Origin: a virus
Length of the DNA stretch: 41,303 bases
Virus record (IMG/VR): IMGVR_UViG_3300010224_000024
Direction: 5' to 3' (one strand)
How positions within the stretch are numbered: the first letter of the stretch is position 1; each line of letters starts with the position of its first letter. The notes beneath the pieces are model-generated. The model ran no database searches, was not told the origin of the DNA, and saw nothing but the letters and a program-made list of their open reading frames with translations. Made by a program: the position numbers and the translations under genes. Shown here piece after piece: positions 1 through 41,303 of the stretch.

Positions 1-55
1 TGGCGGAGAGAGAGGCCGCTGCAAGCCTTCCGGCCCGTTCCGAATGAGTCCGGAA
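1..55. repeat. attL: left copy of the 55-bp attachment-site direct repeat
   Basis: Bases 1-55 are identical to 41249-41303. The integrase ORF begins about 75 bp inside. Confidence 0.9.
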
Positions 56-129
56 CCCGCGCCACTGCGCGATTTTGTACTCCACACCCTTCCGGCCCTT
101 TCCGGTACGATCCGGGTACGAAACATGGG

Positions 130-1281
130 TTGGAGCATGGGTTGGCTAGACCTATATCCCGATTGAGCGCCCGACAGGTCGCAACCGCGAAGGAAGGCTA
201 TCACGCGGACGGCGGCGGGCTGTACCTACAGGTTAGCTCGAGCGGCACCCGGTCATGGGTGTTGCGCTACCAGTTGCGCGGGCGGCGGCGGGAGATGGGG
301 TTGGGGCCGGCCAGCCTCGTTAGCCTGCTCGAGGCGCGGCAGGCGGCGATCAAGCACCGCAAGGACATACTGGCAGGGGTTGACCCACTCGAGGCCCGCA
401 GAGAGGCGCAGGCGAGGCCGGGAGGCATGACCTGGGGCGAGTGCAAGGCCGCGTTCATCGCCGCCCACCGGGCAGGCTGGAAGAACGAGGCGCAGGCGGG
501 CCAGTGGGAACAGTCGCTCGAGGCTTACGGGCCGAAGGATGGGGTGCTGGTCGCCGGGATAGACACGGCGGCGGTGATGGACTGCCTGCTTCCGATCTGG
601 ACCGAAAAGACGGAAACGGCGACTCGAGTCCGGGGCCGGATCGAGCGGATTCTGGACTGGGCTCGAGTGTCAGGCTACCGGGAGGGCGAGAATCCGGCCC
701 GCTGGCGGGGCCACCTGGACAAGCTGCTGCCCAAGCCGTCCAAGGTTAAGAAGGTTCGCCACCACGCGGCCATGCCCTACGCAGACGTGCCGGCGCACAT
801 GGCGGCGCTCGAGCTTCGTAAGGGGTTCTCTGCTCGAGCCTTGCGCTTCACGATCCTGACCGCCGCCAGGACCGATGAGACAACCGGCGCGACGTGGGAC
901 GAATTCGACCTCGAGGCGGGGCTGTGGACCGTGCCAGCCTCGAGAATGAAGGCGGGCCGGGAGCATACAGTTCCTCTGGCGCCTGCCGCGCTCGAGCTAT
1001 TGCGCGACCTTCCTCGAGACAAGCCGCCATTCAAGCTGTCCGAGAACGCTATGCTCTACATGGTGCAGCGCCACATGAAGCTGCCGTTTACCGTCCACGG
1101 GTTCCGCTCGAGCTTCAGCGATTGGGCGCATGAGACAACCAGCTTCCCAAACGAAGTGATCGAGATGGCGCTGGCACACACGATCAAGAACAAGGCCGAA
1201 GCGGCGTACCGGCGCGGGGCGTTGCTCGAGAAGCGCCGGCAACTCATGCAGGCTTGGGCCGATTACTTGCTCGAGAGCTAA
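130..1281 (+). CDS. int: Tyrosine recombinase / phage integrase (P4-type, DUF4102-like N-terminal arm-binding domain)
   Basis: The N-terminus LSARQVATAKEGYHADGGGLYLQVSSSGTRSWVLRY is typical of P4-family integrases. The C-terminus carries HGFRSSFSDWAHE ... LAH ... AAYRRG (R, H-x-x-R and Y catalytic pattern). The track start is TTG. A TTG at 142 (MARPISRL...) is an alternative start. Confidence 0.93.
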   Translation: MEHGLARPISRLSARQVATAKEGYHADGGGLYLQVSSSGTRSWVLRYQLRGRRREMGLGPASLVSLLEARQAAIKHRKDILAGVDPLEARREAQARPGGMTWGECKAAFIAAHRAGWKNEAQAGQWEQSLEAYGPKDGVLVAGIDTAAVMDCLLPIWTEKTETATRVRGRIERILDWARVSGYREGENPARWRGHLDKLLPKPSKVKKVRHHAAMPYADVPAHMAALELRKGFSARALRFTILTAARTDETTGATWDEFDLEAGLWTVPASRMKAGREHTVPLAPAALELLRDLPRDKPPFKLSENAMLYMVQRHMKLPFTVHGFRSSFSDWAHETTSFPNEVIEMALAHTIKNKAEAAYRRGALLEKRRQLMQAWADYLLES

Positions 1282-1520
1282 CCCACCGTCCGCCAATGGC
1301 TCCGCGCCCACCGCTCGACGTGCCGCTTGGCCTGTTCGGGTGAGCCTGCATAGCCCCACAGGTCGTCCCTGCCGTTGCGGCAAATCTTGACGCTGTAGAG
1401 GCCTCTCAGGTGGCCGACGCACTCACCCACAACGGCGAAGTTGGGACCGCCGAAGTCGCGAAGGTGCGCGTACAGGGGCGGACCGCCGCGTAGGTCTTTC
1501 CAGTGGATCGGCGGGCACAT
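1278..1520 (-). CDS. Hypothetical protein (80 aa) in the integrase-proximal cargo slot
   Basis: ATG-initiated ORF convergent with int; the stop codons overlap. No recognisable motif. Coding status is uncertain because GC-rich alternative frames overlap it. Confidence 0.4.
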   Translation of the reverse strand: MCPPIHWKDLRGGPPLYAHLRDFGGPNFAVVGECVGHLRGLYSVKICRNGRDDLWGYAGSPEQAKRHVERWARSHWRTVG

Positions 1521-1670
1521 GCGCCAAGGATAGCGCCCCGGTCATCGGCCAGCGTCCAGACGCTGCCGGCTGGTGCCATGGGCGGCGGCGGGACGGGGCC
1601 TGACTTCCGGGGCAACCCATCCTGCCAAAGCGCCCTCCGTGGCGCTGTAGTCCATGGCCGGCATCGAGCG

Positions 1671-2096
1671 TCATCCTGTCGCACCGGGGACGTGCGTGAC
1701 CCACCCGAATTGCTCGGGCTGCGGCAGCGAGGCAATTACTTCGGATGCGTCAGGGAAGGTTGCCGGGGGATTGGCGAGGGCGTCCTGTTGCCACTGGAAA
1801 GCCGCCACCCATACGGCATCACGCCACGCAAGGGCTACGCTTGCGTCGGCATCCCATTGGGCGACTGAGCTGCCACGGTAGGAGATACACGAGGCCAGCG
1901 AGTCGTAGCCGTTGGCCTGGGCGGTGGCATCGAGCCAGGCCTGCACGGCGCCGGAGAGTGCGGCGGCGGCATCCGCCAGCGTCGGCGCGGGTGGATCCTG
2001 CGCGTAGGTTTCGCCCGGCAGTAGGTCGGTCGCGGAGGCGATGGCGCGGTAGCTGGTGGAACCGTCAGGGTTCCCGCTGATGGCATAGCCCGTCAT
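1671..2096 (-). CDS. Tail-fibre assembly/chaperone-like protein (DUF4376-like)
   Basis: Lies immediately downstream of the distal tail-fibre gene (3-bp gap). Its size and the WLDATAQANGYDSLASCISY / WRDAVW pattern resemble phage fibre-accessory proteins. Confidence 0.6.
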   Translation of the reverse strand: MTGYAISGNPDGSTSYRAIASATDLLPGETYAQDPPAPTLADAAAALSGAVQAWLDATAQANGYDSLASCISYRGSSVAQWDADASVALAWRDAVWVAAFQWQQDALANPPATFPDASEVIASLPQPEQFGWVTHVPGATG

Positions 2097-2099
2097 GAA

Positions 2100-3038
2100 T
2101 TAGCGCTCATAAAGGTAGCCAAAAACGTCCACATAACCGCCACCTGCTGGGGAGGAGATGAATCGGTATTGCATCTGCTGCGAGCTATTCACGTTCGCCG
2201 GAATGTAGGCAGAGGAATCGGGCGAGATACCAACGCAGCCCTGGCTCACATCGCCTGAGGCGTCGGAGGTAGTGAAGCGCAGCGGAAAGGACGCATCCGT
2301 GTTCGTCAGGCGAACGATTGCGACGCGCGAGGTGGTCGGAACGGAGTCAGCGAGGCTGAAGGTGGTAAAGGAGGTCGCTTTGCCGGCCGACAATGCGCGA
2401 AACGGGCTGGTGTCGAACTGGATGCGATAGACGACCTGCGGGCCAGTCTGCAAGAAGTTGAAGATGCTGCCGCTGCTGTCGGTTTTGACGCTCCCGAGAT
2501 AGCGCCTGCTGGTGTCGCCCGTCTTGCTGCGCGCCGTGCCGTTGTAGGCCGTCGCTGGCGCGGTAGTGACGACCTCCACCGCTGGCGTGCCGGCGTTGTC
2601 GTAGAGATAGACGTGATACCAAGTCGACGCCGAGAGCGAGAGACCCGTCTTGGCGATAGACGAGGCGGCGCGCAGCACCTTGCTGCTGCCCTCGATGTAG
2701 GCTGCGCCGCTCGTGACCGTCAGGGCCGTACCGCTCACCCATTGCATTTGCAGGCCGTCGATGTAGCCCTTGGGGAGCGACGCAAGCACGTCCGTTGCAA
2801 AGTCCTGCCATGATTTGTCACCGCGCCAGTACTGCGACGTGGCCCCCGCTTCGATTTCAGGCTCCGCGCCAACGTCAGACGCGGCGAGGACAACATCGCC
2901 TGTATCGCCATTGACCGAAGTTACGGCGGCTGGGTCGGCAACCTGCAACACCCAGCCCGTGCCGTTGAACTCCCAATTCTTGCCCGAGGCGGCATGGGTA
3001 TCGCCCACAGATGGCGATGCGGGGAAGTTGATAGCCAT
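2100..3038 (-). CDS. Tail fibre protein (distal, receptor-binding candidate)
   Basis: The N-terminus MAINFPASPSVGDTHAASGKNWEFNGTGWVLQV is a common phage tail-fibre opening motif. It follows another fibre gene. Confidence 0.75.
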   Translation of the reverse strand: MAINFPASPSVGDTHAASGKNWEFNGTGWVLQVADPAAVTSVNGDTGDVVLAASDVGAEPEIEAGATSQYWRGDKSWQDFATDVLASLPKGYIDGLQMQWVSGTALTVTSGAAYIEGSSKVLRAASSIAKTGLSLSASTWYHVYLYDNAGTPAVEVVTTAPATAYNGTARSKTGDTSRRYLGSVKTDSSGSIFNFLQTGPQVVYRIQFDTSPFRALSAGKATSFTTFSLADSVPTTSRVAIVRLTNTDASFPLRFTTSDASGDVSQGCVGISPDSSAYIPANVNSSQQMQYRFISSPAGGGYVDVFGYLYER

Positions 3039-4285
3039 CAGGTGACAATCAGTCGGTAGTAGAGGGCTGGGATGACGTGACAGGCGCCGGGCGTGCCGGT
3101 CTTGGAAATCACCACGATGATGTTGACGGCAGAAGCGTCAAGCGCGGCATCAATTTGCTGGTCATGCTGCACGATGGTCGATGCGGCGTCCGCGTTTGTG
3201 CTGAACGACGCGATCAGCGACGCCGTGGTTGCCGCATTCTGGTAGTCGAGGTTAACCGTGTAGTAGTTGGACCCGTCATTGGTCGTCTGAACGCGGGACG
3301 TGACCGCCCATCGCGTCAAATAGAGTTCAAAATCCGACCGTACGGCTGCGCGCCACGACGTAAAGGCGCTGGACACGTTGAAGAAGGAATTTGCACCCTC
3401 GCTCAAGCCAGAGGGCAACGCATACTCCTGGGCCGTCAGCCAACGCGTACCGTCGTAGAAGCAGAGAAGATTTAGGTCTGTGCGGTAGAACTTGTCATTC
3501 AAAGCGGGCGAAGCCGGGAAGCTCGTTCCTTCCGCGTATCCCGAAGTTGGCCCGGAGTAATTGATAACTGGGTTCGCCGGGTCGGTGTTATCGACGGTGA
3601 TGTTGTCTCCCGACGACACCGTCTGCACGGCAGGGCCATCGGCCACGCTCACCGCGTTAGGGCCGAATTCCACCCATTGCGAGGAATCAGCATCCACGTA
3701 CCAGACGTACTCTGTGCCCGTGGTCGTGTCGATCCAGCGCATGCCGGCGACGGGCGAGGACGGTGCCGTGTCGGAAAGGACGCGAATGTCCTTTTCCTCA
3801 ACGCTAGATGCCCGTCCCTTGGCATCAAACGTGACCGTGACGGCCTTTGTCGCGTCGCCATACGTGCCGGCCGTAACGCCCGTGTCGGACAGGTCAGGCG
3901 TGGTTATCCCGTCAGAGTCCGTGGTCAGGGTGACGTTATCGGACTCGGCAAAGGCGTCGGAAATGGCGTACCAGCCCTTCTCACCATCGGCGTTGCTGCC
4001 GTAGTACTGGGTTGCCTCGGGAGCCTCCACGTCCCCCGTGAGGAACACGCTGACAATGCCTGTCTTGAGCGTGCCTCGGGTATAGATCGAGTACTTGCCC
4101 GTGACGTTGGCGTTTTCGCTGATGGGCGTTTCTGGCGGCGTGGTCGTGACGTTGCCGATCTGGTCGGATAGGGCCTGTAGCGAGGTGGCGACGGACTGGA
4201 AAAAGACGTAGTACGGGCGGGTTGCCGTGCCACCAGTTTCGATAACAGGCTGGCGGACGCCCGGCAGGCTGACGTTAAGCGACAT
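3038..4285 (-). CDS. Tail fibre protein
   Basis: 415 aa, Ser/Thr/Gly/Asp-rich and beta-like in composition. Sits within the fibre cassette and is coupled to its neighbours by overlaps. Confidence 0.7.
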   Translation of the reverse strand: MSLNVSLPGVRQPVIETGGTATRPYYVFFQSVATSLQALSDQIGNVTTTPPETPISENANVTGKYSIYTRGTLKTGIVSVFLTGDVEAPEATQYYGSNADGEKGWYAISDAFAESDNVTLTTDSDGITTPDLSDTGVTAGTYGDATKAVTVTFDAKGRASSVEEKDIRVLSDTAPSSPVAGMRWIDTTTGTEYVWYVDADSSQWVEFGPNAVSVADGPAVQTVSSGDNITVDNTDPANPVINYSGPTSGYAEGTSFPASPALNDKFYRTDLNLLCFYDGTRWLTAQEYALPSGLSEGANSFFNVSSAFTSWRAAVRSDFELYLTRWAVTSRVQTTNDGSNYYTVNLDYQNAATTASLIASFSTNADAASTIVQHDQQIDAALDASAVNIIVVISKTGTPGACHVIPALYYRLIVT

Positions 4286-5069
4286 TGACCAGCCCGATGG
4301 CGAACCAGCTAAAGGGAATGTCGCTGGCGATGGTGTTGTTGGCGTTGGCGCCCTCGGCTACGTCAAATACCGCCGTAAAGCCTCCCGTAGTCGGCGCAGA
4401 GGTCAGATAGGGCACAACAGGACCGCCCGGCTGAACGGTGAGCGGCGTGACACCCACATGCAGGACCGTGGCAAAGGTCTTGGCGAAGGTGATGGCCTTG
4501 CTGGTCGTGAACGTGCCGCTGGCTGGCGCAGTCGAGGTGCCAGCCTGGATATAGAACGCCTTGGAGTTGGTATTGCCGGCCTGAAGGCTGGCCGTGCCAA
4601 CAGTGAGCGGGACTTCCGGGTCCTCGGGCGGGTCCTGCCACACGAGGCTGGTGCCATCCGAACCGAGAATCTTCCCGCCCTGCCCCGTGGGATCGGGCGG
4701 CGAGACAAGCTCAAGCCACTGAAGCACCGCGCCGTCGTTGGACAGCACCTTCCCAGCCTCTAGCGCCGGAATGGCCGCTCCGTCACCGCCTGGAATCTCC
4801 ACGTTGTCATCATCGGAGATGAGCGTGTCGTCGGCGGCATAGACGCGCACCCGATATGAGCCGTCGCCCCACACGTCCACGGTCGTCCGGCCATCGGAGC
4901 CTAGATCGACGCTGGAACCGTTATTGCTCGCCAAGTCGGCGTCGCCGTACACGTCCTTTGCCGTGGTCGTCCCGGCCTCGTAGAACTCGATCCGGCCACC
5001 TGCGGCAGGTGTTACCCCATCCAACAGGAAATAGACAGGGGATTGGATGGGGATGCGGAAAGCGGGCAT
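4275..5069 (-). CDS. Tail fibre / tail-attachment protein
   Basis: First gene of the fibre cassette. The N-terminus MPAFRIPIQSPVYFLLDG...GGRIEFYEAGTTT resembles virion-attachment N-domains of podoviral fibres. The call rests mainly on position. Confidence 0.6.
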   Translation of the reverse strand: MPAFRIPIQSPVYFLLDGVTPAAGGRIEFYEAGTTTAKDVYGDADLASNNGSSVDLGSDGRTTVDVWGDGSYRVRVYAADDTLISDDDNVEIPGGDGAAIPALEAGKVLSNDGAVLQWLELVSPPDPTGQGGKILGSDGTSLVWQDPPEDPEVPLTVGTASLQAGNTNSKAFYIQAGTSTAPASGTFTTSKAITFAKTFATVLHVGVTPLTVQPGGPVVPYLTSAPTTGGFTAVFDVAEGANANNTIASDIPFSWFAIGLVNVA

Positions 5070-5080
5070 GGAAGCTCCAA

Positions 5081-5110
5081 TAAAAAAGCCGCCCGAAGGC
5101 GGCTTTGTTT
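5081..5110. terminator. Bidirectional rho-independent terminator between the ejection-protein genes and the fibre cassette
   Basis: Stem AAGCCGCC / GGCGGCTT (5086-5093 / 5098-5105) with a CGAA loop. It is flanked by an A-run on one side and a T-rich tract on the other. On the minus strand the stem is followed by TTTTTATT. Confidence 0.8.
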
Positions 5111-5129
5111 GGTGATGCTAGTGTGCTGG

Positions 5130-5306
5130 TCAGTGAGGGATGATGCCTAGCGCGACGCCTAGCCAGCGAAGAAACTTCGCAATTAGGAATGTGAGCCCAA
5201 TCATGATGCCAAGCCTGAGCCAGGAAAGTGCAGCATCAACGGCCCGCTTTGACCATGTGATCAAAACGCCGCCGTTTTCCTCGCTGTTTAGCTTCTGAAG
5301 TTTCAT
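5130..5306 (-). CDS. Small membrane protein (58 aa, read by hand)
   Basis: ATGA overlap with the stop of the 661-aa gene. Translation is MKLQKLNSEENGGVLITWSKRAVDAALSWLRLGIMIGLTFLIAKFLRWLGVALGIIPH, with a hydrophobic C-terminal half. Local GC is lower than the surroundings, and the terminator follows. Confidence 0.5.
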   Translation of the reverse strand: MKLQKLNSEENGGVLITWSKRAVDAALSWLRLGIMIGLTFLIAKFLRWLGVALGIIPH

Positions 5307-7288
5307 TGACCTGACTGTGAGGATGATCCCGCCGTGCTGGTGAGCCGCCCAACGGGTGCGCCTATGCCCGCGAGAGCGTCGCTAACGACCTTCTGACCAG
5401 TAGGCGGCAGGGCCGCCAATACGCGCCGCGCCTCCGCAGGATTGGCTACAAGGTACGCCAGTCGCTCTTTGACCCGCTCATTCCTAGACTTGTCCAGCAT
5501 ATCAAGGAAATCGCCCGCGTGTCGGCCAATAACGGGGATGTGCCGCATGGCTTCGCGACCAACCCCTCGCTTCAGACGATCTTGCAATGCTTGGCGCTCA
5601 AACGTCTGTGAATTACCGCCGCTTCCGGCCGTGGCACGGAAGGCTTGACGCTCCAAATCGTCCTGGATGGCCTTGATGGAGGCAATGTCGCTGGGCGAGA
5701 GAATGTCCGTGGCCTTGGCCTTGGCAAATCCAGTGGCCTTAGCCGCTACCGCATCAAGATCGCGTGCCTTCTTACTGAACTGCGCTGGTGTCAGAACCTG
5801 TTCGCCGGTTACTGCGTCTCGCACGGCGCCGCCCGACGATCGGTCCATCAGGTCGCGGCCCACGTCCATGCGGTTAATCGGCTTCGAAAAGTCCTGATAG
5901 GCGATGAGGTAACGCGAGAACGTCGGGGCACGCCGGGTCAGCTCCTTGTCGAGAGCGTCGCGGACACTCATTAGCTCGCGGGTGGCCGACTGTGCCGCAG
6001 CGGTATCCCCGCCAGCCTTGCCGGATAGCAGGTCGCCGATGTACTTGCGGACGTTGTAAAGGCCCGCAACGGAGTCGCCCGCATCTTCCACTGCCTTGCT
6101 CACGGTCGCCATCGTGCCAAGGACAGACGGACGGCCCTTGTTGGAGTTGGCAATGGACTGGATGTGTTCCTCTAGCGGCCCCTTGGTCGAGCTGATCTGA
6201 TTGTGCGCCACCGCACGACGCATGACATTCTGCTGCGAACGCGAAGAATCGAAGCGCTCACCCTCGCGGAACGCCTTGTCGCGTATCTGACCAGTTACCT
6301 TGTCGCGGATGTTCTCTGCGTTGGCATAGTCCGCATCACTGCCGGCGATCTTCTCAAGCGCACCCACCCGGGCGGCGTTGTTGGAGCGGTCCAGGGCGTC
6401 GAACTGCTTGCTGGTGCTGCGCACATTACGCTCAAGGCGCGCGATGCCCGGGTCCAATGTTTCCTCGGCAAGAGTGCGTTGTACGCCGGGCACACGCGAA
6501 GGCGCCGCCTTGGTGAGGTTGGCAGGGTTGTCGGCCTCACGCGCAAGGATGCCCGCCGCTGCACGCTCAAGCGGATCAACCTTTGGCGCACCGCTGCCGC
6601 GCAGGATGTTCCGCAGGCCGCTCCCGCCGATAGCCAGAGACTCGGCTGCCGGGCCAGCGAGAGCGCCGATGCCCGTCTGAATGGCCTTTTCCGAGCCAAA
6701 GTTGTTGTTGGTGACGGGCTGCAAGGCGCTCATCGTGCCACCGCCCAGGGAGGACAAAACCAGTCGGCCAAGCCTCGTTGTCGCTTTCGGAATTAGGCCG
6801 GCAGCGCGTGCCTCAGCCGCCCCGGTCAGCCAAGGCAACACCTCACCCACAGTGGCGCCAATATAGCTTCCCGCACTATCGGGCACGTCCTGCTGATACT
6901 GGCGCTCGCGGTTGGCCGCGTACTCATCGACCCCGCCTGCGACCGAGCGCAGCGCGTTAGCCTCCTTGCGGGCCAAGTTGCGCACACGGGAAGCGATGCC
7001 AGTTTCTGGCTCCATGTCGCCCGAGGGTGCGCCAGCCGTGGCGCGGTCCACGATGCCATGCGTGACAAGCTGGGCCAAGCCAATGGGAACGCTTCCGAGA
7101 TGGTGAAGCGTCGCGTCGCCAAGGTCGTTGCCAAAGTCGTTAATGTCGCCCAGCACGCCGGGCAAGCGGTCGGGCGCCTTGACCGTAAAGTCCGGCTCAG
7201 CCGTCGCCGCCTCGGGCGGCTTCTGCCCATATTTCGCCCAAGGGCCGTCACCAGACGGCTGTTTGTACTTCTCCCACGGGCCGGGCAT
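5303..7288 (-). CDS. Internal virion / DNA-ejection protein (large)
   Basis: 661 aa and Ala/Gly-rich. It occupies the position of the P22 gp16/gp20-type ejection proteins downstream of gp10. No enzymatic motif recognised. Confidence 0.6.
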   Translation of the reverse strand: MPGPWEKYKQPSGDGPWAKYGQKPPEAATAEPDFTVKAPDRLPGVLGDINDFGNDLGDATLHHLGSVPIGLAQLVTHGIVDRATAGAPSGDMEPETGIASRVRNLARKEANALRSVAGGVDEYAANRERQYQQDVPDSAGSYIGATVGEVLPWLTGAAEARAAGLIPKATTRLGRLVLSSLGGGTMSALQPVTNNNFGSEKAIQTGIGALAGPAAESLAIGGSGLRNILRGSGAPKVDPLERAAAGILAREADNPANLTKAAPSRVPGVQRTLAEETLDPGIARLERNVRSTSKQFDALDRSNNAARVGALEKIAGSDADYANAENIRDKVTGQIRDKAFREGERFDSSRSQQNVMRRAVAHNQISSTKGPLEEHIQSIANSNKGRPSVLGTMATVSKAVEDAGDSVAGLYNVRKYIGDLLSGKAGGDTAAAQSATRELMSVRDALDKELTRRAPTFSRYLIAYQDFSKPINRMDVGRDLMDRSSGGAVRDAVTGEQVLTPAQFSKKARDLDAVAAKATGFAKAKATDILSPSDIASIKAIQDDLERQAFRATAGSGGNSQTFERQALQDRLKRGVGREAMRHIPVIGRHAGDFLDMLDKSRNERVKERLAYLVANPAEARRVLAALPPTGQKVVSDALAGIGAPVGRLTSTAGSSSQSGQ

Positions 7289-8739
7289 TAGACCTTCTCC
7301 CAGCTCGCCGGATCGGACGGATCACCGCCCTTGTAGCGATAGCCGTCCTCAACGTGACCAGGTTGCGGAGCATCGCCGCCCCGCGAGGGCTGCGAACCAA
7401 ACGCCTGCATCGCGCCCATGATCGTCTGGCGCTGCGTGTCCACGGCCCTCTGCTGGCCCTCAATGTCGCGGAACAACACGTCAGCCACCGCGTTGAACTG
7501 CTTGTTGGACAGCTCCTTGCGGATGAGCTTCTTGGCCTCCTCTGCCGTGGTGATCGGAGTGCCGCCAGCCCCGGTCTGGCCGGACATGATGCGGGCATAG
7601 TCGGTCGCCGCCGTGGTGATGGCAGCGTCCAAGGCGGCCACGTCGGGATCACCCAACGCGGCCTTGCCGCCTAGCAGCCACTTATTAACCAGCGGGGCGC
7701 CGGAACGATCCACCTTGGCCGAAAGCTCAAGCGCGAGGTCCATGTTGTTCTGGAACCCATGCTCTGCCTTCTGCATCATGTCCGACTGCTTCTGGAGGTT
7801 CGTAAGCGAAGATTGCAGCGCCTTGTTGCGGCCAGAGGTAGTGGCAAGCGCCTGCGGACTTACGCCGGCATCCTTGGCGATCTTGGCCTTGATATTGGCG
7901 ATCTGCGCGCGCTGCGCCGTGGCTTCCTTGCCGTACCCCTTGATGCCGCTGTTTCCGGTCAGGATGTCGGACCACGCGGCATTGTAGATGGCGTCGTCGG
8001 ACAGCCCTTGGTCAAGGTTCTGCGAGTGGTCGGCGGGGCCGCCAGGAATCGGCTCAAGGCTGCTCCCGTCCTGCGTGAAGCGATAGCCCATTGGGGCGCG
8101 GCCCTGCCCACCACCACTGGACGCCACGGCGCGCGGATGCGCCTGCTGATAGGTGCGGAGCAACGACGGGTCCTGCTGCATAGCCCGCAACACGGCAAGC
8201 TCGCCCGTGTCGCGCCGCTCAAGCTCGTTGTTCGCCACAACCTGCCCGCTAGCCGGGTCCACAAGCTGCGCGCCATTGGAGAGGATGACAGGCTTGTCCT
8301 GCGGGAACGCATCGGCGGTCTTTGCGATGGCCTGGAACATCGCCGGGCGCATGGAATCGTCCCACTGTGCCGGAACCTGCTTGCCCGTCAGCTCTTGGAG
8401 GTACGGAGCAACCTGCTGCCATGCGCCCTGAATGCGCGCGGGGTCGTTGGTTTGCAGGGCAGACGCCATGAACCGGGCGGCACCACCCAGTTTCTTGTTA
8501 TGGTCAATCTCTGCCGCTTGCTGCGCCTGCGCCTGCTGCTGGCCCTGGGCCGCGAAACGGTCCTGAAGGCCCATAGAGAGGCGCGGATCGACACCGGCAA
8601 GCTGACTCAGCGCCGACGCCCTGTCTGCACCCTGGCCGTTGATGGCGAGGCCGGCAAGCTTTGATGCGTACTGCGAGCGCCCACGGTCGTAACCCTGCTG
8701 GTACTGCCCCACGATGTTGGGAAGCATGAGTTCAGCCAT
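7288..8739 (-). CDS. Internal virion / DNA-ejection protein
   Basis: 483 aa, Gln/Ala-rich, coupled by overlap to its neighbours in the ejection module. The call is by synteny. Confidence 0.55.
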   Translation of the reverse strand: MAELMLPNIVGQYQQGYDRGRSQYASKLAGLAINGQGADRASALSQLAGVDPRLSMGLQDRFAAQGQQQAQAQQAAEIDHNKKLGGAARFMASALQTNDPARIQGAWQQVAPYLQELTGKQVPAQWDDSMRPAMFQAIAKTADAFPQDKPVILSNGAQLVDPASGQVVANNELERRDTGELAVLRAMQQDPSLLRTYQQAHPRAVASSGGGQGRAPMGYRFTQDGSSLEPIPGGPADHSQNLDQGLSDDAIYNAAWSDILTGNSGIKGYGKEATAQRAQIANIKAKIAKDAGVSPQALATTSGRNKALQSSLTNLQKQSDMMQKAEHGFQNNMDLALELSAKVDRSGAPLVNKWLLGGKAALGDPDVAALDAAITTAATDYARIMSGQTGAGGTPITTAEEAKKLIRKELSNKQFNAVADVLFRDIEGQQRAVDTQRQTIMGAMQAFGSQPSRGGDAPQPGHVEDGYRYKGGDPSDPASWEKV

Positions 8740-9464
8740 TAGAAGTTGTACCTCTGCTGGGAACCGTCGCCAGAGGTGGCGAAGTTGAAAGTGCCGTTAT
8801 TGAACGACCCGTCATTGACTTGGTAGCTCTGCGCGCCGTTTCCGCCGAGCGAGTAGGACGAGTTGGTGGGCGTGCCTTGCGACCCCTGCCAGTTGCCGTA
8901 GAGATTGGCGAACTGACCCAAGAGGTTCGACGTGTTGTTGGCGCTGTTGTAAGCGGCATTCGCGGTGGCATTGCCTGCGTTCATGGCGGCACCGCCGATG
9001 GTGGCGGCATTGCCTGAGCCGACACTGCCCAGGTTGGCGGCCGCGCCCTGCCCCATGTTGGCGGTCTGAAGCAGGCGGTTATAGACGTCCCCGTACTGCT
9101 GCGAGGCAAGGCCATTTGCCATGCGCAGAATGTCGGCGCTATGCCCGCCCGAGTAGAGGGAGCCACGCGCGGCTGCTCCGCGATCTAAACCCTGCAACTG
9201 CTGGTCAAAGGCGAACTGGTAGCCGGGGTCAGCCCTAAAGGCCGACATATCGCCGCTATTGAGCGCGCCCAGCGTGCCCGCCGCATTGCCGCCAAGGTTG
9301 ATGTACGGCTGAAGGTCCGTCTTGGTGCGGTCGTAATTCTGTTGGCTGGCCGCTGCCGCCGTGGCTGCCGCGCCCTTTTGGGCTTTGGCGGCCTTGCTGG
9401 ATGCGTTTTCCGAGGCAGCATAAGCCCCGACCGCGACGATTGCCGCGCCCCAAATCTCAGCCAT
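8739..9464 (-). CDS. Internal virion protein (N-terminal TM segment, Gly/Ala/Asn-rich)
   Basis: The likely start is the ATG at 9464 (MAEIWGAAIVAVGAYAA...), preceded by AAGGGA. The longer track ORF would overlap the upstream gene by 89 bp. Confidence 0.6.
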   Translation of the reverse strand: MAEIWGAAIVAVGAYAASENASSKAAKAQKGAAATAAAASQQNYDRTKTDLQPYINLGGNAAGTLGALNSGDMSAFRADPGYQFAFDQQLQGLDRGAAARGSLYSGGHSADILRMANGLASQQYGDVYNRLLQTANMGQGAAANLGSVGSGNAATIGGAAMNAGNATANAAYNSANNTSNLLGQFANLYGNWQGSQGTPTNSSYSLGGNGAQSYQVNDGSFNNGTFNFATSGDGSQQRYNF

Positions 9465-9474
9465 ATCTAGTCCC

Positions 9475-10083
9475 TTAGATAAGCTCGCCGGACGGACCGA
9501 GCTTGTAAAAGTGGCACACCCACACAAGCCGGCCCGTTTCGGCGTCCTTGCCGATGCCGTCAAGAGGGAATCGTGAATGGAAAAGAGGCGCGTTGAAGAT
9601 CAATGCGCGGTTCTTGATGCCACGGACGTAATCGAGCTGCGTCCACTTGGACGGGTCGCGGGACACCATGTCCTGTTTAAGCTCATCCATCAGCCCCGAC
9701 TCGCGAAGATCCTGGAACGAGGGCATTTCCTTGAGGCCCGTGCCCTTGTGCTGGAAGAAGGCCGTGCCGCTTTCCTGCTCATGCTCGGTCAGGTAGACCA
9801 CGCACGTATGCGATCCGGACTCCCGGTCGCTGTGGATATAGGCCCGCTCCATGCCCTCGTTGGTCACGCGAAAGAACATGGAGTTGGGGACCACGATCCC
9901 GCCAACCGCCCGCGTTAGTGCCTGGATCATTCGGGCGTGTTCGCCCCAAAACCCCATGCCCTCGTAGACGGAGCTGCCTACCTCGCCCTTGTTCGGACGC
10001 CATGTATCGAAACCAGCGGCAAAAGCCGACTGCTTCACCCGCTCAATGTCGGGCGAAAAGTTGTCTACGACGAGGAAGCTCAT
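9475..10083 (-). CDS. 2OG-Fe(II) oxygenase-like protein
   Basis: Candidate H-x-D ... H facial triad (YIHSDRESGSH and distal LFHSRFP). A 202-aa size fits a jelly-roll fold. The call rests on motifs only. Confidence 0.5.
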   Translation of the reverse strand: MSFLVVDNFSPDIERVKQSAFAAGFDTWRPNKGEVGSSVYEGMGFWGEHARMIQALTRAVGGIVVPNSMFFRVTNEGMERAYIHSDRESGSHTCVVYLTEHEQESGTAFFQHKGTGLKEMPSFQDLRESGLMDELKQDMVSRDPSKWTQLDYVRGIKNRALIFNAPLFHSRFPLDGIGKDAETGRLVWVCHFYKLGPSGELI

Positions 10084-10298
10084 CAGCTATCCGTAGCCTC
10101 AGGAAGAATGGAGCCTGCAATCAGGTCGGCGCGTACGTCGTCGGTCACGCGAATGTCGAAAACCCACTGGTAGCCACGGCCCAGGCGGCGAAGCTGTAGG
10201 CGCTTGCAGAAGTCGCCCACGTCGCCCATGTCGAGCTTTCGCCAGTCGGACCAGTTGCGCCCGCCGTCCTTGCTGTAACGCACGTCTACGCTGCTCAC
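10083..10298 (-). CDS. Small virion-associated protein with an Asp-box (possible detached C-terminal segment of the gp10 homologue)
   Basis: The GTG start overlaps the TGA stop of the 659-aa gene (GTGA). It contains SKDGGRNWSDW, a BNR/Asp-box-like motif. Confidence 0.6.
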   Translation of the reverse strand: MSSVDVRYSKDGGRNWSDWRKLDMGDVGDFCKRLQLRRLGRGYQWVFDIRVTDDVRADLIAGSILPEATDS

Positions 10299-12274
10299 GG
10301 CGTCACCTTCAGGTACATGTCGGCGTAGGTGACGCTAACGGCGCTAGTGGCAGGCTCGTCATCGCAGCGAATGGCGATCACGTTATTGCCCGCCACGAGC
10401 TGGTCGGCATCGATGGTGAACGTCATGCCGTTGCCACCCGTGGGGCCGGTCGGGCTCGTCACGACCAGCTCGCCGTTGAGGTAGAAGTGATAGTTGTCCT
10501 CGATGTAGCTCACGATGGTGATGCCGTTGGCGGGCACAGAGGAAAGCGTCAGAACGCGGCGCAGCCAAAGGCGAGTCTCGGGAGCCCAAGTCGTGGCAAA
10601 CGTGGCTGCGAAGTGGCTGTCGTAGCCGTGTGCTGCGTTGAGGCCAGTTGGGGCGCCCGCTGCAATCTCGGCAGAGCCGTATCCTGAGTCCCAGCCGCCA
10701 AACGGCGCCGTGCCCGTACTCCACGACGAATCGTCCGCGTCGATGGCCGAGTAGTCGCCTGCATCGTCAGCGGCAACCTGTAGGTACTTCCAGTCGCTGA
10801 GCTGAGCGTCGAGGATCAGCGCATAGCTGGCGGTGTCGTCTACATGCACGGTCGCGCCGCTGGCGTCCGTGGCGGTCACGGTCCAGCTAAACGAGCCGCT
10901 GGCCGTAACGCTCCCCGTGACGCGTCCGGCGTTGTCGATGCTCAGGCCCGTGGGCAGCGCGCCCGAGGTAATGGCGACCGTCAGCGGGCGGTGCGTGGCC
11001 TTGATGGTGTACTGGTAGTTGACCGAATCGCCTACCTGACCATCCGGTAGGTTCCCCGTGATGCTCAGCACGTCAGGCTGCGCCGTGGTCTTGCTGGGTA
11101 GCCCGGTATCCATCACCAGCTCAAGGCCGTTGATGATGAGCGCGTTCTGGTGGTCGTGAGTTACGCCGGTAATGCGGCGACGCTCCAAGACCTGCCCGTC
11201 TTCCTGCTGCACCTTCCAGTCGAGCAAGTAGAGCTTGCCGTTGCTGAAGTCGCCGGCAATCCACTTGCCGTTCCACTTGGTCAGCGAGTTAATGCGCCAG
11301 CGGTCCAAGTTGTGACTCTTGCGGCGGTGCCATTCGCCCGTGGCGGCGTCGTAGCCCCAGGTCTGGCCGTCAGGGAAGGTCAGGTAAAAGACCTTGTGCC
11401 CGCCGTCTTCAAAGGTGAAAGCGAACGCCTGTGACGTATTGCAGCGGCGGATGGCTTGTTCGATGGCGTGGGTGGAGATGCGCTGGGGCGTGTAGCCGTT
11501 GGCGCGGTAGACGATGCCGTCAGAGCCCAGCCAGAAGACTGAGTTATCCATCACGGAGACGGCATGGGTAGCAGCCAGCCCGACCTCAATGACCGTGCCC
11601 TGCGAGCGCTGGAACGTGCCTGTCGTGGCTCCCGTGTTCTGGAGCGGCTCGATGGTCCGCTCACCCATCAGCCACCATTCGCGGTGGGTTACGGCCTGGC
11701 CTACGAGAAGATCGGGCGAACCCTCCGCCTCATAGCGGTCGAGCGTGCTGTAGGACGAGGCATCCGCAAGGTCGGACGTGAATGCGAAACGCCTGGCCGG
11801 CTCAATGCCGAGGATGTAGCTATCCAGCGACTCGAAACAGATGGAGCCGATAAACGCCTCGTCCGTGATCTGCTCAAGCGTGTTGCTGGCGGTGTTGTAG
11901 ACGTACCCGCTCTGGCCGTTGGAGATGACGACCTCGTTGCCCCCGGTGATCTGGTTGTGGCTCAGGGAGCAGCGCTTGACGCCAGGAATCGTGCCGCGCT
12001 CAGTGGACGACCCGTCCGCGTTGACCTGGAACAGGGTGGTACCGGACACAACGAACAACCGGCCCTCGACGTTGCGCGCTCCACGGATCGGGGCGTTCGT
12101 GCCAAGGTCGCAGAAGGCCGAGAACCCCGGGGCGCAGCGCAGAATGGCACGCGAGCGCACGCCCTCCTTCTCGGCTGGGACGGGGATGTAGTTGACCGTG
12201 TCCTGATGCGTCCACGGGAGCGCATCGTCGGCGTATGAGCCGCCAACGAGCTGGATGGGCTGCCAGCGCGCCAT
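10295..12274 (-). CDS. P22 gp10-like packaged-DNA stabilisation / tail hub protein with Ig-like and lectin-like C-terminal domains
   Basis: The N-terminus (QDTVNYIPVPAEKEGVRSRAILRCAPGF) parallels the P22 gp10 opening. Repeated beta-propeller-like strands follow. Residues ~400-480 look like a bacterial putative-Ig domain (LPDGQVGDSVNYQYTI...LPTGLSIDNAGRVTG). The C-terminal ~170 aa resemble a galactose-binding-like fold (LWLRRVLTL...YLNGELV...GNNVIAIRC). Confidence 0.7.
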   Translation of the reverse strand: MARWQPIQLVGGSYADDALPWTHQDTVNYIPVPAEKEGVRSRAILRCAPGFSAFCDLGTNAPIRGARNVEGRLFVVSGTTLFQVNADGSSTERGTIPGVKRCSLSHNQITGGNEVVISNGQSGYVYNTASNTLEQITDEAFIGSICFESLDSYILGIEPARRFAFTSDLADASSYSTLDRYEAEGSPDLLVGQAVTHREWWLMGERTIEPLQNTGATTGTFQRSQGTVIEVGLAATHAVSVMDNSVFWLGSDGIVYRANGYTPQRISTHAIEQAIRRCNTSQAFAFTFEDGGHKVFYLTFPDGQTWGYDAATGEWHRRKSHNLDRWRINSLTKWNGKWIAGDFSNGKLYLLDWKVQQEDGQVLERRRITGVTHDHQNALIINGLELVMDTGLPSKTTAQPDVLSITGNLPDGQVGDSVNYQYTIKATHRPLTVAITSGALPTGLSIDNAGRVTGSVTASGSFSWTVTATDASGATVHVDDTASYALILDAQLSDWKYLQVAADDAGDYSAIDADDSSWSTGTAPFGGWDSGYGSAEIAAGAPTGLNAAHGYDSHFAATFATTWAPETRLWLRRVLTLSSVPANGITIVSYIEDNYHFYLNGELVVTSPTGPTGGNGMTFTIDADQLVAGNNVIAIRCDDEPATSAVSVTYADMYLKVTP

Positions 12275-12669
12275 CAGCCAAGCTCAACGTCGTAGCCGCC
12301 GCACTTGCGCGGCAACTCGCTGAAGTCCACGCAGCCCGGCTGGAAGTAGCGCAGACGCAGGCGTGCCATCGTGCCCGTGGCGACCGTGGCCGTTTCCACC
12401 GACAGCGACACGCCGTACTCGGGGGCCAGGCGGGCGGCAAGTTGGTAGGCAATGGCCTCGCGGTCAGCCGCATCCGAGGCAAGCTCGGTGTCGAGCGTGG
12501 CGAGGCTGTAATCGGGAAGGCCAATCTCGGCTTCGTGCCACTCGGCCAGCATGGCGTTGAGTGTTTCGAGGGCATCGGCGGCATCGTTGGCGTCGGGTGC
12601 CGTGTACGCGTCGATAACACGCGCAAGGCGCAGCGCCCGCTTGATGATGCTCAGTGCGGTGGTTGCCAT
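12274..12669 (-). CDS. P22 gp4-like head-to-tail adaptor (tail accessory factor)
   Basis: 131 aa. It lies between the coat region and the gp10 homologue. The ALxTLNAMLxEW pattern and the synteny are typical of gp4-family adaptors. Confidence 0.7.
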   Translation of the reverse strand: MATTALSIIKRALRLARVIDAYTAPDANDAADALETLNAMLAEWHEAEIGLPDYSLATLDTELASDAADREAIAYQLAARLAPEYGVSLSVETATVATGTMARLRLRYFQPGCVDFSELPRKCGGYDVELG

Positions 12670-12717
12670 CCGTGGCCTCTAGAAAAGGTGGGGCGTCCAT
12701 GCCCCGTGTTGCGTCCG

Positions 12718-12746
12718 TGCAAAAGAAAGGAGGGCCGAAGCCCTCC
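12718..12746 (-). terminator. Rho-independent terminator after the gp49/66-family gene
   Basis: On the minus strand, stem GGAGGGC, loop TTCG, stem GCCCTCC, followed by TTTCTTTTGCA. Confidence 0.75.
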
Positions 12747-12755
12747 GATGAACAC

Positions 12756-13052
12756 TTAGGTAGCCAACTCACAGCGGAGCCGGTAGCCCTCAAGCGCCCA
12801 AATCTTCCCTCGCGCGTTCTCTCGGGCGATCTTGCGCCCGATTTCAGCGTTGAAGTTCTGCGGGCTCGCGCAAGCACTTTCACCAACAACCTGGTAGCCG
12901 TTCTTGAGCGTCAATGCGCATACCGTGAGCGTGGTATCAGGAAAAACGTAGTACTGCTCATGCGCGATGGTGCCGTCTATCATCTCCGGTGTAATTCGCG
13001 AGGCAGTCAGGCCCTTGGCGACAATCTCAGCCTCGATTTCTTTCTCACTCAT
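12756..13052 (-). CDS. Phage N4 Gp49 / Sf6 gp66 family protein
   Basis: 98 aa. The pattern ...YYVFPDTTLTVCALTLKNGYQVVGESACASPQNFNAEIGRKIARENA...W..EGY is characteristic of this family. Confidence 0.75.
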   Translation of the reverse strand: MSEKEIEAEIVAKGLTASRITPEMIDGTIAHEQYYVFPDTTLTVCALTLKNGYQVVGESACASPQNFNAEIGRKIARENARGKIWALEGYRLRCELAT

Positions 13053-13068
13053 GTCTATTCCTCTGTCT

Positions 13069-13100
13069 GCAAAAGAAAGGGGAGCCCCGAAGGACTCCCC
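13069..13100 (-). terminator. Rho-independent terminator after the coat gene
   Basis: On the minus strand, GGGGAGTCC-TTCG-GGGCTCCCC followed by TTTCTTTTGCA. Confidence 0.75.
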
Positions 13101-13109
13101 TGTACCGCC

Positions 13110-14324
13110 TTACTCCGTGATGCGGCAGGCGTGCAGGCCGCGAACGGTCTGGAAGCCGTACAGCACGTCGATACGAGTGCGCTCGTAGTCGTTGTTGCCG
13201 TCGCCGAAGGTCATCACACGCACGCTGATGCCGTTGGGCAGACGGGCGGTGTAGCCCTCGCAGGACGCCAGCACCGGGAGCGGCGCGAAGGCGGCCGTGA
13301 AGGCATCCTTGTGGAACATCAGGTTTTGCGCGTAGCCGGTCGAGGCCGAACCCACGAAGGTCAGGGCCGCGTTGTCAGCCGGGAGAGCGCTGACGGTCTT
13401 GTTCTGGCCCGCCGTGTTGACAGCCGGGTAGAACGACACGGTACCGGCACCCGAGGACAGGGTGACGTCGGCGGTGACGACGAACTGCTGAAGATCGGCA
13501 CTCACCGCACCCGTCAGCGGGTGGATGCGCTTCACGCCAGCGATGGTGAACACCGAGCCCTTCTTGATGGTGTTGGTACCGGTGCCGCCATCCACGGCCA
13601 GGCTGGTCGCGCCATCGGTCACCGCACCATTGACCAGGAGGGACGCAACCTGCGAGCCATTGGTGACGACCGGGATGTTCTGGCTTTCGTAGAACATCGC
13701 ACCCTGAGCCTCGCCCAGCGTGCCACGCAGAAAACCGCGCTCGATCTGGTCGCCGGCATGGAACAGAGCCTTGGAGGCGTCCACCAGCTCAGTGTTGGCC
13801 GCAGAGCTGAAGATGCACGAACGCTCACCCGGAGGGGCAAGGTAGGCTTCCAGCTTGGCGCGGGCCTGCGCGTAGGTCTTCATGGCGTTCGGCGTGGTGC
13901 CAGCGGTGCCGACGAGGTTGGGGACGCCCAGCACGGCCTTGGCGAGCAGGTCGGACTCGATCACCGAGGCCAAGGTACGAATCTGCGGGCGCAGGATGCG
14001 CTCCTTGTAGTCGGCGATATCAAGGGTCTTTTCCTTTGCGCCGAACTGAAGGGCGATGTGCTTCTGGGTGTCGATGGTCAGGTTGACGTACTGCTCAACG
14101 TTGTCGTCAGCCGAACCGCCGCCCGCGAACACAGCGCCGTCATGGACAACGCCGGTCGGGGGGATGCGAATCTTGACGCTATCGCCCTTCTTGTAGCCGT
14201 TGACGGCCTCGCCGAACTCATCCTGTCGGCCACGGTTGATGTTGGAAATGAACGGGGATTCCTCAGCGAGGATCGCAGCCGCCTCGCGGGCGATCATCGA
14301 GTGAGTGAGGTTGGTATTTGCCAT
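13110..14324 (-). CDS. Major capsid (coat) protein, P22 gp5 family
   Basis: 404 aa. The N-terminus MANTNLTHSMIAREAAAILAEESPFISNINRGRQDEF is typical of P22-type coat proteins. It follows the scaffold gene. Confidence 0.88.
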   Translation of the reverse strand: MANTNLTHSMIAREAAAILAEESPFISNINRGRQDEFGEAVNGYKKGDSVKIRIPPTGVVHDGAVFAGGGSADDNVEQYVNLTIDTQKHIALQFGAKEKTLDIADYKERILRPQIRTLASVIESDLLAKAVLGVPNLVGTAGTTPNAMKTYAQARAKLEAYLAPPGERSCIFSSAANTELVDASKALFHAGDQIERGFLRGTLGEAQGAMFYESQNIPVVTNGSQVASLLVNGAVTDGATSLAVDGGTGTNTIKKGSVFTIAGVKRIHPLTGAVSADLQQFVVTADVTLSSGAGTVSFYPAVNTAGQNKTVSALPADNAALTFVGSASTGYAQNLMFHKDAFTAAFAPLPVLASCEGYTARLPNGISVRVMTFGDGNNDYERTRIDVLYGFQTVRGLHACRITE

Positions 14325-14358
14325 GAGTTAGCCGCCTCCGTGCGGCCGTGAGATGTAG

Positions 14359-15189
14359 TTATCGCTGCTTGCGCTGCTGTGCCTTGCGCGCTGCGTACCA
14401 CTCGCCATCGTCTTCGATGCGATAAATGTCCTTGGGCGGGGCTTTCGCTCCGCTTCCGACAGTGGGGGCAGGCTCAGGCGCCTTGGTGACGGGTTTGGGC
14501 TTGGGCGTGGACACCTGCGCCTCGATGCGACCCAACCGAGCAGCGGCCAGATGGACGGGCATGCGGGCAATGCTGTCCGCCTCGTCCAGGTGCTGCGCGA
14601 GGTAATGCACAACAGCGGGGCCGTGGTCGCTGACGCCGATAGCCTCGACGATTTCCGGCGAGAACCGGATCGTCCTTCCGAGGTCATCCACGGCCTGATC
14701 GAAGTCCGGGTGTTCGGCCGCGTACTTGGCTGCCCGTTCCTCAAACGACTTCTGAACCGACTGCTGGCGTTCCTGCTGGGTCTTGGTGCTGATCTTCTGC
14801 TCGACGCGAGACTCGGCCTGCGTGATGGCGTACTCGCTCATCGCGCGGGACCATTCGTCCATGTCGTAGTTGAAGTCAGCCAGCGCAGGGGCTTTCTCGG
14901 TGCTTCGCGGCTGGTGTTGCGCGGGCTGCTGCTGGCGTAGTCCGGCCAGCTCCCGCTCTAGTGCTTCTGCGCGCCGCTCGGCCTCGCGCCTTGCCCTGGT
15001 AATCTCGTTGACACGCTCCTGCGGAACGAATCGGCCCTTTTCATCGCGGGGCTTGTCGTCCTGCTGCTTGTCAACTTGCTCAGTGGTCGTGTCCTGAGCC
15101 TGTGCCTGCGTGGTGTCCTGCTCAACGGCAGTGTTTTCGACAGGTGCGACCGAAGCGCCGTCATCAGCGGCGGTAACTGCATCACTCAT
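14359..15189 (-). CDS. Scaffolding protein
   Basis: 276 aa, highly charged with helical Glu/Gln/Arg/Ala-rich composition. It lies between portal and coat. Confidence 0.8.
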   Translation of the reverse strand: MSDAVTAADDGASVAPVENTAVEQDTTQAQAQDTTTEQVDKQQDDKPRDEKGRFVPQERVNEITRARREAERRAEALERELAGLRQQQPAQHQPRSTEKAPALADFNYDMDEWSRAMSEYAITQAESRVEQKISTKTQQERQQSVQKSFEERAAKYAAEHPDFDQAVDDLGRTIRFSPEIVEAIGVSDHGPAVVHYLAQHLDEADSIARMPVHLAAARLGRIEAQVSTPKPKPVTKAPEPAPTVGSGAKAPPKDIYRIEDDGEWYAARKAQQRKQR

Positions 15190-15234
15190 TGCGCGTCATT
15201 CCTTGACGAATAGCCCAGATACCGTCCGGTGCGG

Positions 15235-17346
15235 TTACTGCGCGCTGGCCTCTTGGTCAGCGGAAGCCGCTTGTGCGGCCTGTGCTTGCTCAGCCTGTTG
15301 CACCGCAAGGGCGCGGTCGGCGTGAGCGTGTAGGGATTGGTCTACTGTGGCGGCGGCGTCCAAGTTGAGCTTGGCGACGGCGGCTTGATCCTTTTGCAGC
15401 ACGGCAAGACGATTGGTGACCGCCTCGTATTGCTTGATTTCCAGCTCTCGCGCGGCGATCTGCTGCTTAAGCTCGTCGGCCACCTTGCTGGACGCCTTCG
15501 CCTCGGCCTGCTGCAAGCGCTGCTGAAGCTCGCCCAACTGCTGCTGGGCCATCTGTGCCATCTGCTGCATCTGGCTCTGAAGCTGGACGACAGCGGGGCT
15601 TTGATCCTTCTGCGCCATGGCCTGCTGGACCGGAGGCGGCAGGAGCATCTTCAAGCGCTCGGCAGCTTCGTCGGCCTTCGGGAAGTCCATGCTGCCCACG
15701 ATCAGGTCCGGGACGGCCTGGCCAATCAACGGATTGCCCTGGCTCAACTGCACCAGTGCGTCCACAAACTCCATGCGCTGCGTGTCGTAGCTCGGGCCGG
15801 TCGTGACCGTCACGTCGTACTTGCCAGCGGAGAGGTCGTTCAACTTCTCGCCGTTGGGGCCTTCCTCGTAGAGCTTGACGGCATCCTCGGCGCCATCCTT
15901 GCCAAGCACGCGAACAACGCGGGGAGTGTCGTAGACCTTGGGCAGCGCAGACAGGAGGATTTCGCCCGTCGCCTGGATGCCGAAGTTCAGCGCGTCCTGA
16001 TAGTCGAACGTGGCGGTATCGCCCTCCTGCTGGCGGGCCATGATGGCCTTGCCGCTGGTTTCGTTCGACCGGGCGCCCACAGAGGCGTCAAAGATGCCGT
16101 CCGACGCCTTGAGCATGTCGATGGCAAGCTGGCCGAACTGCGCAAAGGCAGCGTGGACAGCGGGCGGCGATAGGTACTGCGGAAGGCCCCCGGGCATCAG
16201 CGGATCAGGCGTAAACGGCAGGTAGGGCATGTCCATGGTGTTGGACTTGTCCCAAAGCGCTTTAACGCCTGCGCCTTCCAGCATCTTCGGCGTCAGAACA
16301 GGCGTCGCCTTGTGCTGCTTGGCGAGTACTTCCTGCCCCGTGGTGAAGTTGTAGTTCACCAGCTTCTGCGGGTCGCGGCTGAAGCGGACCATGCCGCACC
16401 AGACCCACTTGCCCTCGATGAAGTGACGGTTGGCGTAGACCGGGACGATGGGGATGCGGCTGAACACCGAGTCATACGGCCCGTCGATTTCCTCAGCGCC
16501 CGACACGATGGACGACACAACCTTGTGCGTCTTGACCTTGCGGGTGCGCAGAATCTCGATGCCTTCCGCCTGAAGCTGGGCAACCGCAGCCTCGTCTAGC
16601 TCAGCCCCGTCTACCGTGCGGCCATCCGACAGCAGCAACAGCGTCTTGGTGACCGGCTCCATGCGCCAGTACTCGGCGACGCGGACCGTGTCCTCACCGA
16701 ACCACGTACCGAACTCCTTGGCCGACTCGAAGCTCACCAGATCGGCGTCGGGATACAGCTCCTTGAACCGATCCCGGCTCATGGTTTCTTCGACAAACGC
16801 GTACTGCGCATCGCGCATGTCCGCCGACTTGGCGTCGGGGTCGAACCAGACGGAGGTCAGCGGATCGGGGATGGGCCGAATGCACAGGTCCTGGTCCCAA
16901 CTGTCATCGTCGCTGTACTCGGCAGCGATGCGCCACGCACCGAAGCCCGAGGCCGTCACAAGCTCAAACGCGGCGTCATAGGCCCGCTCAGCATTGGACC
17001 GCGACTCGATGTTGCGGATCAGCCCTTGGCGCAGGTCCGCGCCCTTGACGTCGCCGTTCTCGACAGGACGCACCTTGATACCGGGGCGCGCCTTCTTCTG
17101 GTCGTTGACCACCTGGCGCCAATGCGAGCGCAGAATCGGGAACTCGTAGCACGGGCGACCCTTGCGGGCCTTGCGCTGGTTCTCGTCCCACTGATTGCCC
17201 GGCACGGTGACGAACTTCAGGTCGTCGATGGCAAGCTCTCGATTATCCGAGTCCGCCTCAACGGCACGGTCGTACCGCTCGCGCATCTCCTTCATCGCGT
17301 CGGTGGAGTTGCCGCCATCCTTGGCAGCCTTGCGTTTTTCCTTCAC
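15235..17346 (-). CDS. Portal protein (P22 gp1-like, with a long C-terminal coiled-coil barrel)
   Basis: The DDLKFVTVPGNQWDENQRKARKGRPCYEFP region and a Gln/Ala-rich helical tail are as in the P22 portal. The track start (TTG at 17382) lies inside a terminator hairpin. The GTG at 17346 has GGAG 5 nt upstream. The ATG at 17295 is another candidate start. Confidence 0.88.
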   Translation of the reverse strand: MKEKRKAAKDGGNSTDAMKEMRERYDRAVEADSDNRELAIDDLKFVTVPGNQWDENQRKARKGRPCYEFPILRSHWRQVVNDQKKARPGIKVRPVENGDVKGADLRQGLIRNIESRSNAERAYDAAFELVTASGFGAWRIAAEYSDDDSWDQDLCIRPIPDPLTSVWFDPDAKSADMRDAQYAFVEETMSRDRFKELYPDADLVSFESAKEFGTWFGEDTVRVAEYWRMEPVTKTLLLLSDGRTVDGAELDEAAVAQLQAEGIEILRTRKVKTHKVVSSIVSGAEEIDGPYDSVFSRIPIVPVYANRHFIEGKWVWCGMVRFSRDPQKLVNYNFTTGQEVLAKQHKATPVLTPKMLEGAGVKALWDKSNTMDMPYLPFTPDPLMPGGLPQYLSPPAVHAAFAQFGQLAIDMLKASDGIFDASVGARSNETSGKAIMARQQEGDTATFDYQDALNFGIQATGEILLSALPKVYDTPRVVRVLGKDGAEDAVKLYEEGPNGEKLNDLSAGKYDVTVTTGPSYDTQRMEFVDALVQLSQGNPLIGQAVPDLIVGSMDFPKADEAAERLKMLLPPPVQQAMAQKDQSPAVVQLQSQMQQMAQMAQQQLGELQQRLQQAEAKASSKVADELKQQIAARELEIKQYEAVTNRLAVLQKDQAAVAKLNLDAAATVDQSLHAHADRALAVQQAEQAQAAQAASADQEASAQ

Positions 17347-17361
17347 GCGAACTCCGGGCTC

Positions 17362-17391
17362 TGAAAATGAAAAACCCCGCAATATGCGGGG
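17362..17391 (-). terminator. Rho-independent terminator upstream of the portal gene
   Basis: On the minus strand, CCCCGCA-TAT-TGCGGGG followed by TTTTTCATTTTC. Confidence 0.75.
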
Positions 17392-17416
17392 TCTTGGGTG
17401 GGGTGCATTCGGTGTG

Positions 17417-17620
17417 TCACCTTCGGGCTGGACGCAGGCCCTTTGCTGCCGGCCTCAGCTCATACCAGAGCGCGTTGGCTATGTCGTGGCGGCTTTTGCC
17501 TTCCACGAACGTCAAGCTAAACGCCCGCAACCCGCTCGGCTGGTCCGGATCATGCCGGACTATCATGTAACGGCAAACATTGACGCCAGTGCCGAGGTCA
17601 TGTGCAACTTGCATTTTCAT
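17417..17620 (-). CDS. Hypothetical protein (67 aa) between terminase and portal
   Basis: ATG start 9 nt after the terminase stop, with AGGA upstream, followed by its own terminator. No recognisable motif. Confidence 0.45.
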   Translation of the reverse strand: MKMQVAHDLGTGVNVCRYMIVRHDPDQPSGLRAFSLTFVEGKSRHDIANALWYELRPAAKGLRPARR

Positions 17621-17629
17621 ACCTCTATC

Positions 17630-18922
17630 CTAGCCGAACTCCGAGGCAAAAGAGGTGGTGTCGAACTTGATGCCGCCGCCAGGACTGTGGTCGGCGTGGT
17701 GAACTGCGATCAGGCCGAAGGCGTCAGCGCCGTGGCTCGACCAGTCGTGATCGGGGCCAAGGCCAATCCCTCGCGCCTCGTCCTTTTTCTCGTGATACCA
17801 ACCCAACGCGTCCCGCCCCGCTTCCGTTGTGGCGGCGTTGAACCAGATAGAGGGGAACAAGCGACGGGCGGCTTCGATGCGCCTGTTGGCAGCACCGGCG
17901 CCCATGTTCGGAATAACGATGACTTCGAAGCCCGCCTCCCTGAGCGCGCTTTCGTAACTGACCTGGTAGACCTTGTCGTTAGCCGCGCCATCGTGGGGCA
18001 GCACGCACAGGGCCTTTCCGTAGCCCTTGGAGCGCAGCCACTCGACATGAGCGGACAGCGGCTGCCCCACGACTTCGTAGTAATCCAGAATGCGGACTTC
18101 GTGGCCGACAAACTGGGCGATCCAGATGGCGCAGGCATCGGCCTTGGCACCCGTTCCGCCAATGTCCCAGATGGCCCGCAACGTCATCAGTGGGTCGCGT
18201 GACACTCGACCAATGCGCCCCTCGGCCTGAGCCTCGGCGATCTGCTTGGCGTAGTACGCGCCACTAGAGACGGTGACGTAGCCGCCCTCCCAGATATGGT
18301 CGTACTGGTCAGGCTGCATGCGCAGGCAGTCTTGGCGCTCCTGCTCAAGCTCCGCAGTGAACCAAGGATTGTCGCGCCAGTTGGCCTTGACCACCTTTGC
18401 GCCCGTAGGTATTTCAGCCCCCCGGAACATCACATCGACCGGGTCTGTCTTGCGGCGGGCGTTCCAGCTAGCCCAAATCTCCGATCCTGACGCGCGAATG
18501 GTCGGACGGAGCAGGTTCAGGCTGTTGAACGAAATCGTCTGCGCCTCTTCCATCCAGGCGCGCTTGAAGCCCTCAAGCGACTTGATGGACTCGGCCGTGT
18601 GATCCTGCATGCCCTGGAAGGCAATGACGCCATCACCCGGCGTCTGGATCACTTCCGTGTAGACCTTGAAGCCGTCCTTCTCGCCAAGCCCAAGCGACTT
18701 CAGCTTGTTCTCAATCAGGCGCTTGGACGACTGCTTGAGGGTCTTTTGAACTTCTCGGATGCAGACAGACAGCAAGCCCGGTTCATACAGGCTGTCGTCA
18801 ATCAGCTTTTCGGCAAAGAAATGGGACTTGCCGGAGCCTCGACCACCCCATGCTCCCTTGTAGCGCGATGGCGGCAGTAGCGGCTCAAAGACCGCCGCCG
18901 TCTCGATCTGTAGGGTGGACAA
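17630..18922 (-). CDS. terL: Terminase large subunit (PBSX/Terminase_3-like)
   Basis: Walker A motif GAWGGRGSGKSHF, a 430-aa length, and position downstream of the small subunit. The start is apparently TTG and overlaps the end of terS. Confidence 0.9.
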   Translation of the reverse strand: MSTLQIETAAVFEPLLPPSRYKGAWGGRGSGKSHFFAEKLIDDSLYEPGLLSVCIREVQKTLKQSSKRLIENKLKSLGLGEKDGFKVYTEVIQTPGDGVIAFQGMQDHTAESIKSLEGFKRAWMEEAQTISFNSLNLLRPTIRASGSEIWASWNARRKTDPVDVMFRGAEIPTGAKVVKANWRDNPWFTAELEQERQDCLRMQPDQYDHIWEGGYVTVSSGAYYAKQIAEAQAEGRIGRVSRDPLMTLRAIWDIGGTGAKADACAIWIAQFVGHEVRILDYYEVVGQPLSAHVEWLRSKGYGKALCVLPHDGAANDKVYQVSYESALREAGFEVIVIPNMGAGAANRRIEAARRLFPSIWFNAATTEAGRDALGWYHEKKDEARGIGLGPDHDWSSHGADAFGLIAVHHADHSPGGGIKFDTTSFASEFG

Positions 18923-19271
18923 TGCGGCGCTCGATGGCAGTAATGGTGACAGGCTGATCGGGGTCGCCCGTCAGCTTCGTTTCCGTCTTGTCGGACCAGC
19001 CTTGGTTCTTCAGCCAGAAGATCGTGCCGGCCGCGTTAGGGCCAGCAAGCCTCGACTCCCAGTGATCCTCAAGCCGCGCCCTGACGGCTTTTACCGCGTC
19101 AGAAAACCCTTCCTTTTCGCCGTAGCGCAGCAGGGTTTCTCGGGTCATGCCGAGGGCCAGAGCTAGACCATTGACGGTGAACGGCTTGTCCTTGGCCTCC
19201 CTGTCGGCAAAGTACCTCTCCGCTACCTCGGTGAACTCTTCCGGGGTATCGAAGATCGGTGGGCGGGCCAT
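18885..19271 (-). CDS. terS: Terminase small subunit
   Basis: MARPPIFDTPEEFTEVAERYFADREAKDKPFTVNGLALALGMTRETLLRYGE is a typical HTH-type small-terminase N-terminus. Confidence 0.85.
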   Translation of the reverse strand: MARPPIFDTPEEFTEVAERYFADREAKDKPFTVNGLALALGMTRETLLRYGEKEGFSDAVKAVRARLEDHWESRLAGPNAAGTIFWLKNQGWSDKTETKLTGDPDQPVTITAIERRIVHPTDRDGGGL

Positions 19272-19272
19272 A

Positions 19273-19569
19273 TCACGCAGTCAGGTTCGTGTAAGGCGCG
19301 CAGCTCACATCCACCACGCGCACAGCAGAAAGCGCCTCGCCATTGGCAAGGGTCACGGTGTTCTCAAGGCATCCGTCACAGGTCGGGGCAAGCTTGACCG
19401 TGGCCGTCGTGCCGCTCAGCGAAGCGCCAGAGAGCGTCCCTGCTCCCGAATACGTCCATGTACTGGCGCTAACGGTGGTGGCCCGCTTTTCAGCCTCTGC
19501 GGCCCACTTGTTGGTGACGATGAGGGTTTCCCCGTTCATCGCCTGAATGTCTTTAAGGCGCTTGCTCAT
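19273..19569 (-). CDS. Hypothetical protein (98 aa)
   Basis: ATG ORF packed tightly between the lysis genes and terS. Confidence 0.55.
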   Translation of the reverse strand: MSKRLKDIQAMNGETLIVTNKWAAEAEKRATTVSASTWTYSGAGTLSGASLSGTTATVKLAPTCDGCLENTVTLANGEALSAVRVVDVSCAPYTNLTA

Positions 19570-19771
19570 CAGGACTGTCCTTGTCCTCAGGCTTCTGCGC
19601 CTGTCCGAAGGTTCGTTCCCAGTTGTCGGAGAACGTCTTGGGGTCCACGGTAAAAGGTCTAGGGGCTGAGCCCTTACCGCCGTCGCTCATTGCTTCCGGG
19701 GCCTTAAAGCTCTTCCACATGGCGGTTACTACCGCGACAAGGCACTCGCCCCATACGCCACCGAAGATCAT
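19553..19771 (-). CDS. Small membrane protein (72 aa) at the end of the lysis cassette
   Basis: The ATG at 19771 overlaps the Rz stop (ATGA). The N-terminal hydrophobic segment is MIFGGVWGECLVAVVTAMW. Confidence 0.55.
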   Translation of the reverse strand: MIFGGVWGECLVAVVTAMWKSFKAPEAMSDGGKGSAPRPFTVDPKTFSDNWERTFGQAQKPEDKDSPDEQAP

Positions 19772-20244
19772 TGCCTCTCCACCCTCAAGACTTCTTGGAG
19801 TCGCCGGATTTGATCGTCCTGTCGCTGGACGATGGGGTAGCTGGCTCGAAAAAGATCGAGCGCAACTCCTGCGCACCCGTTGGCGGTTGCATCAGATTGG
19901 CTGGCACGGGTTGCAGCCTCATTGGCGAGGCGCTGTGTTGCCCACTGGTCGCGCAGCCGCAGATTGCCAGCGCGCAGCTCAGCGATAACGCCATCAGCCT
20001 TAGCTTTCGCATGCTTCTTGTCCTGTTCGTACTGTTGGGCGATGGCCTGGAATTGCTCGGCTTGGGCGTGTTCGGCTGCCCTAGCCTTCTCCGATGCCTT
20101 CAGACTGGCGTCCAGTTGGGCTGCTCGCGATTCGGCCTGATGCTGACGATCAGCGGAAACAGCCAAAGCCCCACGAAAGTGCATGGCGAACATCACCGCC
20201 GTGACCGCCAGCAAGGCCAACGCAGCGAGCAGGTACTTGGTCAC
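19768..20244 (-). CDS. Rz: i-spanin (Rz-like)
   Basis: N-terminal TM segment, a coiled-coil body and the Rz-family motif AELRAGNLRLRDQW. An embedded lipoprotein ORF lies in another frame. Confidence 0.85.
   Translation of the reverse strand: MTKYLLAALALLAVTAVMFAMHFRGALAVSADRQHQAESRAAQLDASLKASEKARAAEHAQAEQFQAIAQQYEQDKKHAKAKADGVIAELRAGNLRLRDQWATQRLANEAATRASQSDATANGCAGVALDLFRASYPIVQRQDDQIRRLQEVLRVERQ
19785..20012 (-). CDS. Rz1: o-spanin (Rz1-like lipoprotein) embedded within Rz
   Basis: Lies wholly inside Rz in a different frame. It has a signal peptide and lipobox (LSLSCALAICGC) and a Pro-rich mature part. Confidence 0.75.
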   Translation of the reverse strand: MRKLRLMALSLSCALAICGCATSGQHSASPMRLQPVPANLMQPPTGAQELRSIFFEPATPSSSDRTIKSGDSKKS

Positions 20245-20582
20245 GCTTCAGCCGGAACGGCGATGTGGTTATCCCGCAGAATCCCTTCCAGCTGGCGCAC
20301 GCGGTCGCGCAGCTTGGAGCTAGCCATCTTCTCGGCCTGTAGCTCGTCCCACAGCTTGCTGTACTTGGTTTCCAGGGACTCAACGCGCTCGATCAGTTGC
20401 TTCACCTGAGCGGCGGCAGCATCGGTCACCGTGGCATCGGCCTTGTACTCACTTACGGCAGCATCGGTAGCCGCCTGAGCCTTGGTGCGGTCGTTACGTC
20501 CCTGGATGAACTGCCAGACGTTGCCGACAAACGCCAACCCAGCCACCAGCCATGCTGGCAGCTCTGTCCCTGATTCGATCAT
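20241..20582 (-). CDS. Holin-like / lysis-associated membrane protein (single N-terminal TM plus coiled coil)
   Basis: It has the TM segment LPAWLVAGLAFVGNVWQFI. It lies between endolysin and Rz, with overlaps on both sides. Confidence 0.55.
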   Translation of the reverse strand: MIESGTELPAWLVAGLAFVGNVWQFIQGRNDRTKAQAATDAAVSEYKADATVTDAAAAQVKQLIERVESLETKYSKLWDELQAEKMASSKLRDRVRQLEGILRDNHIAVPAEA

Positions 20583-21013
20583 TACGCCACCGCCTCAAAC
20601 AATGCTTTCTCGGCAGTGCGCCGCTTGGTCAAGCCAGCTACTTGCTGGCCGTTGTCGTGATCCCAGCGCAAGAACTCAGCCGCCGCACCTTCGTAGTCGC
20701 CAGCGTTGAGCTTCTTGAGCAAGGTGGAGTGCATCAGGGCATTAGCCCCGCAGTTGAAGGCGAACACCACCAGCGCATCGAACTGGCACTGGCTCACGGG
20801 AACCTTAACCATGCCGTTGACCGCATGGACCGTGGCCGCTACATCCGCCTTCAGGAACGCTTCGGCCTGAGCCTGCGTGATGGTGTCGCCCATCCGCACG
20901 CCAGCGGTATGGCCGCAGCCAATGGTGGGCACGCCGCCGCCATCCCGATACGCCTCCAGCCTGCATCCCTCAAAGTGACGGATGAGGTCTAGGCCGCGCT
21001 CGGAGATGTTCAC
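20582..21013 (-). CDS. Endolysin, GH24 lysozyme (T4/lambda R-like)
   Basis: MNISERGLDLIRHFEGCRLEAYRDGGGVPTIGCGHT carries the catalytic E-x8-D-x5-T pattern of the phage lysozyme family. Confidence 0.9.
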   Translation of the reverse strand: MNISERGLDLIRHFEGCRLEAYRDGGGVPTIGCGHTAGVRMGDTITQAQAEAFLKADVAATVHAVNGMVKVPVSQCQFDALVVFAFNCGANALMHSTLLKKLNAGDYEGAAAEFLRWDHDNGQQVAGLTKRRTAEKALFEAVA

Positions 21014-21444
21014 TTGCGTGCCTTCCGAACAGTGGGCCGCACGCTATCGACGCCGCACCCGGTTGAGTTGTCGCGGGTTGCCGCGTATTCGATGGCCTCA
21101 GCAGCCGTTTTGCCGTGATCCATGGCGGCAGTAGCCCAAGCCCAGCCGGAACCGATGGCGATGCGCTCAGAGGCGGAACACGGGATTTCCGAGCCGTTCT
21201 CCCACACGGTTACGTGCCCATGGACGATGGCGATAGCGCCGAAGTCGTCCAGGTCAGGAGCCTTGCCCTTCTTGCCGCCTTGCACCCACTTCAGGAAGCG
21301 GGCGATCTGCTCGACGCTACCGGCGCAGGCTATGTAGCCGCCCGGTATCTCGCGGAGCTTCGGGGCCGCCCGCCATACGGCACCCTGAGAACTGGTCTTG
21401 CGGTCAGCGGCCAACGTCTTGCCGTCATAGGCAATCGTGGTCAC
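21010..21444 (-). CDS. Proteasome beta-subunit / HslV-like Ntn hydrolase
   Basis: The N-terminus MTTIAYDGKTLAADRKTSSQG matches the T1 nucleophile signature TT-x-(n)-DG-x-x-LAAD-x-[RK]-x-[ST]. A candidate Lys33 equivalent is PKLREI. A C-terminal IAIGSGWAWATAAM...A...RD..TG block is also present. Confidence 0.7.
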   Translation of the reverse strand: MTTIAYDGKTLAADRKTSSQGAVWRAAPKLREIPGGYIACAGSVEQIARFLKWVQGGKKGKAPDLDDFGAIAIVHGHVTVWENGSEIPCSASERIAIGSGWAWATAAMDHGKTAAEAIEYAATRDNSTGCGVDSVRPTVRKARK

Positions 21445-21683
21445 TTGATCGGCCTTATGTCTGCCTTTCCCTCAGCGGCCAATAGGTCGCCAAGCTTTAC
21501 CTCGCCCTTGCCCGAGACACAGGCGTAGACCGTGCCGTCCAACAGCGTCAGGGATTCGATCTTGAGCCGCTTGGCCAGCGCAAAGGCATTGGCGAACCAC
21601 GCCTCACCCTCACGGACGAACACCTCCGTTTCGCCGTATTCGTCATCCGGCGTGGAGGGTTCGTCACTCATCAGGCTCACCAA
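21441..21683 (-). CDS. Hypothetical acidic protein (76-80 aa) coupled to the Ntn hydrolase gene
   Basis: ATGA overlap with the downstream gene. The likely ATG at 21671 gives MSDEPSTPDDEYGETE.... Confidence 0.6.
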   Translation of the reverse strand: MVSLMSDEPSTPDDEYGETEVFVREGEAWFANAFALAKRLKIESLTLLDGTVYACVSGKGEVKLGDLLAAEGKADIRPIK

Positions 21684-21744
21684 AGAACGGGGACAGCGCA
21701 GACGCCAGCATCACCAGCAGCCAGATTAGGCGGGCTAGGAGCAT
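21664..21744 (-). CDS. Possible 26-aa hydrophobic peptide (MLLARLIWLLVMLASALSPFFGEPDE)
   Basis: ATG at 21744; its end overlaps the start of the next ORF by 8 nt. The upstream part of the 117-aa track ORF looks non-coding. Tentative. Confidence 0.3.
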   Translation of the reverse strand: MLLARLIWLLVMLASALSPFFGEPDE

Positions 21745-21961
21745 GGCGGTCTCGGTTGGATAGTTGCCGCTGTGCGTCGCGGCCGGGTTGGGACCCGTAA
21801 CGTTGCCCGTGCAAGGCAGAGCGTCCCTTACGCTTGGATGTTCCTCACCCAAGAAGGCCGCTTCGGCTTGCACACCTACAGCGGGACTCGGTTGCCGCCC
21901 GGTTCTGGCTTGCCGGGTCTTGCGTGACCAATGGGAGTGACGGTAGAGGCTGGGCGGCAGA

Positions 21962-22570
21962 TCAAAGGGTGTCGCTGTCCCGGCTGGGCGCGCGGTGGAA
22001 ATTTCCATCCCCACCACGGCTCAGCTCGTTTTCCGAAGGAACAGCACCCCTTACCCTCAGTGTCCCACGCTGAATCTGCGAACCGCATCGACGTTCATAA
22101 AATGCCACTTGCCGGAAGGCGATGCCGTACCGCTCCCAATACTCCGAAAGGCTCTTGGCGAGACGGCGGCAGATGGCGTTGCGCAGGCGTCGGTAGGTGT
22201 TCCGATGCACTCCCAGGTCGTCCGCTAGAACCGTGTAAGGCGCAATCTCCCTGTTGAAGATGAGCATGTACAGGGCATCCCATCCGGCCACGCAGGCAAG
22301 CTCGTCGCTGTACACCTCACGCTTCACGCCACCATCCATGCAGTAGGCGATGGCGAAGGCTACGACCCACTGGCGCAGCATTGGAAGGTGGCAGGAGTCG
22401 CCGCAGTAGGCGGTTCGGGCTAGCTCCCAATTAGGAAATCCATTGCGCCAATCCGTTCGCACCATCCGGTCGGCGTCGATATGGGTTGCGGTGACGCCGC
22501 ACACCATGGCCGTATCGAAGTCATGGCCGCGCACGTCGTAGTCGCCAACTTCTTTCAGCAGCGCGTTCAT
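21962..22570 (-). CDS. Putative late-gene regulator at the Q position (HTH-containing)
   Basis: It is the last early-right gene before a ~220-bp non-coding leader and the lysis and morphogenesis genes. It has an HTH-like segment LADDLGVHRNTYRRLRNAICRRLAKSL. No confident family assignment. Confidence 0.5.
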   Translation of the reverse strand: MNALLKEVGDYDVRGHDFDTAMVCGVTATHIDADRMVRTDWRNGFPNWELARTAYCGDSCHLPMLRQWVVAFAIAYCMDGGVKREVYSDELACVAGWDALYMLIFNREIAPYTVLADDLGVHRNTYRRLRNAICRRLAKSLSEYWERYGIAFRQVAFYERRCGSQIQRGTLRVRGAVPSENELSRGGDGNFHRAPSRDSDTL

Positions 22571-23184
22571 GCGGCAGCCCTTCCGTCTCGGTAGCTAAGC
22601 AGGGAGAAAATGGCCTCTTGGCCGGTGATTTCGCCCACCACCACGGCAAGCTCTCGGGCGATGGACTCCGCGCCTTCGCGCCCGCACTGGCCCACGTCGA
22701 TCCACTCACCTCGGCGCTTGTGGTCGGCGTAGCTACGCAACATGGCTAGCTCAGCCTGTCGGGCTACGGCGCGGCTCGGAATCTTCGTGGTGAACACCCA
22801 CAGGCAATCCAACGGGTTCCCGGTGGCGATGTTGTAAAGCCGCTGCTCCGGGTGGCCGGTCATGCCAACCTTCAGGAAGTTGGCGATACCCCGCAGACCG
22901 TAGAAGCCCAAGTAGCAGTAACAGGGGCCAATCCGCATGGCGGCGACTTCCCGTGCCGCCTCTTGGGTCGTCGGCATCGTCTCCAACGCCTGACGGATGG
23001 CGTATTGCCTGATCTTGTCGTGGTCGCCATCGGGGTTCTGGAATATCAGCGTCTCGATCAGCCGCTCCGCATAGAGGCGTTGATTGCCGTCCAACCCCTC
23101 AATCGTCAGACGCTCACCCTCGTCTAGGGCTTCCAGGTAGATCGGGGAGGCGAAGGAGTCGCGCTGCTCAACGAGGAATGTCAT
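22567..23184 (-). CDS. T5orf172 (MUG113, GIY-YIG-like) domain protein, copy A
   Basis: The likely start is the ATG at 23184 (MTFLVEQRD...). The C-terminal half, CYCYLGFYG...LKVGMTGHPEQRLYNIATGNPL...GEWIDV, matches the T5orf172 pattern. Confidence 0.7.
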   Translation of the reverse strand: MTFLVEQRDSFASPIYLEALDEGERLTIEGLDGNQRLYAERLIETLIFQNPDGDHDKIRQYAIRQALETMPTTQEAAREVAAMRIGPCYCYLGFYGLRGIANFLKVGMTGHPEQRLYNIATGNPLDCLWVFTTKIPSRAVARQAELAMLRSYADHKRRGEWIDVGQCGREGAESIARELAVVVGEITGQEAIFSLLSYRDGRAAA

Positions 23185-23224
23185 GCCGACACCTCGCCTA
23201 CGGCCTGGGGGATGGTGGCGGTGG

Positions 23225-23362
23225 TCATGCCTTGCGATCCTTGAGCGCCGCAATCACGAGTGACGCAGCAAGCCAAACTGATGCGTCGGCGGTGTTCTGA
23301 CTGCCAACCAGCCACAACACGCCGAGTACGAGGCACCAAAGTTGGATCAGCCCAGTCCTCAT
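23225..23362 (-). CDS. Small two-TM membrane protein (45 aa, read by hand)
   Basis: ATGA overlap with the exonuclease stop. Translation is MRTGLIQLWCLVLGVLWLVGSQNTADASVWLAASLVIAALKDRKA. Confidence 0.45.
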   Translation of the reverse strand: MRTGLIQLWCLVLGVLWLVGSQNTADASVWLAASLVIAALKDRKA

Positions 23363-24099
23363 GCCGCAGCCTCCACATAGCTAGCCCGCCCCGGCTCGCA
23401 GTCCGTCGAACGGAACCACGTACCGCAGTCGCGACACTGCATTCGCGCATACCGCCGCGTGGTCGTGACTGCGTAGCCCCGGCGCTGGTGTTTCTCGCTG
23501 CCGCACTTCGGGCAGACGTGCGCCTCGCCGTAGTTGTTGCGGTTGGGGTGGTTGGCGACCCACGGCAGCAGGCGGTCGTAGACCTTCTCAAGCAGCAGCA
23601 CGTCCTGCTTGTTGTAAGCCTCCATCACCTTCCAGGACTCATCGTCCCGGTTCATGCAGCCCAACCACAGCTCATGCCCCTTGTGGGCAAGCTTCTTGCC
23701 AAGGCCAAGCTGCTGGGCGACGAAATCGAGCTTGTTGGAGGCCAGCCGGAACCTAGAGCGGGCGGTCCGCAGCAGGTCGATTTGCTTGTACGGCGCGGGC
23801 GGGTTCAGGCCGTGCAGCAGGAATTCCTTGTTCAACGTTGGAATGTCGAACTTGGTCCCGTTGTAGTGCACCACCGCGTCAGCCTCGGCCAGCAGCTTGT
23901 GCACGCGTCCGATCATGCGCTTTTGGCTCGACGCCTTGATGCTGTCGAACATGACTTCCCGCTCGTCATGCCATTTGGCAGCCCAGCACAGCGTGTAGCC
24001 GGTCTCGATGATCTGGTTGATGGCGACGTTTTGTTGCCACAAGCCCCACACGGTGGCGAGGTGCGGCGCGGTTTCGATATCAAGCAGCAGGATGCGCAT
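23359..24099 (-). CDS. DEDDy 3'-5' exonuclease (PolB-exonuclease-like, RNase H fold) with a C-terminal zinc ribbon
   Basis: The likely start is the ATG at 24099 (MRILLLDIETAP = ExoI). ExoII is HYNGTKFDIPTL and ExoIII is YNKQDV. The zinc ribbon is CPKCG...CRDCG. Confidence 0.8.
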   Translation of the reverse strand: MRILLLDIETAPHLATVWGLWQQNVAINQIIETGYTLCWAAKWHDEREVMFDSIKASSQKRMIGRVHKLLAEADAVVHYNGTKFDIPTLNKEFLLHGLNPPAPYKQIDLLRTARSRFRLASNKLDFVAQQLGLGKKLAHKGHELWLGCMNRDDESWKVMEAYNKQDVLLLEKVYDRLLPWVANHPNRNNYGEAHVCPKCGSEKHQRRGYAVTTTRRYARMQCRDCGTWFRSTDCEPGRASYVEAAA

Positions 24100-24100
24100 G

Positions 24101-24301
24101 TCAGAACGCCTTGGCGATGGCTGCGAGAAGCAGCACAAAGGCCACGATGCCGAGAACGATCGCCAAGGGAATCCACAGGGGCGACAGCACCCACAGCCAT
24201 GACCACGCGATGTAGCCGGTCAGCTTCAGCCCGATGAACAGGACGGCCAGCAGTCCGCCAAAGCCGATGCCCTGAACCTTCACTTCAGTCTTTTTGCTCA
24301 C
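24101..24301 (-). CDS. Small multi-TM membrane protein (66 aa)
   Basis: GIGFGGLLAVLFIGLKLTGYIAWSWLWVLSPLWIPLAIVLGIVAFVLLLAAI is almost entirely hydrophobic. Confidence 0.65.
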   Translation of the reverse strand: MSKKTEVKVQGIGFGGLLAVLFIGLKLTGYIAWSWLWVLSPLWIPLAIVLGIVAFVLLLAAIAKAF

Positions 24302-24642
24302 AGCCGATCCTCCGCACCACTAAGGCGCTCGTCGTGGTCACGGATAGCTTCGGCGTTCATGGGGTGCGCCCCTACCCGTTGCGGGCAGGTTTCTACCCAC
24401 CTCGGGTCCCACTTTGGGACTCGCTCAGGCTCAGGCTTTGAAGGCTTCGGCTCCGAAACTTTCAAAGCCTCATCGACAAGCAGCAGCGCGTGGTGAAGGT
24501 AGTGCCGCGCCGTCCGCAGCTTGCGCTCGGACTCGGACATCTCAGGGGTGGACCGATACGCGCCCGTAGGCTGCTGCGGATTGCGAGGAATGCTCGGCTT
24601 GAGTTGTGGGTCTTGGCCGTATGGCGGGAAGCTCGCGTGCAT
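24298..24642 (-). CDS. Hypothetical protein (114 aa)
   Basis: The likely ATG at 24642 has AGAGGA 7 nt upstream. The track ORF extends further but overlaps the upstream gene. Confidence 0.5.
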   Translation of the reverse strand: MHASFPPYGQDPQLKPSIPRNPQQPTGAYRSTPEMSESERKLRTARHYLHHALLLVDEALKVSEPKPSKPEPERVPKWDPRWVETCPQRVGAHPMNAEAIRDHDERLSGAEDRL

Positions 24643-24671
24643 CAACCGATCCTCTTGGGGTCGGTTATCAG

Positions 24672-24962
24672 TTAAGCGGCTTCCGTGTCCATGACGTAGG
24701 GGGAAAACTTGGACAGCACATCGTGGACATGCGACTTGCTGCAACCAACCTTTCGCGCGATCTGCCGGATGCTTACGCCTTCGCTTCGCAAGCGGTGAAT
24801 CTCACCCTCATCAACCGGCACGGATTGACGAAGCAGGGGAATGTAGAGGTATTCCCCTCCTGCCAGTGAGGCCAGGGCAGCGAGGTATTCGGTACGCTCC
24901 GCGTCGGTCGGCGGTCGGCCTATCGTCTTTGCCAGGGCCATCACTAGCAGCGCGCGGCTCAT
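24672..24962 (-). CDS. Small HTH DNA-binding protein (resolvase/Hin-type HTH)
   Basis: The C-terminal segment EIHRLRSEGVSIRQIARKVGCSKSHVHDVL is an HTH_7-like motif. Confidence 0.6.
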   Translation of the reverse strand: MSRALLVMALAKTIGRPPTDAERTEYLAALASLAGGEYLYIPLLRQSVPVDEGEIHRLRSEGVSIRQIARKVGCSKSHVHDVLSKFSPYVMDTEAA

Positions 24963-24964
24963 GG

Positions 24965-25507
24965 TCAGACCTCGCAGAGCTTGAAGTTTGCGAAGGAGTT
25001 AAGCGCCGCTCCCGCTACCTCGGTAAGCGACTCAACGATTGACCTTGCCGCCTGATCGGAAAGCGCGCCGACACTGACCCATTCGCCATGGACAGCATCA
25101 GCGGCCATGTGCTTGAGAAGTGCCGCCTCAACGATCAAGGCTTCTTTTTTTGTGCTGAACCAAGCTGAGTACGTCCAGAGCTTCGGCAGCGGATTGCCTG
25201 TCTTTATCCCGGCCATGCGTGCCTTCACGTTCTTCGCCACGCCGATCTTCATATGCGACGCGCGCTCGTTTTCCCCATAGAACGAAAGGTAGACGTAGGT
25301 ATGGTCGCCAGTTGACTCGCACTCCCTCAGCGCGCGGAACATCTCCGTCCGCGTTTGATCGAGATAGCCGGGCGGGAAAGGCATGCGCCTAAGAAACTCG
25401 AACAACTCATAGATCGTAGCCACATGGTCCGACGTGACCTTGTCCTTCAATTGCTGCAAGCCGTAGGCAAGGTTGTTGAAGTCGACCTCTTCAGTCGTTG
25501 CGCTCAT
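24965..25507 (-). CDS. T5orf172 (MUG113, GIY-YIG-like) domain protein, copy B
   Basis: TYVYLSFYGENERASHMKIGVAKNVKARMAGIKTGNPLPKLW...HGEWVSV aligns by eye with copy A. The gene has lower GC than its neighbours. Confidence 0.7.
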   Translation of the reverse strand: MSATTEEVDFNNLAYGLQQLKDKVTSDHVATIYELFEFLRRMPFPPGYLDQTRTEMFRALRECESTGDHTYVYLSFYGENERASHMKIGVAKNVKARMAGIKTGNPLPKLWTYSAWFSTKKEALIVEAALLKHMAADAVHGEWVSVGALSDQAARSIVESLTEVAGAALNSFANFKLCEV

Positions 25508-25965
25508 TGCACACCCCTCTCATGCAAAGCCGTAACCGCCACGCCAAGGGCAGACCATGCGTGGGACGTAACGCCGTAGGTAGGGCCAGGGTTCCGCTTG
25601 TCGCCCGGAGCGCCAACCATTGCGATCAGACCGGCACGGACGTGCTTGTCTTCCGCCTTGCCGGTACCGCATACGTACTTCTTCACTGCCCCGCGTTGAA
25701 TCAGCATCACTTCGTCGGGACACGGCCATACCTGCATCATCCGGCCAATCCAAACGCAGGTATCGAAGACTTCCTGACCCACCGCCATGCCGTAATTGAC
25801 GATGCGCTCAATAGCTAGAATGTCCGCGTCCGTTTTGACAATTAAGTCAAGAATCTCCGCGTTCGGAACCACACCCGAGGCCAGTACGCCACCGTCTTTG
25901 ACGTATTTGGCAAAACCGGATTGATGCGTACCGGGGTCGATGGCGAGAACGGACACGGCGTCCAT
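25504..25965 (-). CDS. RuvC-like Holliday-junction resolvase
   Basis: The likely start is the ATG at 25965 (MDAVSVLAIDPGTHQSGFA...). The opening acidic motif is followed by ILAIERI, as in the RuvC/RusA-position nin-region resolvases. Confidence 0.65.
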   Translation of the reverse strand: MDAVSVLAIDPGTHQSGFAKYVKDGGVLASGVVPNAEILDLIVKTDADILAIERIVNYGMAVGQEVFDTCVWIGRMMQVWPCPDEVMLIQRGAVKKYVCGTGKAEDKHVRAGLIAMVGAPGDKRNPGPTYGVTSHAWSALGVAVTALHERGVQ

Positions 25966-26474
25966 CAGGCAGCCTTCCCAAACGTGCAAACCGTGCCCTT
26001 GCCGATTCCGGTCGGGACCTGCGAAATGATCCGCGCCCGGTTGCTCTCGATCAGCCGGTACATGAGCTTGTGCGCAGCACCACGGCTGATGCCGATGACT
26101 TCCACCAGGTCAGAGATTCGGATGTTCCCCTCGGCCAGCATTTCCTCGGCACGGCGCGTCGGGCTTACCCATCCGTCATCCTTCGGTTGAGCCTTGCGCT
26201 GTGAGCTGGCGGACTTGCCCCCCAGCGAGATACGGCGAGCGATGCGAACGCGGCCCTCAAGTTCGTCCATGCTAGTGCCAGTGCTAAACGGCCCACACAG
26301 CGACGGCGAACACGAACGGCTCAGGCGCTTACCGCACAGCGTCCCGACCTTCGCCATGATGTACCCCTCGTCCTCCACGGCATTGACGATCCACTGGCCG
26401 CCGTGGAAGTCCATGTGCTTCATGATTTCGACTGCCGCCTGCTCAGGGGCGATGGTGGTGATGTGGATGAGCAT
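25965..26474 (-). CDS. Hypothetical protein with a C-terminal HTH
   Basis: The likely ATG at 26474 overlaps the upstream stop (TAATG). The HTH-like segment is ISDLVEVIGISRGAAHKLMYRLIE. Confidence 0.55.
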   Translation of the reverse strand: MLIHITTIAPEQAAVEIMKHMDFHGGQWIVNAVEDEGYIMAKVGTLCGKRLSRSCSPSLCGPFSTGTSMDELEGRVRIARRISLGGKSASSQRKAQPKDDGWVSPTRRAEEMLAEGNIRISDLVEVIGISRGAAHKLMYRLIESNRARIISQVPTGIGKGTVCTFGKAA

Positions 26475-26761
26475 TACTTGACTAGCCTCAGCTTGCCGGC
26501 CTGATACAGCCGGTGATGGGTGATGACGATGGCCCGGTTCAACTCGGCGCGGCTTTCCTCGCGAGTCATGTCGATGTATCGATCCAGGGCCGTGTGACAC
26601 GGGATGCAGAGCGCGGCGGTCTGGTCGGGCGATACCTTCATGCCCATACCCTTGCCCTCGTTACGGTGCGCCCACTGGATGCCGTAGTGACCGCAAAGGG
26701 AGCAGGTTTCCAGGGAGTGCACGGCGGACTGCCAGCGCTTTTCTTCGGCGGTGAGGCTCAT
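26474..26761 (-). CDS. DUF1364 / YbcO-like putative nuclease
   Basis: The cysteine/histidine pattern C-x2-C ... WAH ... ALC-x2-CH..LD parallels lambdoid YbcO-family proteins. Confidence 0.65.
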   Translation of the reverse strand: MSLTAEEKRWQSAVHSLETCSLCGHYGIQWAHRNEGKGMGMKVSPDQTAALCIPCHTALDRYIDMTREESRAELNRAIVITHHRLYQAGKLRLVK

Positions 26762-26973
26762 GCGGCCTCCGCCCTTGATCGGTCTTCATCAAGTACTGAT
26801 CGGATAAAGGAGTTCATGTCGAATCCGGACTGGCAGAACCGCTTTCCATCCATTTGCAAGTACCAGCCACAGCCAATGTCCTGGCAGACGAGGGCTTTGG
26901 AGCCGTCCTGGAAAGAAACCTCGTCCCCAACAGAGGGTGGCTGGAATAGGTGCAGCGAACTCGCGCTTCTCAT
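26758..26973 (-). CDS. Hypothetical protein (71 aa)
   Basis: ORF coupled by overlap in the nin-like region. Confidence 0.5.
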   Translation of the reverse strand: MRSASSLHLFQPPSVGDEVSFQDGSKALVCQDIGCGWYLQMDGKRFCQSGFDMNSFIRSVLDEDRSRAEAA

Positions 26974-27431
26974 GCCGCCCTCCTGGCCTTTTGAGGCCCT
27001 ACGTTTTCCGGGAACTCCAGGCGCACGCCGCGACGGGCGAAGTCGGCCTGCACGGCTTCGGCGTACTTGCTCAGCTGCTCCTTGGTCATCAGCGACGTGA
27101 CCGGAAGCAGGCGCATCACCTGAAGCTTTTGCTCGTAGCTCAGGCCCTTGATGGCGTTGTCATAGGCGAGGCGGAATTCCTCGTTCTCAGCACGCAGGAT
27201 CGGCACGCCGTGGTGGAGCTTGCAGTAGCACTTCCATCCCAGCTCGTCGTCTTCCCGCAGCTCATTCGCTATTTGGGAATACCAAACGTGGGTGACGGCG
27301 TTCTGCGGCAGGCTGCGGTCCTTACCCGTGCGGACGTTCACACGCAGGAACTTGTGCTTGTTCCACGCCTCTCGAATATCTCCAAGCGCACGGCTCAGGG
27401 ATTCGGCGGAGTTGATAACGATGGCGCTCAT
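26970..27431 (-). CDS. ninB: NinB/Orf-family recombination mediator
   Basis: KDRSLPQNAVTHVWYSQIA parallels the lambda NinB segment RNRSLDQNRKLWACLGDVS. The size (153 aa) and the position both fit. Confidence 0.75.
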   Translation of the reverse strand: MSAIVINSAESLSRALGDIREAWNKHKFLRVNVRTGKDRSLPQNAVTHVWYSQIANELREDDELGWKCYCKLHHGVPILRAENEEFRLAYDNAIKGLSYEQKLQVMRLLPVTSLMTKEQLSKYAEAVQADFARRGVRLEFPENVGPQKARRAA

Positions 27432-27721
27432 GCGCCCACCCGCAGATGCTCAGGACGCCAAATGCACTCGCTCCACTCGGTCTTGTCGTAGCAGTCGGTG
27501 GCGGGTTCGAGTTGCCACGAATCGAACAAGCCCCAAACGCCTGGACGGTTTTGTTCAACCAGCCAATCGGCGTCCGCCATGTTCATGAGGCCGTTGCTAG
27601 CGAATTCCCCACACCGTGGATTAGCTTCAACAATGGTGCCTTCGGTTCCTACAAGGCAGGCATTGCTCGGATTTCTAACGTACACAATCCGCACCCTCTG
27701 CCCTACGCGAAACTTGCTCAT
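27428..27721 (-). CDS. Hypothetical protein (97 aa)
   Basis: ATG ORF coupled by overlap. Confidence 0.55.
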   Translation of the reverse strand: MSKFRVGQRVRIVYVRNPSNACLVGTEGTIVEANPRCGEFASNGLMNMADADWLVEQNRPGVWGLFDSWQLEPATDCYDKTEWSECIWRPEHLRVGA

Positions 27722-27960
27722 CGCCTGTTCCCTCGCTTCTGTGCGAATGCCTCGGCCTTGGCTAGTTGCCGCTCACGGGCGAGGAATCGCTTCATCTGGA
27801 ACTGCATCCGCAGCCAGTCCTGACAGACCTTCTGGCAGTTACCGTGCGTGCAGTCGTCGTTGCCGCATTGCTCGGGCAGCGCCTTGACCTCTGCCGCCCA
27901 TTGGCTCGTCGGAAGTGCGCCGATGCGCTGTGCGTGGTGGAGACAGCGGGAGGCGGTCAT
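27718..27960 (-). CDS. Hypothetical Cys-rich protein (80 aa)
   Basis: The likely ATG at 27960 (MTASRCLHHAQ...) overlaps the stop of the upstream 56-aa ORF (ATGA). Confidence 0.5.
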   Translation of the reverse strand: MTASRCLHHAQRIGALPTSQWAAEVKALPEQCGNDDCTHGNCQKVCQDWLRMQFQMKRFLARERQLAKAEAFAQKRGNRR

Positions 27961-28127
27961 ACCTGCCCCGTCGCGTCTTTCCAGGCGCGCAGCCAGCGGT
28001 AAGCCGTGGCGTTGGATACGTCGAAGTGGCCCCGAATGAGGGCCGCAGTAAGCGGCAGGCGGCAGTTGCGGCACCACTCGCCAAACCGAATCCAGAACTC
28101 GGGGCCGTAGAGGTTGCGGGAGGTCAT
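27957..28127 (-). CDS. Small HTH-like protein (56 aa, read by hand)
   Basis: ATGA overlaps at both ends. Translation is MTSRNLYGPEFWIRFGEWCRNCRLPLTAALIRGHFDVSNATAYRWLRAWKDATGQV. Confidence 0.5.
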   Translation of the reverse strand: MTSRNLYGPEFWIRFGEWCRNCRLPLTAALIRGHFDVSNATAYRWLRAWKDATGQV

Positions 28128-28681
28128 TCCTCGTCCTCCCCTTCCGGCGACACGCGCAGGGTTTCCGCGATCTTCGCCAGATGCTCGGCCACGACTTCTG
28201 GTGAGGCGGGCTTGTGTTCCGGCTCCGTCTTTTCGATCAGCGCCACCGGGTTGACCGGGAGTGTGCCGCCCTCCATGACGAACTCGCGGGTGCGCTGGAA
28301 GGCTTCTTCAAGCAACCGATCCGCCACCTTGCCCGACGAATTGCGGTAGCCGTAGGTGTCGAGCCGTGCCAGTACCCCGCGAGCGAACCGGGAAATGATC
28401 GGGCGGACGTCCGGCGCTCCCAGCGGCTTGGTGTACTTCAGGTAATCGACAACCTCACCCCGCACGCTGGCAATCGACGGGATGCCAAGGCACATCGCCT
28501 TGAACTTCGCGGAGCTGGGCGGCCAGTTGTCGGCGCGCAGAACGTCAGCCTCGAAACCCTCGCGCAACTGTTCCGGCGTGATACCGGCCAGCGTCCCGCG
28601 CCACTCTGCCGCCGCGATGCCGTTCGGCTGCGCGCCGAAGTTACTCACCCAGGCGTTGCCGTAGCGGCTAGCCATCCGCAT
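28124..28681 (-). CDS. Replication protein P-like (helicase loader)
   Basis: WRGTLAGITPEQLREGF...NWPPSSAKFKAMCLG parallels lambda P (ENGITTMEQVNAGM...PFLPSPGQFVAWC). The likely start is the ATG at 28681 or 28675, overlapping the end of the O-like gene. Confidence 0.7.
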   Translation of the reverse strand: MRMASRYGNAWVSNFGAQPNGIAAAEWRGTLAGITPEQLREGFEADVLRADNWPPSSAKFKAMCLGIPSIASVRGEVVDYLKYTKPLGAPDVRPIISRFARGVLARLDTYGYRNSSGKVADRLLEEAFQRTREFVMEGGTLPVNPVALIEKTEPEHKPASPEVVAEHLAKIAETLRVSPEGEDEE

Positions 28682-29459
28682 CCACAGTTCGGCAGTAACC
28701 GATTTGGGCAAAGGGCTGGACGTAGTCGTCGTCAGGTTCGCTGGCGAATTGCTCGCGGATGGCCTGCTCGACTTGTTCGACAGCGCTGAGTTTGCGGCTT
28801 GACTGATGGTTTGCATTAGGTTTCTCCGAACGCGGGACGTAAATGCCCTGCCACCCGCTTTCGATGGCGGTTTCGATTAGGAATACCGGGTCATTACCGG
28901 CGAGGCGAAGCTTGACGAGCTTGTTAATCGTTAATTCGGCGGCCCGCTGGGAGAGCGGGCGCTTAATGGAGGCGCGGTGTTCGACCCAATCAGTCCAAGT
29001 CGCCTCCGGAAGCCAGTCGGGCAACGTCACGTCTAACTGACGGTTGCTCTTACGGTTCAATGACGGTTCTTTACGGTTAGGGTGCACCTGCTGCACCGGT
29101 TGGTGCGGGAGCTGCACCGGTACCGGTGCGGGAGCTGCACCGGTTGATGCGGCAGGTGCACCGGTGCTAGAGCTGCACCGGTGCGGGAGCTGCACCGGTT
29201 GAACATATGCGGCAGGCTTCAAGTGGTAGGTCGTGTGCCTGCCATTCGTGCGGTCCGCGATAATCGCGCCCTGCTTTTCAAGCCATGCAATCGCGTCAAT
29301 AACAGCGCGTTTTGAGAAGCACGTCCTCTCGCTAATGGTCATTAGCGACGGCCAGCAATAACCCTGGTCGTTGGCGTTATCCGCCAGCGAGATAAGCACG
29401 GCCTTCTGCGTAGGGGGCATTTGCAGGGGCCAGCACAGGGCCATTACGGCGGTACTCAC
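28668..29459 (-). CDS. Replication initiator (O-like; N-terminal winged HTH)
   Basis: The N-terminus QKAVLISLADNANDQGYCWPSLMTISERTCFSKRAVIDAIAWLEKQGAI is HTH_36-like. A low-complexity linker is encoded by the iteron array. It lies upstream of the P-like gene. Confidence 0.75.
   Translation of the reverse strand: MSTAVMALCWPLQMPPTQKAVLISLADNANDQGYCWPSLMTISERTCFSKRAVIDAIAWLEKQGAIIADRTNGRHTTYHLKPAAYVQPVQLPHRCSSSTGAPAASTGAAPAPVPVQLPHQPVQQVHPNRKEPSLNRKSNRQLDVTLPDWLPEATWTDWVEHRASIKRPLSQRAAELTINKLVKLRLAGNDPVFLIETAIESGWQGIYVPRSEKPNANHQSSRKLSAVEQVEQAIREQFASEPDDDYVQPFAQIGYCRTVDADG
29040..29199. repeat. Origin-of-replication iteron array inside the O-like gene
   Basis: Four phased ACGGTT repeats start at 29040, 29052, 29063 and 29073. 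Six (C/G)TGCACCGGT repeats start at 29091, 29112, 29135, 29156, 29173 and 29190. The 20-mer GGTGCGGGAGCTGCACCGGT occurs 3 times. Confidence 0.8.
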
Positions 29460-29726
29460 TCAGGCAACCTCACTCGGCGCTTTTGAGGCCCTGAAAAGCC
29501 CGCCCTGAAGCGCGCTCAATTCCGCCTGCACCCGGCGAGCGGTTTTCATGTCGTCGGCCAGGGTCGCGGCGGTGACGATGCGGGCAAGGACACGGATGCG
29601 CGCCCGCTTGAACATGTCGCGCACGGCTTCACAGTCGGGAGCCGTCACGTTGACGGGCACGGCAGTACGGTCAAGATGCGGGGAGGTGCGGGCCGAGGGT
29701 TGGCGGAACGGCAAAATGGTGCTCAT
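29460..29726 (-). CDS. Hypothetical protein (88 aa)
   Basis: The likely ATG at 29726 (MSTILPFRQP...) overlaps the stop of the upstream Lar-like ORF. Confidence 0.5.
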   Translation of the reverse strand: MSTILPFRQPSARTSPHLDRTAVPVNVTAPDCEAVRDMFKRARIRVLARIVTAATLADDMKTARRVQAELSALQGGLFRASKAPSEVA

Positions 29727-29899
29727 GCGGCACCCGTGGCGCGCGTATTCCATGCCTCGATGGCTTCTTCCTCGAAAGCCTTGTACGGCCCCTCGATGTA
29801 GCAGTCGATGCAGGACACAAAGGCCCCGTATAACCCCTGAATCTCACCCTTTCCGCCGCAAAACGGGCACGGCTTCAGCTCGATAGGATTCGTGTTCAC
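29723..29899 (-). CDS. Lar-family restriction-alleviation-like zinc-ribbon protein (58 aa, read by hand)
   Basis: The GTG start overlaps the upstream stop (GTGA). Translation is NTNPIELKPCPFCGGKGEIQGLYGAFVSCIDCYIEGPYKAFEEEAIEAWNTRATGAA. It carries the Lar-family pattern KPCPFCGG ... C..C ... EAIEAWNTR. Confidence 0.65.
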   Translation of the reverse strand: MNTNPIELKPCPFCGGKGEIQGLYGAFVSCIDCYIEGPYKAFEEEAIEAWNTRATGAA

Positions 29900-30336
29900 T
29901 TGGCGTCCTCGCCCTGGTCAGTGCCGGCGATGCGCTTGTCCACATAGCGTTCCATCACGCCGTTGGACATAGGAAATTCTTTGGCATATGCGCGCCAACG
30001 CTCGGCATCAGCCATAGCTTGGTCACGCTGCTCGATCAGCTTGCGCACGCCATCAATGGGGCGGCTGCCAGTGGCGCTATTAAGGACGCCAGCCTCACGC
30101 AGCACGTCTTGCAGCTCGCGGTACCGCTCTGCCAGTCCGTAGCGGTGGTGCCACGAATGACACCCGCACTCTGCGTTGTCGCATGGCACAAAGCCGTGGT
30201 TACGCAGGGTGCTCTGCTGGTCACGCAGGCCCCACAGGATCGTTTCCCACGCATCTTGGCCTGACGGGTATTCGCTAAGCACATAGTCCAAGTAGGACTC
30301 GAACTCGCAAACAGCCTTGTCTACGTCGTAATTCAT
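29896..30336 (-). CDS. Hypothetical protein (146 aa)
   Basis: ATG ORF with overlaps at both ends. Confidence 0.6.
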   Translation of the reverse strand: MNYDVDKAVCEFESYLDYVLSEYPSGQDAWETILWGLRDQQSTLRNHGFVPCDNAECGCHSWHHRYGLAERYRELQDVLREAGVLNSATGSRPIDGVRKLIEQRDQAMADAERWRAYAKEFPMSNGVMERYVDKRIAGTDQGEDAK

Positions 30337-30512
30337 TCCCCTTCCCTCCTACGCCAAAAGGCCAGGACGCGCCCTTCCGACTTGGGAAGGACGTACCGAG
30401 CCTTGATGGCTGCTGATATGGCCTGCTCGGCGTACTGTTCGGGGGTTAGCCCTTCGCGCGCTGCGGCCTCGCGGAGTGCGGTCCACTCCGGTTCCGATAG
30501 ATCGAGTTGCAT
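30333..30512 (-). CDS. Small ribbon-helix-helix-like protein (59 aa, read by hand)
   Basis: Translation is MQLDLSEPEWTALREAAAREGLTPEQYAEQAISAAIKARYVLPKSEGRVLAFWRRREGE. ATGA overlap with the next gene. Confidence 0.5.
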   Translation of the reverse strand: MQLDLSEPEWTALREAAAREGLTPEQYAEQAISAAIKARYVLPKSEGRVLAFWRRREGE

Positions 30513-30541
30513 AGGCCCCCCTGAGGCCCTGAGGGGCGACT

Positions 30542-30727
30542 TCAGGCGGCACGGGCATGTTCGGTACCCTGTTCGAGCACCGCGATGCCATGCATCAGCA
30601 GTTCGCGGGCGAAGGCGGCAGGCTGACGACCGTTGACCTTGGCAAGTGCGTAGATCAGGTCGCGCTCGTCGTCGTTGAGGCGGACCTTGATCGGGTTGTC
30701 TCGGACATGACGGGGATCGGCGTACAT
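30542..30727 (-). CDS. Small RHH-type DNA-binding protein at the cII position (61 aa)
   Basis: The likely ATG at 30727 gives MYADPRHVRDNPIKVRLNDDERDLIYALAKVNGRQPAAFARELLMHGI. It lies directly downstream of cro. Confidence 0.55.
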   Translation of the reverse strand: MYADPRHVRDNPIKVRLNDDERDLIYALAKVNGRQPAAFARELLMHGIAVLEQGTEHARAA

Positions 30728-30738
30728 CTCTCGTTCCT

Positions 30739-30969
30739 TCAGGAGGTCTTGTGGTTGGCAGTGGGACTTACGACCCACGGGAAATCCGGCAGCAGGTCTT
30801 GCCGCTTGACTTCGCCTTGGGTGATTTCTTCGATCTGAGCGGCGCGCGCCGGAGGAATGGGGCGTTTCCCGGACTTCCACTGACTGATAAGCTGCGGGCG
30901 GACGCCGAGGCGTCGGGCCAGCTCAGCCTGGGAGCCGACGTAGCGGATTGCTTGATGAAGGGAGTTCAT
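30739..30969 (-). CDS. cro: Cro-like repressor (YdaS/Cro HTH family)
   Basis: MNSLHQAIRYVGSQAELARRLGVRPQLISQWKSGKRPIP. It is divergent from the cI-like gene. An alternative GTG start lies at 30981. Confidence 0.8.
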   Translation of the reverse strand: MNSLHQAIRYVGSQAELARRLGVRPQLISQWKSGKRPIPPARAAQIEEITQGEVKRQDLLPDFPWVVSPTANHKTS

Positions 30970-30974
30970 AGTGG

Positions 30975-31022
30975 TTGACACGGTAAAGCATCACTTTACC
31001 CATGTCAAGCATAACTTGCTTG
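30975..31022. promoter_or_regulatory. Immunity operator and divergent promoter region
   Basis: One inverted repeat pairs TTGACACGGTAAAG (30975-30988) with CTTTACCCATGTCAA (30994-31008), placing a TTGACA -35-like hexamer on each strand. A second inverted repeat pairs CAAGCA (31005-31010) with TGCTTG (31017-31022). Confidence 0.6.
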
Positions 31023-31054
31023 TCGACGGAAGCCCGCAATGGGACCATCCAGCA

Positions 31055-31777
31055 ATGCTTGATGCCAACCAACTAAAAGAGCGCTTCAACCGCGCCATCG
31101 AGGGAATCCCCTCAGCCGCAGCCCGCGTTGCCGAGGCGTGCAACGTCACGCCTCAGGCCGTCAGCCAATGGAAGCGAACGGGGCGCATAGACAAGAAGCA
31201 CTTTGCCGCCCTTTCGGACCTCACTGGCAAGCCGCTTGCATACTGGCTAGGTGAAGACGATCCCGCCTTTGGGATCGCCTTTTCACGGCGGCCCGTAAGC
31301 ATCCCCGCGTACCAGATACGCGGCGTTGACGACGAATCCGCCGATCCCAGCGAGGACGTGATGGTGGATTTGGTTGACGTCGAACTTTCGGCGGGAGGCG
31401 GGCGGACGGTGCCGGAATTCCGACGCACAAAACGAAAGCTCGCCTACTCCCGCGCCTGGCTCCAGAAGAAGCGGCTCCGCGAAGGCGATCTAGTCGTCAT
31501 GCCCGTGCGCGGCGACTCCATGCTGCCTCGGCTGGCTGATGGTGATGCCGTTCTGATCAATCGAGCTGACACACGCATCGTGGACGGCAAGGTCTATGCG
31601 CTCGTCCTAGGGCGCGAGGCGAAGATAAAAACGCTGCGACGGGGCGCGGATGGTTCCCTGATCGTCATGAGCGAGAACACCGATAAGCGCATGTACCCCG
31701 ATGAAGTTGTGGGCGTAGACAGCATCGAAGACGTTTACATCATCGGGCGGGCCGTTCAGCGGAGCGGCGATCTTTAG
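31055..31777 (+). CDS. cI: CI-like repressor (HTH plus S24 LexA-type autopeptidase domain)
   Basis: The likely start is the ATG at 31055. The HTH is VAEACNVTPQAVSQWKRTG. The C-terminal part carries GDSMLPRL (Ser nucleophile) and a downstream Lys (AKIKTLRR). Confidence 0.88.
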   Translation: MLDANQLKERFNRAIEGIPSAAARVAEACNVTPQAVSQWKRTGRIDKKHFAALSDLTGKPLAYWLGEDDPAFGIAFSRRPVSIPAYQIRGVDDESADPSEDVMVDLVDVELSAGGGRTVPEFRRTKRKLAYSRAWLQKKRLREGDLVVMPVRGDSMLPRLADGDAVLINRADTRIVDGKVYALVLGREAKIKTLRRGADGSLIVMSENTDKRMYPDEVVGVDSIEDVYIIGRAVQRSGDL

Positions 31778-31800
31778 GACGAAAAACGAAGGGGGAAAGG

Positions 31801-32226
31801 ATGAAGAAGCTTCTGTTGGTAGCGTTGTCGGCCGCCTTGGCGGCGTGCGCCTCATCTCACGTACTGGTAGGCAAGGCGCGGGCTCCCATCAGTCCGGACC
31901 AGGTGCAGGTATACCTCCAGCCTCCAGCCGGCGCTGAGACTGTCGCTCTACTGGAGGCCAATGACATGGGCGCTAACGGGTTCTCGCAGCAGAGCCGAGT
32001 AAACAAGGTGATGAAGCGCCTCAAGAAGGAAGCGGCAAGCCTCGGGGCTAATGGGATCGTCCTTCAAGGCATGGGCTCGGAGTACGCTGGATCGGTCGGC
32101 AGCGGCTTTGCCACTGGCAACGGTGGCTTTGCCACTGGAATGGGCTTCTCTGCGGCCCAGATGCGCAAGACAGGGCAGGCGGTAGCGGTTTACGTGGCCC
32201 CAAACGTGGCGCAGCCAACCAAGTAA
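31801..32226 (+). CDS. Lipoprotein (moron downstream of cI; superinfection-exclusion or lysogenic-conversion candidate)
   Basis: Signal peptide and lipobox MKKLLLVALSAALAAC. It is co-oriented with cI and followed by a strong terminator. Confidence 0.75.
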   Translation: MKKLLLVALSAALAACASSHVLVGKARAPISPDQVQVYLQPPAGAETVALLEANDMGANGFSQQSRVNKVMKRLKKEAASLGANGIVLQGMGSEYAGSVGSGFATGNGGFATGMGFSAAQMRKTGQAVAVYVAPNVAQPTK

Positions 32227-32248
32227 CCAACTTCCAGAGCAACACCCT

Positions 32249-32275
32249 AGCCCGCCTCGTGCGGGCTTTTTCTTT
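32249..32275 (+). terminator. Rho-independent terminator ending the cI-lipoprotein unit
   Basis: AGCCCGC-CTCGT-GCGGGCT followed by TTTTTCTTT. Confidence 0.85.
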
Positions 32276-32345
32276 GGGCGCCGCCTTTAGATGAACGTAT
32301 CTTAAACACGCAGCAAGCTCTGCTTTACCCGCAATCAACTCCCGC

Positions 32346-32375
32346 TTGACTGACATCAAGTGTTGCTTTAGTCTT
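32346..32375 (+). promoter_or_regulatory. Candidate early-left promoter
   Basis: TTGACT, then a 17-nt spacer, then TAGTCT, upstream of the first plus-strand early ORF (RBS AAGGGGAAGG, ATG at 32407). The call rests on motifs only. Confidence 0.4.
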
Positions 32376-32406
32376 GTTCCCAAGCCAACCAACAAGGGGA
32401 AGGCAG

Positions 32407-32646
32407 ATGGGAACCTGGAAGTCCGATCCGATCCAGCACGGCGAAGCCATTTGGATGGTCATCGCCCACGCGACAGGCATTCACGTCGTCAGCGAGCAAG
32501 GCGACGACACCCATTCCTCTGTCCTCACCCCTGAGAAGGCCCGGCAGCTCGCCGCAAGTCACCTCGCAATTGCCGAGGCGATGAGCAATGCGGCGAACCG
32601 TACAGATGCACTCATCGAAGGCGCGGCCCACAGCCGGGCCATGTAA
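32407..32646 (+). CDS. Hypothetical protein (79 aa), first early-left gene
   Basis: ATG at 32407 with a strong purine-rich RBS. Confidence 0.6.
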   Translation: MGTWKSDPIQHGEAIWMVIAHATGIHVVSEQGDDTHSSVLTPEKARQLAASHLAIAEAMSNAANRTDALIEGAAHSRAM

Positions 32647-32656
32647 GGGGAGAGAG

Positions 32657-32896
32657 ATGGATAGCAACGGTACTTGGCTCGACCTGACCCGAAGTGTTGT
32701 CGGCGACCTGTCCGACGACGACTGCCACGACCTTCTGTGGAACGCCTCCTGTTACCCGTTTGGCTCGCCTGAGCAGGTTGAGAAATCCCTGCGCGAGTCG
32801 TGGGAGAACGGCGGCAGGACGGTTGACGGCGCTATCAGCTACGCCCATGCGGAGCTTGACGGCGCGATGGACGAACACAGGAGCCAGCGCGCATGA
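32657..32896 (+). CDS. Hypothetical protein (79 aa)
   Basis: ATG at 32657, preceded by GGGGAGAGAG. Confidence 0.6.
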   Translation: MDSNGTWLDLTRSVVGDLSDDDCHDLLWNASCYPFGSPEQVEKSLRESWENGGRTVDGAISYAHAELDGAMDEHRSQRA

Positions 32897-33096
32897 CCTC
32901 CCCGGCCCTCAATCGCCCCGTGGATGTGCTTCTGCCCTGCCCGTTTTGTGGCTGCACCGATCACGAAGGCAGCCCGTGGCCCGCAACTCACTTTGCTGAC
33001 GAGTGGGTCTGCAATTGCGGAAACCCTAACTGTGCTGTGGAGGTGGTCGCAGATACCGCAGCGGAAGCCGTTGCTAAGTGGAATCGACGCGTATGA
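32893..33096 (+). CDS. Lar-family restriction-alleviation-like zinc-ribbon protein (second copy)
   Basis: LLPCPFCGCTDHEG ... VCNCGNPNCAVEV ... AEAVAKWNRR. ATGA overlaps at both ends. Confidence 0.6.
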   Translation: MTSPALNRPVDVLLPCPFCGCTDHEGSPWPATHFADEWVCNCGNPNCAVEVVADTAAEAVAKWNRRV

Positions 33097-33386
33097 CCGC
33101 CCTCCCCTGCCAGCCCGCCCCGACCGCGAGCCAGCAGCGTGAGCTTGAGCGCTGGGTGCAGCGCAAGTACCCCGTCCGCCAGTACCGCGACAACGTGGAC
33201 GAGTCGATTGCCGACTTCCAAGCGGCCCGTCTGCGCTACGAGGAACGCCAGCCCGAGCCGGCCCTGTTCTGCGCGGTGGAGGACGAGGCCCCTGCCCTGT
33301 CGATCCGCGAGGACTTCGTTATCACGGTGCTTGGCATCGCGACGCTGATCTGCCTCGCCATCCTTTTCTTTCTTGGAGCGCGCTGA
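33093..33386 (+). CDS. Hypothetical protein with a C-terminal TM anchor (97 aa)
   Basis: The ATG at 33093 overlaps the upstream stop. The C-terminus is FVITVLGIATLICLAILFFLG. Confidence 0.55.
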   Translation: MTALPCQPAPTASQQRELERWVQRKYPVRQYRDNVDESIADFQAARLRYEERQPEPALFCAVEDEAPALSIREDFVITVLGIATLICLAILFFLGAR

Positions 33387-33775
33387 TGCAACACGCAATC
33401 GACTATTCCGACATGGTGCATCCGAGCGCGGGCATGCGCGATCCGTCCGAGGCCGAAATCAACAAGGTTGCCGACTCCATCGAGGCTTACCTCAAGCTCG
33501 ATGAGGCCAACTGGCAGCGCTTCGCCAAGGACCATCTCGACTTCAACGTGGACGAGGCGTTCGCCATCGCCATGCAGAAGGGCGAGTGGGCGGAGGCCGG
33601 CCTGCAACTCCATGCCAAGGCCAAGGAGCAAATGCGCGAACGGGCGGTGGAACTTGCCGAGAGCTGGCTTTGGGATGAACTGCTGCCCAAAGAGCGCCTG
33701 GAACTCATCGGCTGGCGTCCGGTGAAGTACGCAGCCCTTGGCCGCCGTTACCACCTTGCGGAGCTGCTGGGATGA
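33386..33775 (+). CDS. Hypothetical protein (129 aa)
   Basis: TGATG-coupled ORF in the early-left operon. Confidence 0.6.
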   Translation: MQHAIDYSDMVHPSAGMRDPSEAEINKVADSIEAYLKLDEANWQRFAKDHLDFNVDEAFAIAMQKGEWAEAGLQLHAKAKEQMRERAVELAESWLWDELLPKERLELIGWRPVKYAALGRRYHLAELLG

Positions 33776-33957
33776 GCGGCTACAGCGACCTCCACGCCCA
33801 CGAATCCGACGACGAACGCAACGCCGTCTGCGCCGAACTGGCGCGCATGTTGCGGATCGTCCCCCTCAACCCGCTGGCTGCCCCTGAAGTCCCGTCGCTC
33901 TCCCCCGACGCTGGGAAGGACGGGGCAGTCGGCGGACTTCTTGGAGATGTGGCATGA
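33772..33957 (+). CDS. Hypothetical protein (61 aa)
   Basis: ATGA-coupled ORF. Confidence 0.5.
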   Translation: MSGYSDLHAHESDDERNAVCAELARMLRIVPLNPLAAPEVPSLSPDAGKDGAVGGLLGDVA

Positions 33958-34343
33958 GCATCGAACTTCCTTCCGTCACGGTTGCTGGCGTGACCATCGC
34001 CCACAACGCCTGTAATTGGCGCGTCGCAACGAATCGGCATCCGACAATTGGCGGACGTAGCTGGGGCTGGATCGAAGGCGCTCCGGGGAACGTGTGCTGG
34101 TCGAACGACGAAAGGTTTGACGAGAAGGCCGCTGGAGAGGCCGTGAAGCTCCACAACGACTGGCTGGAAGAACAGAAGCCGCCGCTGATGAAGCTCATTG
34201 AAGCAGCCGAGCGCCAGAAGAAAATCGCCAAGCGCTTCGAAGATGCCAAGGCGGTATTCGAAAAGGCTAAAGCCGATCTTGAGGCCATCGACCGCGAGGT
34301 TATCCGGCTGTCGCTTCAGGCTGCGCCGAGGATCGAAGCATGA
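33954..34343 (+). CDS. Hypothetical protein (129 aa, C-terminal coiled coil)
   Basis: ATGA-coupled ORF. Confidence 0.6.
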   Translation: MSIELPSVTVAGVTIAHNACNWRVATNRHPTIGGRSWGWIEGAPGNVCWSNDERFDEKAAGEAVKLHNDWLEEQKPPLMKLIEAAERQKKIAKRFEDAKAVFEKAKADLEAIDREVIRLSLQAAPRIEA

Positions 34344-34531
34344 GCGCCGTCCCTTCCTCCATCCCCTACGGCGGCAAATGGCAGCCGCTATCCGCCCCGG
34401 TCGATCCGCAGGAAACGCAGATACGCATCCGGGCGCAGTCGATCCTTTCCGGTGGCGAGATTGGGCAATGCCCGCCGCTGACCTTCGAACAGGCCAAGAC
34501 CGTACTCGCTTGGTACAGGCCGCAGCACTGA
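34340..34531 (+). CDS. Hypothetical protein (63 aa)
   Basis: ATGA-coupled ORF. Confidence 0.5.
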   Translation: MSAVPSSIPYGGKWQPLSAPVDPQETQIRIRAQSILSGGEIGQCPPLTFEQAKTVLAWYRPQH

Positions 34532-34535
34532 GGAC

Positions 34536-34751
34536 ATGAGGATGGAATGGATCAGCGTCAACGACAAAAAGCCGCTCAATCACGAGGGCTACAAGGGCAG
34601 CTATGAAGCGCTCGACGTACTCGTGACCGATGGCACCGAGGTTTACGTGTCCACGTACGCGATAGGTCACGGGTGCGGGAAGCCGTGGGGCGCATGGTCG
34701 AACGACAACCCTATCACTCACTGGATGCCCTTCCCTGATCCTCCCAAGTAA
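34536..34751 (+). CDS. DUF551-like protein
   Basis: WISVNDKKP ... VLVTDG ... THWMPFPDPP matches the DUF551 pattern. Confidence 0.65.
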   Translation: MRMEWISVNDKKPLNHEGYKGSYEALDVLVTDGTEVYVSTYAIGHGCGKPWGAWSNDNPITHWMPFPDPPK

Positions 34752-34860
34752 CAACCCCCGCGAGCTGCTGGCGTACTCCTGGGGTACGGCCACTGACAGC
34801 AGCAACGGACCCCTATTCCACACACCGAGCCGAGCGGGTTGTTCTCGGCAGGATTATTGA

Positions 34861-35490
34861 ATGTCAAGACCCGCAATTCCACGCATCTGCCAGAACTGCA
34901 ATAGAGGTTTTCTAGCAGATAAGCATGACATGAATAGAGGTTTTGGCAGGTTTTGCTCGATTGGCTGCGCAAATAGCGCAAGGTCAGGCGCGCCAAGGAG
35001 GCCGTCTGTCAATAGGCGGCCGCAACTCTCGCGAGTCCTCTCAAAGGACCAGTTGATCATAGAGAAATCGCAGCCTGTCCCGCATTGTGGCTGCTGGATA
35101 TATGACGGAGTGCCAAACAAGGATGGCTATGGGCAAATCAGGTATAGGGGCACCCGAATGAGCGCCCATAGGTTCTCCTGGATGGCATTCAACAAGCAAG
35201 AAATACCTGAAGGAATGGAGGTTATGCATATGTGTGACACGCCCATATGCGTAAATCCAGATCATCTCCGCCTTGGCACGCATGCCGAAAACATGGCGGA
35301 CATGAGTCGGAAGGGACGACGAAATTTCGGAAAGAAGGGCCGTCTAACAATGCGCACCAAAGCCGAGGTTGTTAGGTCCGTTCGCAACGATAAAGGAACG
35401 CTTAAGGAAATCGCGCAAAGGCACGGCCTAAGTACAGGGTGCGTATACAACATTCGCGCTCACAAAATCCCGTCCTACGAAGGAATTTGA
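34861..35490 (+). CDS. HNH homing endonuclease (HNH_3 type) with a C-terminal HTH
   Basis: [30 protein letters not shown] ... [27 protein letters not shown]. Its GC is clearly lower than its neighbours, and a 109-bp gap precedes it. Confidence 0.85.
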
Positions 35491-35491
35491 A

Positions 35492-36355
35492 ATGACGAAC
35501 CTAGTAGCAGCGAGCGGCATCGGCACCGAACAGGTCGAGCTGATCAAGCGGACCATCGCCAAGGGATCGACGGACGACGAGTTGAAGCTGTTTGTCGCGC
35601 AGTGCCAGCGCACCGGCTTGGACCCGTTCGCCCGTCAGATTTACGCGGTGAAGCGTTGGGACAGCCGCGAGCGTCGAGAGGTCATGTCGATCCAGGTCAG
35701 CATCGACGGCTTCCGCCTGATCGCGGAGCGCAGCGGCAAGTACGCCGGGCAGCTTGGCCCGTGGTGGACCGCCGATGGCGAGAAGTGGGTCGATTGCTGG
35801 CTGTCTAACGTTGCGCCAGCCGCAGCCCGCGTTGGCGTGATGCGCTCGGACTTCGCAGAGCCGCTGTTCGCTGTGGCCCGTATGGACAGCTACCGCCAGC
35901 TCACGAAGGAAGGCAAGCCTGCTGGCCTGTGGGGAAAGATGCCCGAGCTGATGCTTGCCAAGGTGGCCGAGGCGCTGGCCCTTCGCCGCGCCTTCCCTGC
36001 CGAGCTTTCCGGCCTCTACACGGCCGACGAAATGGCGCAGGCGGACAACGGCGCTGCCGTGGTCGAAGTGACACAGGTTTCGACGGTCAAGGCTCTTCCC
36101 GCTGGCAAGCCCACCGATGGCGCGTGGGAAGCCATGACCGAAGAGGAACAGGCGTACTTGCAGGGAATCGCCACGCAGGCCGGCGAGTTGCTGGCATCCG
36201 GTGACGCCGAGGCCGCCCACGACTACATCCAGAGCCAGAACCTGGACTCGGACGAAAAGATCGCGCTGTGGACCCGCCTGGACAGCAAGCAGCGTTCCGC
36301 ACTCAAGAGGGCCGATGCGGCGGCCAAGGCTAAGGCTCAACAGGAGGCAGCGTAA
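35492..36355 (+). CDS. bet: Single-strand annealing recombinase, lambda Bet family
   Basis: [31 protein letters not shown] and [28 protein letters not shown] parallel the conserved blocks of lambda Bet. Confidence 0.82.
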
Positions 36356-36780
36356 TGGGCAAGGGCGTCAACAAAGTCATCATCGTCGGCAACTTGGGCA
36401 ATGACCCGGAAACCCGCTACACGGCAGGCGGCACGGCCATCACGTCACTGTCTATCGCCACGTCCGAACAGTGGACCGACAAGCAGTCCGGCGAGAAGCA
36501 GGAGCGCACCGAATGGCACCGCGTGAAGCTGTTCGGCAAGCTCGCGGAAATCGCCGGCGAGTACCTGAAGAAGGGCCGCCAGGTCTATATCGAGGGCTCG
36601 CTTAGGACGGATAAGTACACCGACAAGCAGGGCGTCGAGAAGTACTCCACCGACATCATCGCCAACGAACTCCAAATGCTCGGCGGGCATGGCGAAGGCG
36701 GGGCGCGGCGGTCGCAGGATCGCGAAGCCCAAGCGCCGGCTCCTTCCTCTGACTTCGATGACTCGGACGTGCCGTTCTGA
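36355..36780 (+). CDS. ssb: Single-stranded DNA-binding protein
   Basis: [19 protein letters not shown] ... TEWHRV ... an acidic tail ending DFDDSDVPF. Confidence 0.93.
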
Positions 36781-37199
36781 TGGATGCCCTGGTTGAAAAG
36801 CCGTGCGGCAGGTGTAAGCGCATTCTGCCCGCTTCCGAGTTCAACAAGGACAAGTACGCGTCCACAGGGTTGCGCAGCCAGTGCAAGGACTGCATGGCAA
36901 TTGATCGCAGGCAGCGCGCCGAATACTACCGCGCGTGGCGACAAAAGCCCGTGGTTCGCGCTTGGTACAGACGCTACAGGAGCGAGCGGGCCTCGGCTGA
37001 GAAGATCAAGCGAGATGCACGCAATGCAGCGCGCTCCTTGGAGCGCCAGCCTTGCGAAGTATGCGGGGCTCAAAAGGCCCAGGCGCACCACGACGACTAC
37101 AGCAAACCGCTGGACGTTCGGTGGCTATGCACAACCCATCACGCGGAATGGCACAAGCACAACACGCCAGTCTGCCCGGAACAGGAGCAAGCAGCATGA
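36780..37199 (+). CDS. HNH-type endonuclease-like zinc-finger protein
   Basis: CGRCKR...C.DC near the N-terminus and CEVCGAQKAQAHHDDYSKPLDVRWLCTTHHAEWH near the C-terminus. Confidence 0.65.
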   Translation: MDALVEKPCGRCKRILPASEFNKDKYASTGLRSQCKDCMAIDRRQRAEYYRAWRQKPVVRAWYRRYRSERASAEKIKRDARNAARSLERQPCEVCGAQKAQAHHDDYSKPLDVRWLCTTHHAEWHKHNTPVCPEQEQAA

Positions 37200-37582
37200 G
37201 CGATTCCCTTCTGAGGCCCGCCATGACCGAGAGCAAGGTGGATGATAACGAGTGCGCAGCCGCGTGGCTGTGCCAAGCGCCGGATGACGGCATCCGCACT
37301 TCCGTCGTTGCCAAGGCGCTGGCAGATATGTGCGAGCGCAATGGCTGGGAGGTATGGCCTCTCTACCTACGGCGCGAGAACGACGACAGCGCCGCCGTAG
37401 CCGCCATTCAGTTCGCCTTGCACGGTGAAGAGGGCATGGCGTTCCTTCGCTGCTGGAACGAAGGCAACTTCGACGCCTGCCGCGAGGAATGGCCGGAAGC
37501 TCCCGACGAGTGCTACATCGGTGCCGATCCGCTATTCGCCTCTCTCGCCGCCTGCACTCCCGCCAAGTCGGAGGGAAGGTGA
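37196..37582 (+). CDS. Hypothetical protein (128 aa)
   Basis: The ATG at 37196 overlaps the upstream stop (ATGA). Confidence 0.55.
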   Translation: MSDSLLRPAMTESKVDDNECAAAWLCQAPDDGIRTSVVAKALADMCERNGWEVWPLYLRRENDDSAAVAAIQFALHGEEGMAFLRCWNEGNFDACREEWPEAPDECYIGADPLFASLAACTPAKSEGR

Positions 37583-37926
37583 TGGGCAAGAGCTATCCGC
37601 TGGACGTTCGTAGCTGCGGCGGTGACACCTACATCGTCTACAGCAAGGGTCACCACGACCCGGAAACCTTCATGCGCGAGGTGCGCCAGGAATACCAACA
37701 CTGGCCGCTCGGCTATCCGAAACAGTACTGGTGGCGAACGGTCCCGGCACCGCACGGATGGACAGAGGAACACGGCTACTGCGACAGCTATTTCGTGGAA
37801 GCGTCGGCCGGAGCGCCGGGCGCGTATCCGGTGACCGTGAGCTACGAGGCGTGGGGCGAGGACATATACGAAGCCGTCCGCGACCGCCCCGCCACCCCCG
37901 CCAAAGGAGAGAGCAAGAATGGCTGA
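37582..37926 (+). CDS. Hypothetical protein (114 aa)
   Basis: ATG at 37582 (TGATG coupling), with GGAGGGAAGG upstream. Confidence 0.6.
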   Translation: MGKSYPLDVRSCGGDTYIVYSKGHHDPETFMREVRQEYQHWPLGYPKQYWWRTVPAPHGWTEEHGYCDSYFVEASAGAPGAYPVTVSYEAWGEDIYEAVRDRPATPAKGESKNG

Positions 37927-38623
37927 GAAATTCAACGAAGCCGATGTTCTGGCGTTGTGGCGCTGCGCTCGGAAGCACAACAGTTCGATCCCCGACGAGG
38001 CGCTGAACGCCATGCGCAAAACGCTACTCGACACCCTGCGCCTTCCAGCCGGGAGGGTGGATGAGGGGGTGGCGGGATTGTGCCAGCGCAACCCAGCACC
38101 GAATGCAGCGCAGCCGATGGCTGTCACTTCGCCTACCGTCAACCTTACCGCCGCCCTCGCGCAGAACACGCAGGGAGAGGCGGTGGCGCCGTTCATCGTC
38201 GGGAATGCGTATCAGGCAAAGGCCGGCGAGCTGGTGCGGTTCGTCAGCGTCCACAACGAAGGCACCCGCGACGAAACAATGGCGGACGAGGATGGCGTGC
38301 ATCGCTACACACGCCGCGACTTTGGCCGCGTTACCGGAACCGCGCACGACTACAGCGACCCGCGCAATACGCCGCCGCTCTACACCCGCCCCGCCGAGCG
38401 CGCGAGGGTGCCGGAGGGATGGGCGCTGGTTCCGATCAAGCCAACGCAGCAGATGTTGGATGCGATGGGCGCTTGTGAGTATCCCTTGAACGCTTGGGAT
38501 GAAGCCCTCGCCGCCGCCCCGTCCCAGCCCAAGGATGCGGACCCGCGCAACTACGTGAGCGGCAGCGTCGATCACGCCGGCGAATTCCACCCGACGATCC
38601 AGCGCGCGGCGGTGAAGCCGTGA
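37919..38623 (+). CDS. Hypothetical protein (234 aa)
   Basis: ATG ORF coupled by overlap. Confidence 0.65.
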   Translation: MAEKFNEADVLALWRCARKHNSSIPDEALNAMRKTLLDTLRLPAGRVDEGVAGLCQRNPAPNAAQPMAVTSPTVNLTAALAQNTQGEAVAPFIVGNAYQAKAGELVRFVSVHNEGTRDETMADEDGVHRYTRRDFGRVTGTAHDYSDPRNTPPLYTRPAERARVPEGWALVPIKPTQQMLDAMGACEYPLNAWDEALAAAPSQPKDADPRNYVSGSVDHAGEFHPTIQRAAVKP

Positions 38624-38853
38624 GCCGCCTTGATCCGCAGCCAGGCGAGACGTTCTTCCATACGTCGTTTGCTGGCGGGTGCGAGGTGCGCATCCTCAAA
38701 CGGGGAGTGCGCAAAGGATGGGGTGAGGCGGTTTGGTTCGAGCTTCGTCCGGCCAAGGACGAGCCGATCAGCAACCCGCACCGCATCTCTCGCATGACGA
38801 CGTGGCCCAGCTTCGCGGCTGGATTCACTGATGCACGGCCGGAGGTGAAGTGA
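38620..38853 (+). CDS. Hypothetical protein (77 aa)
   Basis: Overlap-coupled ORF. Confidence 0.5.
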   Translation: MSRLDPQPGETFFHTSFAGGCEVRILKRGVRKGWGEAVWFELRPAKDEPISNPHRISRMTTWPSFAAGFTDARPEVK

Positions 38854-39638
38854 TGGAGGCGATGACGCTGGAACAGGCGATGCCGATGGATACCGCGCCG
38901 CGCGATGGAACGATGCTGCGCCTGCTGGTGCGCTTCACCGAGCACGCGACCGATGATGCCGAGGAAGCCTGGACTATCGGGAGCAACAGCTTCGACGCCA
39001 ACGGCGAGGACGTGTGGCAATTCGCCGGCTGGTGCTGGATGCACGATCACTTCACGGAGGGGAAAGGAACGCCGATTGGCTGGCTTCCCATGCTCGCCAA
39101 CCTCGCCCAGCCTGCGCAGGCGGTGGATGTGGGGGCGGACTTCGGCGCGATGAATCGTGCGCTGTGCGACTTCGCCATGCGGTGGGAAATCGACGGCGAT
39201 TACATGCGATGCCTGAAGTGCAAGCGTCCGCAGATCACCAACTACGCCAGCCACGACTTTCCACACGCGCATGGCTGCAAGGCGGCGGGCAACGTCGAGG
39301 CGCGCCCGTGGGAAACCTTCGCGCAACTGCTATCACCGCTCACCCGCGCCATCTCCGTCCAGAAGGCGGGGCCGGTGGGGGATGGGTGGAAGGTGTTGCA
39401 AATCGGCGCAGTTGGTTGCGCCTATGACCCGCCGAACACTTACCGCGCCTTCACCTACGACCATCAGCCGGGAAACGGACTGGCGTGGAGCCTCGGACAG
39501 GCGGCACTGACCGCAGCGGGTGCAACTGCCGGCGATAACATCGACCGTGGCCTGAGCCTGTTGAAGGCGTTGGAGGCGCAAGGATTCGGCGTATTCCAAC
39601 TCCCCGCCTCCCCCACGCCGGACAAGGAGGGGAAATGA
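38850..39638 (+). CDS. Hypothetical protein with a DUF551-like N-terminal region (262 aa)
   Basis: MPMDTAPRDGTMLRLLV ... GWLPM resembles DUF551. The C-terminal region has a Cys/His cluster. Confidence 0.6.
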   Translation: MMEAMTLEQAMPMDTAPRDGTMLRLLVRFTEHATDDAEEAWTIGSNSFDANGEDVWQFAGWCWMHDHFTEGKGTPIGWLPMLANLAQPAQAVDVGADFGAMNRALCDFAMRWEIDGDYMRCLKCKRPQITNYASHDFPHAHGCKAAGNVEARPWETFAQLLSPLTRAISVQKAGPVGDGWKVLQIGAVGCAYDPPNTYRAFTYDHQPGNGLAWSLGQAALTAAGATAGDNIDRGLSLLKALEAQGFGVFQLPASPTPDKEGK

Positions 39639-39997
39639 ACGCAGACGTGGAGAAGGCGGTGGAGGCGTTGGATAGCACGGCGCTTGCGATGCACCGCGAC
39701 TGGAACACGGTGAAGCAATCCCTGCGCGACCAGGAGGTGGAGATTGTGAGGCTGCGGGGCTTGCTGGGCGAGTGCTACGCCATTTCCGGTGCAGACACGG
39801 ACGGCGAGCCGCCCGAGCGTTACGCGGACATTGCCGTGCAGGCTGTGAAAGACCTTCGCCAAGACTACGACGACGTTCTGGACTGGCAGGATCGAGCCGA
39901 GAAGGCCGAGGCGCTGCTGCGTGAAGTCCTGCTGCTGCTGCATCCCGACCTGACCGAACACACCCGCATCACCGCCCACCTTGGAGCCGAGCAATGA
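39635..39997 (+). CDS. Hypothetical coiled-coil protein (120 aa)
   Basis: ATGA-coupled ORF. Confidence 0.6.
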   Translation: MNADVEKAVEALDSTALAMHRDWNTVKQSLRDQEVEIVRLRGLLGECYAISGADTDGEPPERYADIAVQAVKDLRQDYDDVLDWQDRAEKAEALLREVLLLLHPDLTEHTRITAHLGAEQ

Positions 39998-40173
39998 GTG
40001 AGCCGGAATGGAACGAATATCTGGAAATGGTGAGCGACAAGATCAGGCGAGGCGAGCCGGTGGGTCTGGTGCAGGCCCTCGCCGCTATCGACTACCAGCA
40101 GGCATTGCAGGCTTACGCCAAGCACAACGTTTGGTGGCGCCGACTTGGGAGGTGGATTCGTGGACAAGCCTGA
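39994..40173 (+). CDS. Hypothetical protein (59 aa, read by hand)
   Basis: ATGA overlap with the upstream gene. Translation is MSEPEWNEYLEMVSDKIRRGEPVGLVQALAAIDYQQALQAYAKHNVWWRRLGRWIRGQA. Confidence 0.45.
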   Translation: MSEPEWNEYLEMVSDKIRRGEPVGLVQALAAIDYQQALQAYAKHNVWWRRLGRWIRGQA

Positions 40174-40498
40174 CCTGATGGCGGAACTGGCGGAGGTGCC
40201 CGTGGTGGCCTACGCATGGCGCAAGGAAGGCATGGTTGGTTGGGCGTTGGGCCACAACCCGCCGACGCCGAACATGCCCGACTTCGACAAGTACGAAGTG
40301 CGCGAACTCACCTTCCGCACCCACCACGCCGAGCTAGAGGCGGCGGTGAGGAAGGCTGCACGGTACGACTGGCTGCGGGAGCATGAATGGAACTACCCGA
40401 TAGTGAAGCTGTACGAATCGGACTATGACAACGCAACTGGCGATGAACTGGACAACGCCATCGACCAAGCCATGCACAACAGCGCGCGGGAGGGGTAG
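40160..40498 (+). CDS. Hypothetical protein (about 112 aa)
   Basis: The GTG at 40160 is preceded by GGAGG at 7 nt. The track start at 40145 is an alternative. Confidence 0.55.
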   Translation: MDKPDLMAELAEVPVVAYAWRKEGMVGWALGHNPPTPNMPDFDKYEVRELTFRTHHAELEAAVRKAARYDWLREHEWNYPIVKLYESDYDNATGDELDNAIDQAMHNSAREG

Positions 40499-40750
40499 AT
40501 GGAACTCCGAACCAAACTGCGCCCAGTGGGCAGCCGCATGTCGCCCGATGGCGAGCCGGCAGACGCTTGGCATGATGCGAAGGTGGCTCATGCGCTGGTG
40601 CGTGAGCTTGGGTACATGCGCAAGGCCGCAGACGAAACGCCGCGCACACATGAGCGTCGGTTGGTTCTGAACCTACTGGACGTGATGGAGCGCCGAGCGT
40701 CGGAACGCATGGCCCAATGGGGCGCTGAACAGAGCGCGAGGGAGGGGTGA
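40499..40750 (+). CDS. Hypothetical protein (83 aa)
   Basis: The ATG follows directly after the upstream stop. Confidence 0.55.
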   Translation: MELRTKLRPVGSRMSPDGEPADAWHDAKVAHALVRELGYMRKAADETPRTHERRLVLNLLDVMERRASERMAQWGAEQSAREG

Positions 40751-40978
40751 GTGATGCTTTGCTTAATCGGCCTGCACCGGTGGAAGCCCAAGTGCAGTCA
40801 ATTCACGATATGGGCCGATCCCTGGGGTTTGTCTGCGCTCTACAGCATGCGCAGTGCGCTCCGAAGCATTGGCCATGACCCAGGCCCTATGCCCAACTTG
40901 TTCAAGATCGGCTGGGCTCCATCCGGGAAGGTCTGCACAAGATGCGGACTTCGCAAACACAAGAAGGTGACGCCGTGA
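40751..40978 (+). CDS. Hypothetical protein, DUF1660-like
   Basis: The N-terminal CLIGLHRWKPKC and a C-terminal C..C pair resemble the small prophage DUF1660 proteins. The call is weak. Confidence 0.45.
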   Translation: MMLCLIGLHRWKPKCSQFTIWADPWGLSALYSMRSALRSIGHDPGPMPNLFKIGWAPSGKVCTRCGLRKHKKVTP

Positions 40979-41175
40979 GCGCCGTACTACTACCTCGCCG
41001 AGAGGTCGAGAAGCGCGTGGGCCTGAAGCGGTCCGCCATCTACGACCGCATGGCCCGAGGAACCTTCCCCAAGCCCATCCACGACACCGAGAGCGCGACC
41101 GTCTGGTGGCTCGAGTCGGACGTTGATTCGTGGGTCCAGGCCCGCATCGACGCCTCGAGAAAGCAGGCTGCGTGA
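40975..41175 (+). CDS. xis: AlpA-family excisionase / transcriptional regulator
   Basis: LLPRREVEKRVGLKRSAIYDRMARGTFPKPIHDTESATVWWLESDVDSW matches the AlpA/Xis HTH pattern. It is the last gene before attR. The likely GTG start at 40975 overlaps the upstream stop. Confidence 0.82.
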   Translation: MSAVLLPRREVEKRVGLKRSAIYDRMARGTFPKPIHDTESATVWWLESDVDSWVQARIDASRKQAA

Positions 41176-41211
41176 CATGGGTAGAGTGGTGGGTTGGGAT
41201 ATTGCAGGCAA

Positions 41212-41240
41212 GAAAAAAGCCGCTAGATCAGCGGCTTAAT
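41212..41240 (-). terminator. Rho-independent terminator just inside attR (strongest on the minus strand)
   Basis: Stem AAGCCGCT / AGCGGCTT (41217-41224 / 41230-41237). On the minus strand the stem is followed by TTTTTTCTT. On the plus strand it also closes the xis operon, with a weaker T tract. Confidence 0.7.
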
Positions 41241-41248
41241 TCGGCGTT

Positions 41249-41303
41249 TGGCGGAGAGAGAGGCCGCTGCAAGCCTTCCGGCCCGTTCCGAATGAGTCCG
41301 GAA
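41249..41303. repeat. attR: right copy of the 55-bp attachment-site direct repeat
   Basis: Identical to bases 1-55. Confidence 0.9.

Follow-up and report, generated by a model that had tools for sequence, protein, structure and literature searches.

A positively selected array of the palindrome CTCGAG in the integrase and excisionase genes of a P22-like phage

Copies of one exact DNA word, the palindrome CTCGAG, form a positively selected array in the integrase (int) and excisionase (xis) genes of a phage, and the word is absent from the rest of its genome. The window, i.e. the whole stretch of 41,303 nucleotides analyzed here, contains 17 copies of this hexamer, with 15 in int and 2 in xis; all of them fall within a module of ~1.5 kb (the array itself spans 1.47 kb) and none within the other ~39.8 kb. 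A dinucleotide-preserving shuffle of the whole window gives an expected total of 15.6 copies, which is near the number observed, so it is the distribution of the word that is striking and not its overall number. Bases 1–55 of the window are repeated at 41249–41303, and this 55-bp overlap of the ends indicates a circular assembly and a complete phage genome. On the circle, the sites at 41110 and 41154 and those of int belong to one contiguous xis-attP-int module. The sequence-only reading that drew attention to the cluster had placed every site within a single ORF, which is correct for the 15 copies in int (ORF 130..1281) but misses the 2 further copies in xis; the array is that of the xis-attP-int module. 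The relevant features of the window, numbered from its first base, are the following:

40977..41175, plus strand: predicted AlpA-family excisionase/regulator (Phage_AlpA), ORF opening at 40942, 66–77 aa
41110..41159: two CTCGAG in the 3' part of xis, starting at 41110 and 41154
41176..41303: attP region, left part, without CTCGAG; the junction word TGGCGGAGAGAGAGG starts at 41249
41237–41217, minus strand: intrinsic terminator, inside the left attP part
1..129: attP region, right part up to the int start, without CTCGAG; includes TTCCGG repeats
58–71, plus strand: hairpin in the right attP part
124–145: direct repeat CATGGGTTGG, two copies, right attP part and int start
130..1281, plus strand: predicted P4-type tyrosine integrase gene, ORF of 383 aa from TTG at 130
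237..1275: array of 15 exact CTCGAG hexamers, gaps of 22–146 bp, irregular, in all three codon phases
1282..41109: P22-like backbone without CTCGAG, 71 ORFs with 221 permissive positions (defined below), 0 used
17630–18922: TerL, no CTCGAG
18885–19271: gp3-like TerS, no CTCGAG

Pfam matches include the P22 coat protein, P22 portal, gp3 small terminase, and large terminase, together with gp4- and gp10-like proteins, lysozyme, an S24-peptidase CI-type repressor, RecT, SSB, and an HNH-like nuclease; judged by these predicted proteins, the phage is a P22-like temperate podovirus. Comparison of ~50 phage ORFs with Pfam, PHROGs, NCBIfam, and PADLOC turned up neither a DNA methyltransferase nor a restriction endonuclease, and no defense protein of a known type. 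The xis gene reads toward int and is separated from it by a non-coding gap of ~200 bp, and the phage/host junction, obtained from an integrated relative (L203), corresponds to window positions 1–15 and 41249–41263 (the junction word listed above). A tRNA attachment site was considered and set aside: although the end looks like the 3' end of a tRNA, no tRNA is predicted by ARAGORN, and the integrated relative has a long host hairpin there. An alignment with relatives suggests that xis starts at the GTG at 40977, and the integrase probably starts at TTG 163; a database protein (P0247) is identical to the integrase ORF from residue 12 onward. With its arm-binding, central, and catalytic domains (Arm-DNA-bind_3, Phage_int_M, and Phage_integrase in Pfam) and the purifying selection described below, the array-bearing gene is classed as a P4-type tyrosine integrase, and relatives are found integrated beside host genes.

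To express how far the word fills these genes, we call permissive any position where the protein sequence allows CTCGAG. Of 18 such positions in int, 15 carry the word, and the 3 left unused are a TTG-GAG at the start of the ORF, a position in overlap with one of the used sites, and an Ile-Ser-Arg. Synonymous shuffling within the gene yields 2.0 ± 1.2 copies and resampling with the codon usage of the phage yields 1.5 ± 1.1; the maximum is 8 under both nulls, and 15 copies were never reached in 20,000. The expectation from base composition, put below one by the sequence-only reading, was computed as 0.40 for the integrase gene. In xis, 2 of 3 positions permitted by the protein are used. By contrast, the other 71 ORFs (11,930 codons) use none of their 221 permissive positions, so that int and xis together (17/21) differ from the rest of the genome with a Fisher P of ~1e-22. 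The backbone as a whole has no CTCGAG against a Markov expectation of 8.6, and its 44 Leu-Glu dipeptides are written CTT-GAG (17), CTG-GAA (11), TTG-GAG (7), or otherwise, and never CTC-GAG. Permissive positions are also denser in the integrase than in the backbone (4.7 vs 1.85 per 100 residues), indicating that the protein itself has been reshaped to carry CTCGAG.

The make-up of the sites is as first described. All 15 starts in int that had been reported (237, 328, 388, 517, 623, 662, 808, 833, 910, 939, 991, 1013, 1107, 1225, and 1270) are present, and they do occupy all three codon phases, with phases 0, 1, and 2 holding 8, 4, and 3 of them. Each of the 8 Leu-Glu dipeptides of the mature integrase is encoded by CTC-GAG, and the other 7 sites are made from TCG-AGC (Ser-Ser) or from the rare Arg codons CGA and AGA. 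The claim that spacing is irregular likewise stands, as neither regular spacing nor helical phasing was found; specifically, a Rayleigh test at 10.5 bp gives P ~0.4, and there is no codon periodicity. No flanking consensus, symmetric or extended, surrounds the sites, and one-base variants of CTCGAG are nearly absent from int, which together indicate that it is the exact hexamer that counts. No promoter-like elements overlap the array, and all 17 sites are intragenic.

The opposite pattern is seen for other palindromes. Of the ~217 positions permissive for any of the remaining 31 GC-rich palindromic hexamers, only 4 are used in int and xis, and GCGCGC, used at 21% of its permissive positions in the backbone, occupies 0 of 16 in int and xis. 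The backbone in turn avoids about a dozen other GC-rich palindromes (e.g. CCGCGG, GAGCTC, CTGCAG, GGGCCC, CACGTG, CGATCG, TGGCCA, and AGGCCT), and GAGCTC is absent from the int/xis module as well. Because the module avoids other GC-rich palindromes, it is under restriction pressure and not exempt from it. CTCGAG is a singular exception, reversed in sign, within a module that otherwise looks exposed to restriction.

Comparison with related integrases reveals that the array is limited to a clade whose members are at least 88% identical to the integrase of the window and comprise at least 19 distinct database proteins. Integrases of this clade carry 7–15 sites each, on at least five different phage backbones, in Rhodanobacter-like hosts. 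By contrast, some 200 homologous integrase loci at 27–76% identity, drawn from genomes, viral contigs, and metagenomes, have only 0–3 copies (mostly 0) and few Leu-Glu dipeptides, which excludes a general trait of P4-type integrases. No clustering of any other palindrome of mixed composition was found in 1.4 Mb of related loci. The counts for the window and its array-bearing relatives are as follows:

Window: 15 in int, 2 in xis
L081: 12 in int; 0 in 3 kb of phage
L333/L334: 12 in int; L333 has 0 in 10 kb of phage
L205: 12 in int
L335/L336: 11 in int, 2 in xis; L335 has 0 in 18 kb
L206: 10 in int
L203/L204: 7 in int; L203 has 1 in 10 kb
L095: 7 in int (N-terminal half only), 3 in xis

The flanking backbones of the relatives together contain a single CTCGAG in ~44 kb. 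These backbones are only 27–70% identical to that of the window at the protein level, and some have Erf/YqaJ in place of RecT; Int and Xis are the only proteins common to all array-bearing phages. Since the backbones differ, the gene for any reader of the array has to lie in the host or in the module. The module is a mosaic whose junctions sit directly at its edges, and the host flanks of integrated copies are from Rhodanobacteraceae (Ppx is 90% identical to that of a Rhodanobacter sp.). The array travels with the lysogeny module between different P22-like phages of Rhodanobacter-type hosts. In about 80 kb of host-type DNA, examined for word usage only, Rhodanobacter-type chromosomes have CTCGAG at 6 of 355 permissive positions (1.7%). 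In related phages and prophage regions, the word fills 22 of 590 such positions.

Within the clade, divergence from the window is considerable (dS 0.42–0.88) and strongly constrained at the protein level (dN/dS 0.06–0.08), values that point to a functional integrase of considerable age. An orthologue comparison had been proposed as a check on the array, and close orthologues indeed keep the sites at synonymous positions despite a dS of 0.4–0.9. All sites of five relatives also occur in the window (including L081 with 12/12, L205 with 12/12, L206 with 10/10, and L203 with 7/7), and each of the seven full-length clade members retains the same five sites unbroken. Arbitrary 6-mers have a background identity of 0.3–0.57 for the five relatives and of 0.34–0.57 for the four named, against which the conservation of the sites has a binomial P between 1e-3 and 5e-6. 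Outgroup integrases at 70–76% identity have CTCGAG at none of the 15 window positions, and clade members that lack a site usually retain codons or residues like those of the outgroup (HE/QE, LD, LA, and VA), such that most differences in site content are gains. A few one-base losses are seen (CTTGAG, CTCGAT, and ATCGAG in L081/L333).

The gains themselves are informative about the target of selection. Some are synonymous, for example ACG-CGC-GTG to ACT-CGA-GTC with its rare Arg codons; others replace residues, such as LD, LA, QE, or HE to LE, AKA to ARA, and TAA to SSS, and several require 2–3 substitutions within six bases. In xis, the relatives carry 1–3 copies whose positions coincide only in part: a Met-Ala-Arg-Gly site is found in L095 and L205 and is absent from the window, and the site at 41154 is specific to the window. 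As the xis sites differ between lineages, accumulation is ongoing in several of them, wherever the code allows. The earlier proposal that selection acts on the DNA word and not on the protein is well supported by the shuffles and by the conservation among orthologues, which are the two checks it had named as able to overturn it, as well as by the 0/221 elsewhere in the genome and by the gains that change amino acids. Moreover, the filling of compatible positions and the alteration of proteins to make room for more indicate selection on copy number or density, not on a precise geometry.

Given these properties, we infer that a protein strictly specific for the six-base palindrome reads CTCGAG on duplex DNA. 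Our first-ranked, if tentative, explanation is that this reader is a host modification or restriction-modification enzyme of the XhoI/PaeR7I type, which would gate the lysogeny module. An enzyme of this kind would belong to the same class of agents that is behind the purging of palindromes elsewhere in these phages. The lytic genes would stay blind to it, and int-xis would be the sole part of the genome with a variable state, i.e. methylated, hemimethylated, unmethylated, or enzyme-bound. We conjecture that this state serves as an epigenetic gate on integration and excision, and that methylation or occupancy would alter the expression or activity of Int and Xis. The host enzyme is ranked first because the recognition is palindromic, exact, and without flanking preference, as is typical of restriction-modification enzymes, because enzymes of this class are the most evident influence on the remainder of these genomes, and because CTCGAG enzymes are known from Xanthomonas, a genus related to the host (XhoI and XpaI in REBASE). 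However, no methyltransferase or endonuclease for CTCGAG was identified in host sequence, of which ~80 kb was examined for word usage. Restriction-modification systems are also patchy and short-lived, whereas the array has been kept over near-saturating synonymous divergence, which argues for a stable reader. In addition, unmodified sites are a liability in cells with the cognate endonuclease, and the non-coding attP region is without sites. Known methylation switches lie in promoters, origins, or pac sites and not across 1.1 kb of coding sequence, and we know of no reader of gene-body methylation in these bacteria.

The main rival, which we regard as doubtful but serious, is that the module supplies its own reader, either the AlpA-type Xis or Int through its arm-binding domain. 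In that case the array would serve as a high-affinity bank in cis that titrates the protein or is coated by it, setting a threshold for excision or silencing int and xis, with sites and reader inherited together as a self-contained unit. That Int and Xis alone are shared by all array phages favors this, as their co-inheritance would explain upkeep over a dS of ~0.9; the sites also lie in both genes flanking attP, and a dose-dependent gain of sites fits titration or coating. Recombination directionality factors often repress int as well (e.g. P4 Vis and KplE1 TorI), which counts in the same direction. So does the finding that an AlpA monomer from Pseudomonas recognizes a 6-bp element and depends on each of its bases (PMC9371919). 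A monomeric helix-turn-helix, though, gives no reason for the word to be palindromic, as only 1 in 64 hexamers is a priori, and a palindrome of 6 bp has no room for contact by two such motifs at once. The non-coding attP arms, where these proteins must act, are devoid of sites, 14 of the 17 copies are >235 bp from the core, and in xis the sites are placed opportunistically, at positions that vary among relatives. If instead the word acted as CUCGAG in RNA, a MazF-like endoribonuclease or an RNA-binding protein could keep xis-int transcripts short-lived. All 17 sites do lie in the coding regions of two co-oriented genes, with none between genes, all other phage transcripts on both strands are without the motif, and MazF-mt3, MazF-mt7, and MazF-hw are known examples of toxins whose cleavage motif is enriched in particular transcripts. 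Palindromy would then go unexplained, and the upstream early genes that are co-transcribed lack the motif; nor is there excess mRNA structure (MFE z = −0.86 vs synonymous shuffles), and no such nuclease was found among the phage ORFs compared. We therefore hold an action in RNA to be quite improbable.

Two further readings concern what the array does, or fails to do, to the DNA that carries it. The packing of all 17 sites into 1.5 kb, with the other 39.8 kb left empty, would suit a programmed cleavage target, in which breaks are confined to a region dispensable for lytic growth: an endonuclease would remove the lysogeny module and leave a backbone of 39.8 kb with compatible TCGA ends, or else the breaks would make the region a hot spot of recombination and thereby drive module exchange. 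The mosaic module with junctions at its edges, the presence of RecT or Erf in these phages, and the surer cutting that more sites would bring all fit with this. We nonetheless find it unlikely. Genomes that lose or convert the module lose the sites too, which leaves no visible route for selection to raise their number; repair of a break from a homologous copy erodes sites and adds none, and a phage free of sites does at least as well in every scenario we constructed. Cleavage accounts based on a lysogeny veto, an escape pod, an enzyme sponge, or break-induced replication were considered and rejected, as the genomes that would benefit do not keep the sites. Least probable of all is that the array has no function and stems from codon usage, CTGGAG avoidance, amelioration, biased repair, or hitch-hiking. 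Scanning viral contigs for three CTCGAG copies close together does reveal many high-GC contigs with 3–7 copies per kb genome-wide, where CTC and GAG are preferred and CTGGAG is avoided, and in most of the contigs rich in the word GAGCTC is equally common and CTGGAG/CTCCAG is absent. Codon usage and CTGGAG avoidance thus explain many CTCGAG-rich contigs, but not this integrase gene: GAGCTC is absent here, CTC makes up only 11 of the 41 Leu codons of int, 7 sites lie in phases 1 and 2 with rare CGA or AGA, and new Leu-Glu dipeptides have been created. Chance or composition is ruled out by the shuffles, and conservation of the sites is far above background. Amelioration toward the host is at odds with the low use of permissive positions noted above for Rhodanobacter-type chromosomes and for related phages and prophages, and transfer from a CTCGAG-rich genome with flanking backbones that are (nearly) site-free in every case examined. 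Very-short-patch-type repair is not the source either, because many of the observed changes are transversions.

Two compact clusters in contigs that are otherwise free of the site, one at the 5' end of terL (L235) and one in L220, seem to be elements of another kind that resemble pac. A cluster in a serine integrase (L228) was considered as a second integrase family with an array and rejected, as it sits in a context that is generally rich in sites.

The array was compared with the nearest known systems. With restriction-site avoidance it shares a six-base palindrome of Type II style, and the phage backbone displays classic avoidance; the difference is that int-xis drives CTCGAG to saturation and conserves it. 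P1 pac, where Dam-methylatable hexamers clustered within pacA reportedly control the cleavage for packaging (Sternberg and Coulby 1990), is similar in being a cluster of methylatable, palindrome-containing hexamers within phage coding sequence that acts as a signal in cis. Yet pac has 7 sites in ~160 bp inside a terminase gene, whereas here 17 sites extend over 1.5 kb, and the array travels with int and not with packaging genes. A pac site was accordingly rejected, the array being 1.47 kb wide and the gp3/TerL genes ~17 kb away and site-free. P1 requires Dam methylation at pac, and a 2025 review of restriction-modification covers site removal and P1 pac and describes no enrichment of this kind (PMC12707154). 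SeqA-bound GATC clusters and Dam-gated IS10/Tn10 couple a DNA transaction to replication through methylation of a palindrome, which is the logic proposed here for int/xis; their sites, however, are in origins or promoters and are few or closely phased, while the array fills gene bodies with unphased gaps of 22–146 bp, is intragenic throughout, and overlaps no promoter. Transcripts of the MazF type also combine a short exact word enriched in particular genes with rarity elsewhere, but their motifs are non-palindromic and act in RNA. Arm-type sites for Int and Xis share the genomic neighborhood and the candidate proteins, and differ in being asymmetric, fixed in position, and within ~250 bp of the core, whereas the array is palindromic and mostly deep in int, with only the sites at 41110, 41154, and 237 within ~250 bp of the junction word. 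Genome-wide words, such as uptake sequences, Chi, or by-products of codon usage, differ from sites that are confined to 1.5 kb in a genome module lacking GAGCTC. The sequence-only reading knew of no described mechanism for the array, and our literature searches found nothing relevant either. The array is real, strongly selected, and outside the known kinds, as each of the nearest systems departs from it in at least one of the defining features tested. We are evenly divided on the broader proposal that it is a new kind of cis-element, in which a lysogeny module uses a restriction-type palindrome as a positive signal, spelled out at saturating density in its own genes and read by a host enzyme or by its own Xis or Int, to determine if integration or excision can take place.

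In phage genomics, short palindromes are regarded as liabilities to be removed by selection. Here, a single genome displays both signs of selection on CTCGAG, which has been purged from ~40 kb and saturates the genes for entry into and exit from the chromosome, a saturation reached at the cost of amino-acid changes. If the proposal of a new cis-element is true, a restriction-type site would for the first time be under positive selection in a phage, and lysogeny would be coupled in a new way to the epigenetic or defense state of the host. The share of coding-permissive positions that carry a word is a statistic that can be applied to all phage genomes in search of word-saturated genes. Should the reader prove to be a methyltransferase, the array would rank as a form of control by clusters of methylation sites, and if Xis or Int reads it, recombination modules would have a form of self-titration that is new. 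With a host enzyme as the reader, as we tentatively favor, lysogeny would be wired to the epigenetic identity of the host, and this would bear on host range, on prophage stability, and on how conflicts between phages and host defenses turn out.

The first 55 bp of the window (1-55) are repeated exactly at its end (41249-41303), and the window represents a full, circularly assembled genome (unit length 41,248 bp) of a temperate podovirus of the P22-like type. The attachment junction word, TGGCGGAGAGAGAGG, lies within this overlap (window 1-15 and 41249-41263). In the integrated relative L203 (4400-4480), the host side and the junction word together form a perfect, terminator-like hairpin of ~70 nt. 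The word is similar to the 3' end of a tRNA read in reverse complement; ARAGORN detected no tRNA.

Between the core and the integrase gene (int) we find TTCCGG-containing repeats (window 27-106), followed by two copies of the direct repeat CATGGGTTGG (window 124-145) located on both sides of the int ORF start. The direct repeat is kept even in the 75%-identity outgroup L209, and both repeat types may act as arm-type sites for Int or as regulatory sites. At its other end, int converges with the last minus-strand late gene (1278-1520), and the stop codons of the two overlap at window 1278-1281. A strong minus-strand intrinsic terminator is located at window 41217-41237, just past int, on the far side of attP. 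Late transcription may therefore proceed antisense through the whole of int.

Among the viral contigs retrieved by a scan for the CTCGAG pattern (L210-L329), many high-GC uncultivated phages carry 3-7 CTCGAG per kb genome-wide, and in these CTCGAG-rich contigs CTC-GAG encodes nearly all Leu-Glu. GAGCTC is usually as abundant and CTGGAG/CTCCAG are close to zero, a pattern suggesting that the richness is a side effect of preferred codons combined with CTGGAG avoidance. By contrast, GAGCTC is absent or nearly absent in L316, L288, and L226, whose CTCGAG richness may be word-specific.

Compact CTCGAG clusters are also present in coding DNA of two contigs otherwise devoid of the word. Specifically, L235 has 6 copies in 160 nt (5412-5574) at the 5' end of its large-terminase gene, occupying 6 of the 8 positions where the encoded protein would allow CTCGAG in the first 90 codons and 0 of 6 beyond them, and L220 has 8 copies in 550 nt (1002-1559). 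These clusters may be pac-like elements.

L207 is an outgroup phage whose Int is 76% identical and which lacks CTCGAG sites; directly upstream of its int lies a gene for a C5 DNA methylase (105-920). Nuclease-like genes occur in the window itself, and the N-terminus of the HNH/endonuclease VII-like protein matches a Lar-like restriction-alleviation PHROG.

Nuclease-like proteins of the window
22567-23253, 24965-25507, 36780-37199: two T5orf172/MUG113 (GIY-YIG-like) proteins and one HNH/endonuclease VII-like protein

In the backbone, CTT-GAG is the commonest Leu-Glu spelling in ORFs (17/44) although GC content is high, with only 3 cases of CTG-GAG; spelling Leu-Glu with CTT, elsewhere a rare codon, escapes CTCGAG and CTGGAG alike. 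Many GC-rich palindromic hexamers are avoided across this same region, which suggests that the phage meets a broad repertoire of restriction systems.

Examples of avoided palindromic hexamers in the backbone (window 1282-41109), observed vs Markov-expected
CCGCGG: 0 vs 19.8
GAGCTC: 0 vs 16.2
CTGCAG: 0 vs 11.5
GGGCCC: 0 vs 10.4
CACGTG: 0 vs 8.6
CGATCG: 2 vs 22.7
TGGCCA: 3 vs 20.3
AGGCCT: 2 vs 17.2

Follow-up and report, generated by a model that had tools for sequence, protein, structure and literature searches.

A temperate phage genome with CTCGAG concentrated in its integration module and missing elsewhere

Post-transcriptional control aimed specifically at int is established in the form of the sib/RNase III retroregulation of phage lambda, and the TorI/IntS autoregulation of KplE1 works through operator sites in attL. 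Clusters of methylation sites also have precedent as switches, including the Dam GATC sites at oriC/SeqA, the hexamer repeats of P1 pac, and the transposase promoter of IS10, and a recombination hotspot is classically generated by cleaving lambda DNA at an XhoI site in vivo. Phage genomes are furthermore known to avoid palindromes and restriction sites (Rusinov et al. 2018, PMC6286503).

In the window analyzed here, i.e., the whole stretch of 41,303 nucleotides of viral DNA (IMG/VR virus record IMGVR_UViG_3300010224_000024), one 6-bp palindrome is under two opposite selective pressures at once: Judged by its counts and its conservation, CTCGAG has been purged from the phage body and the host chromosome, and it has been saturated and conserved in the integrase and excisionase genes, int and xis. 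Our literature search found no report of such a site island within an avoiding genome, and the pattern matches no described system.

Genome organization and attachment site

The window represents a circular phage genome of 41,248 bp plus a 55-bp assembly overlap (Table 1). The preliminary description had taken it for an integrated prophage in which xis, attP, and int become contiguous upon excision; the contiguity stands, but no excision is needed for it, given that it is already present in the circular sequence itself. The right end of the window runs on into the phage P' arm and not into a tRNA gene, so the molecule is circular. A matching empty attB, TGGCGGAGAGAGAGG directly followed by GATTCGAACC, lies inside tRNA-Ser in a Rhodanobacter MAG (L325), and in an integrated relative (L043) the attB is occupied and the switch from host to phage sequence falls exactly at the 15-bp core. 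The phage is a temperate phage of Rhodanobacter-type soil bacteria.

The integrase matches Pfam Arm-DNA-bind_3 (PF13356, 1.2e-20), Phage_int_M (PF22022, 1.1e-20), and Phage_integrase (PF00589, 1.4e-9) and has thousands of homologs, the closest named ones from Rhodanobacter, Stenotrophomonas, Xanthomonas, and Lysobacter. As in the window, xis adjoins attP and int in the relatives L125 and L015. The remaining genome, called the body below, encodes TerS, TerL, portal, capsid, and tail fibers among its late genes and a CI-like repressor, RecT, SSB, Endo VII/HNH, NinB/Orf, and a helicase loader among its early ones. Late transcription probably runs antisense through int up to the terminator at 41217..41237, since we found no terminator separating int from the last late gene (1278..1520, minus strand).

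Table 1. Coordinates of the features discussed in the text.
Feature	Position	Strand	Remarks
Left copy of the exact 55-bp terminal repeat	1..55		1-55 = 41249-41303, 100% identity; assembly overlap of the circular genome
Right copy of the 55-bp assembly overlap	41249..41303		Duplicate of 1-55
attP core	1-15		TGGCGGAGAGAGAGG; matches the host tRNA-Ser(GCT) gene exactly at its 3' end
int, P4-type tyrosine integrase	163..1281	+	ORF opens at TTG 130; likely start TTG 163
CTCGAG island in int, 15 sites	237..1275		237, 328, 388, 517, 623, 662, 808, 833, 910, 939, 991, 1013, 1107, 1225, 1270
CTCGAG-free body, 39,834 bp	1276..41109		Minus strand: late/structural genes; plus strand: early genes
xis, AlpA-family excisionase/recombination directionality factor, 66 aa	40975..41176	+	Pfam Phage_AlpA (PF05930), 5e-11
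CCCGAG in xis, one base short of a site	41054..41059		GCC CGA GGA; CTCGAG at the same position in L125 and L015
CTCGAG in xis	41110..41115		CTC GAG, Leu46-Glu47; kept in L125 and L015
CTCGAG in xis	41154..41159		GCC TCG AGA, rare AGA codon; window-specific, with a different extra site nearby in L015
P-arm side of the xis-int intergenic attP region	41177..41248		With 1-162, ~235 bp without CTCGAG
Strong intrinsic terminator for minus-strand transcripts	41217..41237	-	9-bp stem, then TTTTCTT

Distribution of CTCGAG and other palindromes

An exact search of the whole window returned 17 copies of CTCGAG, of which int holds 15 and the AlpA/Xis gene 2; the remaining 39,834 bp contain none. This agrees with the preliminary description, which had noted no copy between 1276 and 41109, had placed the only other two at 41110 and 41154 in the AlpA/Xis gene (one of them using an AGA codon), and had confined all 17 to about 1.5 kb of the circle; the arc measures 1,414 bp (41110 to 1275), over which composition predicts 0.46 sites (P(≥17) ~3.5e-21). 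All 17 sites lie within ORFs, and the ~235-bp intergenic attP/promoter region is free of CTCGAG in the window and in every relative. For the body, Markov models of orders 0-4 predict 13.3, 14.5, 11.4, 13.0, and 9.1 copies, and shuffling synonymous codons in its 64 genes yields 9.3 ± 2.9 (minimum 1 in 1000 shuffles; Poisson P(0) ~9e-5), so that the expectation is of the order of ten as first proposed (9.1-14.5) and not near zero. The one-base neighbors are as common there as had been stated (GTCGAG 15, ATCGAG 14, CTCGAC 17, CTCGAA 8, CTCGAT 24), and the phage's other genes use none of their 207 synonymously possible CTCGAG positions. The count over the whole window is unremarkable (17 vs 15.6 ± 3.4 in shuffles), and the anomaly lies entirely in the distribution.

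CTCGAG is not uniquely absent from the body but one of at least six fully avoided palindromes. CCGCGG (expected 20-37), GGGCCC (11-36), CTGCAG (12-18), CACGTG (9-15), and GAGCTC (12-16) are at zero as well, and CGATCG, GGATCC, and CAGCTG occur 2, 1, and 2 times, respectively, vs 10-27 expected. Since these five other palindromes are also missing, the absence of CTCGAG alone is ordinary multi-enzyme restriction avoidance. In 47 kb of DNA from the likely Rhodanobacter-type host, CTCGAG occurs 3 times vs 16-20 expected, a ~6-fold depletion and the strongest among the palindromes tested, and this rules out an over-represented host word such as Chi or an uptake sequence. That the depletion reflects restriction avoidance, as the preliminary description had proposed, is thus borne out by the purge of several Type II-like GC-rich palindromes and by the depleted host, though it is from word statistics that we infer restriction as the agent. 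Searches by motif and family match revealed neither a methyltransferase nor a restriction enzyme in the phage, and no methyltransferase in those parts of its relatives that were examined; likewise, we found no CTCGAG-specific enzyme or methylation, and the one Rhodanobacter methylome paper that we located does not report the motif.

Selection on the sites in int and xis

Counted from its likely start at 163, int realizes 15 of 16 synonymously possible CTCGAG positions, and the ratios across the clade of integrases that carry the island are 15/16, 12/14, 11/13, 7/8, and 7/8, vs 58 of 1866 (3.1%) in ~190 outgroup integrases. Shuffling the synonymous codons of int itself 20,000 times gave 1.9 sites on average and never more than 7, vs the 15 observed. 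In xis, the position at 41054..41059 is the sole synonymous one left unrealized. Some sites were made at the expense of the protein sequence: About 9-10 of those in int needed residues that differ from the family consensus (QE, IA, LR, or LA to LE; RRA to ARA; AER to ASR; GPT to SSS), and in L015 a site was added via a K-to-R change.

The target of this selection is the DNA word and not a peptide or a codon habit. The 15 sites in int are read in all three frames (CTC-GAG, encoding Leu-Glu, 8 times; nCT-CGA-Gnn, 4; nnC-TCG-AGn, 3), they employ the rare codons CGA and AGA (the latter accounts for 1% of Arg codons in body genes), CTCGAG is the only k-mer that contrasts the module with the body, and the flanks are variable without any extended consensus.

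Relatives with the island come from four independent metagenome lineages with integrases 90-95% identical, and their sites in int form nested subsets (7, 11, and 12 in full-length genes and 7 in half a gene), every one of which is also present in the window. The sharing of 7/7, 11/11, and 12/12 sites exceeds the 1.9, 3.5, and 6.0 that the divergence of the gene itself would predict, and shared sites were kept despite ~25-40% divergence at third codon positions. Identity within the clade is 0.91-0.97 at codon positions 1 and 2 vs 0.61-0.77 at position 3, so the Int protein itself is under purifying selection. Sites were also gained within the clade, and their positions turn over between relatives, especially in xis. 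Taken together, these comparisons indicate that positive selection built the pattern in int and xis and that purifying selection keeps it. The preliminary description had singled out as unusual the pairing of strict avoidance with a hyper-dense island in the recombination module, and this pairing gains further weight from saturation, from the use of three frames, from the amino acid changes behind some sites, and from conservation in relatives.

The pattern is confined to this one young clade among 158-200 integrase loci, and its members carry the module on otherwise unrelated phage bodies, with homology ending at the start of xis and the stop of int. Body avoidance is strictest in the same clade (the 39.8-kb body has no site and island relatives have one in ~37 kb, compared to a ratio of ~0.5-0.6 in related island-free phages), which ties depletion and island to one agent.

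We consider it very improbable that the island has no function and arose as a by-product of foreign origin, codon or dipeptide usage, tandem repetition, mutational bias (VSP-type repair), or an assembly or engineering artifact. Leu-Glu is admittedly a common dipeptide, CTC and GAG are common codons in GC-rich genomes, and CTCGAG abounds along the whole length of some GC-rich viral contigs, but such habits would not extend to three frames with rare codons, nor do they account for 15/16 realized positions where other integrases use 3.1% or for the excess over shuffles of int's own codons. A foreign module is ruled out by composition: With CTCGAG masked, it ranks 31-43 of 207 windows in 3-/4-mer distance, and GC3 is 0.82 in int and 0.77 in xis vs 0.77 ± 0.04 in body genes. 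The preliminary description had raised a deviating k-mer signature of int/xis as a possibility, and no foreign signature was found. An origin from tandem repeats or low complexity is ruled out as well, because neither int nor xis contains a direct-repeat family, the flanks vary, and the sites in int occupy positions of a globular enzyme that are conserved and not repetitive; true tandem-repeat clusters elsewhere (L236, L271) look different. An artifact or recent engineering is excluded by the occurrence of the same sites in the four diverged lineages, whose divergence also excludes cross-contamination with copies of one sequence. The depletion of the host genome speaks against a repair bias, which would enrich it by creating sites. 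The xis-attP-int module moreover avoids every other palindrome, so it is not indifferent to restriction.

Candidate readers of the island

The explanation that we favor, to which we assign a probability of roughly one in three, is that a host XhoI-type restriction-modification (R-M) system reads the array and that only the lysogeny module depends on the methylation state. The word would be read as double-stranded DNA by a CTCGAG-specific R-M system of the Rhodanobacter-type host, and the array would act as a fuse: A host-methylated genome would retain int and xis intact and could integrate and excise, and an unmethylated genome in a restricting cell would be cut only in the 1.4-kb xis-attP-int arc. 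Cleavage would break this arc into pieces of at most ~150 bp and one ~330-bp piece with attP, while the 39.8-kb site-free body would stay whole with two mutually compatible 5'-TCGA ends and could be resealed or rescued by host ligase or the phage's RecT/NinB/SSB/Endo VII kit. The outcome would be a genome able to grow lytically but no longer to lysogenize. If this is true, lysogeny would be limited to hosts of the same modification, and foreign restricting strains could be killed instead of being converted to immune lysogens. Reading by restriction is suggested by the word itself, a 6-bp GC-rich palindrome that was purged together with five others and in which host DNA is specifically depleted, and the fuse by the location of all sites in two genes dispensable for lytic growth of a phage that is fully equipped for recombination and repair yet encodes neither a methyltransferase nor a restriction enzyme.

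Several points speak against such a fuse. A phage without any sites would escape entirely, and the benefit of a cleavable module (argued from the phage as a weapon or from kin hosts) is a rationalization. The benefit of a single cut should saturate after a few sites, and 17 sites, some of them made through amino acid changes, fit a dose-dependent effect better. Rolling-circle tails that lack methylation would likewise be severed at the island, which lies ~18-22 kb away from the terminase genes, and headful packaging would abort. Deletion scars with the body rejoined through one CTCGAG were not found in the only two searchable contigs that carry this xis. Finally, the pattern occurs in one young clade, and if it is a strategy, it is a rare one.

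The additive appearance of the selection, with saturation and amino acid cost, would be better explained if a factor unrelated to restriction read the word as a private address label and kept the expression of Int and Xis at a very low level except under strong transcriptional induction. Restriction would already have removed CTCGAG elsewhere and thereby freed it as a negative tag for int and xis only, and the factor could work at the level of the mRNA, where CUCGAG would trigger decay or block translation, or as a roadblock or silencer on the DNA, with each site adding to the effect. Such a tag would remove the paradox of a self-inflicted restriction liability, leaky Int and Xis expression is costly for a prophage, the sites occupy transcribed coding sequence and spare the attP region in every clade member, and late transcription probably crosses int in antisense. 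We nevertheless consider it somewhat unlikely: To our knowledge, no effector recognizes CUCGAG or CTCGAG, and none is encoded in the module; a factor encoded in the body would not be co-inherited with the module since the attached bodies differ; and a perfect 6-bp palindrome is a hallmark of dimeric DNA enzymes and not of RNA motifs. In the predicted fold of the int mRNA, 8 of the 15 CUCGAG motifs pair with each other, but the site load adds only ~10 kcal/mol to its stability (-517.7 vs -507 ± 4), and the putative Int arm repeats (TTCCGG) and other attP repeats contain no CTCGAG.

An effect that scales with site number could also arise if a host CTCGAG methyltransferase merely marked the sites, such that their full, hemi-, or unmethylated state reported a resting prophage, fresh replication, or a new arrival and modulated the expression of int and xis or the assembly of the intasome. 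The dense clustering of a methylatable palindrome beside a recombination site would suit this, and the depletion in host DNA suggests a CTCGAG-specific system in the lineage. Known switches of this kind, though, lie in promoters, origins, or protein-binding sites and not inside ORFs, and the positional turnover between relatives ill suits a fixed protein-DNA architecture. Since we also know of no methylation reader protein in Xanthomonadales, the phage lacks a methyltransferase, and R-M systems vary between strains and are hence an unreliable regulatory input, we regard a methylation-only array as unlikely. Distinctly less plausible still is a programmed hotspot for double-strand breaks, where under-methylated copies would occasionally be cut in the one region that is dispensable. 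The resulting ends would feed RecT/NinB/SSB/Endo VII and initiate replication that depends on recombination (sigma mode), or they would favor swapping of the xis-attP-int cassette between bodies. The complete recombination module of the phage and the sharp homology boundaries of the island module on unrelated bodies are in line with it, and the benefit would scale with site number if the cutting probability per site is low. But headful packaging of concatemers would be interrupted by a break located roughly across the circle from the terminase genes, gene conversion stimulated by a break overwrites the allele that was cut and should erode sites rather than build them, and a useful hotspot should be widespread and not limited to one clade.

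Among described systems, the locus resembles restriction-site avoidance in that CTCGAG and five other Type II-like palindromes are missing from a 39.8-kb body where Markov and codon-aware models predict far more copies, next to a CTCGAG-depleted host; yet theory predicts depletion everywhere, and in this genome positive selection has driven the same word to saturation in two genes. With the P4-type integrase and AlpA/Xis modules found in tRNA genes it shares the domain architecture, the AlpA-type directionality factor, the attB at the tRNA-Ser(GCT) 3' end, and a 15-bp core, whereas the ~190 other members of this integrase family, including 65-76% identical ones from related phages, have 0-3 CTCGAG. 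Like the Dam GATC clusters it shows a local hyper-density of a short methylatable palindrome whose number and density matter, but those clusters are non-coding and have a known methyltransferase and reader, while the CTCGAG sites are all in ORFs, change position, and have neither known. As in Int-specific negative control by lambda sib/RNase III or TorI/IntS in KplE1, the integration and excision genes are singled out, and late transcription converges on int here too; however, those systems use one structured RNA element or attL operators, and none relies on a short word repeated 15-17 times in coding sequence.

Genome topology and the distribution of CTCGAG

The window represents a complete circular phage genome with an intact attP and a length of 41,248 bp once the 55-bp assembly overlap is discounted; it is not the integrated prophage that the preliminary description had assumed. 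Its two ends are exact duplicates of each other, and the right end runs on into the P' arm of attP instead of a host tRNA, hence a circle with a 55-bp overlap. In L043, a metagenome contig with an integrated relative and its chromosomal flank, the switch from host to phage falls exactly at window base 1. The attB of uninfected Rhodanobacter-type chromosomes comprises 15 bases (TGGCGGAGAGAGAGG) that form the 3' end of tRNA-Ser(GCT), followed by GATTCGAACC, and the attP core of the window is these same 15 bases. No tRNA gene was found within the window, the attB tRNA-Ser being present solely in host contigs, and xis, attP and int are physically contiguous.

Genes were called with a simple GC3-based ORF picker. 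They include those of a lambdoid temperate phage (CI-like repressor, helicase loader, RecT, SSB, NinB/Orf, and an Endo VII/HNH nuclease) together with structural and packaging genes (TerS, TerL, portal, capsid, and tail fibres). Pfam and PHROGs matches for 30 genes also comprised an RNase H-like exonuclease and two separate proteins with T5orf172/MUG113 (GIY-YIG-like) domains, and no methyltransferase or restriction enzyme was among them; a motif scan of the window and its clade relatives likewise gave no credible DNA methyltransferase or restriction enzyme. The first ~45 residues of the Endo VII/HNH-type nuclease match a PHROG annotated as Lar-like restriction alleviation (E=4.5e-8), which may reflect just a common zinc ribbon but deserves mention for a phage whose genome restriction has shaped. 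Three overlapping direct repeat copies of ~40 nt (GGAGCTGCACCGGT..., 70-100% identical) adjoin the helicase-loader gene and may be origin iterons or operators.

An exact search found 17 copies of CTCGAG, 15 in int and two in xis, and none in the 39,834-bp body of the genome, so the earlier hand scan had missed no site. The total is unremarkable (15.6 +/- 3.4 in dinucleotide shuffles), and the anomaly lies in the distribution. For the body, Markov models of orders 0-4 predict 9-14.5 sites, which agrees with the rough estimate of ten made from composition and is far from zero; synonymous-codon shuffling of 64 body genes gave 9.3 +/- 2.9 sites and never reached 0 in 1000 trials, and none of the 207 body positions where synonymous codons could create CTCGAG ("possible" positions) is realised. 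Together the 17 sites span an arc of 1,414 bp, in which 0.46 would be expected (P(>=17) ~3.5e-21). One-base neighbours are as common as had been described, with 15 GTCGAG, 14 ATCGAG, 17 CTCGAC, 8 CTCGAA, and 24 CTCGAT.

The body also has zero CCGCGG, GGGCCC, CTGCAG, CACGTG, and GAGCTC (6-37 expected each), so that at least 6 GC-rich 6-bp palindromes including CTCGAG are missing from it, while CGATCG, GGATCC, and CAGCTG are nearly absent and AGGCCT, TGGCCA, and GTCGAC are strongly depleted. These losses bear out the earlier view of the depletion as a mark of restriction avoidance, and the body matches the classical signature of simultaneous avoidance of several restriction enzymes (PMC6286503). 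Taken alone, the absence of CTCGAG from the body is ordinary and already explained. The breadth of palindrome loss makes for an unusually wide anti-restriction profile for a single phage.

Coordinates of features in the window and, where a contig is named, in other sequences
Feature	Position	Strand
int, P4-type tyrosine integrase	130/163..1281	+
xis, AlpA-family excisionase	40975..41176	+
CTCGAG sites in int	within 237-1275	
CTCGAG sites in xis	41110, 41154	
CTCGAG-free body	1276..41109	
Terminal duplicate	1-55, 41249-41303	
attP arms	56-162, 41177-41248	
TTCCGG/TCCGGAA repeats	about 28, 38, 48, 90, 100	
CATGGGT(T/A)G motifs	about 124, 137, 41177	
Intrinsic terminator	41217-41237	-
Last late gene	1278-1520	
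T5orf172/MUG113 proteins	22567-23253, 24965-25507	-
Helicase-loader gene	28124-28816	
Direct repeats of ~40 nt	29108-29202	
Endo VII/HNH-type nuclease	36780-37199	+
Host attachment locus	L325 13242-13389; L043 4417-4485	
CTCGAG-dense tandem-repeat coding	L236 2547-3226; L271 1642-3150	

The island in int and xis and its relatives

Within int, CTCGAG is realised at 15 of 16 possible positions when counted from the likely start at 163; the one position left unused could not coexist with the site at 237. Two of three possible positions are realised in xis, the third being CCCGAG at 41054 and a full CTCGAG in two relatives. The int sites occupy all three reading frames (eight CTC-GAG, four nCT-CGA-Gnn, and three nnC-TCG-AGn) and make use of the rare codons CGA and AGA. 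Shuffled int codons yielded a mean of 1.9 and a maximum of 7 sites in 20,000 trials, which together with the ratio of realised to possible positions excludes codon or dipeptide usage as the cause of the island. The protein itself offers 16 possible positions versus 9.3 +/- 3.0 in other integrases, and alignment with 117 homologs places about 9-10 of its 15 sites at points where the family consensus encodes other residues (GPT, QE, IA, LR/LK, LA, RRA, LD, AER/AGR, and VA).

Among all k-mers of length 5-8, CTCGAG alone shows this contrast between the xis-attP-int module and the body, and no extended consensus flanks the sites. With CTCGAG masked, the module has a typical GC3 and comes 31st to 43rd among 207 windows by 3-mer and 4-mer distance; the separate k-mer signature considered in the preliminary description is not there, and a foreign origin of the module is excluded by the same tests. 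Since the other avoided palindromes are at zero in the module of every clade member, save one CTGCAG (L125) and two CAGCTG (L043), selection on the module is reversed for CTCGAG only.

The island recurs in all independent metagenome contigs whose integrase is 90-95% identical to that of the window. There are 12 int sites in L001 (0 in 3 kb of flank), 11 in L125/L126 (plus 2 in xis), 7 in L043/L044 (plus 1 in about 10 kb of phage body), and 7 in the half of int present in L015 (plus 3 in xis). Realised positions amount to 12/14, 11/13, 7/8, and 7/8 in these clade members versus 58 of 1866 (3.1%) in the ~190 integrases that are <80% identical, and no island of any hexamer was found in other integrase lineages among 158-200 loci. 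The combination of strict avoidance and a dense island, earlier singled out as the unusual part, thus stands, with an island that is saturated, spread over three frames, and conserved in the clade.

The sets of sites nest almost completely, the 7 inside the 11 and these inside the 15; L001 misses three sites by one base each, and an extra site in L015 arose through a K-to-R replacement. Outside the sites, three relatives match the window at only 0.77, 0.64, and 0.61 of third codon positions, and yet all of their sites are also present in the window (12/12, 11/11, and 7/7 versus 6.0, 3.5, and 1.9 expected from gene divergence). Because its codon positions 1 and 2 show 91-97% identity, the clade integrase is a working protein under purifying selection, and the comparison of sites shows that CTCGAG was first gained through positive selection and later maintained by purifying selection. 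Artefact, engineering, and chance are excluded by the stepwise gain of sites and their conservation in independent relatives. Pattern scans for restriction-religation scars, for which almost no sequence was searchable, picked up only the pair of clade contigs already known, besides an unrelated match due to chance.

Nucleotide homology among the island contigs extends from the start of xis to the stop of int and then ends, so the xis-to-int module is the unit of the island; the phage bodies joined to it are for the most part unrelated. In the cultured phage collection, integrase matches were only partial, at 67-78%, and lacked the island, and among 185,579 species genomes no integrase came closer than 66% identity, so the clade is known solely from metagenomes. 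When IMG/VR was searched for three CTCGAG within about 100 bp, none of the matches listed (at least 120) was island-like, these being globally CTCGAG-rich contigs or tandem-repeat genes. In L236 and L271, dense CTCGAG belongs to tandem-repeat or low-complexity coding sequence, e.g., with a RSGIGAPAGRGSG-like unit, and these clusters differ in kind from the int/xis island.

No member has CTCGAG in the ~235-bp intergenic attP region between xis and int. The TTCCGG/TCCGGAA repeats and CATGGGT(T/A)G motifs found there may be bound by Int (as arm-type sites) and by Xis, and a role of CTCGAG as Int or Xis binding site is rejected on its absence from the candidate arm repeats (TTCCGG, CATGGGTTGG). 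A strong intrinsic terminator on the minus strand lies between attP and xis, and the stretch from the last late gene to the 3' end of int has no such terminator, an arrangement in which the late operon probably reads antisense through the entire int and attP; this may shut off int late in infection.

CTCGAG in the host lineage

The chromosomal flank of L043 is of Rhodanobacteraceae origin (its Ppx shares 90% identity with Rhodanobacter sp. MAGs and about 85% with Dyella), and we infer the window's own host from this relative with its common attP core. Across 47.4 kb of host DNA (the Rhodanobacter-type contigs L325 and L328 as well as L043 1-4400), CTCGAG occurs 3 times versus 15.8-20.1 expected. 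This roughly 6-fold depletion is the strongest among the palindromes tested; CTGCAG, CCGCGG, and GTCGAC are about at expectation, with CTGCAG and GTCGAC at or above it. The pattern suggests a long-resident CTCGAG-specific system in the host lineage. A Rhodanobacter genomics paper reports no CTCGAG motif, though many restriction-modification genes.

Related phages without the island show only about 2-fold depletion of CTCGAG (ratios 0.48-0.57) versus 0 sites in 39.8 kb of non-module DNA in the window and 1 in about 37 kb in its clade relatives. Strict avoidance and island thus go hand in hand, and the host lineage itself also shuns CTCGAG; on this co-occurrence we argue that one CTCGAG-reading agent is behind both and against body avoidance as a mere relic.

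At the host attachment locus, tRNA-Ser(GCT) on the minus strand faces a plus-strand tRNA-like 3' end (GTTCGTCCACCACCTCTCTCCGCCA) across a hairpin terminator. ARAGORN called the tRNA-Ser and nothing else at this locus, and the tRNA-like element may be a tRNA remnant of an earlier integration.

Possible readers of the array

The CTCGAG signal acts at the level of the DNA word, with selection of opposite sign in module and body. CTCGAG is the site of XhoI/PaeR7I; XhoI comes from a Xanthomonas. A host Type II restriction-modification system seems the most economical agent because CTCGAG is a perfect 6-bp palindrome that was purged together with other restriction-type palindromes. The module would then be the only restriction-sensitive part of the genome. 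Unmethylated DNA entering a restricting cell would have int, attP, and xis cut away in fragments no longer than about 150 bp, with attP carried off on a ~330 bp piece, and the 39.8-kb body would be left whole with compatible TCGA ends, while methylated DNA would retain the ability to lysogenise. A possible payoff would be lysogeny only in the home modification type, with foreign strains killed instead of converted to immune lysogens.

We give roughly one chance in three to the reading that a host restriction-modification system reads the array and that the integrity of the module depends on methylation. Our caution stems from the considerations that a site-free phage would fare at least as well against the enzyme, that the benefit of a single cut should saturate after few sites, and that unmethylated concatemers would be cut mid-genome. 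Slightly more doubtful is the further proposal that the lineage made a host restriction site into a switch by saturating int and xis alone with CTCGAG, by which lysogeny would hang on the methylation history of the DNA (kin versus foreign hosts) and the lytic genome would be invisible to the enzyme.

The additive, coding-only pattern of sites is best fitted by an address label unrelated to restriction that keeps int and xis tightly off via mRNA decay or a DNA roadblock. We nevertheless regard such a label as unlikely, given that its effector has no known candidate and that the site load shifts the predicted stability of int mRNA by only about 10 kcal/mol, a stabilisation that is not decisive. 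An epigenetic array that works through methylation only is rather improbable in view of zero sites in regulatory DNA and the turnover of site positions among relatives. We consider a programmed break hotspot feeding the phage recombination machinery very unlikely, and an island without function is scarcely credible when saturation, shuffling, and the relatives all contradict it. Mechanisms other than these keep a small share, on a par with that of the epigenetic array.

Restriction sites in phages are usually viewed as pure liabilities that selection removes, and here 40 kb of the phage and the host chromosome were both purged of CTCGAG, yet selection drove it to the protein-allowed maximum, and past it through amino-acid changes, in int and xis, the pair of genes governing integration and excision. 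If a restriction-modification system reads the array, it would constitute an unrecognised link from host defence to the lysis-lysogeny decision and a phage means of telling home from foreign strains; if the switch exists, positive selection for restriction sites would be documented in a phage for the first time, and restriction-modification systems would have a new route of influence over whether a phage lyses or lysogenises. Should another factor read the array, it would point to a novel sequence-specific regulator of lysogeny genes. All 17 sites are removable by synonymous recoding, hence the question is directly testable.

The phage body resembles known cases of restriction-site avoidance, and the module falls normally within the tRNA-Ser-integrating P4-type integrase/AlpA family. 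Clusters of GATC at oriC, P1 pac, and IS10 share with the island a dense run of a methylatable palindrome and nothing more, as they sit by definition in regulatory or binding DNA, whereas the CTCGAG island does not. Because the literature searched holds no restriction-site islands in integrase genes and no positively selected restriction sites in a phage gene, we rate the combined pattern of avoidance and island as outside any known kind.

Follow-up and report, generated by a model that had tools for sequence, protein, structure and literature searches.

Protein turnover in cells depends centrally on threonine proteases of the proteasome type, and the locus described here raises the question of what such an enzyme would do in a phage, encoded directly ahead of the endolysin. 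The gene lies at 21010..21444 on the minus strand of the window, by which we mean the whole stretch of 41,303 nucleotides analysed here (IMG/VR record IMGVR_UViG_3300010224_000024), and starts with GTG; its 144-aa product is a proteasome-beta/HslV-like hydrolase with an N-terminal threonine. The DNA that carries it is that of a P22-like temperate phage in which portal, coat, terminase and an S24 repressor are present; GenBank phages yielded no near match to it, and a comparison with 185,579 species genomes no close relative. We refer to the gene as the PPH gene, after the phage family discussed below.

An earlier note on this DNA had pointed to the ORF because of its Thr1 signature. That it is a real gene and not a chance ORF of a genome with 62% G+C follows from its 312 homologues at E ≤ 1e-3, from the match of its product to PHROG 1040 'peptidase HslV family' (E 1.7e-26), and from the pattern of codon differences: Relative to the closest relative there are 39 synonymous and 12 non-synonymous differences, with third positions holding 46 of the 61 base differences, a pattern that indicates purifying selection. 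The GTG is the first possible start after an in-frame stop, the N-terminus of the translated ORF reads (M)TTIAYDGKTLAADRKTSSQG, and the length compares well with the family median of 146 aa. The family itself is broad, with roughly 9,000 members: 782 clusters (50% identity) score at E ≤ 1e-30, and relatives are found in 24 phage records of GenBank and at 254 loci of IMG/VR.

The homology to HslV and the proteasome emerged only with the family profile and the structure. Scanned directly, the window protein alone has no Pfam match at E ≤ 1, whereas 20 of 51 relatives match PF00227 Proteasome at E ≤ 0.01 and none matches any other Pfam family; the window protein therefore belongs to the superfamily by way of its relatives and by its structure. 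The profile evidence anticipated in the earlier note thus exists for PHROG 1040, for the family profile and for these relatives, but not for the window protein by itself in Pfam. An NCBIfam scan returned only the archaeal-beta model TIGR03634, at 16 bits against a cut-off of 224, and no HslV model; PADLOC gave no match, and a single-sequence PDB search yielded chance matches only. With a profile built from 51 homologues, the PDB search reached HslV (9e-10), archaeal beta (2e-8) and BPH (about 2e-7).

The single-chain AlphaFold2 model (pLDDT 94.9) comprises 11 strands and 3 helices in a two-sheet core with flanking helices, as expected for the alpha-beta-beta-alpha fold. The top 50 Foldseek matches in the PDB are all HslV, 20S subunits or BPH (top-match TM 0.66–0.79), with 16–21% identity to those solved HslV structures in the structural alignments. 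In BFVD, 47 phage proteins match the model at E ≤ 1e-3, among them the 'Proteasome subunit beta' of Caulobacter phage CcrBL9 (TM 0.85). Helices are modelled at residues 44–55, 101–109 and 114–124 only: PPH is thus predicted to keep H1, H3 and H4 of the Ntn fold and to be without H2. Relative to the family profile, HslV carries an insertion of 18–20 residues at the H2 region, and the shortfall of about 30 residues against HslV that had been read from the ORF maps to this region in the alignment. Connectase-type insertions over the active site are absent from the model, as are a signal peptide and a TM segment from the sequence.

The catalytic residues are highly conserved. T2, D14, K29 and G42 are invariant in 51 family sequences, which bears out the proposal that the lysine in PKLREI (K29) is the Lys33 equivalent, and the C-terminal AIGSG...RD..TG block, likewise singled out earlier, has A96, G98 and G100 invariant and S99, D125 and G129 nearly so. 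Among 250 relatives, the nucleophile position holds Thr in 246 and Ser in 3 more; the Asp17 and Lys33 equivalents are each kept in 249, that of Gly47 in 247, that of Ser129 in 233 and that of Asp166 in 223. The threonine directly follows the start methionine, and all but two of the best 150 profile matches begin at residue 1 of the protein. Since there is no propeptide, removal of the methionine alone would expose the nucleophile, turning Thr2 into residue 1. In view of the conserved catalytic residues and the purifying selection, we rejected the idea that PPH is an inactive remnant. Profile matches, predicted fold and conserved N-terminal Thr all bear out the earlier reading of the ORF.

PPH proteins have already been described from sequence by Fuchs et al. 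2021 as a phage family of about 140 residues with a catalytic triad, found in Caudovirales and prophages and, like RPC, without H2 (PMC8665760). The authors' PPH set is represented by WP_042125023.1 and stands beside the sets AAH, CPH, RPC and BPH (PMC8665760). By its features, the window protein is a member of this kind and not a new type of system: It shares the length of about 140 residues, the group I proteasome-like fold with H2 missing, the Thr1/Asp17/Lys33 triad, the Gly47 oxyanion hole, the lack of a propeptide, and the encoding by tailed phages or by bacterial genes with phage-gene flanks, and it shows no family-defining difference. Specific to the window, compared with PPH at large, are a three-ORF module, a location in which the lysis cassette of a P22-like phage begins with PPH, and a C-terminal tail of basic character, RPTVRKARK, that is common to the closest clade. 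The family is thus not an unknown one, and the earlier remark on the lack of a described role stands: In the literature searched, we found no biological role described for PPH, nor activity, oligomer or expression data for any PPH.

HslV (ClpQ, the peptidase of HslUV) resembles PPH in its MTT... N-terminus, in the exposure of Thr1 by methionine removal and in its catalytic residues; no solved structure is closer to PPH by sequence profile, and the best fold matches include it. PPH differs from it, apart from the lost H2 and the shorter chain, in that hslU is not adjacent and the HslV models of NCBIfam are not matched, and while HslV is a dodecamer of two hexameric rings, PPH is known here from its sequence and a single-chain model. 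BPH (PDB 5OVS; TM about 0.69) is, like PPH, a group I protein that has neither a propeptide nor a known unfoldase, but its chain of about 190–200 aa has the complete set of four helices and assembles into heptameric double rings, to be compared with a single modelled PPH chain. We consider it probable that PPH is a minimal phage homologue of HslV and the proteasome beta subunit, namely an active, late threonine peptidase that forms HslV/BPH-like rings and operates without a phage ATPase. As such, it would reside in the cytoplasm, would be made late in infection together with lysis and virion genes, as its position and overlaps suggest, would form its rings via the retained H3/H4 surfaces, and might cleave peptides or loosely folded host or phage proteins.

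Ring assembly deserves closer consideration: In the proteasome, HslV and BPH, H1–H4 take part in inter-subunit contacts, with H3/H4 making the main ring–ring contacts, while connectase, a proteasome homologue without H1 and H2, is a monomer and a specific ligase (PMC8665760; PMC7980362). The loss of H2 could therefore abolish ring assembly in PPH, which would then be a monomeric, sequence-specific enzyme, that is, a connectase-like site-specific protease or transpeptidase with one target. We regard such a monomeric enzyme as very improbable, because PPH retains H1 in addition to the H3/H4 pair, does not have the connectase-type insertions over its active site, and has the ring-forming HslV and BPH as its closest relatives.

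A second question concerns the ATPase. The earlier note had found no partner gene, and indeed no AAA+ unfoldase was detected among the ORFs scanned, which are part of the window's ORFs, nor among 89 representatives of the genes that flank PPH in 77 viral contigs. As no phage ATPase gene accompanies PPH, any unfoldase would come from the host, and PPH rings might dock on host HslU (ClpY) or another AAA+ protein, resulting in a hybrid ATP-dependent protease and a redirection of host proteolysis. Such a hijack is consistent with HslV proteins being the closest solved relatives by sequence and with HslV-like genes without HslU noted in phage genome papers (PMC7823757). However, a protein without H2 and about 30 residues shorter has an outer surface that differs from that of HslV, and BPH, also of group I, has no known unfoldase (PMC8665760), which makes docking on a host unfoldase rather improbable.

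The PPH gene is preceded by two overlapping small ORFs on the same strand. The nearer one, at 21441..21671 (minus), encodes an acidic protein (pI 4.49; 15 D+E versus 9 K+R) of 76 aa from an ATG at 21671, the form used by the gene callers, or of 80 aa from an alternative TTG at 21683 (21441..21683), in line with the 76–80 aa given previously. Its stop overlaps the GTG start of PPH at 21441–21444, just as the PPH stop overlaps the GTG start of the endolysin at 21010–21013; the coupling overlaps proposed from the sequence are therefore present at both junctions, although they read GTGA and not ATGA. The farther one, a 26-aa hydrophobic ORF at 21664..21744 (minus; MLLARLIWLLVMLASALSPFFGEPDE), precedes both as had been suspected and shares an 8-nt overlap (ATGAGTGA) with the 76-aa ORF. 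It was not called by the gene callers and represents a candidate single-pass membrane micropeptide, its coding being putative.

The three ORFs recur in a second phage (L008) with 82% nucleotide identity between unrelated flanks: The similarity begins at about 21762, some 18 bases ahead of the 26-aa ORF, and ends at most 10 bases from the PPH stop codon, the next 50 bases past the stop being unrelated. In L008, the 26-aa ORF is intact, with three conservative substitutions, 89% nucleotide identity, and four synonymous and three non-synonymous codon differences; the 76-aa ORF upstream of this closest PPH is 62% identical to that of the window, with third codon positions holding 34 of 63 differences. 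The 26-aa ORF, the 76-aa ORF and PPH travel as a discrete module, and the cassette proposed earlier holds. The 26-aa ORF was found beside PPH only in L008-type contigs. The 76-aa ORF has no homologues among GenBank phages and none beyond itself in a set of 5.8 billion proteins, resembles no upstream neighbour of other PPH genes apart from the L008 type, and yields a low-confidence AlphaFold2 model (pLDDT 67.8) with no fold match. As a conserved partner of PPH it was rejected, since it stands beside PPH in this one related lineage only.

Upstream of the module, a non-coding gap (21745..21961, minus) separates it from the Q-position gene (21962..22570, minus), which encodes a 202-aa protein at the place of lambda Q and P22 gene 23. 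While its position is as described before, its designation as a regulator finds no family assignment: Pfam gives only a weak HTH_23 match (E 0.0087), no PHROG matches, and none of the 74 homologues carries an annotation or a Pfam domain. A homologue carried by Dyella jiangningensis is the sole hint at the phage host. The late leader postulated for the gap is unsupported as a structured RNA and as a promoter or terminator: A consensus-site scan found no sigma-70 promoter or intrinsic terminator in the gap or in and around the module, no Rfam family occurs in 21745..21961, and the fold energy is no better than that of shuffles (z-score −0.32). Conservation with one related phage is confined to the 92 bases at 21759–21850, which share 72% identity with sequence lying upstream of its holin.

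Homologues of the Q-position gene also precede a variable slot and a lysozyme in two further phages (L104 and L105), and the cargo between the two genes differs among these related phages. The module fills a variable cargo slot between the conserved Q-position gene and the endolysin. In Stx phages, it is the stx cargo that lies between Q/PR' and the lysis genes. With such lambdoid cargo the module shares the genomic slot and a content that varies between related phages; it differs in overlapping the endolysin, in having no detectable promoter or terminator of its own, and in not being a toxin. The variable slot and the sharp boundaries would fit a lysogenic-conversion moron, active in the prophage state and of benefit to the lysogen, as stx is at the analogous position; morons have their own promoter and terminator and often a deviant base composition. 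We find this scarcely credible, given that no promoter- or terminator-like site accompanies the module, that its G+C equals that of the phage (0.627 versus 0.622 for the window), and that virulent phages, N4-like and jumbo phages included, often carry the family. Because it overlaps the endolysin start, the module reads instead as part of the late operon.

The endolysin itself (20582..21013, minus) was correctly recognised from the sequence: It matches Phage_lysozyme (PF00959, E 9.3e-48) and PHROG 7 endolysin. The remaining lysis cassette spans 19768..20582 on the minus strand and consists of a 113-aa protein that combines one TM segment at its N-terminus with a coiled coil (20241..20582, minus), an Rz-like spanin (19768..20244, minus; PHROGs 1327 and 2466) and an embedded Rz1-like lipoprotein ORF (19785..20012, minus). 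At the same place after the lysozyme, L104 has a 104-aa ORF with a hydrophobic N-terminal segment, the C-terminal stretch of which resembles the coiled-coil region of the window in an informal comparison. Relatives carry a small two-TM holin-like ORF ahead of the endolysin; in the window, this place is vacant.

This arrangement invites a reading in which PPH, together with the 26-aa and 76-aa products, sets the timing of lysis by processing or degrading either a regulator of lysis or a protein of the envelope. PPH is translationally coupled to the endolysin by the GTGA overlap, the module brings its own hydrophobic peptide ORF to a cassette whose holin-like place is vacant, and at least five distinct related phages have PPH directly upstream of an endolysin and a holin-like ORF with two TM segments. 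Such a dedicated role in lysis nevertheless seems quite doubtful: PPHs 52–56% identical to that of the window stand after a head-tail adaptor or beside an integrase, where the flanks examined contain no lysis gene; more distant members are located among early or replication genes; only in L008-type contigs was PPH found together with the 76-aa protein and the peptide ORF; and PPH has no signal peptide or TM segment.

The broader comparison of 77 PPH loci yielded 46 upstream and 43 downstream neighbour clusters, on account of which a universal genomic partner was rejected. Where the neighbours carry an annotation, late modules (lysis, head-tail adaptor, terminase) are about twice as frequent as replication genes, and the late-module neighbours found elsewhere comprise holin and endolysin, head-tail adaptor Ad1, portal and capsid, and terminase. 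Since PPH lies among early or replication genes or beside an integrase in some phages, late timing is not general, and its varied genomic positions point to a self-contained accessory function rather than to a dedicated component of lysis.

Unlike the ring peptidase that we favour, PPH might also be a late-acting, phage-specific effector with a defined target and not a general peptidase, with the 26-aa and 76-aa products as its localiser or inhibitor in this phage; we consider this unlikely. An effector of this kind could destroy a host defence or envelope protein at the stage of assembly and lysis, or it could be packaged into virions, which would fit its repeated occurrence directly after the head-tail adaptor, between the genes for portal and capsid, and ahead of holin and endolysin.

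While the PPH family itself was known, the three-ORF module, the cargo slot, the absence of a neighbouring unfoldase and the bias toward late modules are new here. The locus is well suited to a first experiment: A temperate P22-like phage carries a compact three-ORF module with clear boundaries and an endolysin overlap, and the module stands at the start of a putative late operon. The absence of an accompanying unfoldase, together with the recurrence in late modules, leads to concrete hypotheses on the timing and autonomy of PPH. If the effector reading were true, a viral proteasome homologue would for the first time have a function assigned to it.

The phage is temperate and P22-like with 62% G+C, and the window is close to a full-length phage genome; the longest contig carrying an identical 76-aa protein measures 41,456 bp. 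Its genes encode a P22-type portal, a coat protein, a gp3-type small terminase and the large terminase as well as an S24 repressor, RecT, an O-like HTH protein and a P-like helicase loader; no near relative was found among GenBank phages. On the minus strand, replication and nin-like genes are followed by a 202-aa gene at the place of lambda Q or P22 gene 23 (Q-position gene), a 217-nt gap, three overlapping ORFs (21010-21744), an endolysin gene, the gene of a 113-aa protein, Rz with embedded Rz1 and the terminase genes. The nin-like region also holds a T5orf172/MUG113-domain gene (24965-25507, minus strand). The three minus-strand ORFs encode a hydrophobic peptide of 26 aa (21664..21744), an acidic protein of 76 aa from ATG, the form used by gene callers, or 80 aa from TTG at 21683 (21441..21671), and a 144-aa protein with a GTG start (21010..21444), which reads (M)TTIAYDGKTLAADRK... 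In the raw sequence, the 76-aa ORF ends in a stop codon that overlaps this GTG, and the 144-aa ORF in one that overlaps the GTG of the next gene on the same strand, which encodes a Phage_lysozyme endolysin (E 9.3e-48). The earlier note had placed the 144-aa ORF correctly in the genome; the ATGA overlaps that it read at both junctions are GTGA.

The 144-aa protein is a proteasome/HslV-type Ntn hydrolase, as had been recognized from the sequence alone, and the evidence for this is strong beyond single-sequence searches. By itself, the protein gave no passing match in Pfam, NCBIfam or PDB sequence searches. PHROG 1040 ("peptidase HslV family") matches it at E 1.7e-26, and its 312 homologues in a 5.8-billion-protein set include some named HslV or 20S subunit at source and some with PF00227. 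A profile of 51 homologues, which together with PHROG 1040 supplies the T1/Ntn match, recovers solved HslV structures (E 9e-10 to 1e-7), archaeal and eukaryotic beta subunits, and BPH; 20 of the 51 match PF00227 (E<=0.01), and no other Pfam family was matched among them. The AlphaFold2 model from the 51-homologue alignment (pLDDT 94.9, pTM 0.89) comprises eleven strands and three helices. It shows the two-sheet core flanked by helices, and its top 50 Foldseek matches in the PDB are all HslV, 20S subunits or BPH (query TM 0.61-0.79). Behind the oxyanion-hole glycine the model has a single helix where HslV has two (H1, H2), and in the profile alignment HslV carries an insertion of 18-20 residues exactly at this point. 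The shortfall of ~30 residues relative to HslV, stated in the earlier note and borne out by the profile alignment, is mostly due to the absence of this insertion (H2 region).

Fuchs et al. 2021 describe PPH as a group I proteasome-like homologue of ~140 residues that occurs in Caudovirales and among phage-flanked genes of bacteria, has the Thr1/Asp17/Lys33 triad and Gly47, and shares the lack of helix H2 only with its relative RPC (PMC8665760). The window protein fits every PPH feature tested (length, H2 loss, triad, Gly47, phage origin) and is a further member of that family, not a new kind of system. Within the 51-sequence alignment, T2, D14, K29, G42, G98 and G100 are invariant and S99, D125 and G129 nearly so. 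The N-terminal threonine is conserved: of 250 family members in an alignment to the profile, 246 have it directly after the start Met, and three more have Ser there. The equivalents of Asp17 and Lys33 are retained in 249 each, Gly47 in 247, Ser129 in 233 and Asp166 in 223, and 193 members begin with MTT. All but two of the best 150 profile matches, taken from a 1.84-billion-representative library, begin at protein residue 1; the family therefore lacks a propeptide. No other possible start lies between the preceding in-frame stop and the GTG of the window PPH, so that loss of the initiator Met would expose the nucleophile Thr. A Thr in second position is compatible with methionine aminopeptidase, and E. 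coli HslV, likewise beginning with MTT, is matured by initiator Met removal. The clade closest to the window protein (C-terminus 21010-21036) has basic C-terminal tails such as RPTVRKARK, RRKPARKG, KRKGKK and RKRQGAKNRGR (family proteins P0003, P0004, P0005, P0008, P0016, P0017), which distant members lack.

The family is far larger than the 324 sequences reported in 2021 (PMC8665760): the PPH profile yields 782 clusters at 50% identity with E<=1e-30 and 9,419 with E<=1e-10. IMG/VR has 254 confirmed loci and BFVD 47 structural relatives, and 24 GenBank records come from podo-, sipho-, myo- and jumbo phages. Among the best family matches, ~6% have 190-230 aa, with an N-terminal PPH domain and a C-terminal extension (P0123, P0125, P0142, P0145, P0151, P0192, P0196, P0233, P0247); these are probably the RPC group of that paper. 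Full-text literature searches returned no later work on PPH function; in phage genome papers, HslV-like genes are noted as lacking HslU (PMC7823757) or labelled BPH.

Upstream of the closest PPH (92% identical; viral contigs L008-L010) lies a 76-aa ORF with 62% identity to its counterpart in the window. Between the two phages, nucleotide identity is 82% over window positions 21762-21020; the shared stretch takes in ~18 bases ahead of the 26-aa ORF and ends within 10 bases of the PPH stop. Just outside these limits there is no similarity, the adjacent stretches being 43% and 22% identical. Sharp limits with unrelated flanks identify the three ORFs as a discrete mosaic module. PPH, with 39 synonymous and 12 non-synonymous codon differences, is under clear purifying selection, and the 76-aa ORF (18 and 29) shows a third-position bias (34 of 63 differences). 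The 26-aa ORF (4 and 3), intact in both phages with three conservative substitutions and 89% nucleotide identity, has differences compatible with coding, which they do not prove. In L008, PPH is followed by a two-TM holin-like ORF of 64 aa and then by an endolysin unrelated to that of the window, whereas the window PPH directly abuts the endolysin.

The family of the Q-position gene (21962-22570, minus strand) counts at least 74 proteins and has no Pfam, PHROG or NCBIfam assignment, and a role of this gene as a Q-like regulator is a positional guess. One member lies in a Dyella jiangningensis genome, which hints at a Xanthomonadales-type host. Two related phages differ in what lies between the Q-position gene and the lysozyme: L104 has a MUG113/T5orf172-domain gene (L104:4033-4554) and two small ORFs, and L105 a 79-aa ORF, a 1.2-kb gap and a holin. 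This marks the stretch from the Q-position gene to the lysis genes as a variable cargo slot, in support of the analogy with the stx position that the earlier note had drawn. Searches of the 217-nt gap found neither a consensus promoter or terminator nor an Rfam match, and its predicted fold is no better than that of shuffled sequence. A non-coding stretch of ~92 nt (21759-21850, minus strand) is 72% identical to L105:5304-5395, which lies ~140 nt before the holin gene of L105; the window stretch may belong to a late promoter or leader, two sequences being too few for covariation. Expression of the module in the lysogen as a moron is disfavoured by the lack of detectable promoter or terminator signals, its native G+C content and the occurrence of the family in virulent phages as well.

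Among the lysis genes of the window, there is, unlike in relatives, no small two-TM holin ORF before the endolysin. The 113-aa protein encoded after the endolysin (20241-20582, minus strand) combines a single TM segment at its N-terminus with a long coiled coil, and may be the holin or another lysis factor; L104 has a similar 104-aa ORF at this place (L104:6173-6487). The Rz-like spanin gene (19768-20244, minus strand) holds an out-of-frame 75-aa ORF (19785-20012) that, like Rz1, combines a lipoprotein-like start (MRKLRLMALSLSCALAICGC) with a proline-rich body.

Across the family, PPH has no universal genomic partner. In L001-L007 and L018 (PPH 50-63% identical to that of the window), a shared order runs from a zinc-ribbon/metallophosphoesterase gene through PPH, a two-TM holin-like ORF of 58-65 aa and the endolysin to the terminase. 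The upstream protein of 356-363 aa, whose gene overlaps PPH by four bases (L002:2913-4004, L006:274-1362, L004:2916-4004, L018:2434-3504), carries a Cys-rich, zinc-ribbon-like motif at its N-terminus (CxxC...C...H) and the calcineurin-like metallophosphoesterase motifs GDxH, GDxxH, GNHD, HHGH and GHxHH (Pfam Metallophos, E 8.5e-5). At similar identity, PPH directly follows the head-tail adaptor Ad1 gene in L022 and L023, and lies between an excisionase-type HTH gene and an integrase in L019. The immediate neighbours in 77 IMG/VR loci form 46 upstream and 43 downstream clusters, the biggest upstream one being Ad1 with nine loci. In at least 11 viral contigs, PPH lies immediately downstream of Ad1 (phrog_477), abutting or overlapping by 1-4 bases (L022:1561-2495; L023:3657-4426; ~3500-4430 in each of L033, L046, L047, L051, L052, L070, L086, L094 and L101); these PPHs are 33-56% identical to that of the window, and head closure Hc1 (phrog_161) is among the annotations of downstream neighbours. 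Such recurrent insertion into the head-completion module is absent from the consulted passages of the 2021 paper. On the 60-kb contig L020 (3232-5017), PPH lies between an SU10-type portal gene and a 309-aa ORF ahead of the major capsid gene, the usual place of prohead proteases; the 309-aa ORF matches only an unannotated PHROG. Annotated neighbours have late or virion functions (large terminase, head closure, portal, scaffold, head morphogenesis proteins) or early or replication functions (DNA polymerase, primase, NinB, NinG, a methyltransferase), and late modules are about twice as frequent among them as replication modules. In cultured phages, e.g. an N4-like Vibrio phage, Edwardsiella PEi21 and Ralstonia YL1, PPH lies among early or unknown genes. 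Adjacency to lysis genes thus marks certain lineages, not the family as a whole; a lineage-specific lysis role of PPH together with the two small ORFs is one rival explanation for the window cassette.

The window PPH overlaps the endolysin gene, has been transferred within a module and is under purifying selection. We propose that it would be produced together with the late genes and be an active peptidase whose maturation consists in the removal of Met. It would probably assemble via the retained helices H3 and H4, which in proteasome beta subunits provide the main contacts between rings (PMC8665760), and would need no ATP to act on peptides or unfolded proteins, in line with the proposal made there for BPH and the uncapped 20S particle. 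Ring formation is in real doubt given the loss of H2: connectase, a ligase without H1 and H2, is monomeric, and a connectase-like specific enzyme is a competing reading. As the earlier note had observed for the window, no ATPase gene occurs in the window ORFs scanned or in the family neighbourhoods; docking of PPH to host HslU is a further rival to ATP-free action.

With no universal partner and no AAA+ unfoldase among its neighbours, the PPH gene is portable and self-contained. New here are the absence of a partner gene across the family, the module boundaries and variable-slot context of the PPH cassette, and the recurrent embedding of PPH in late modules.
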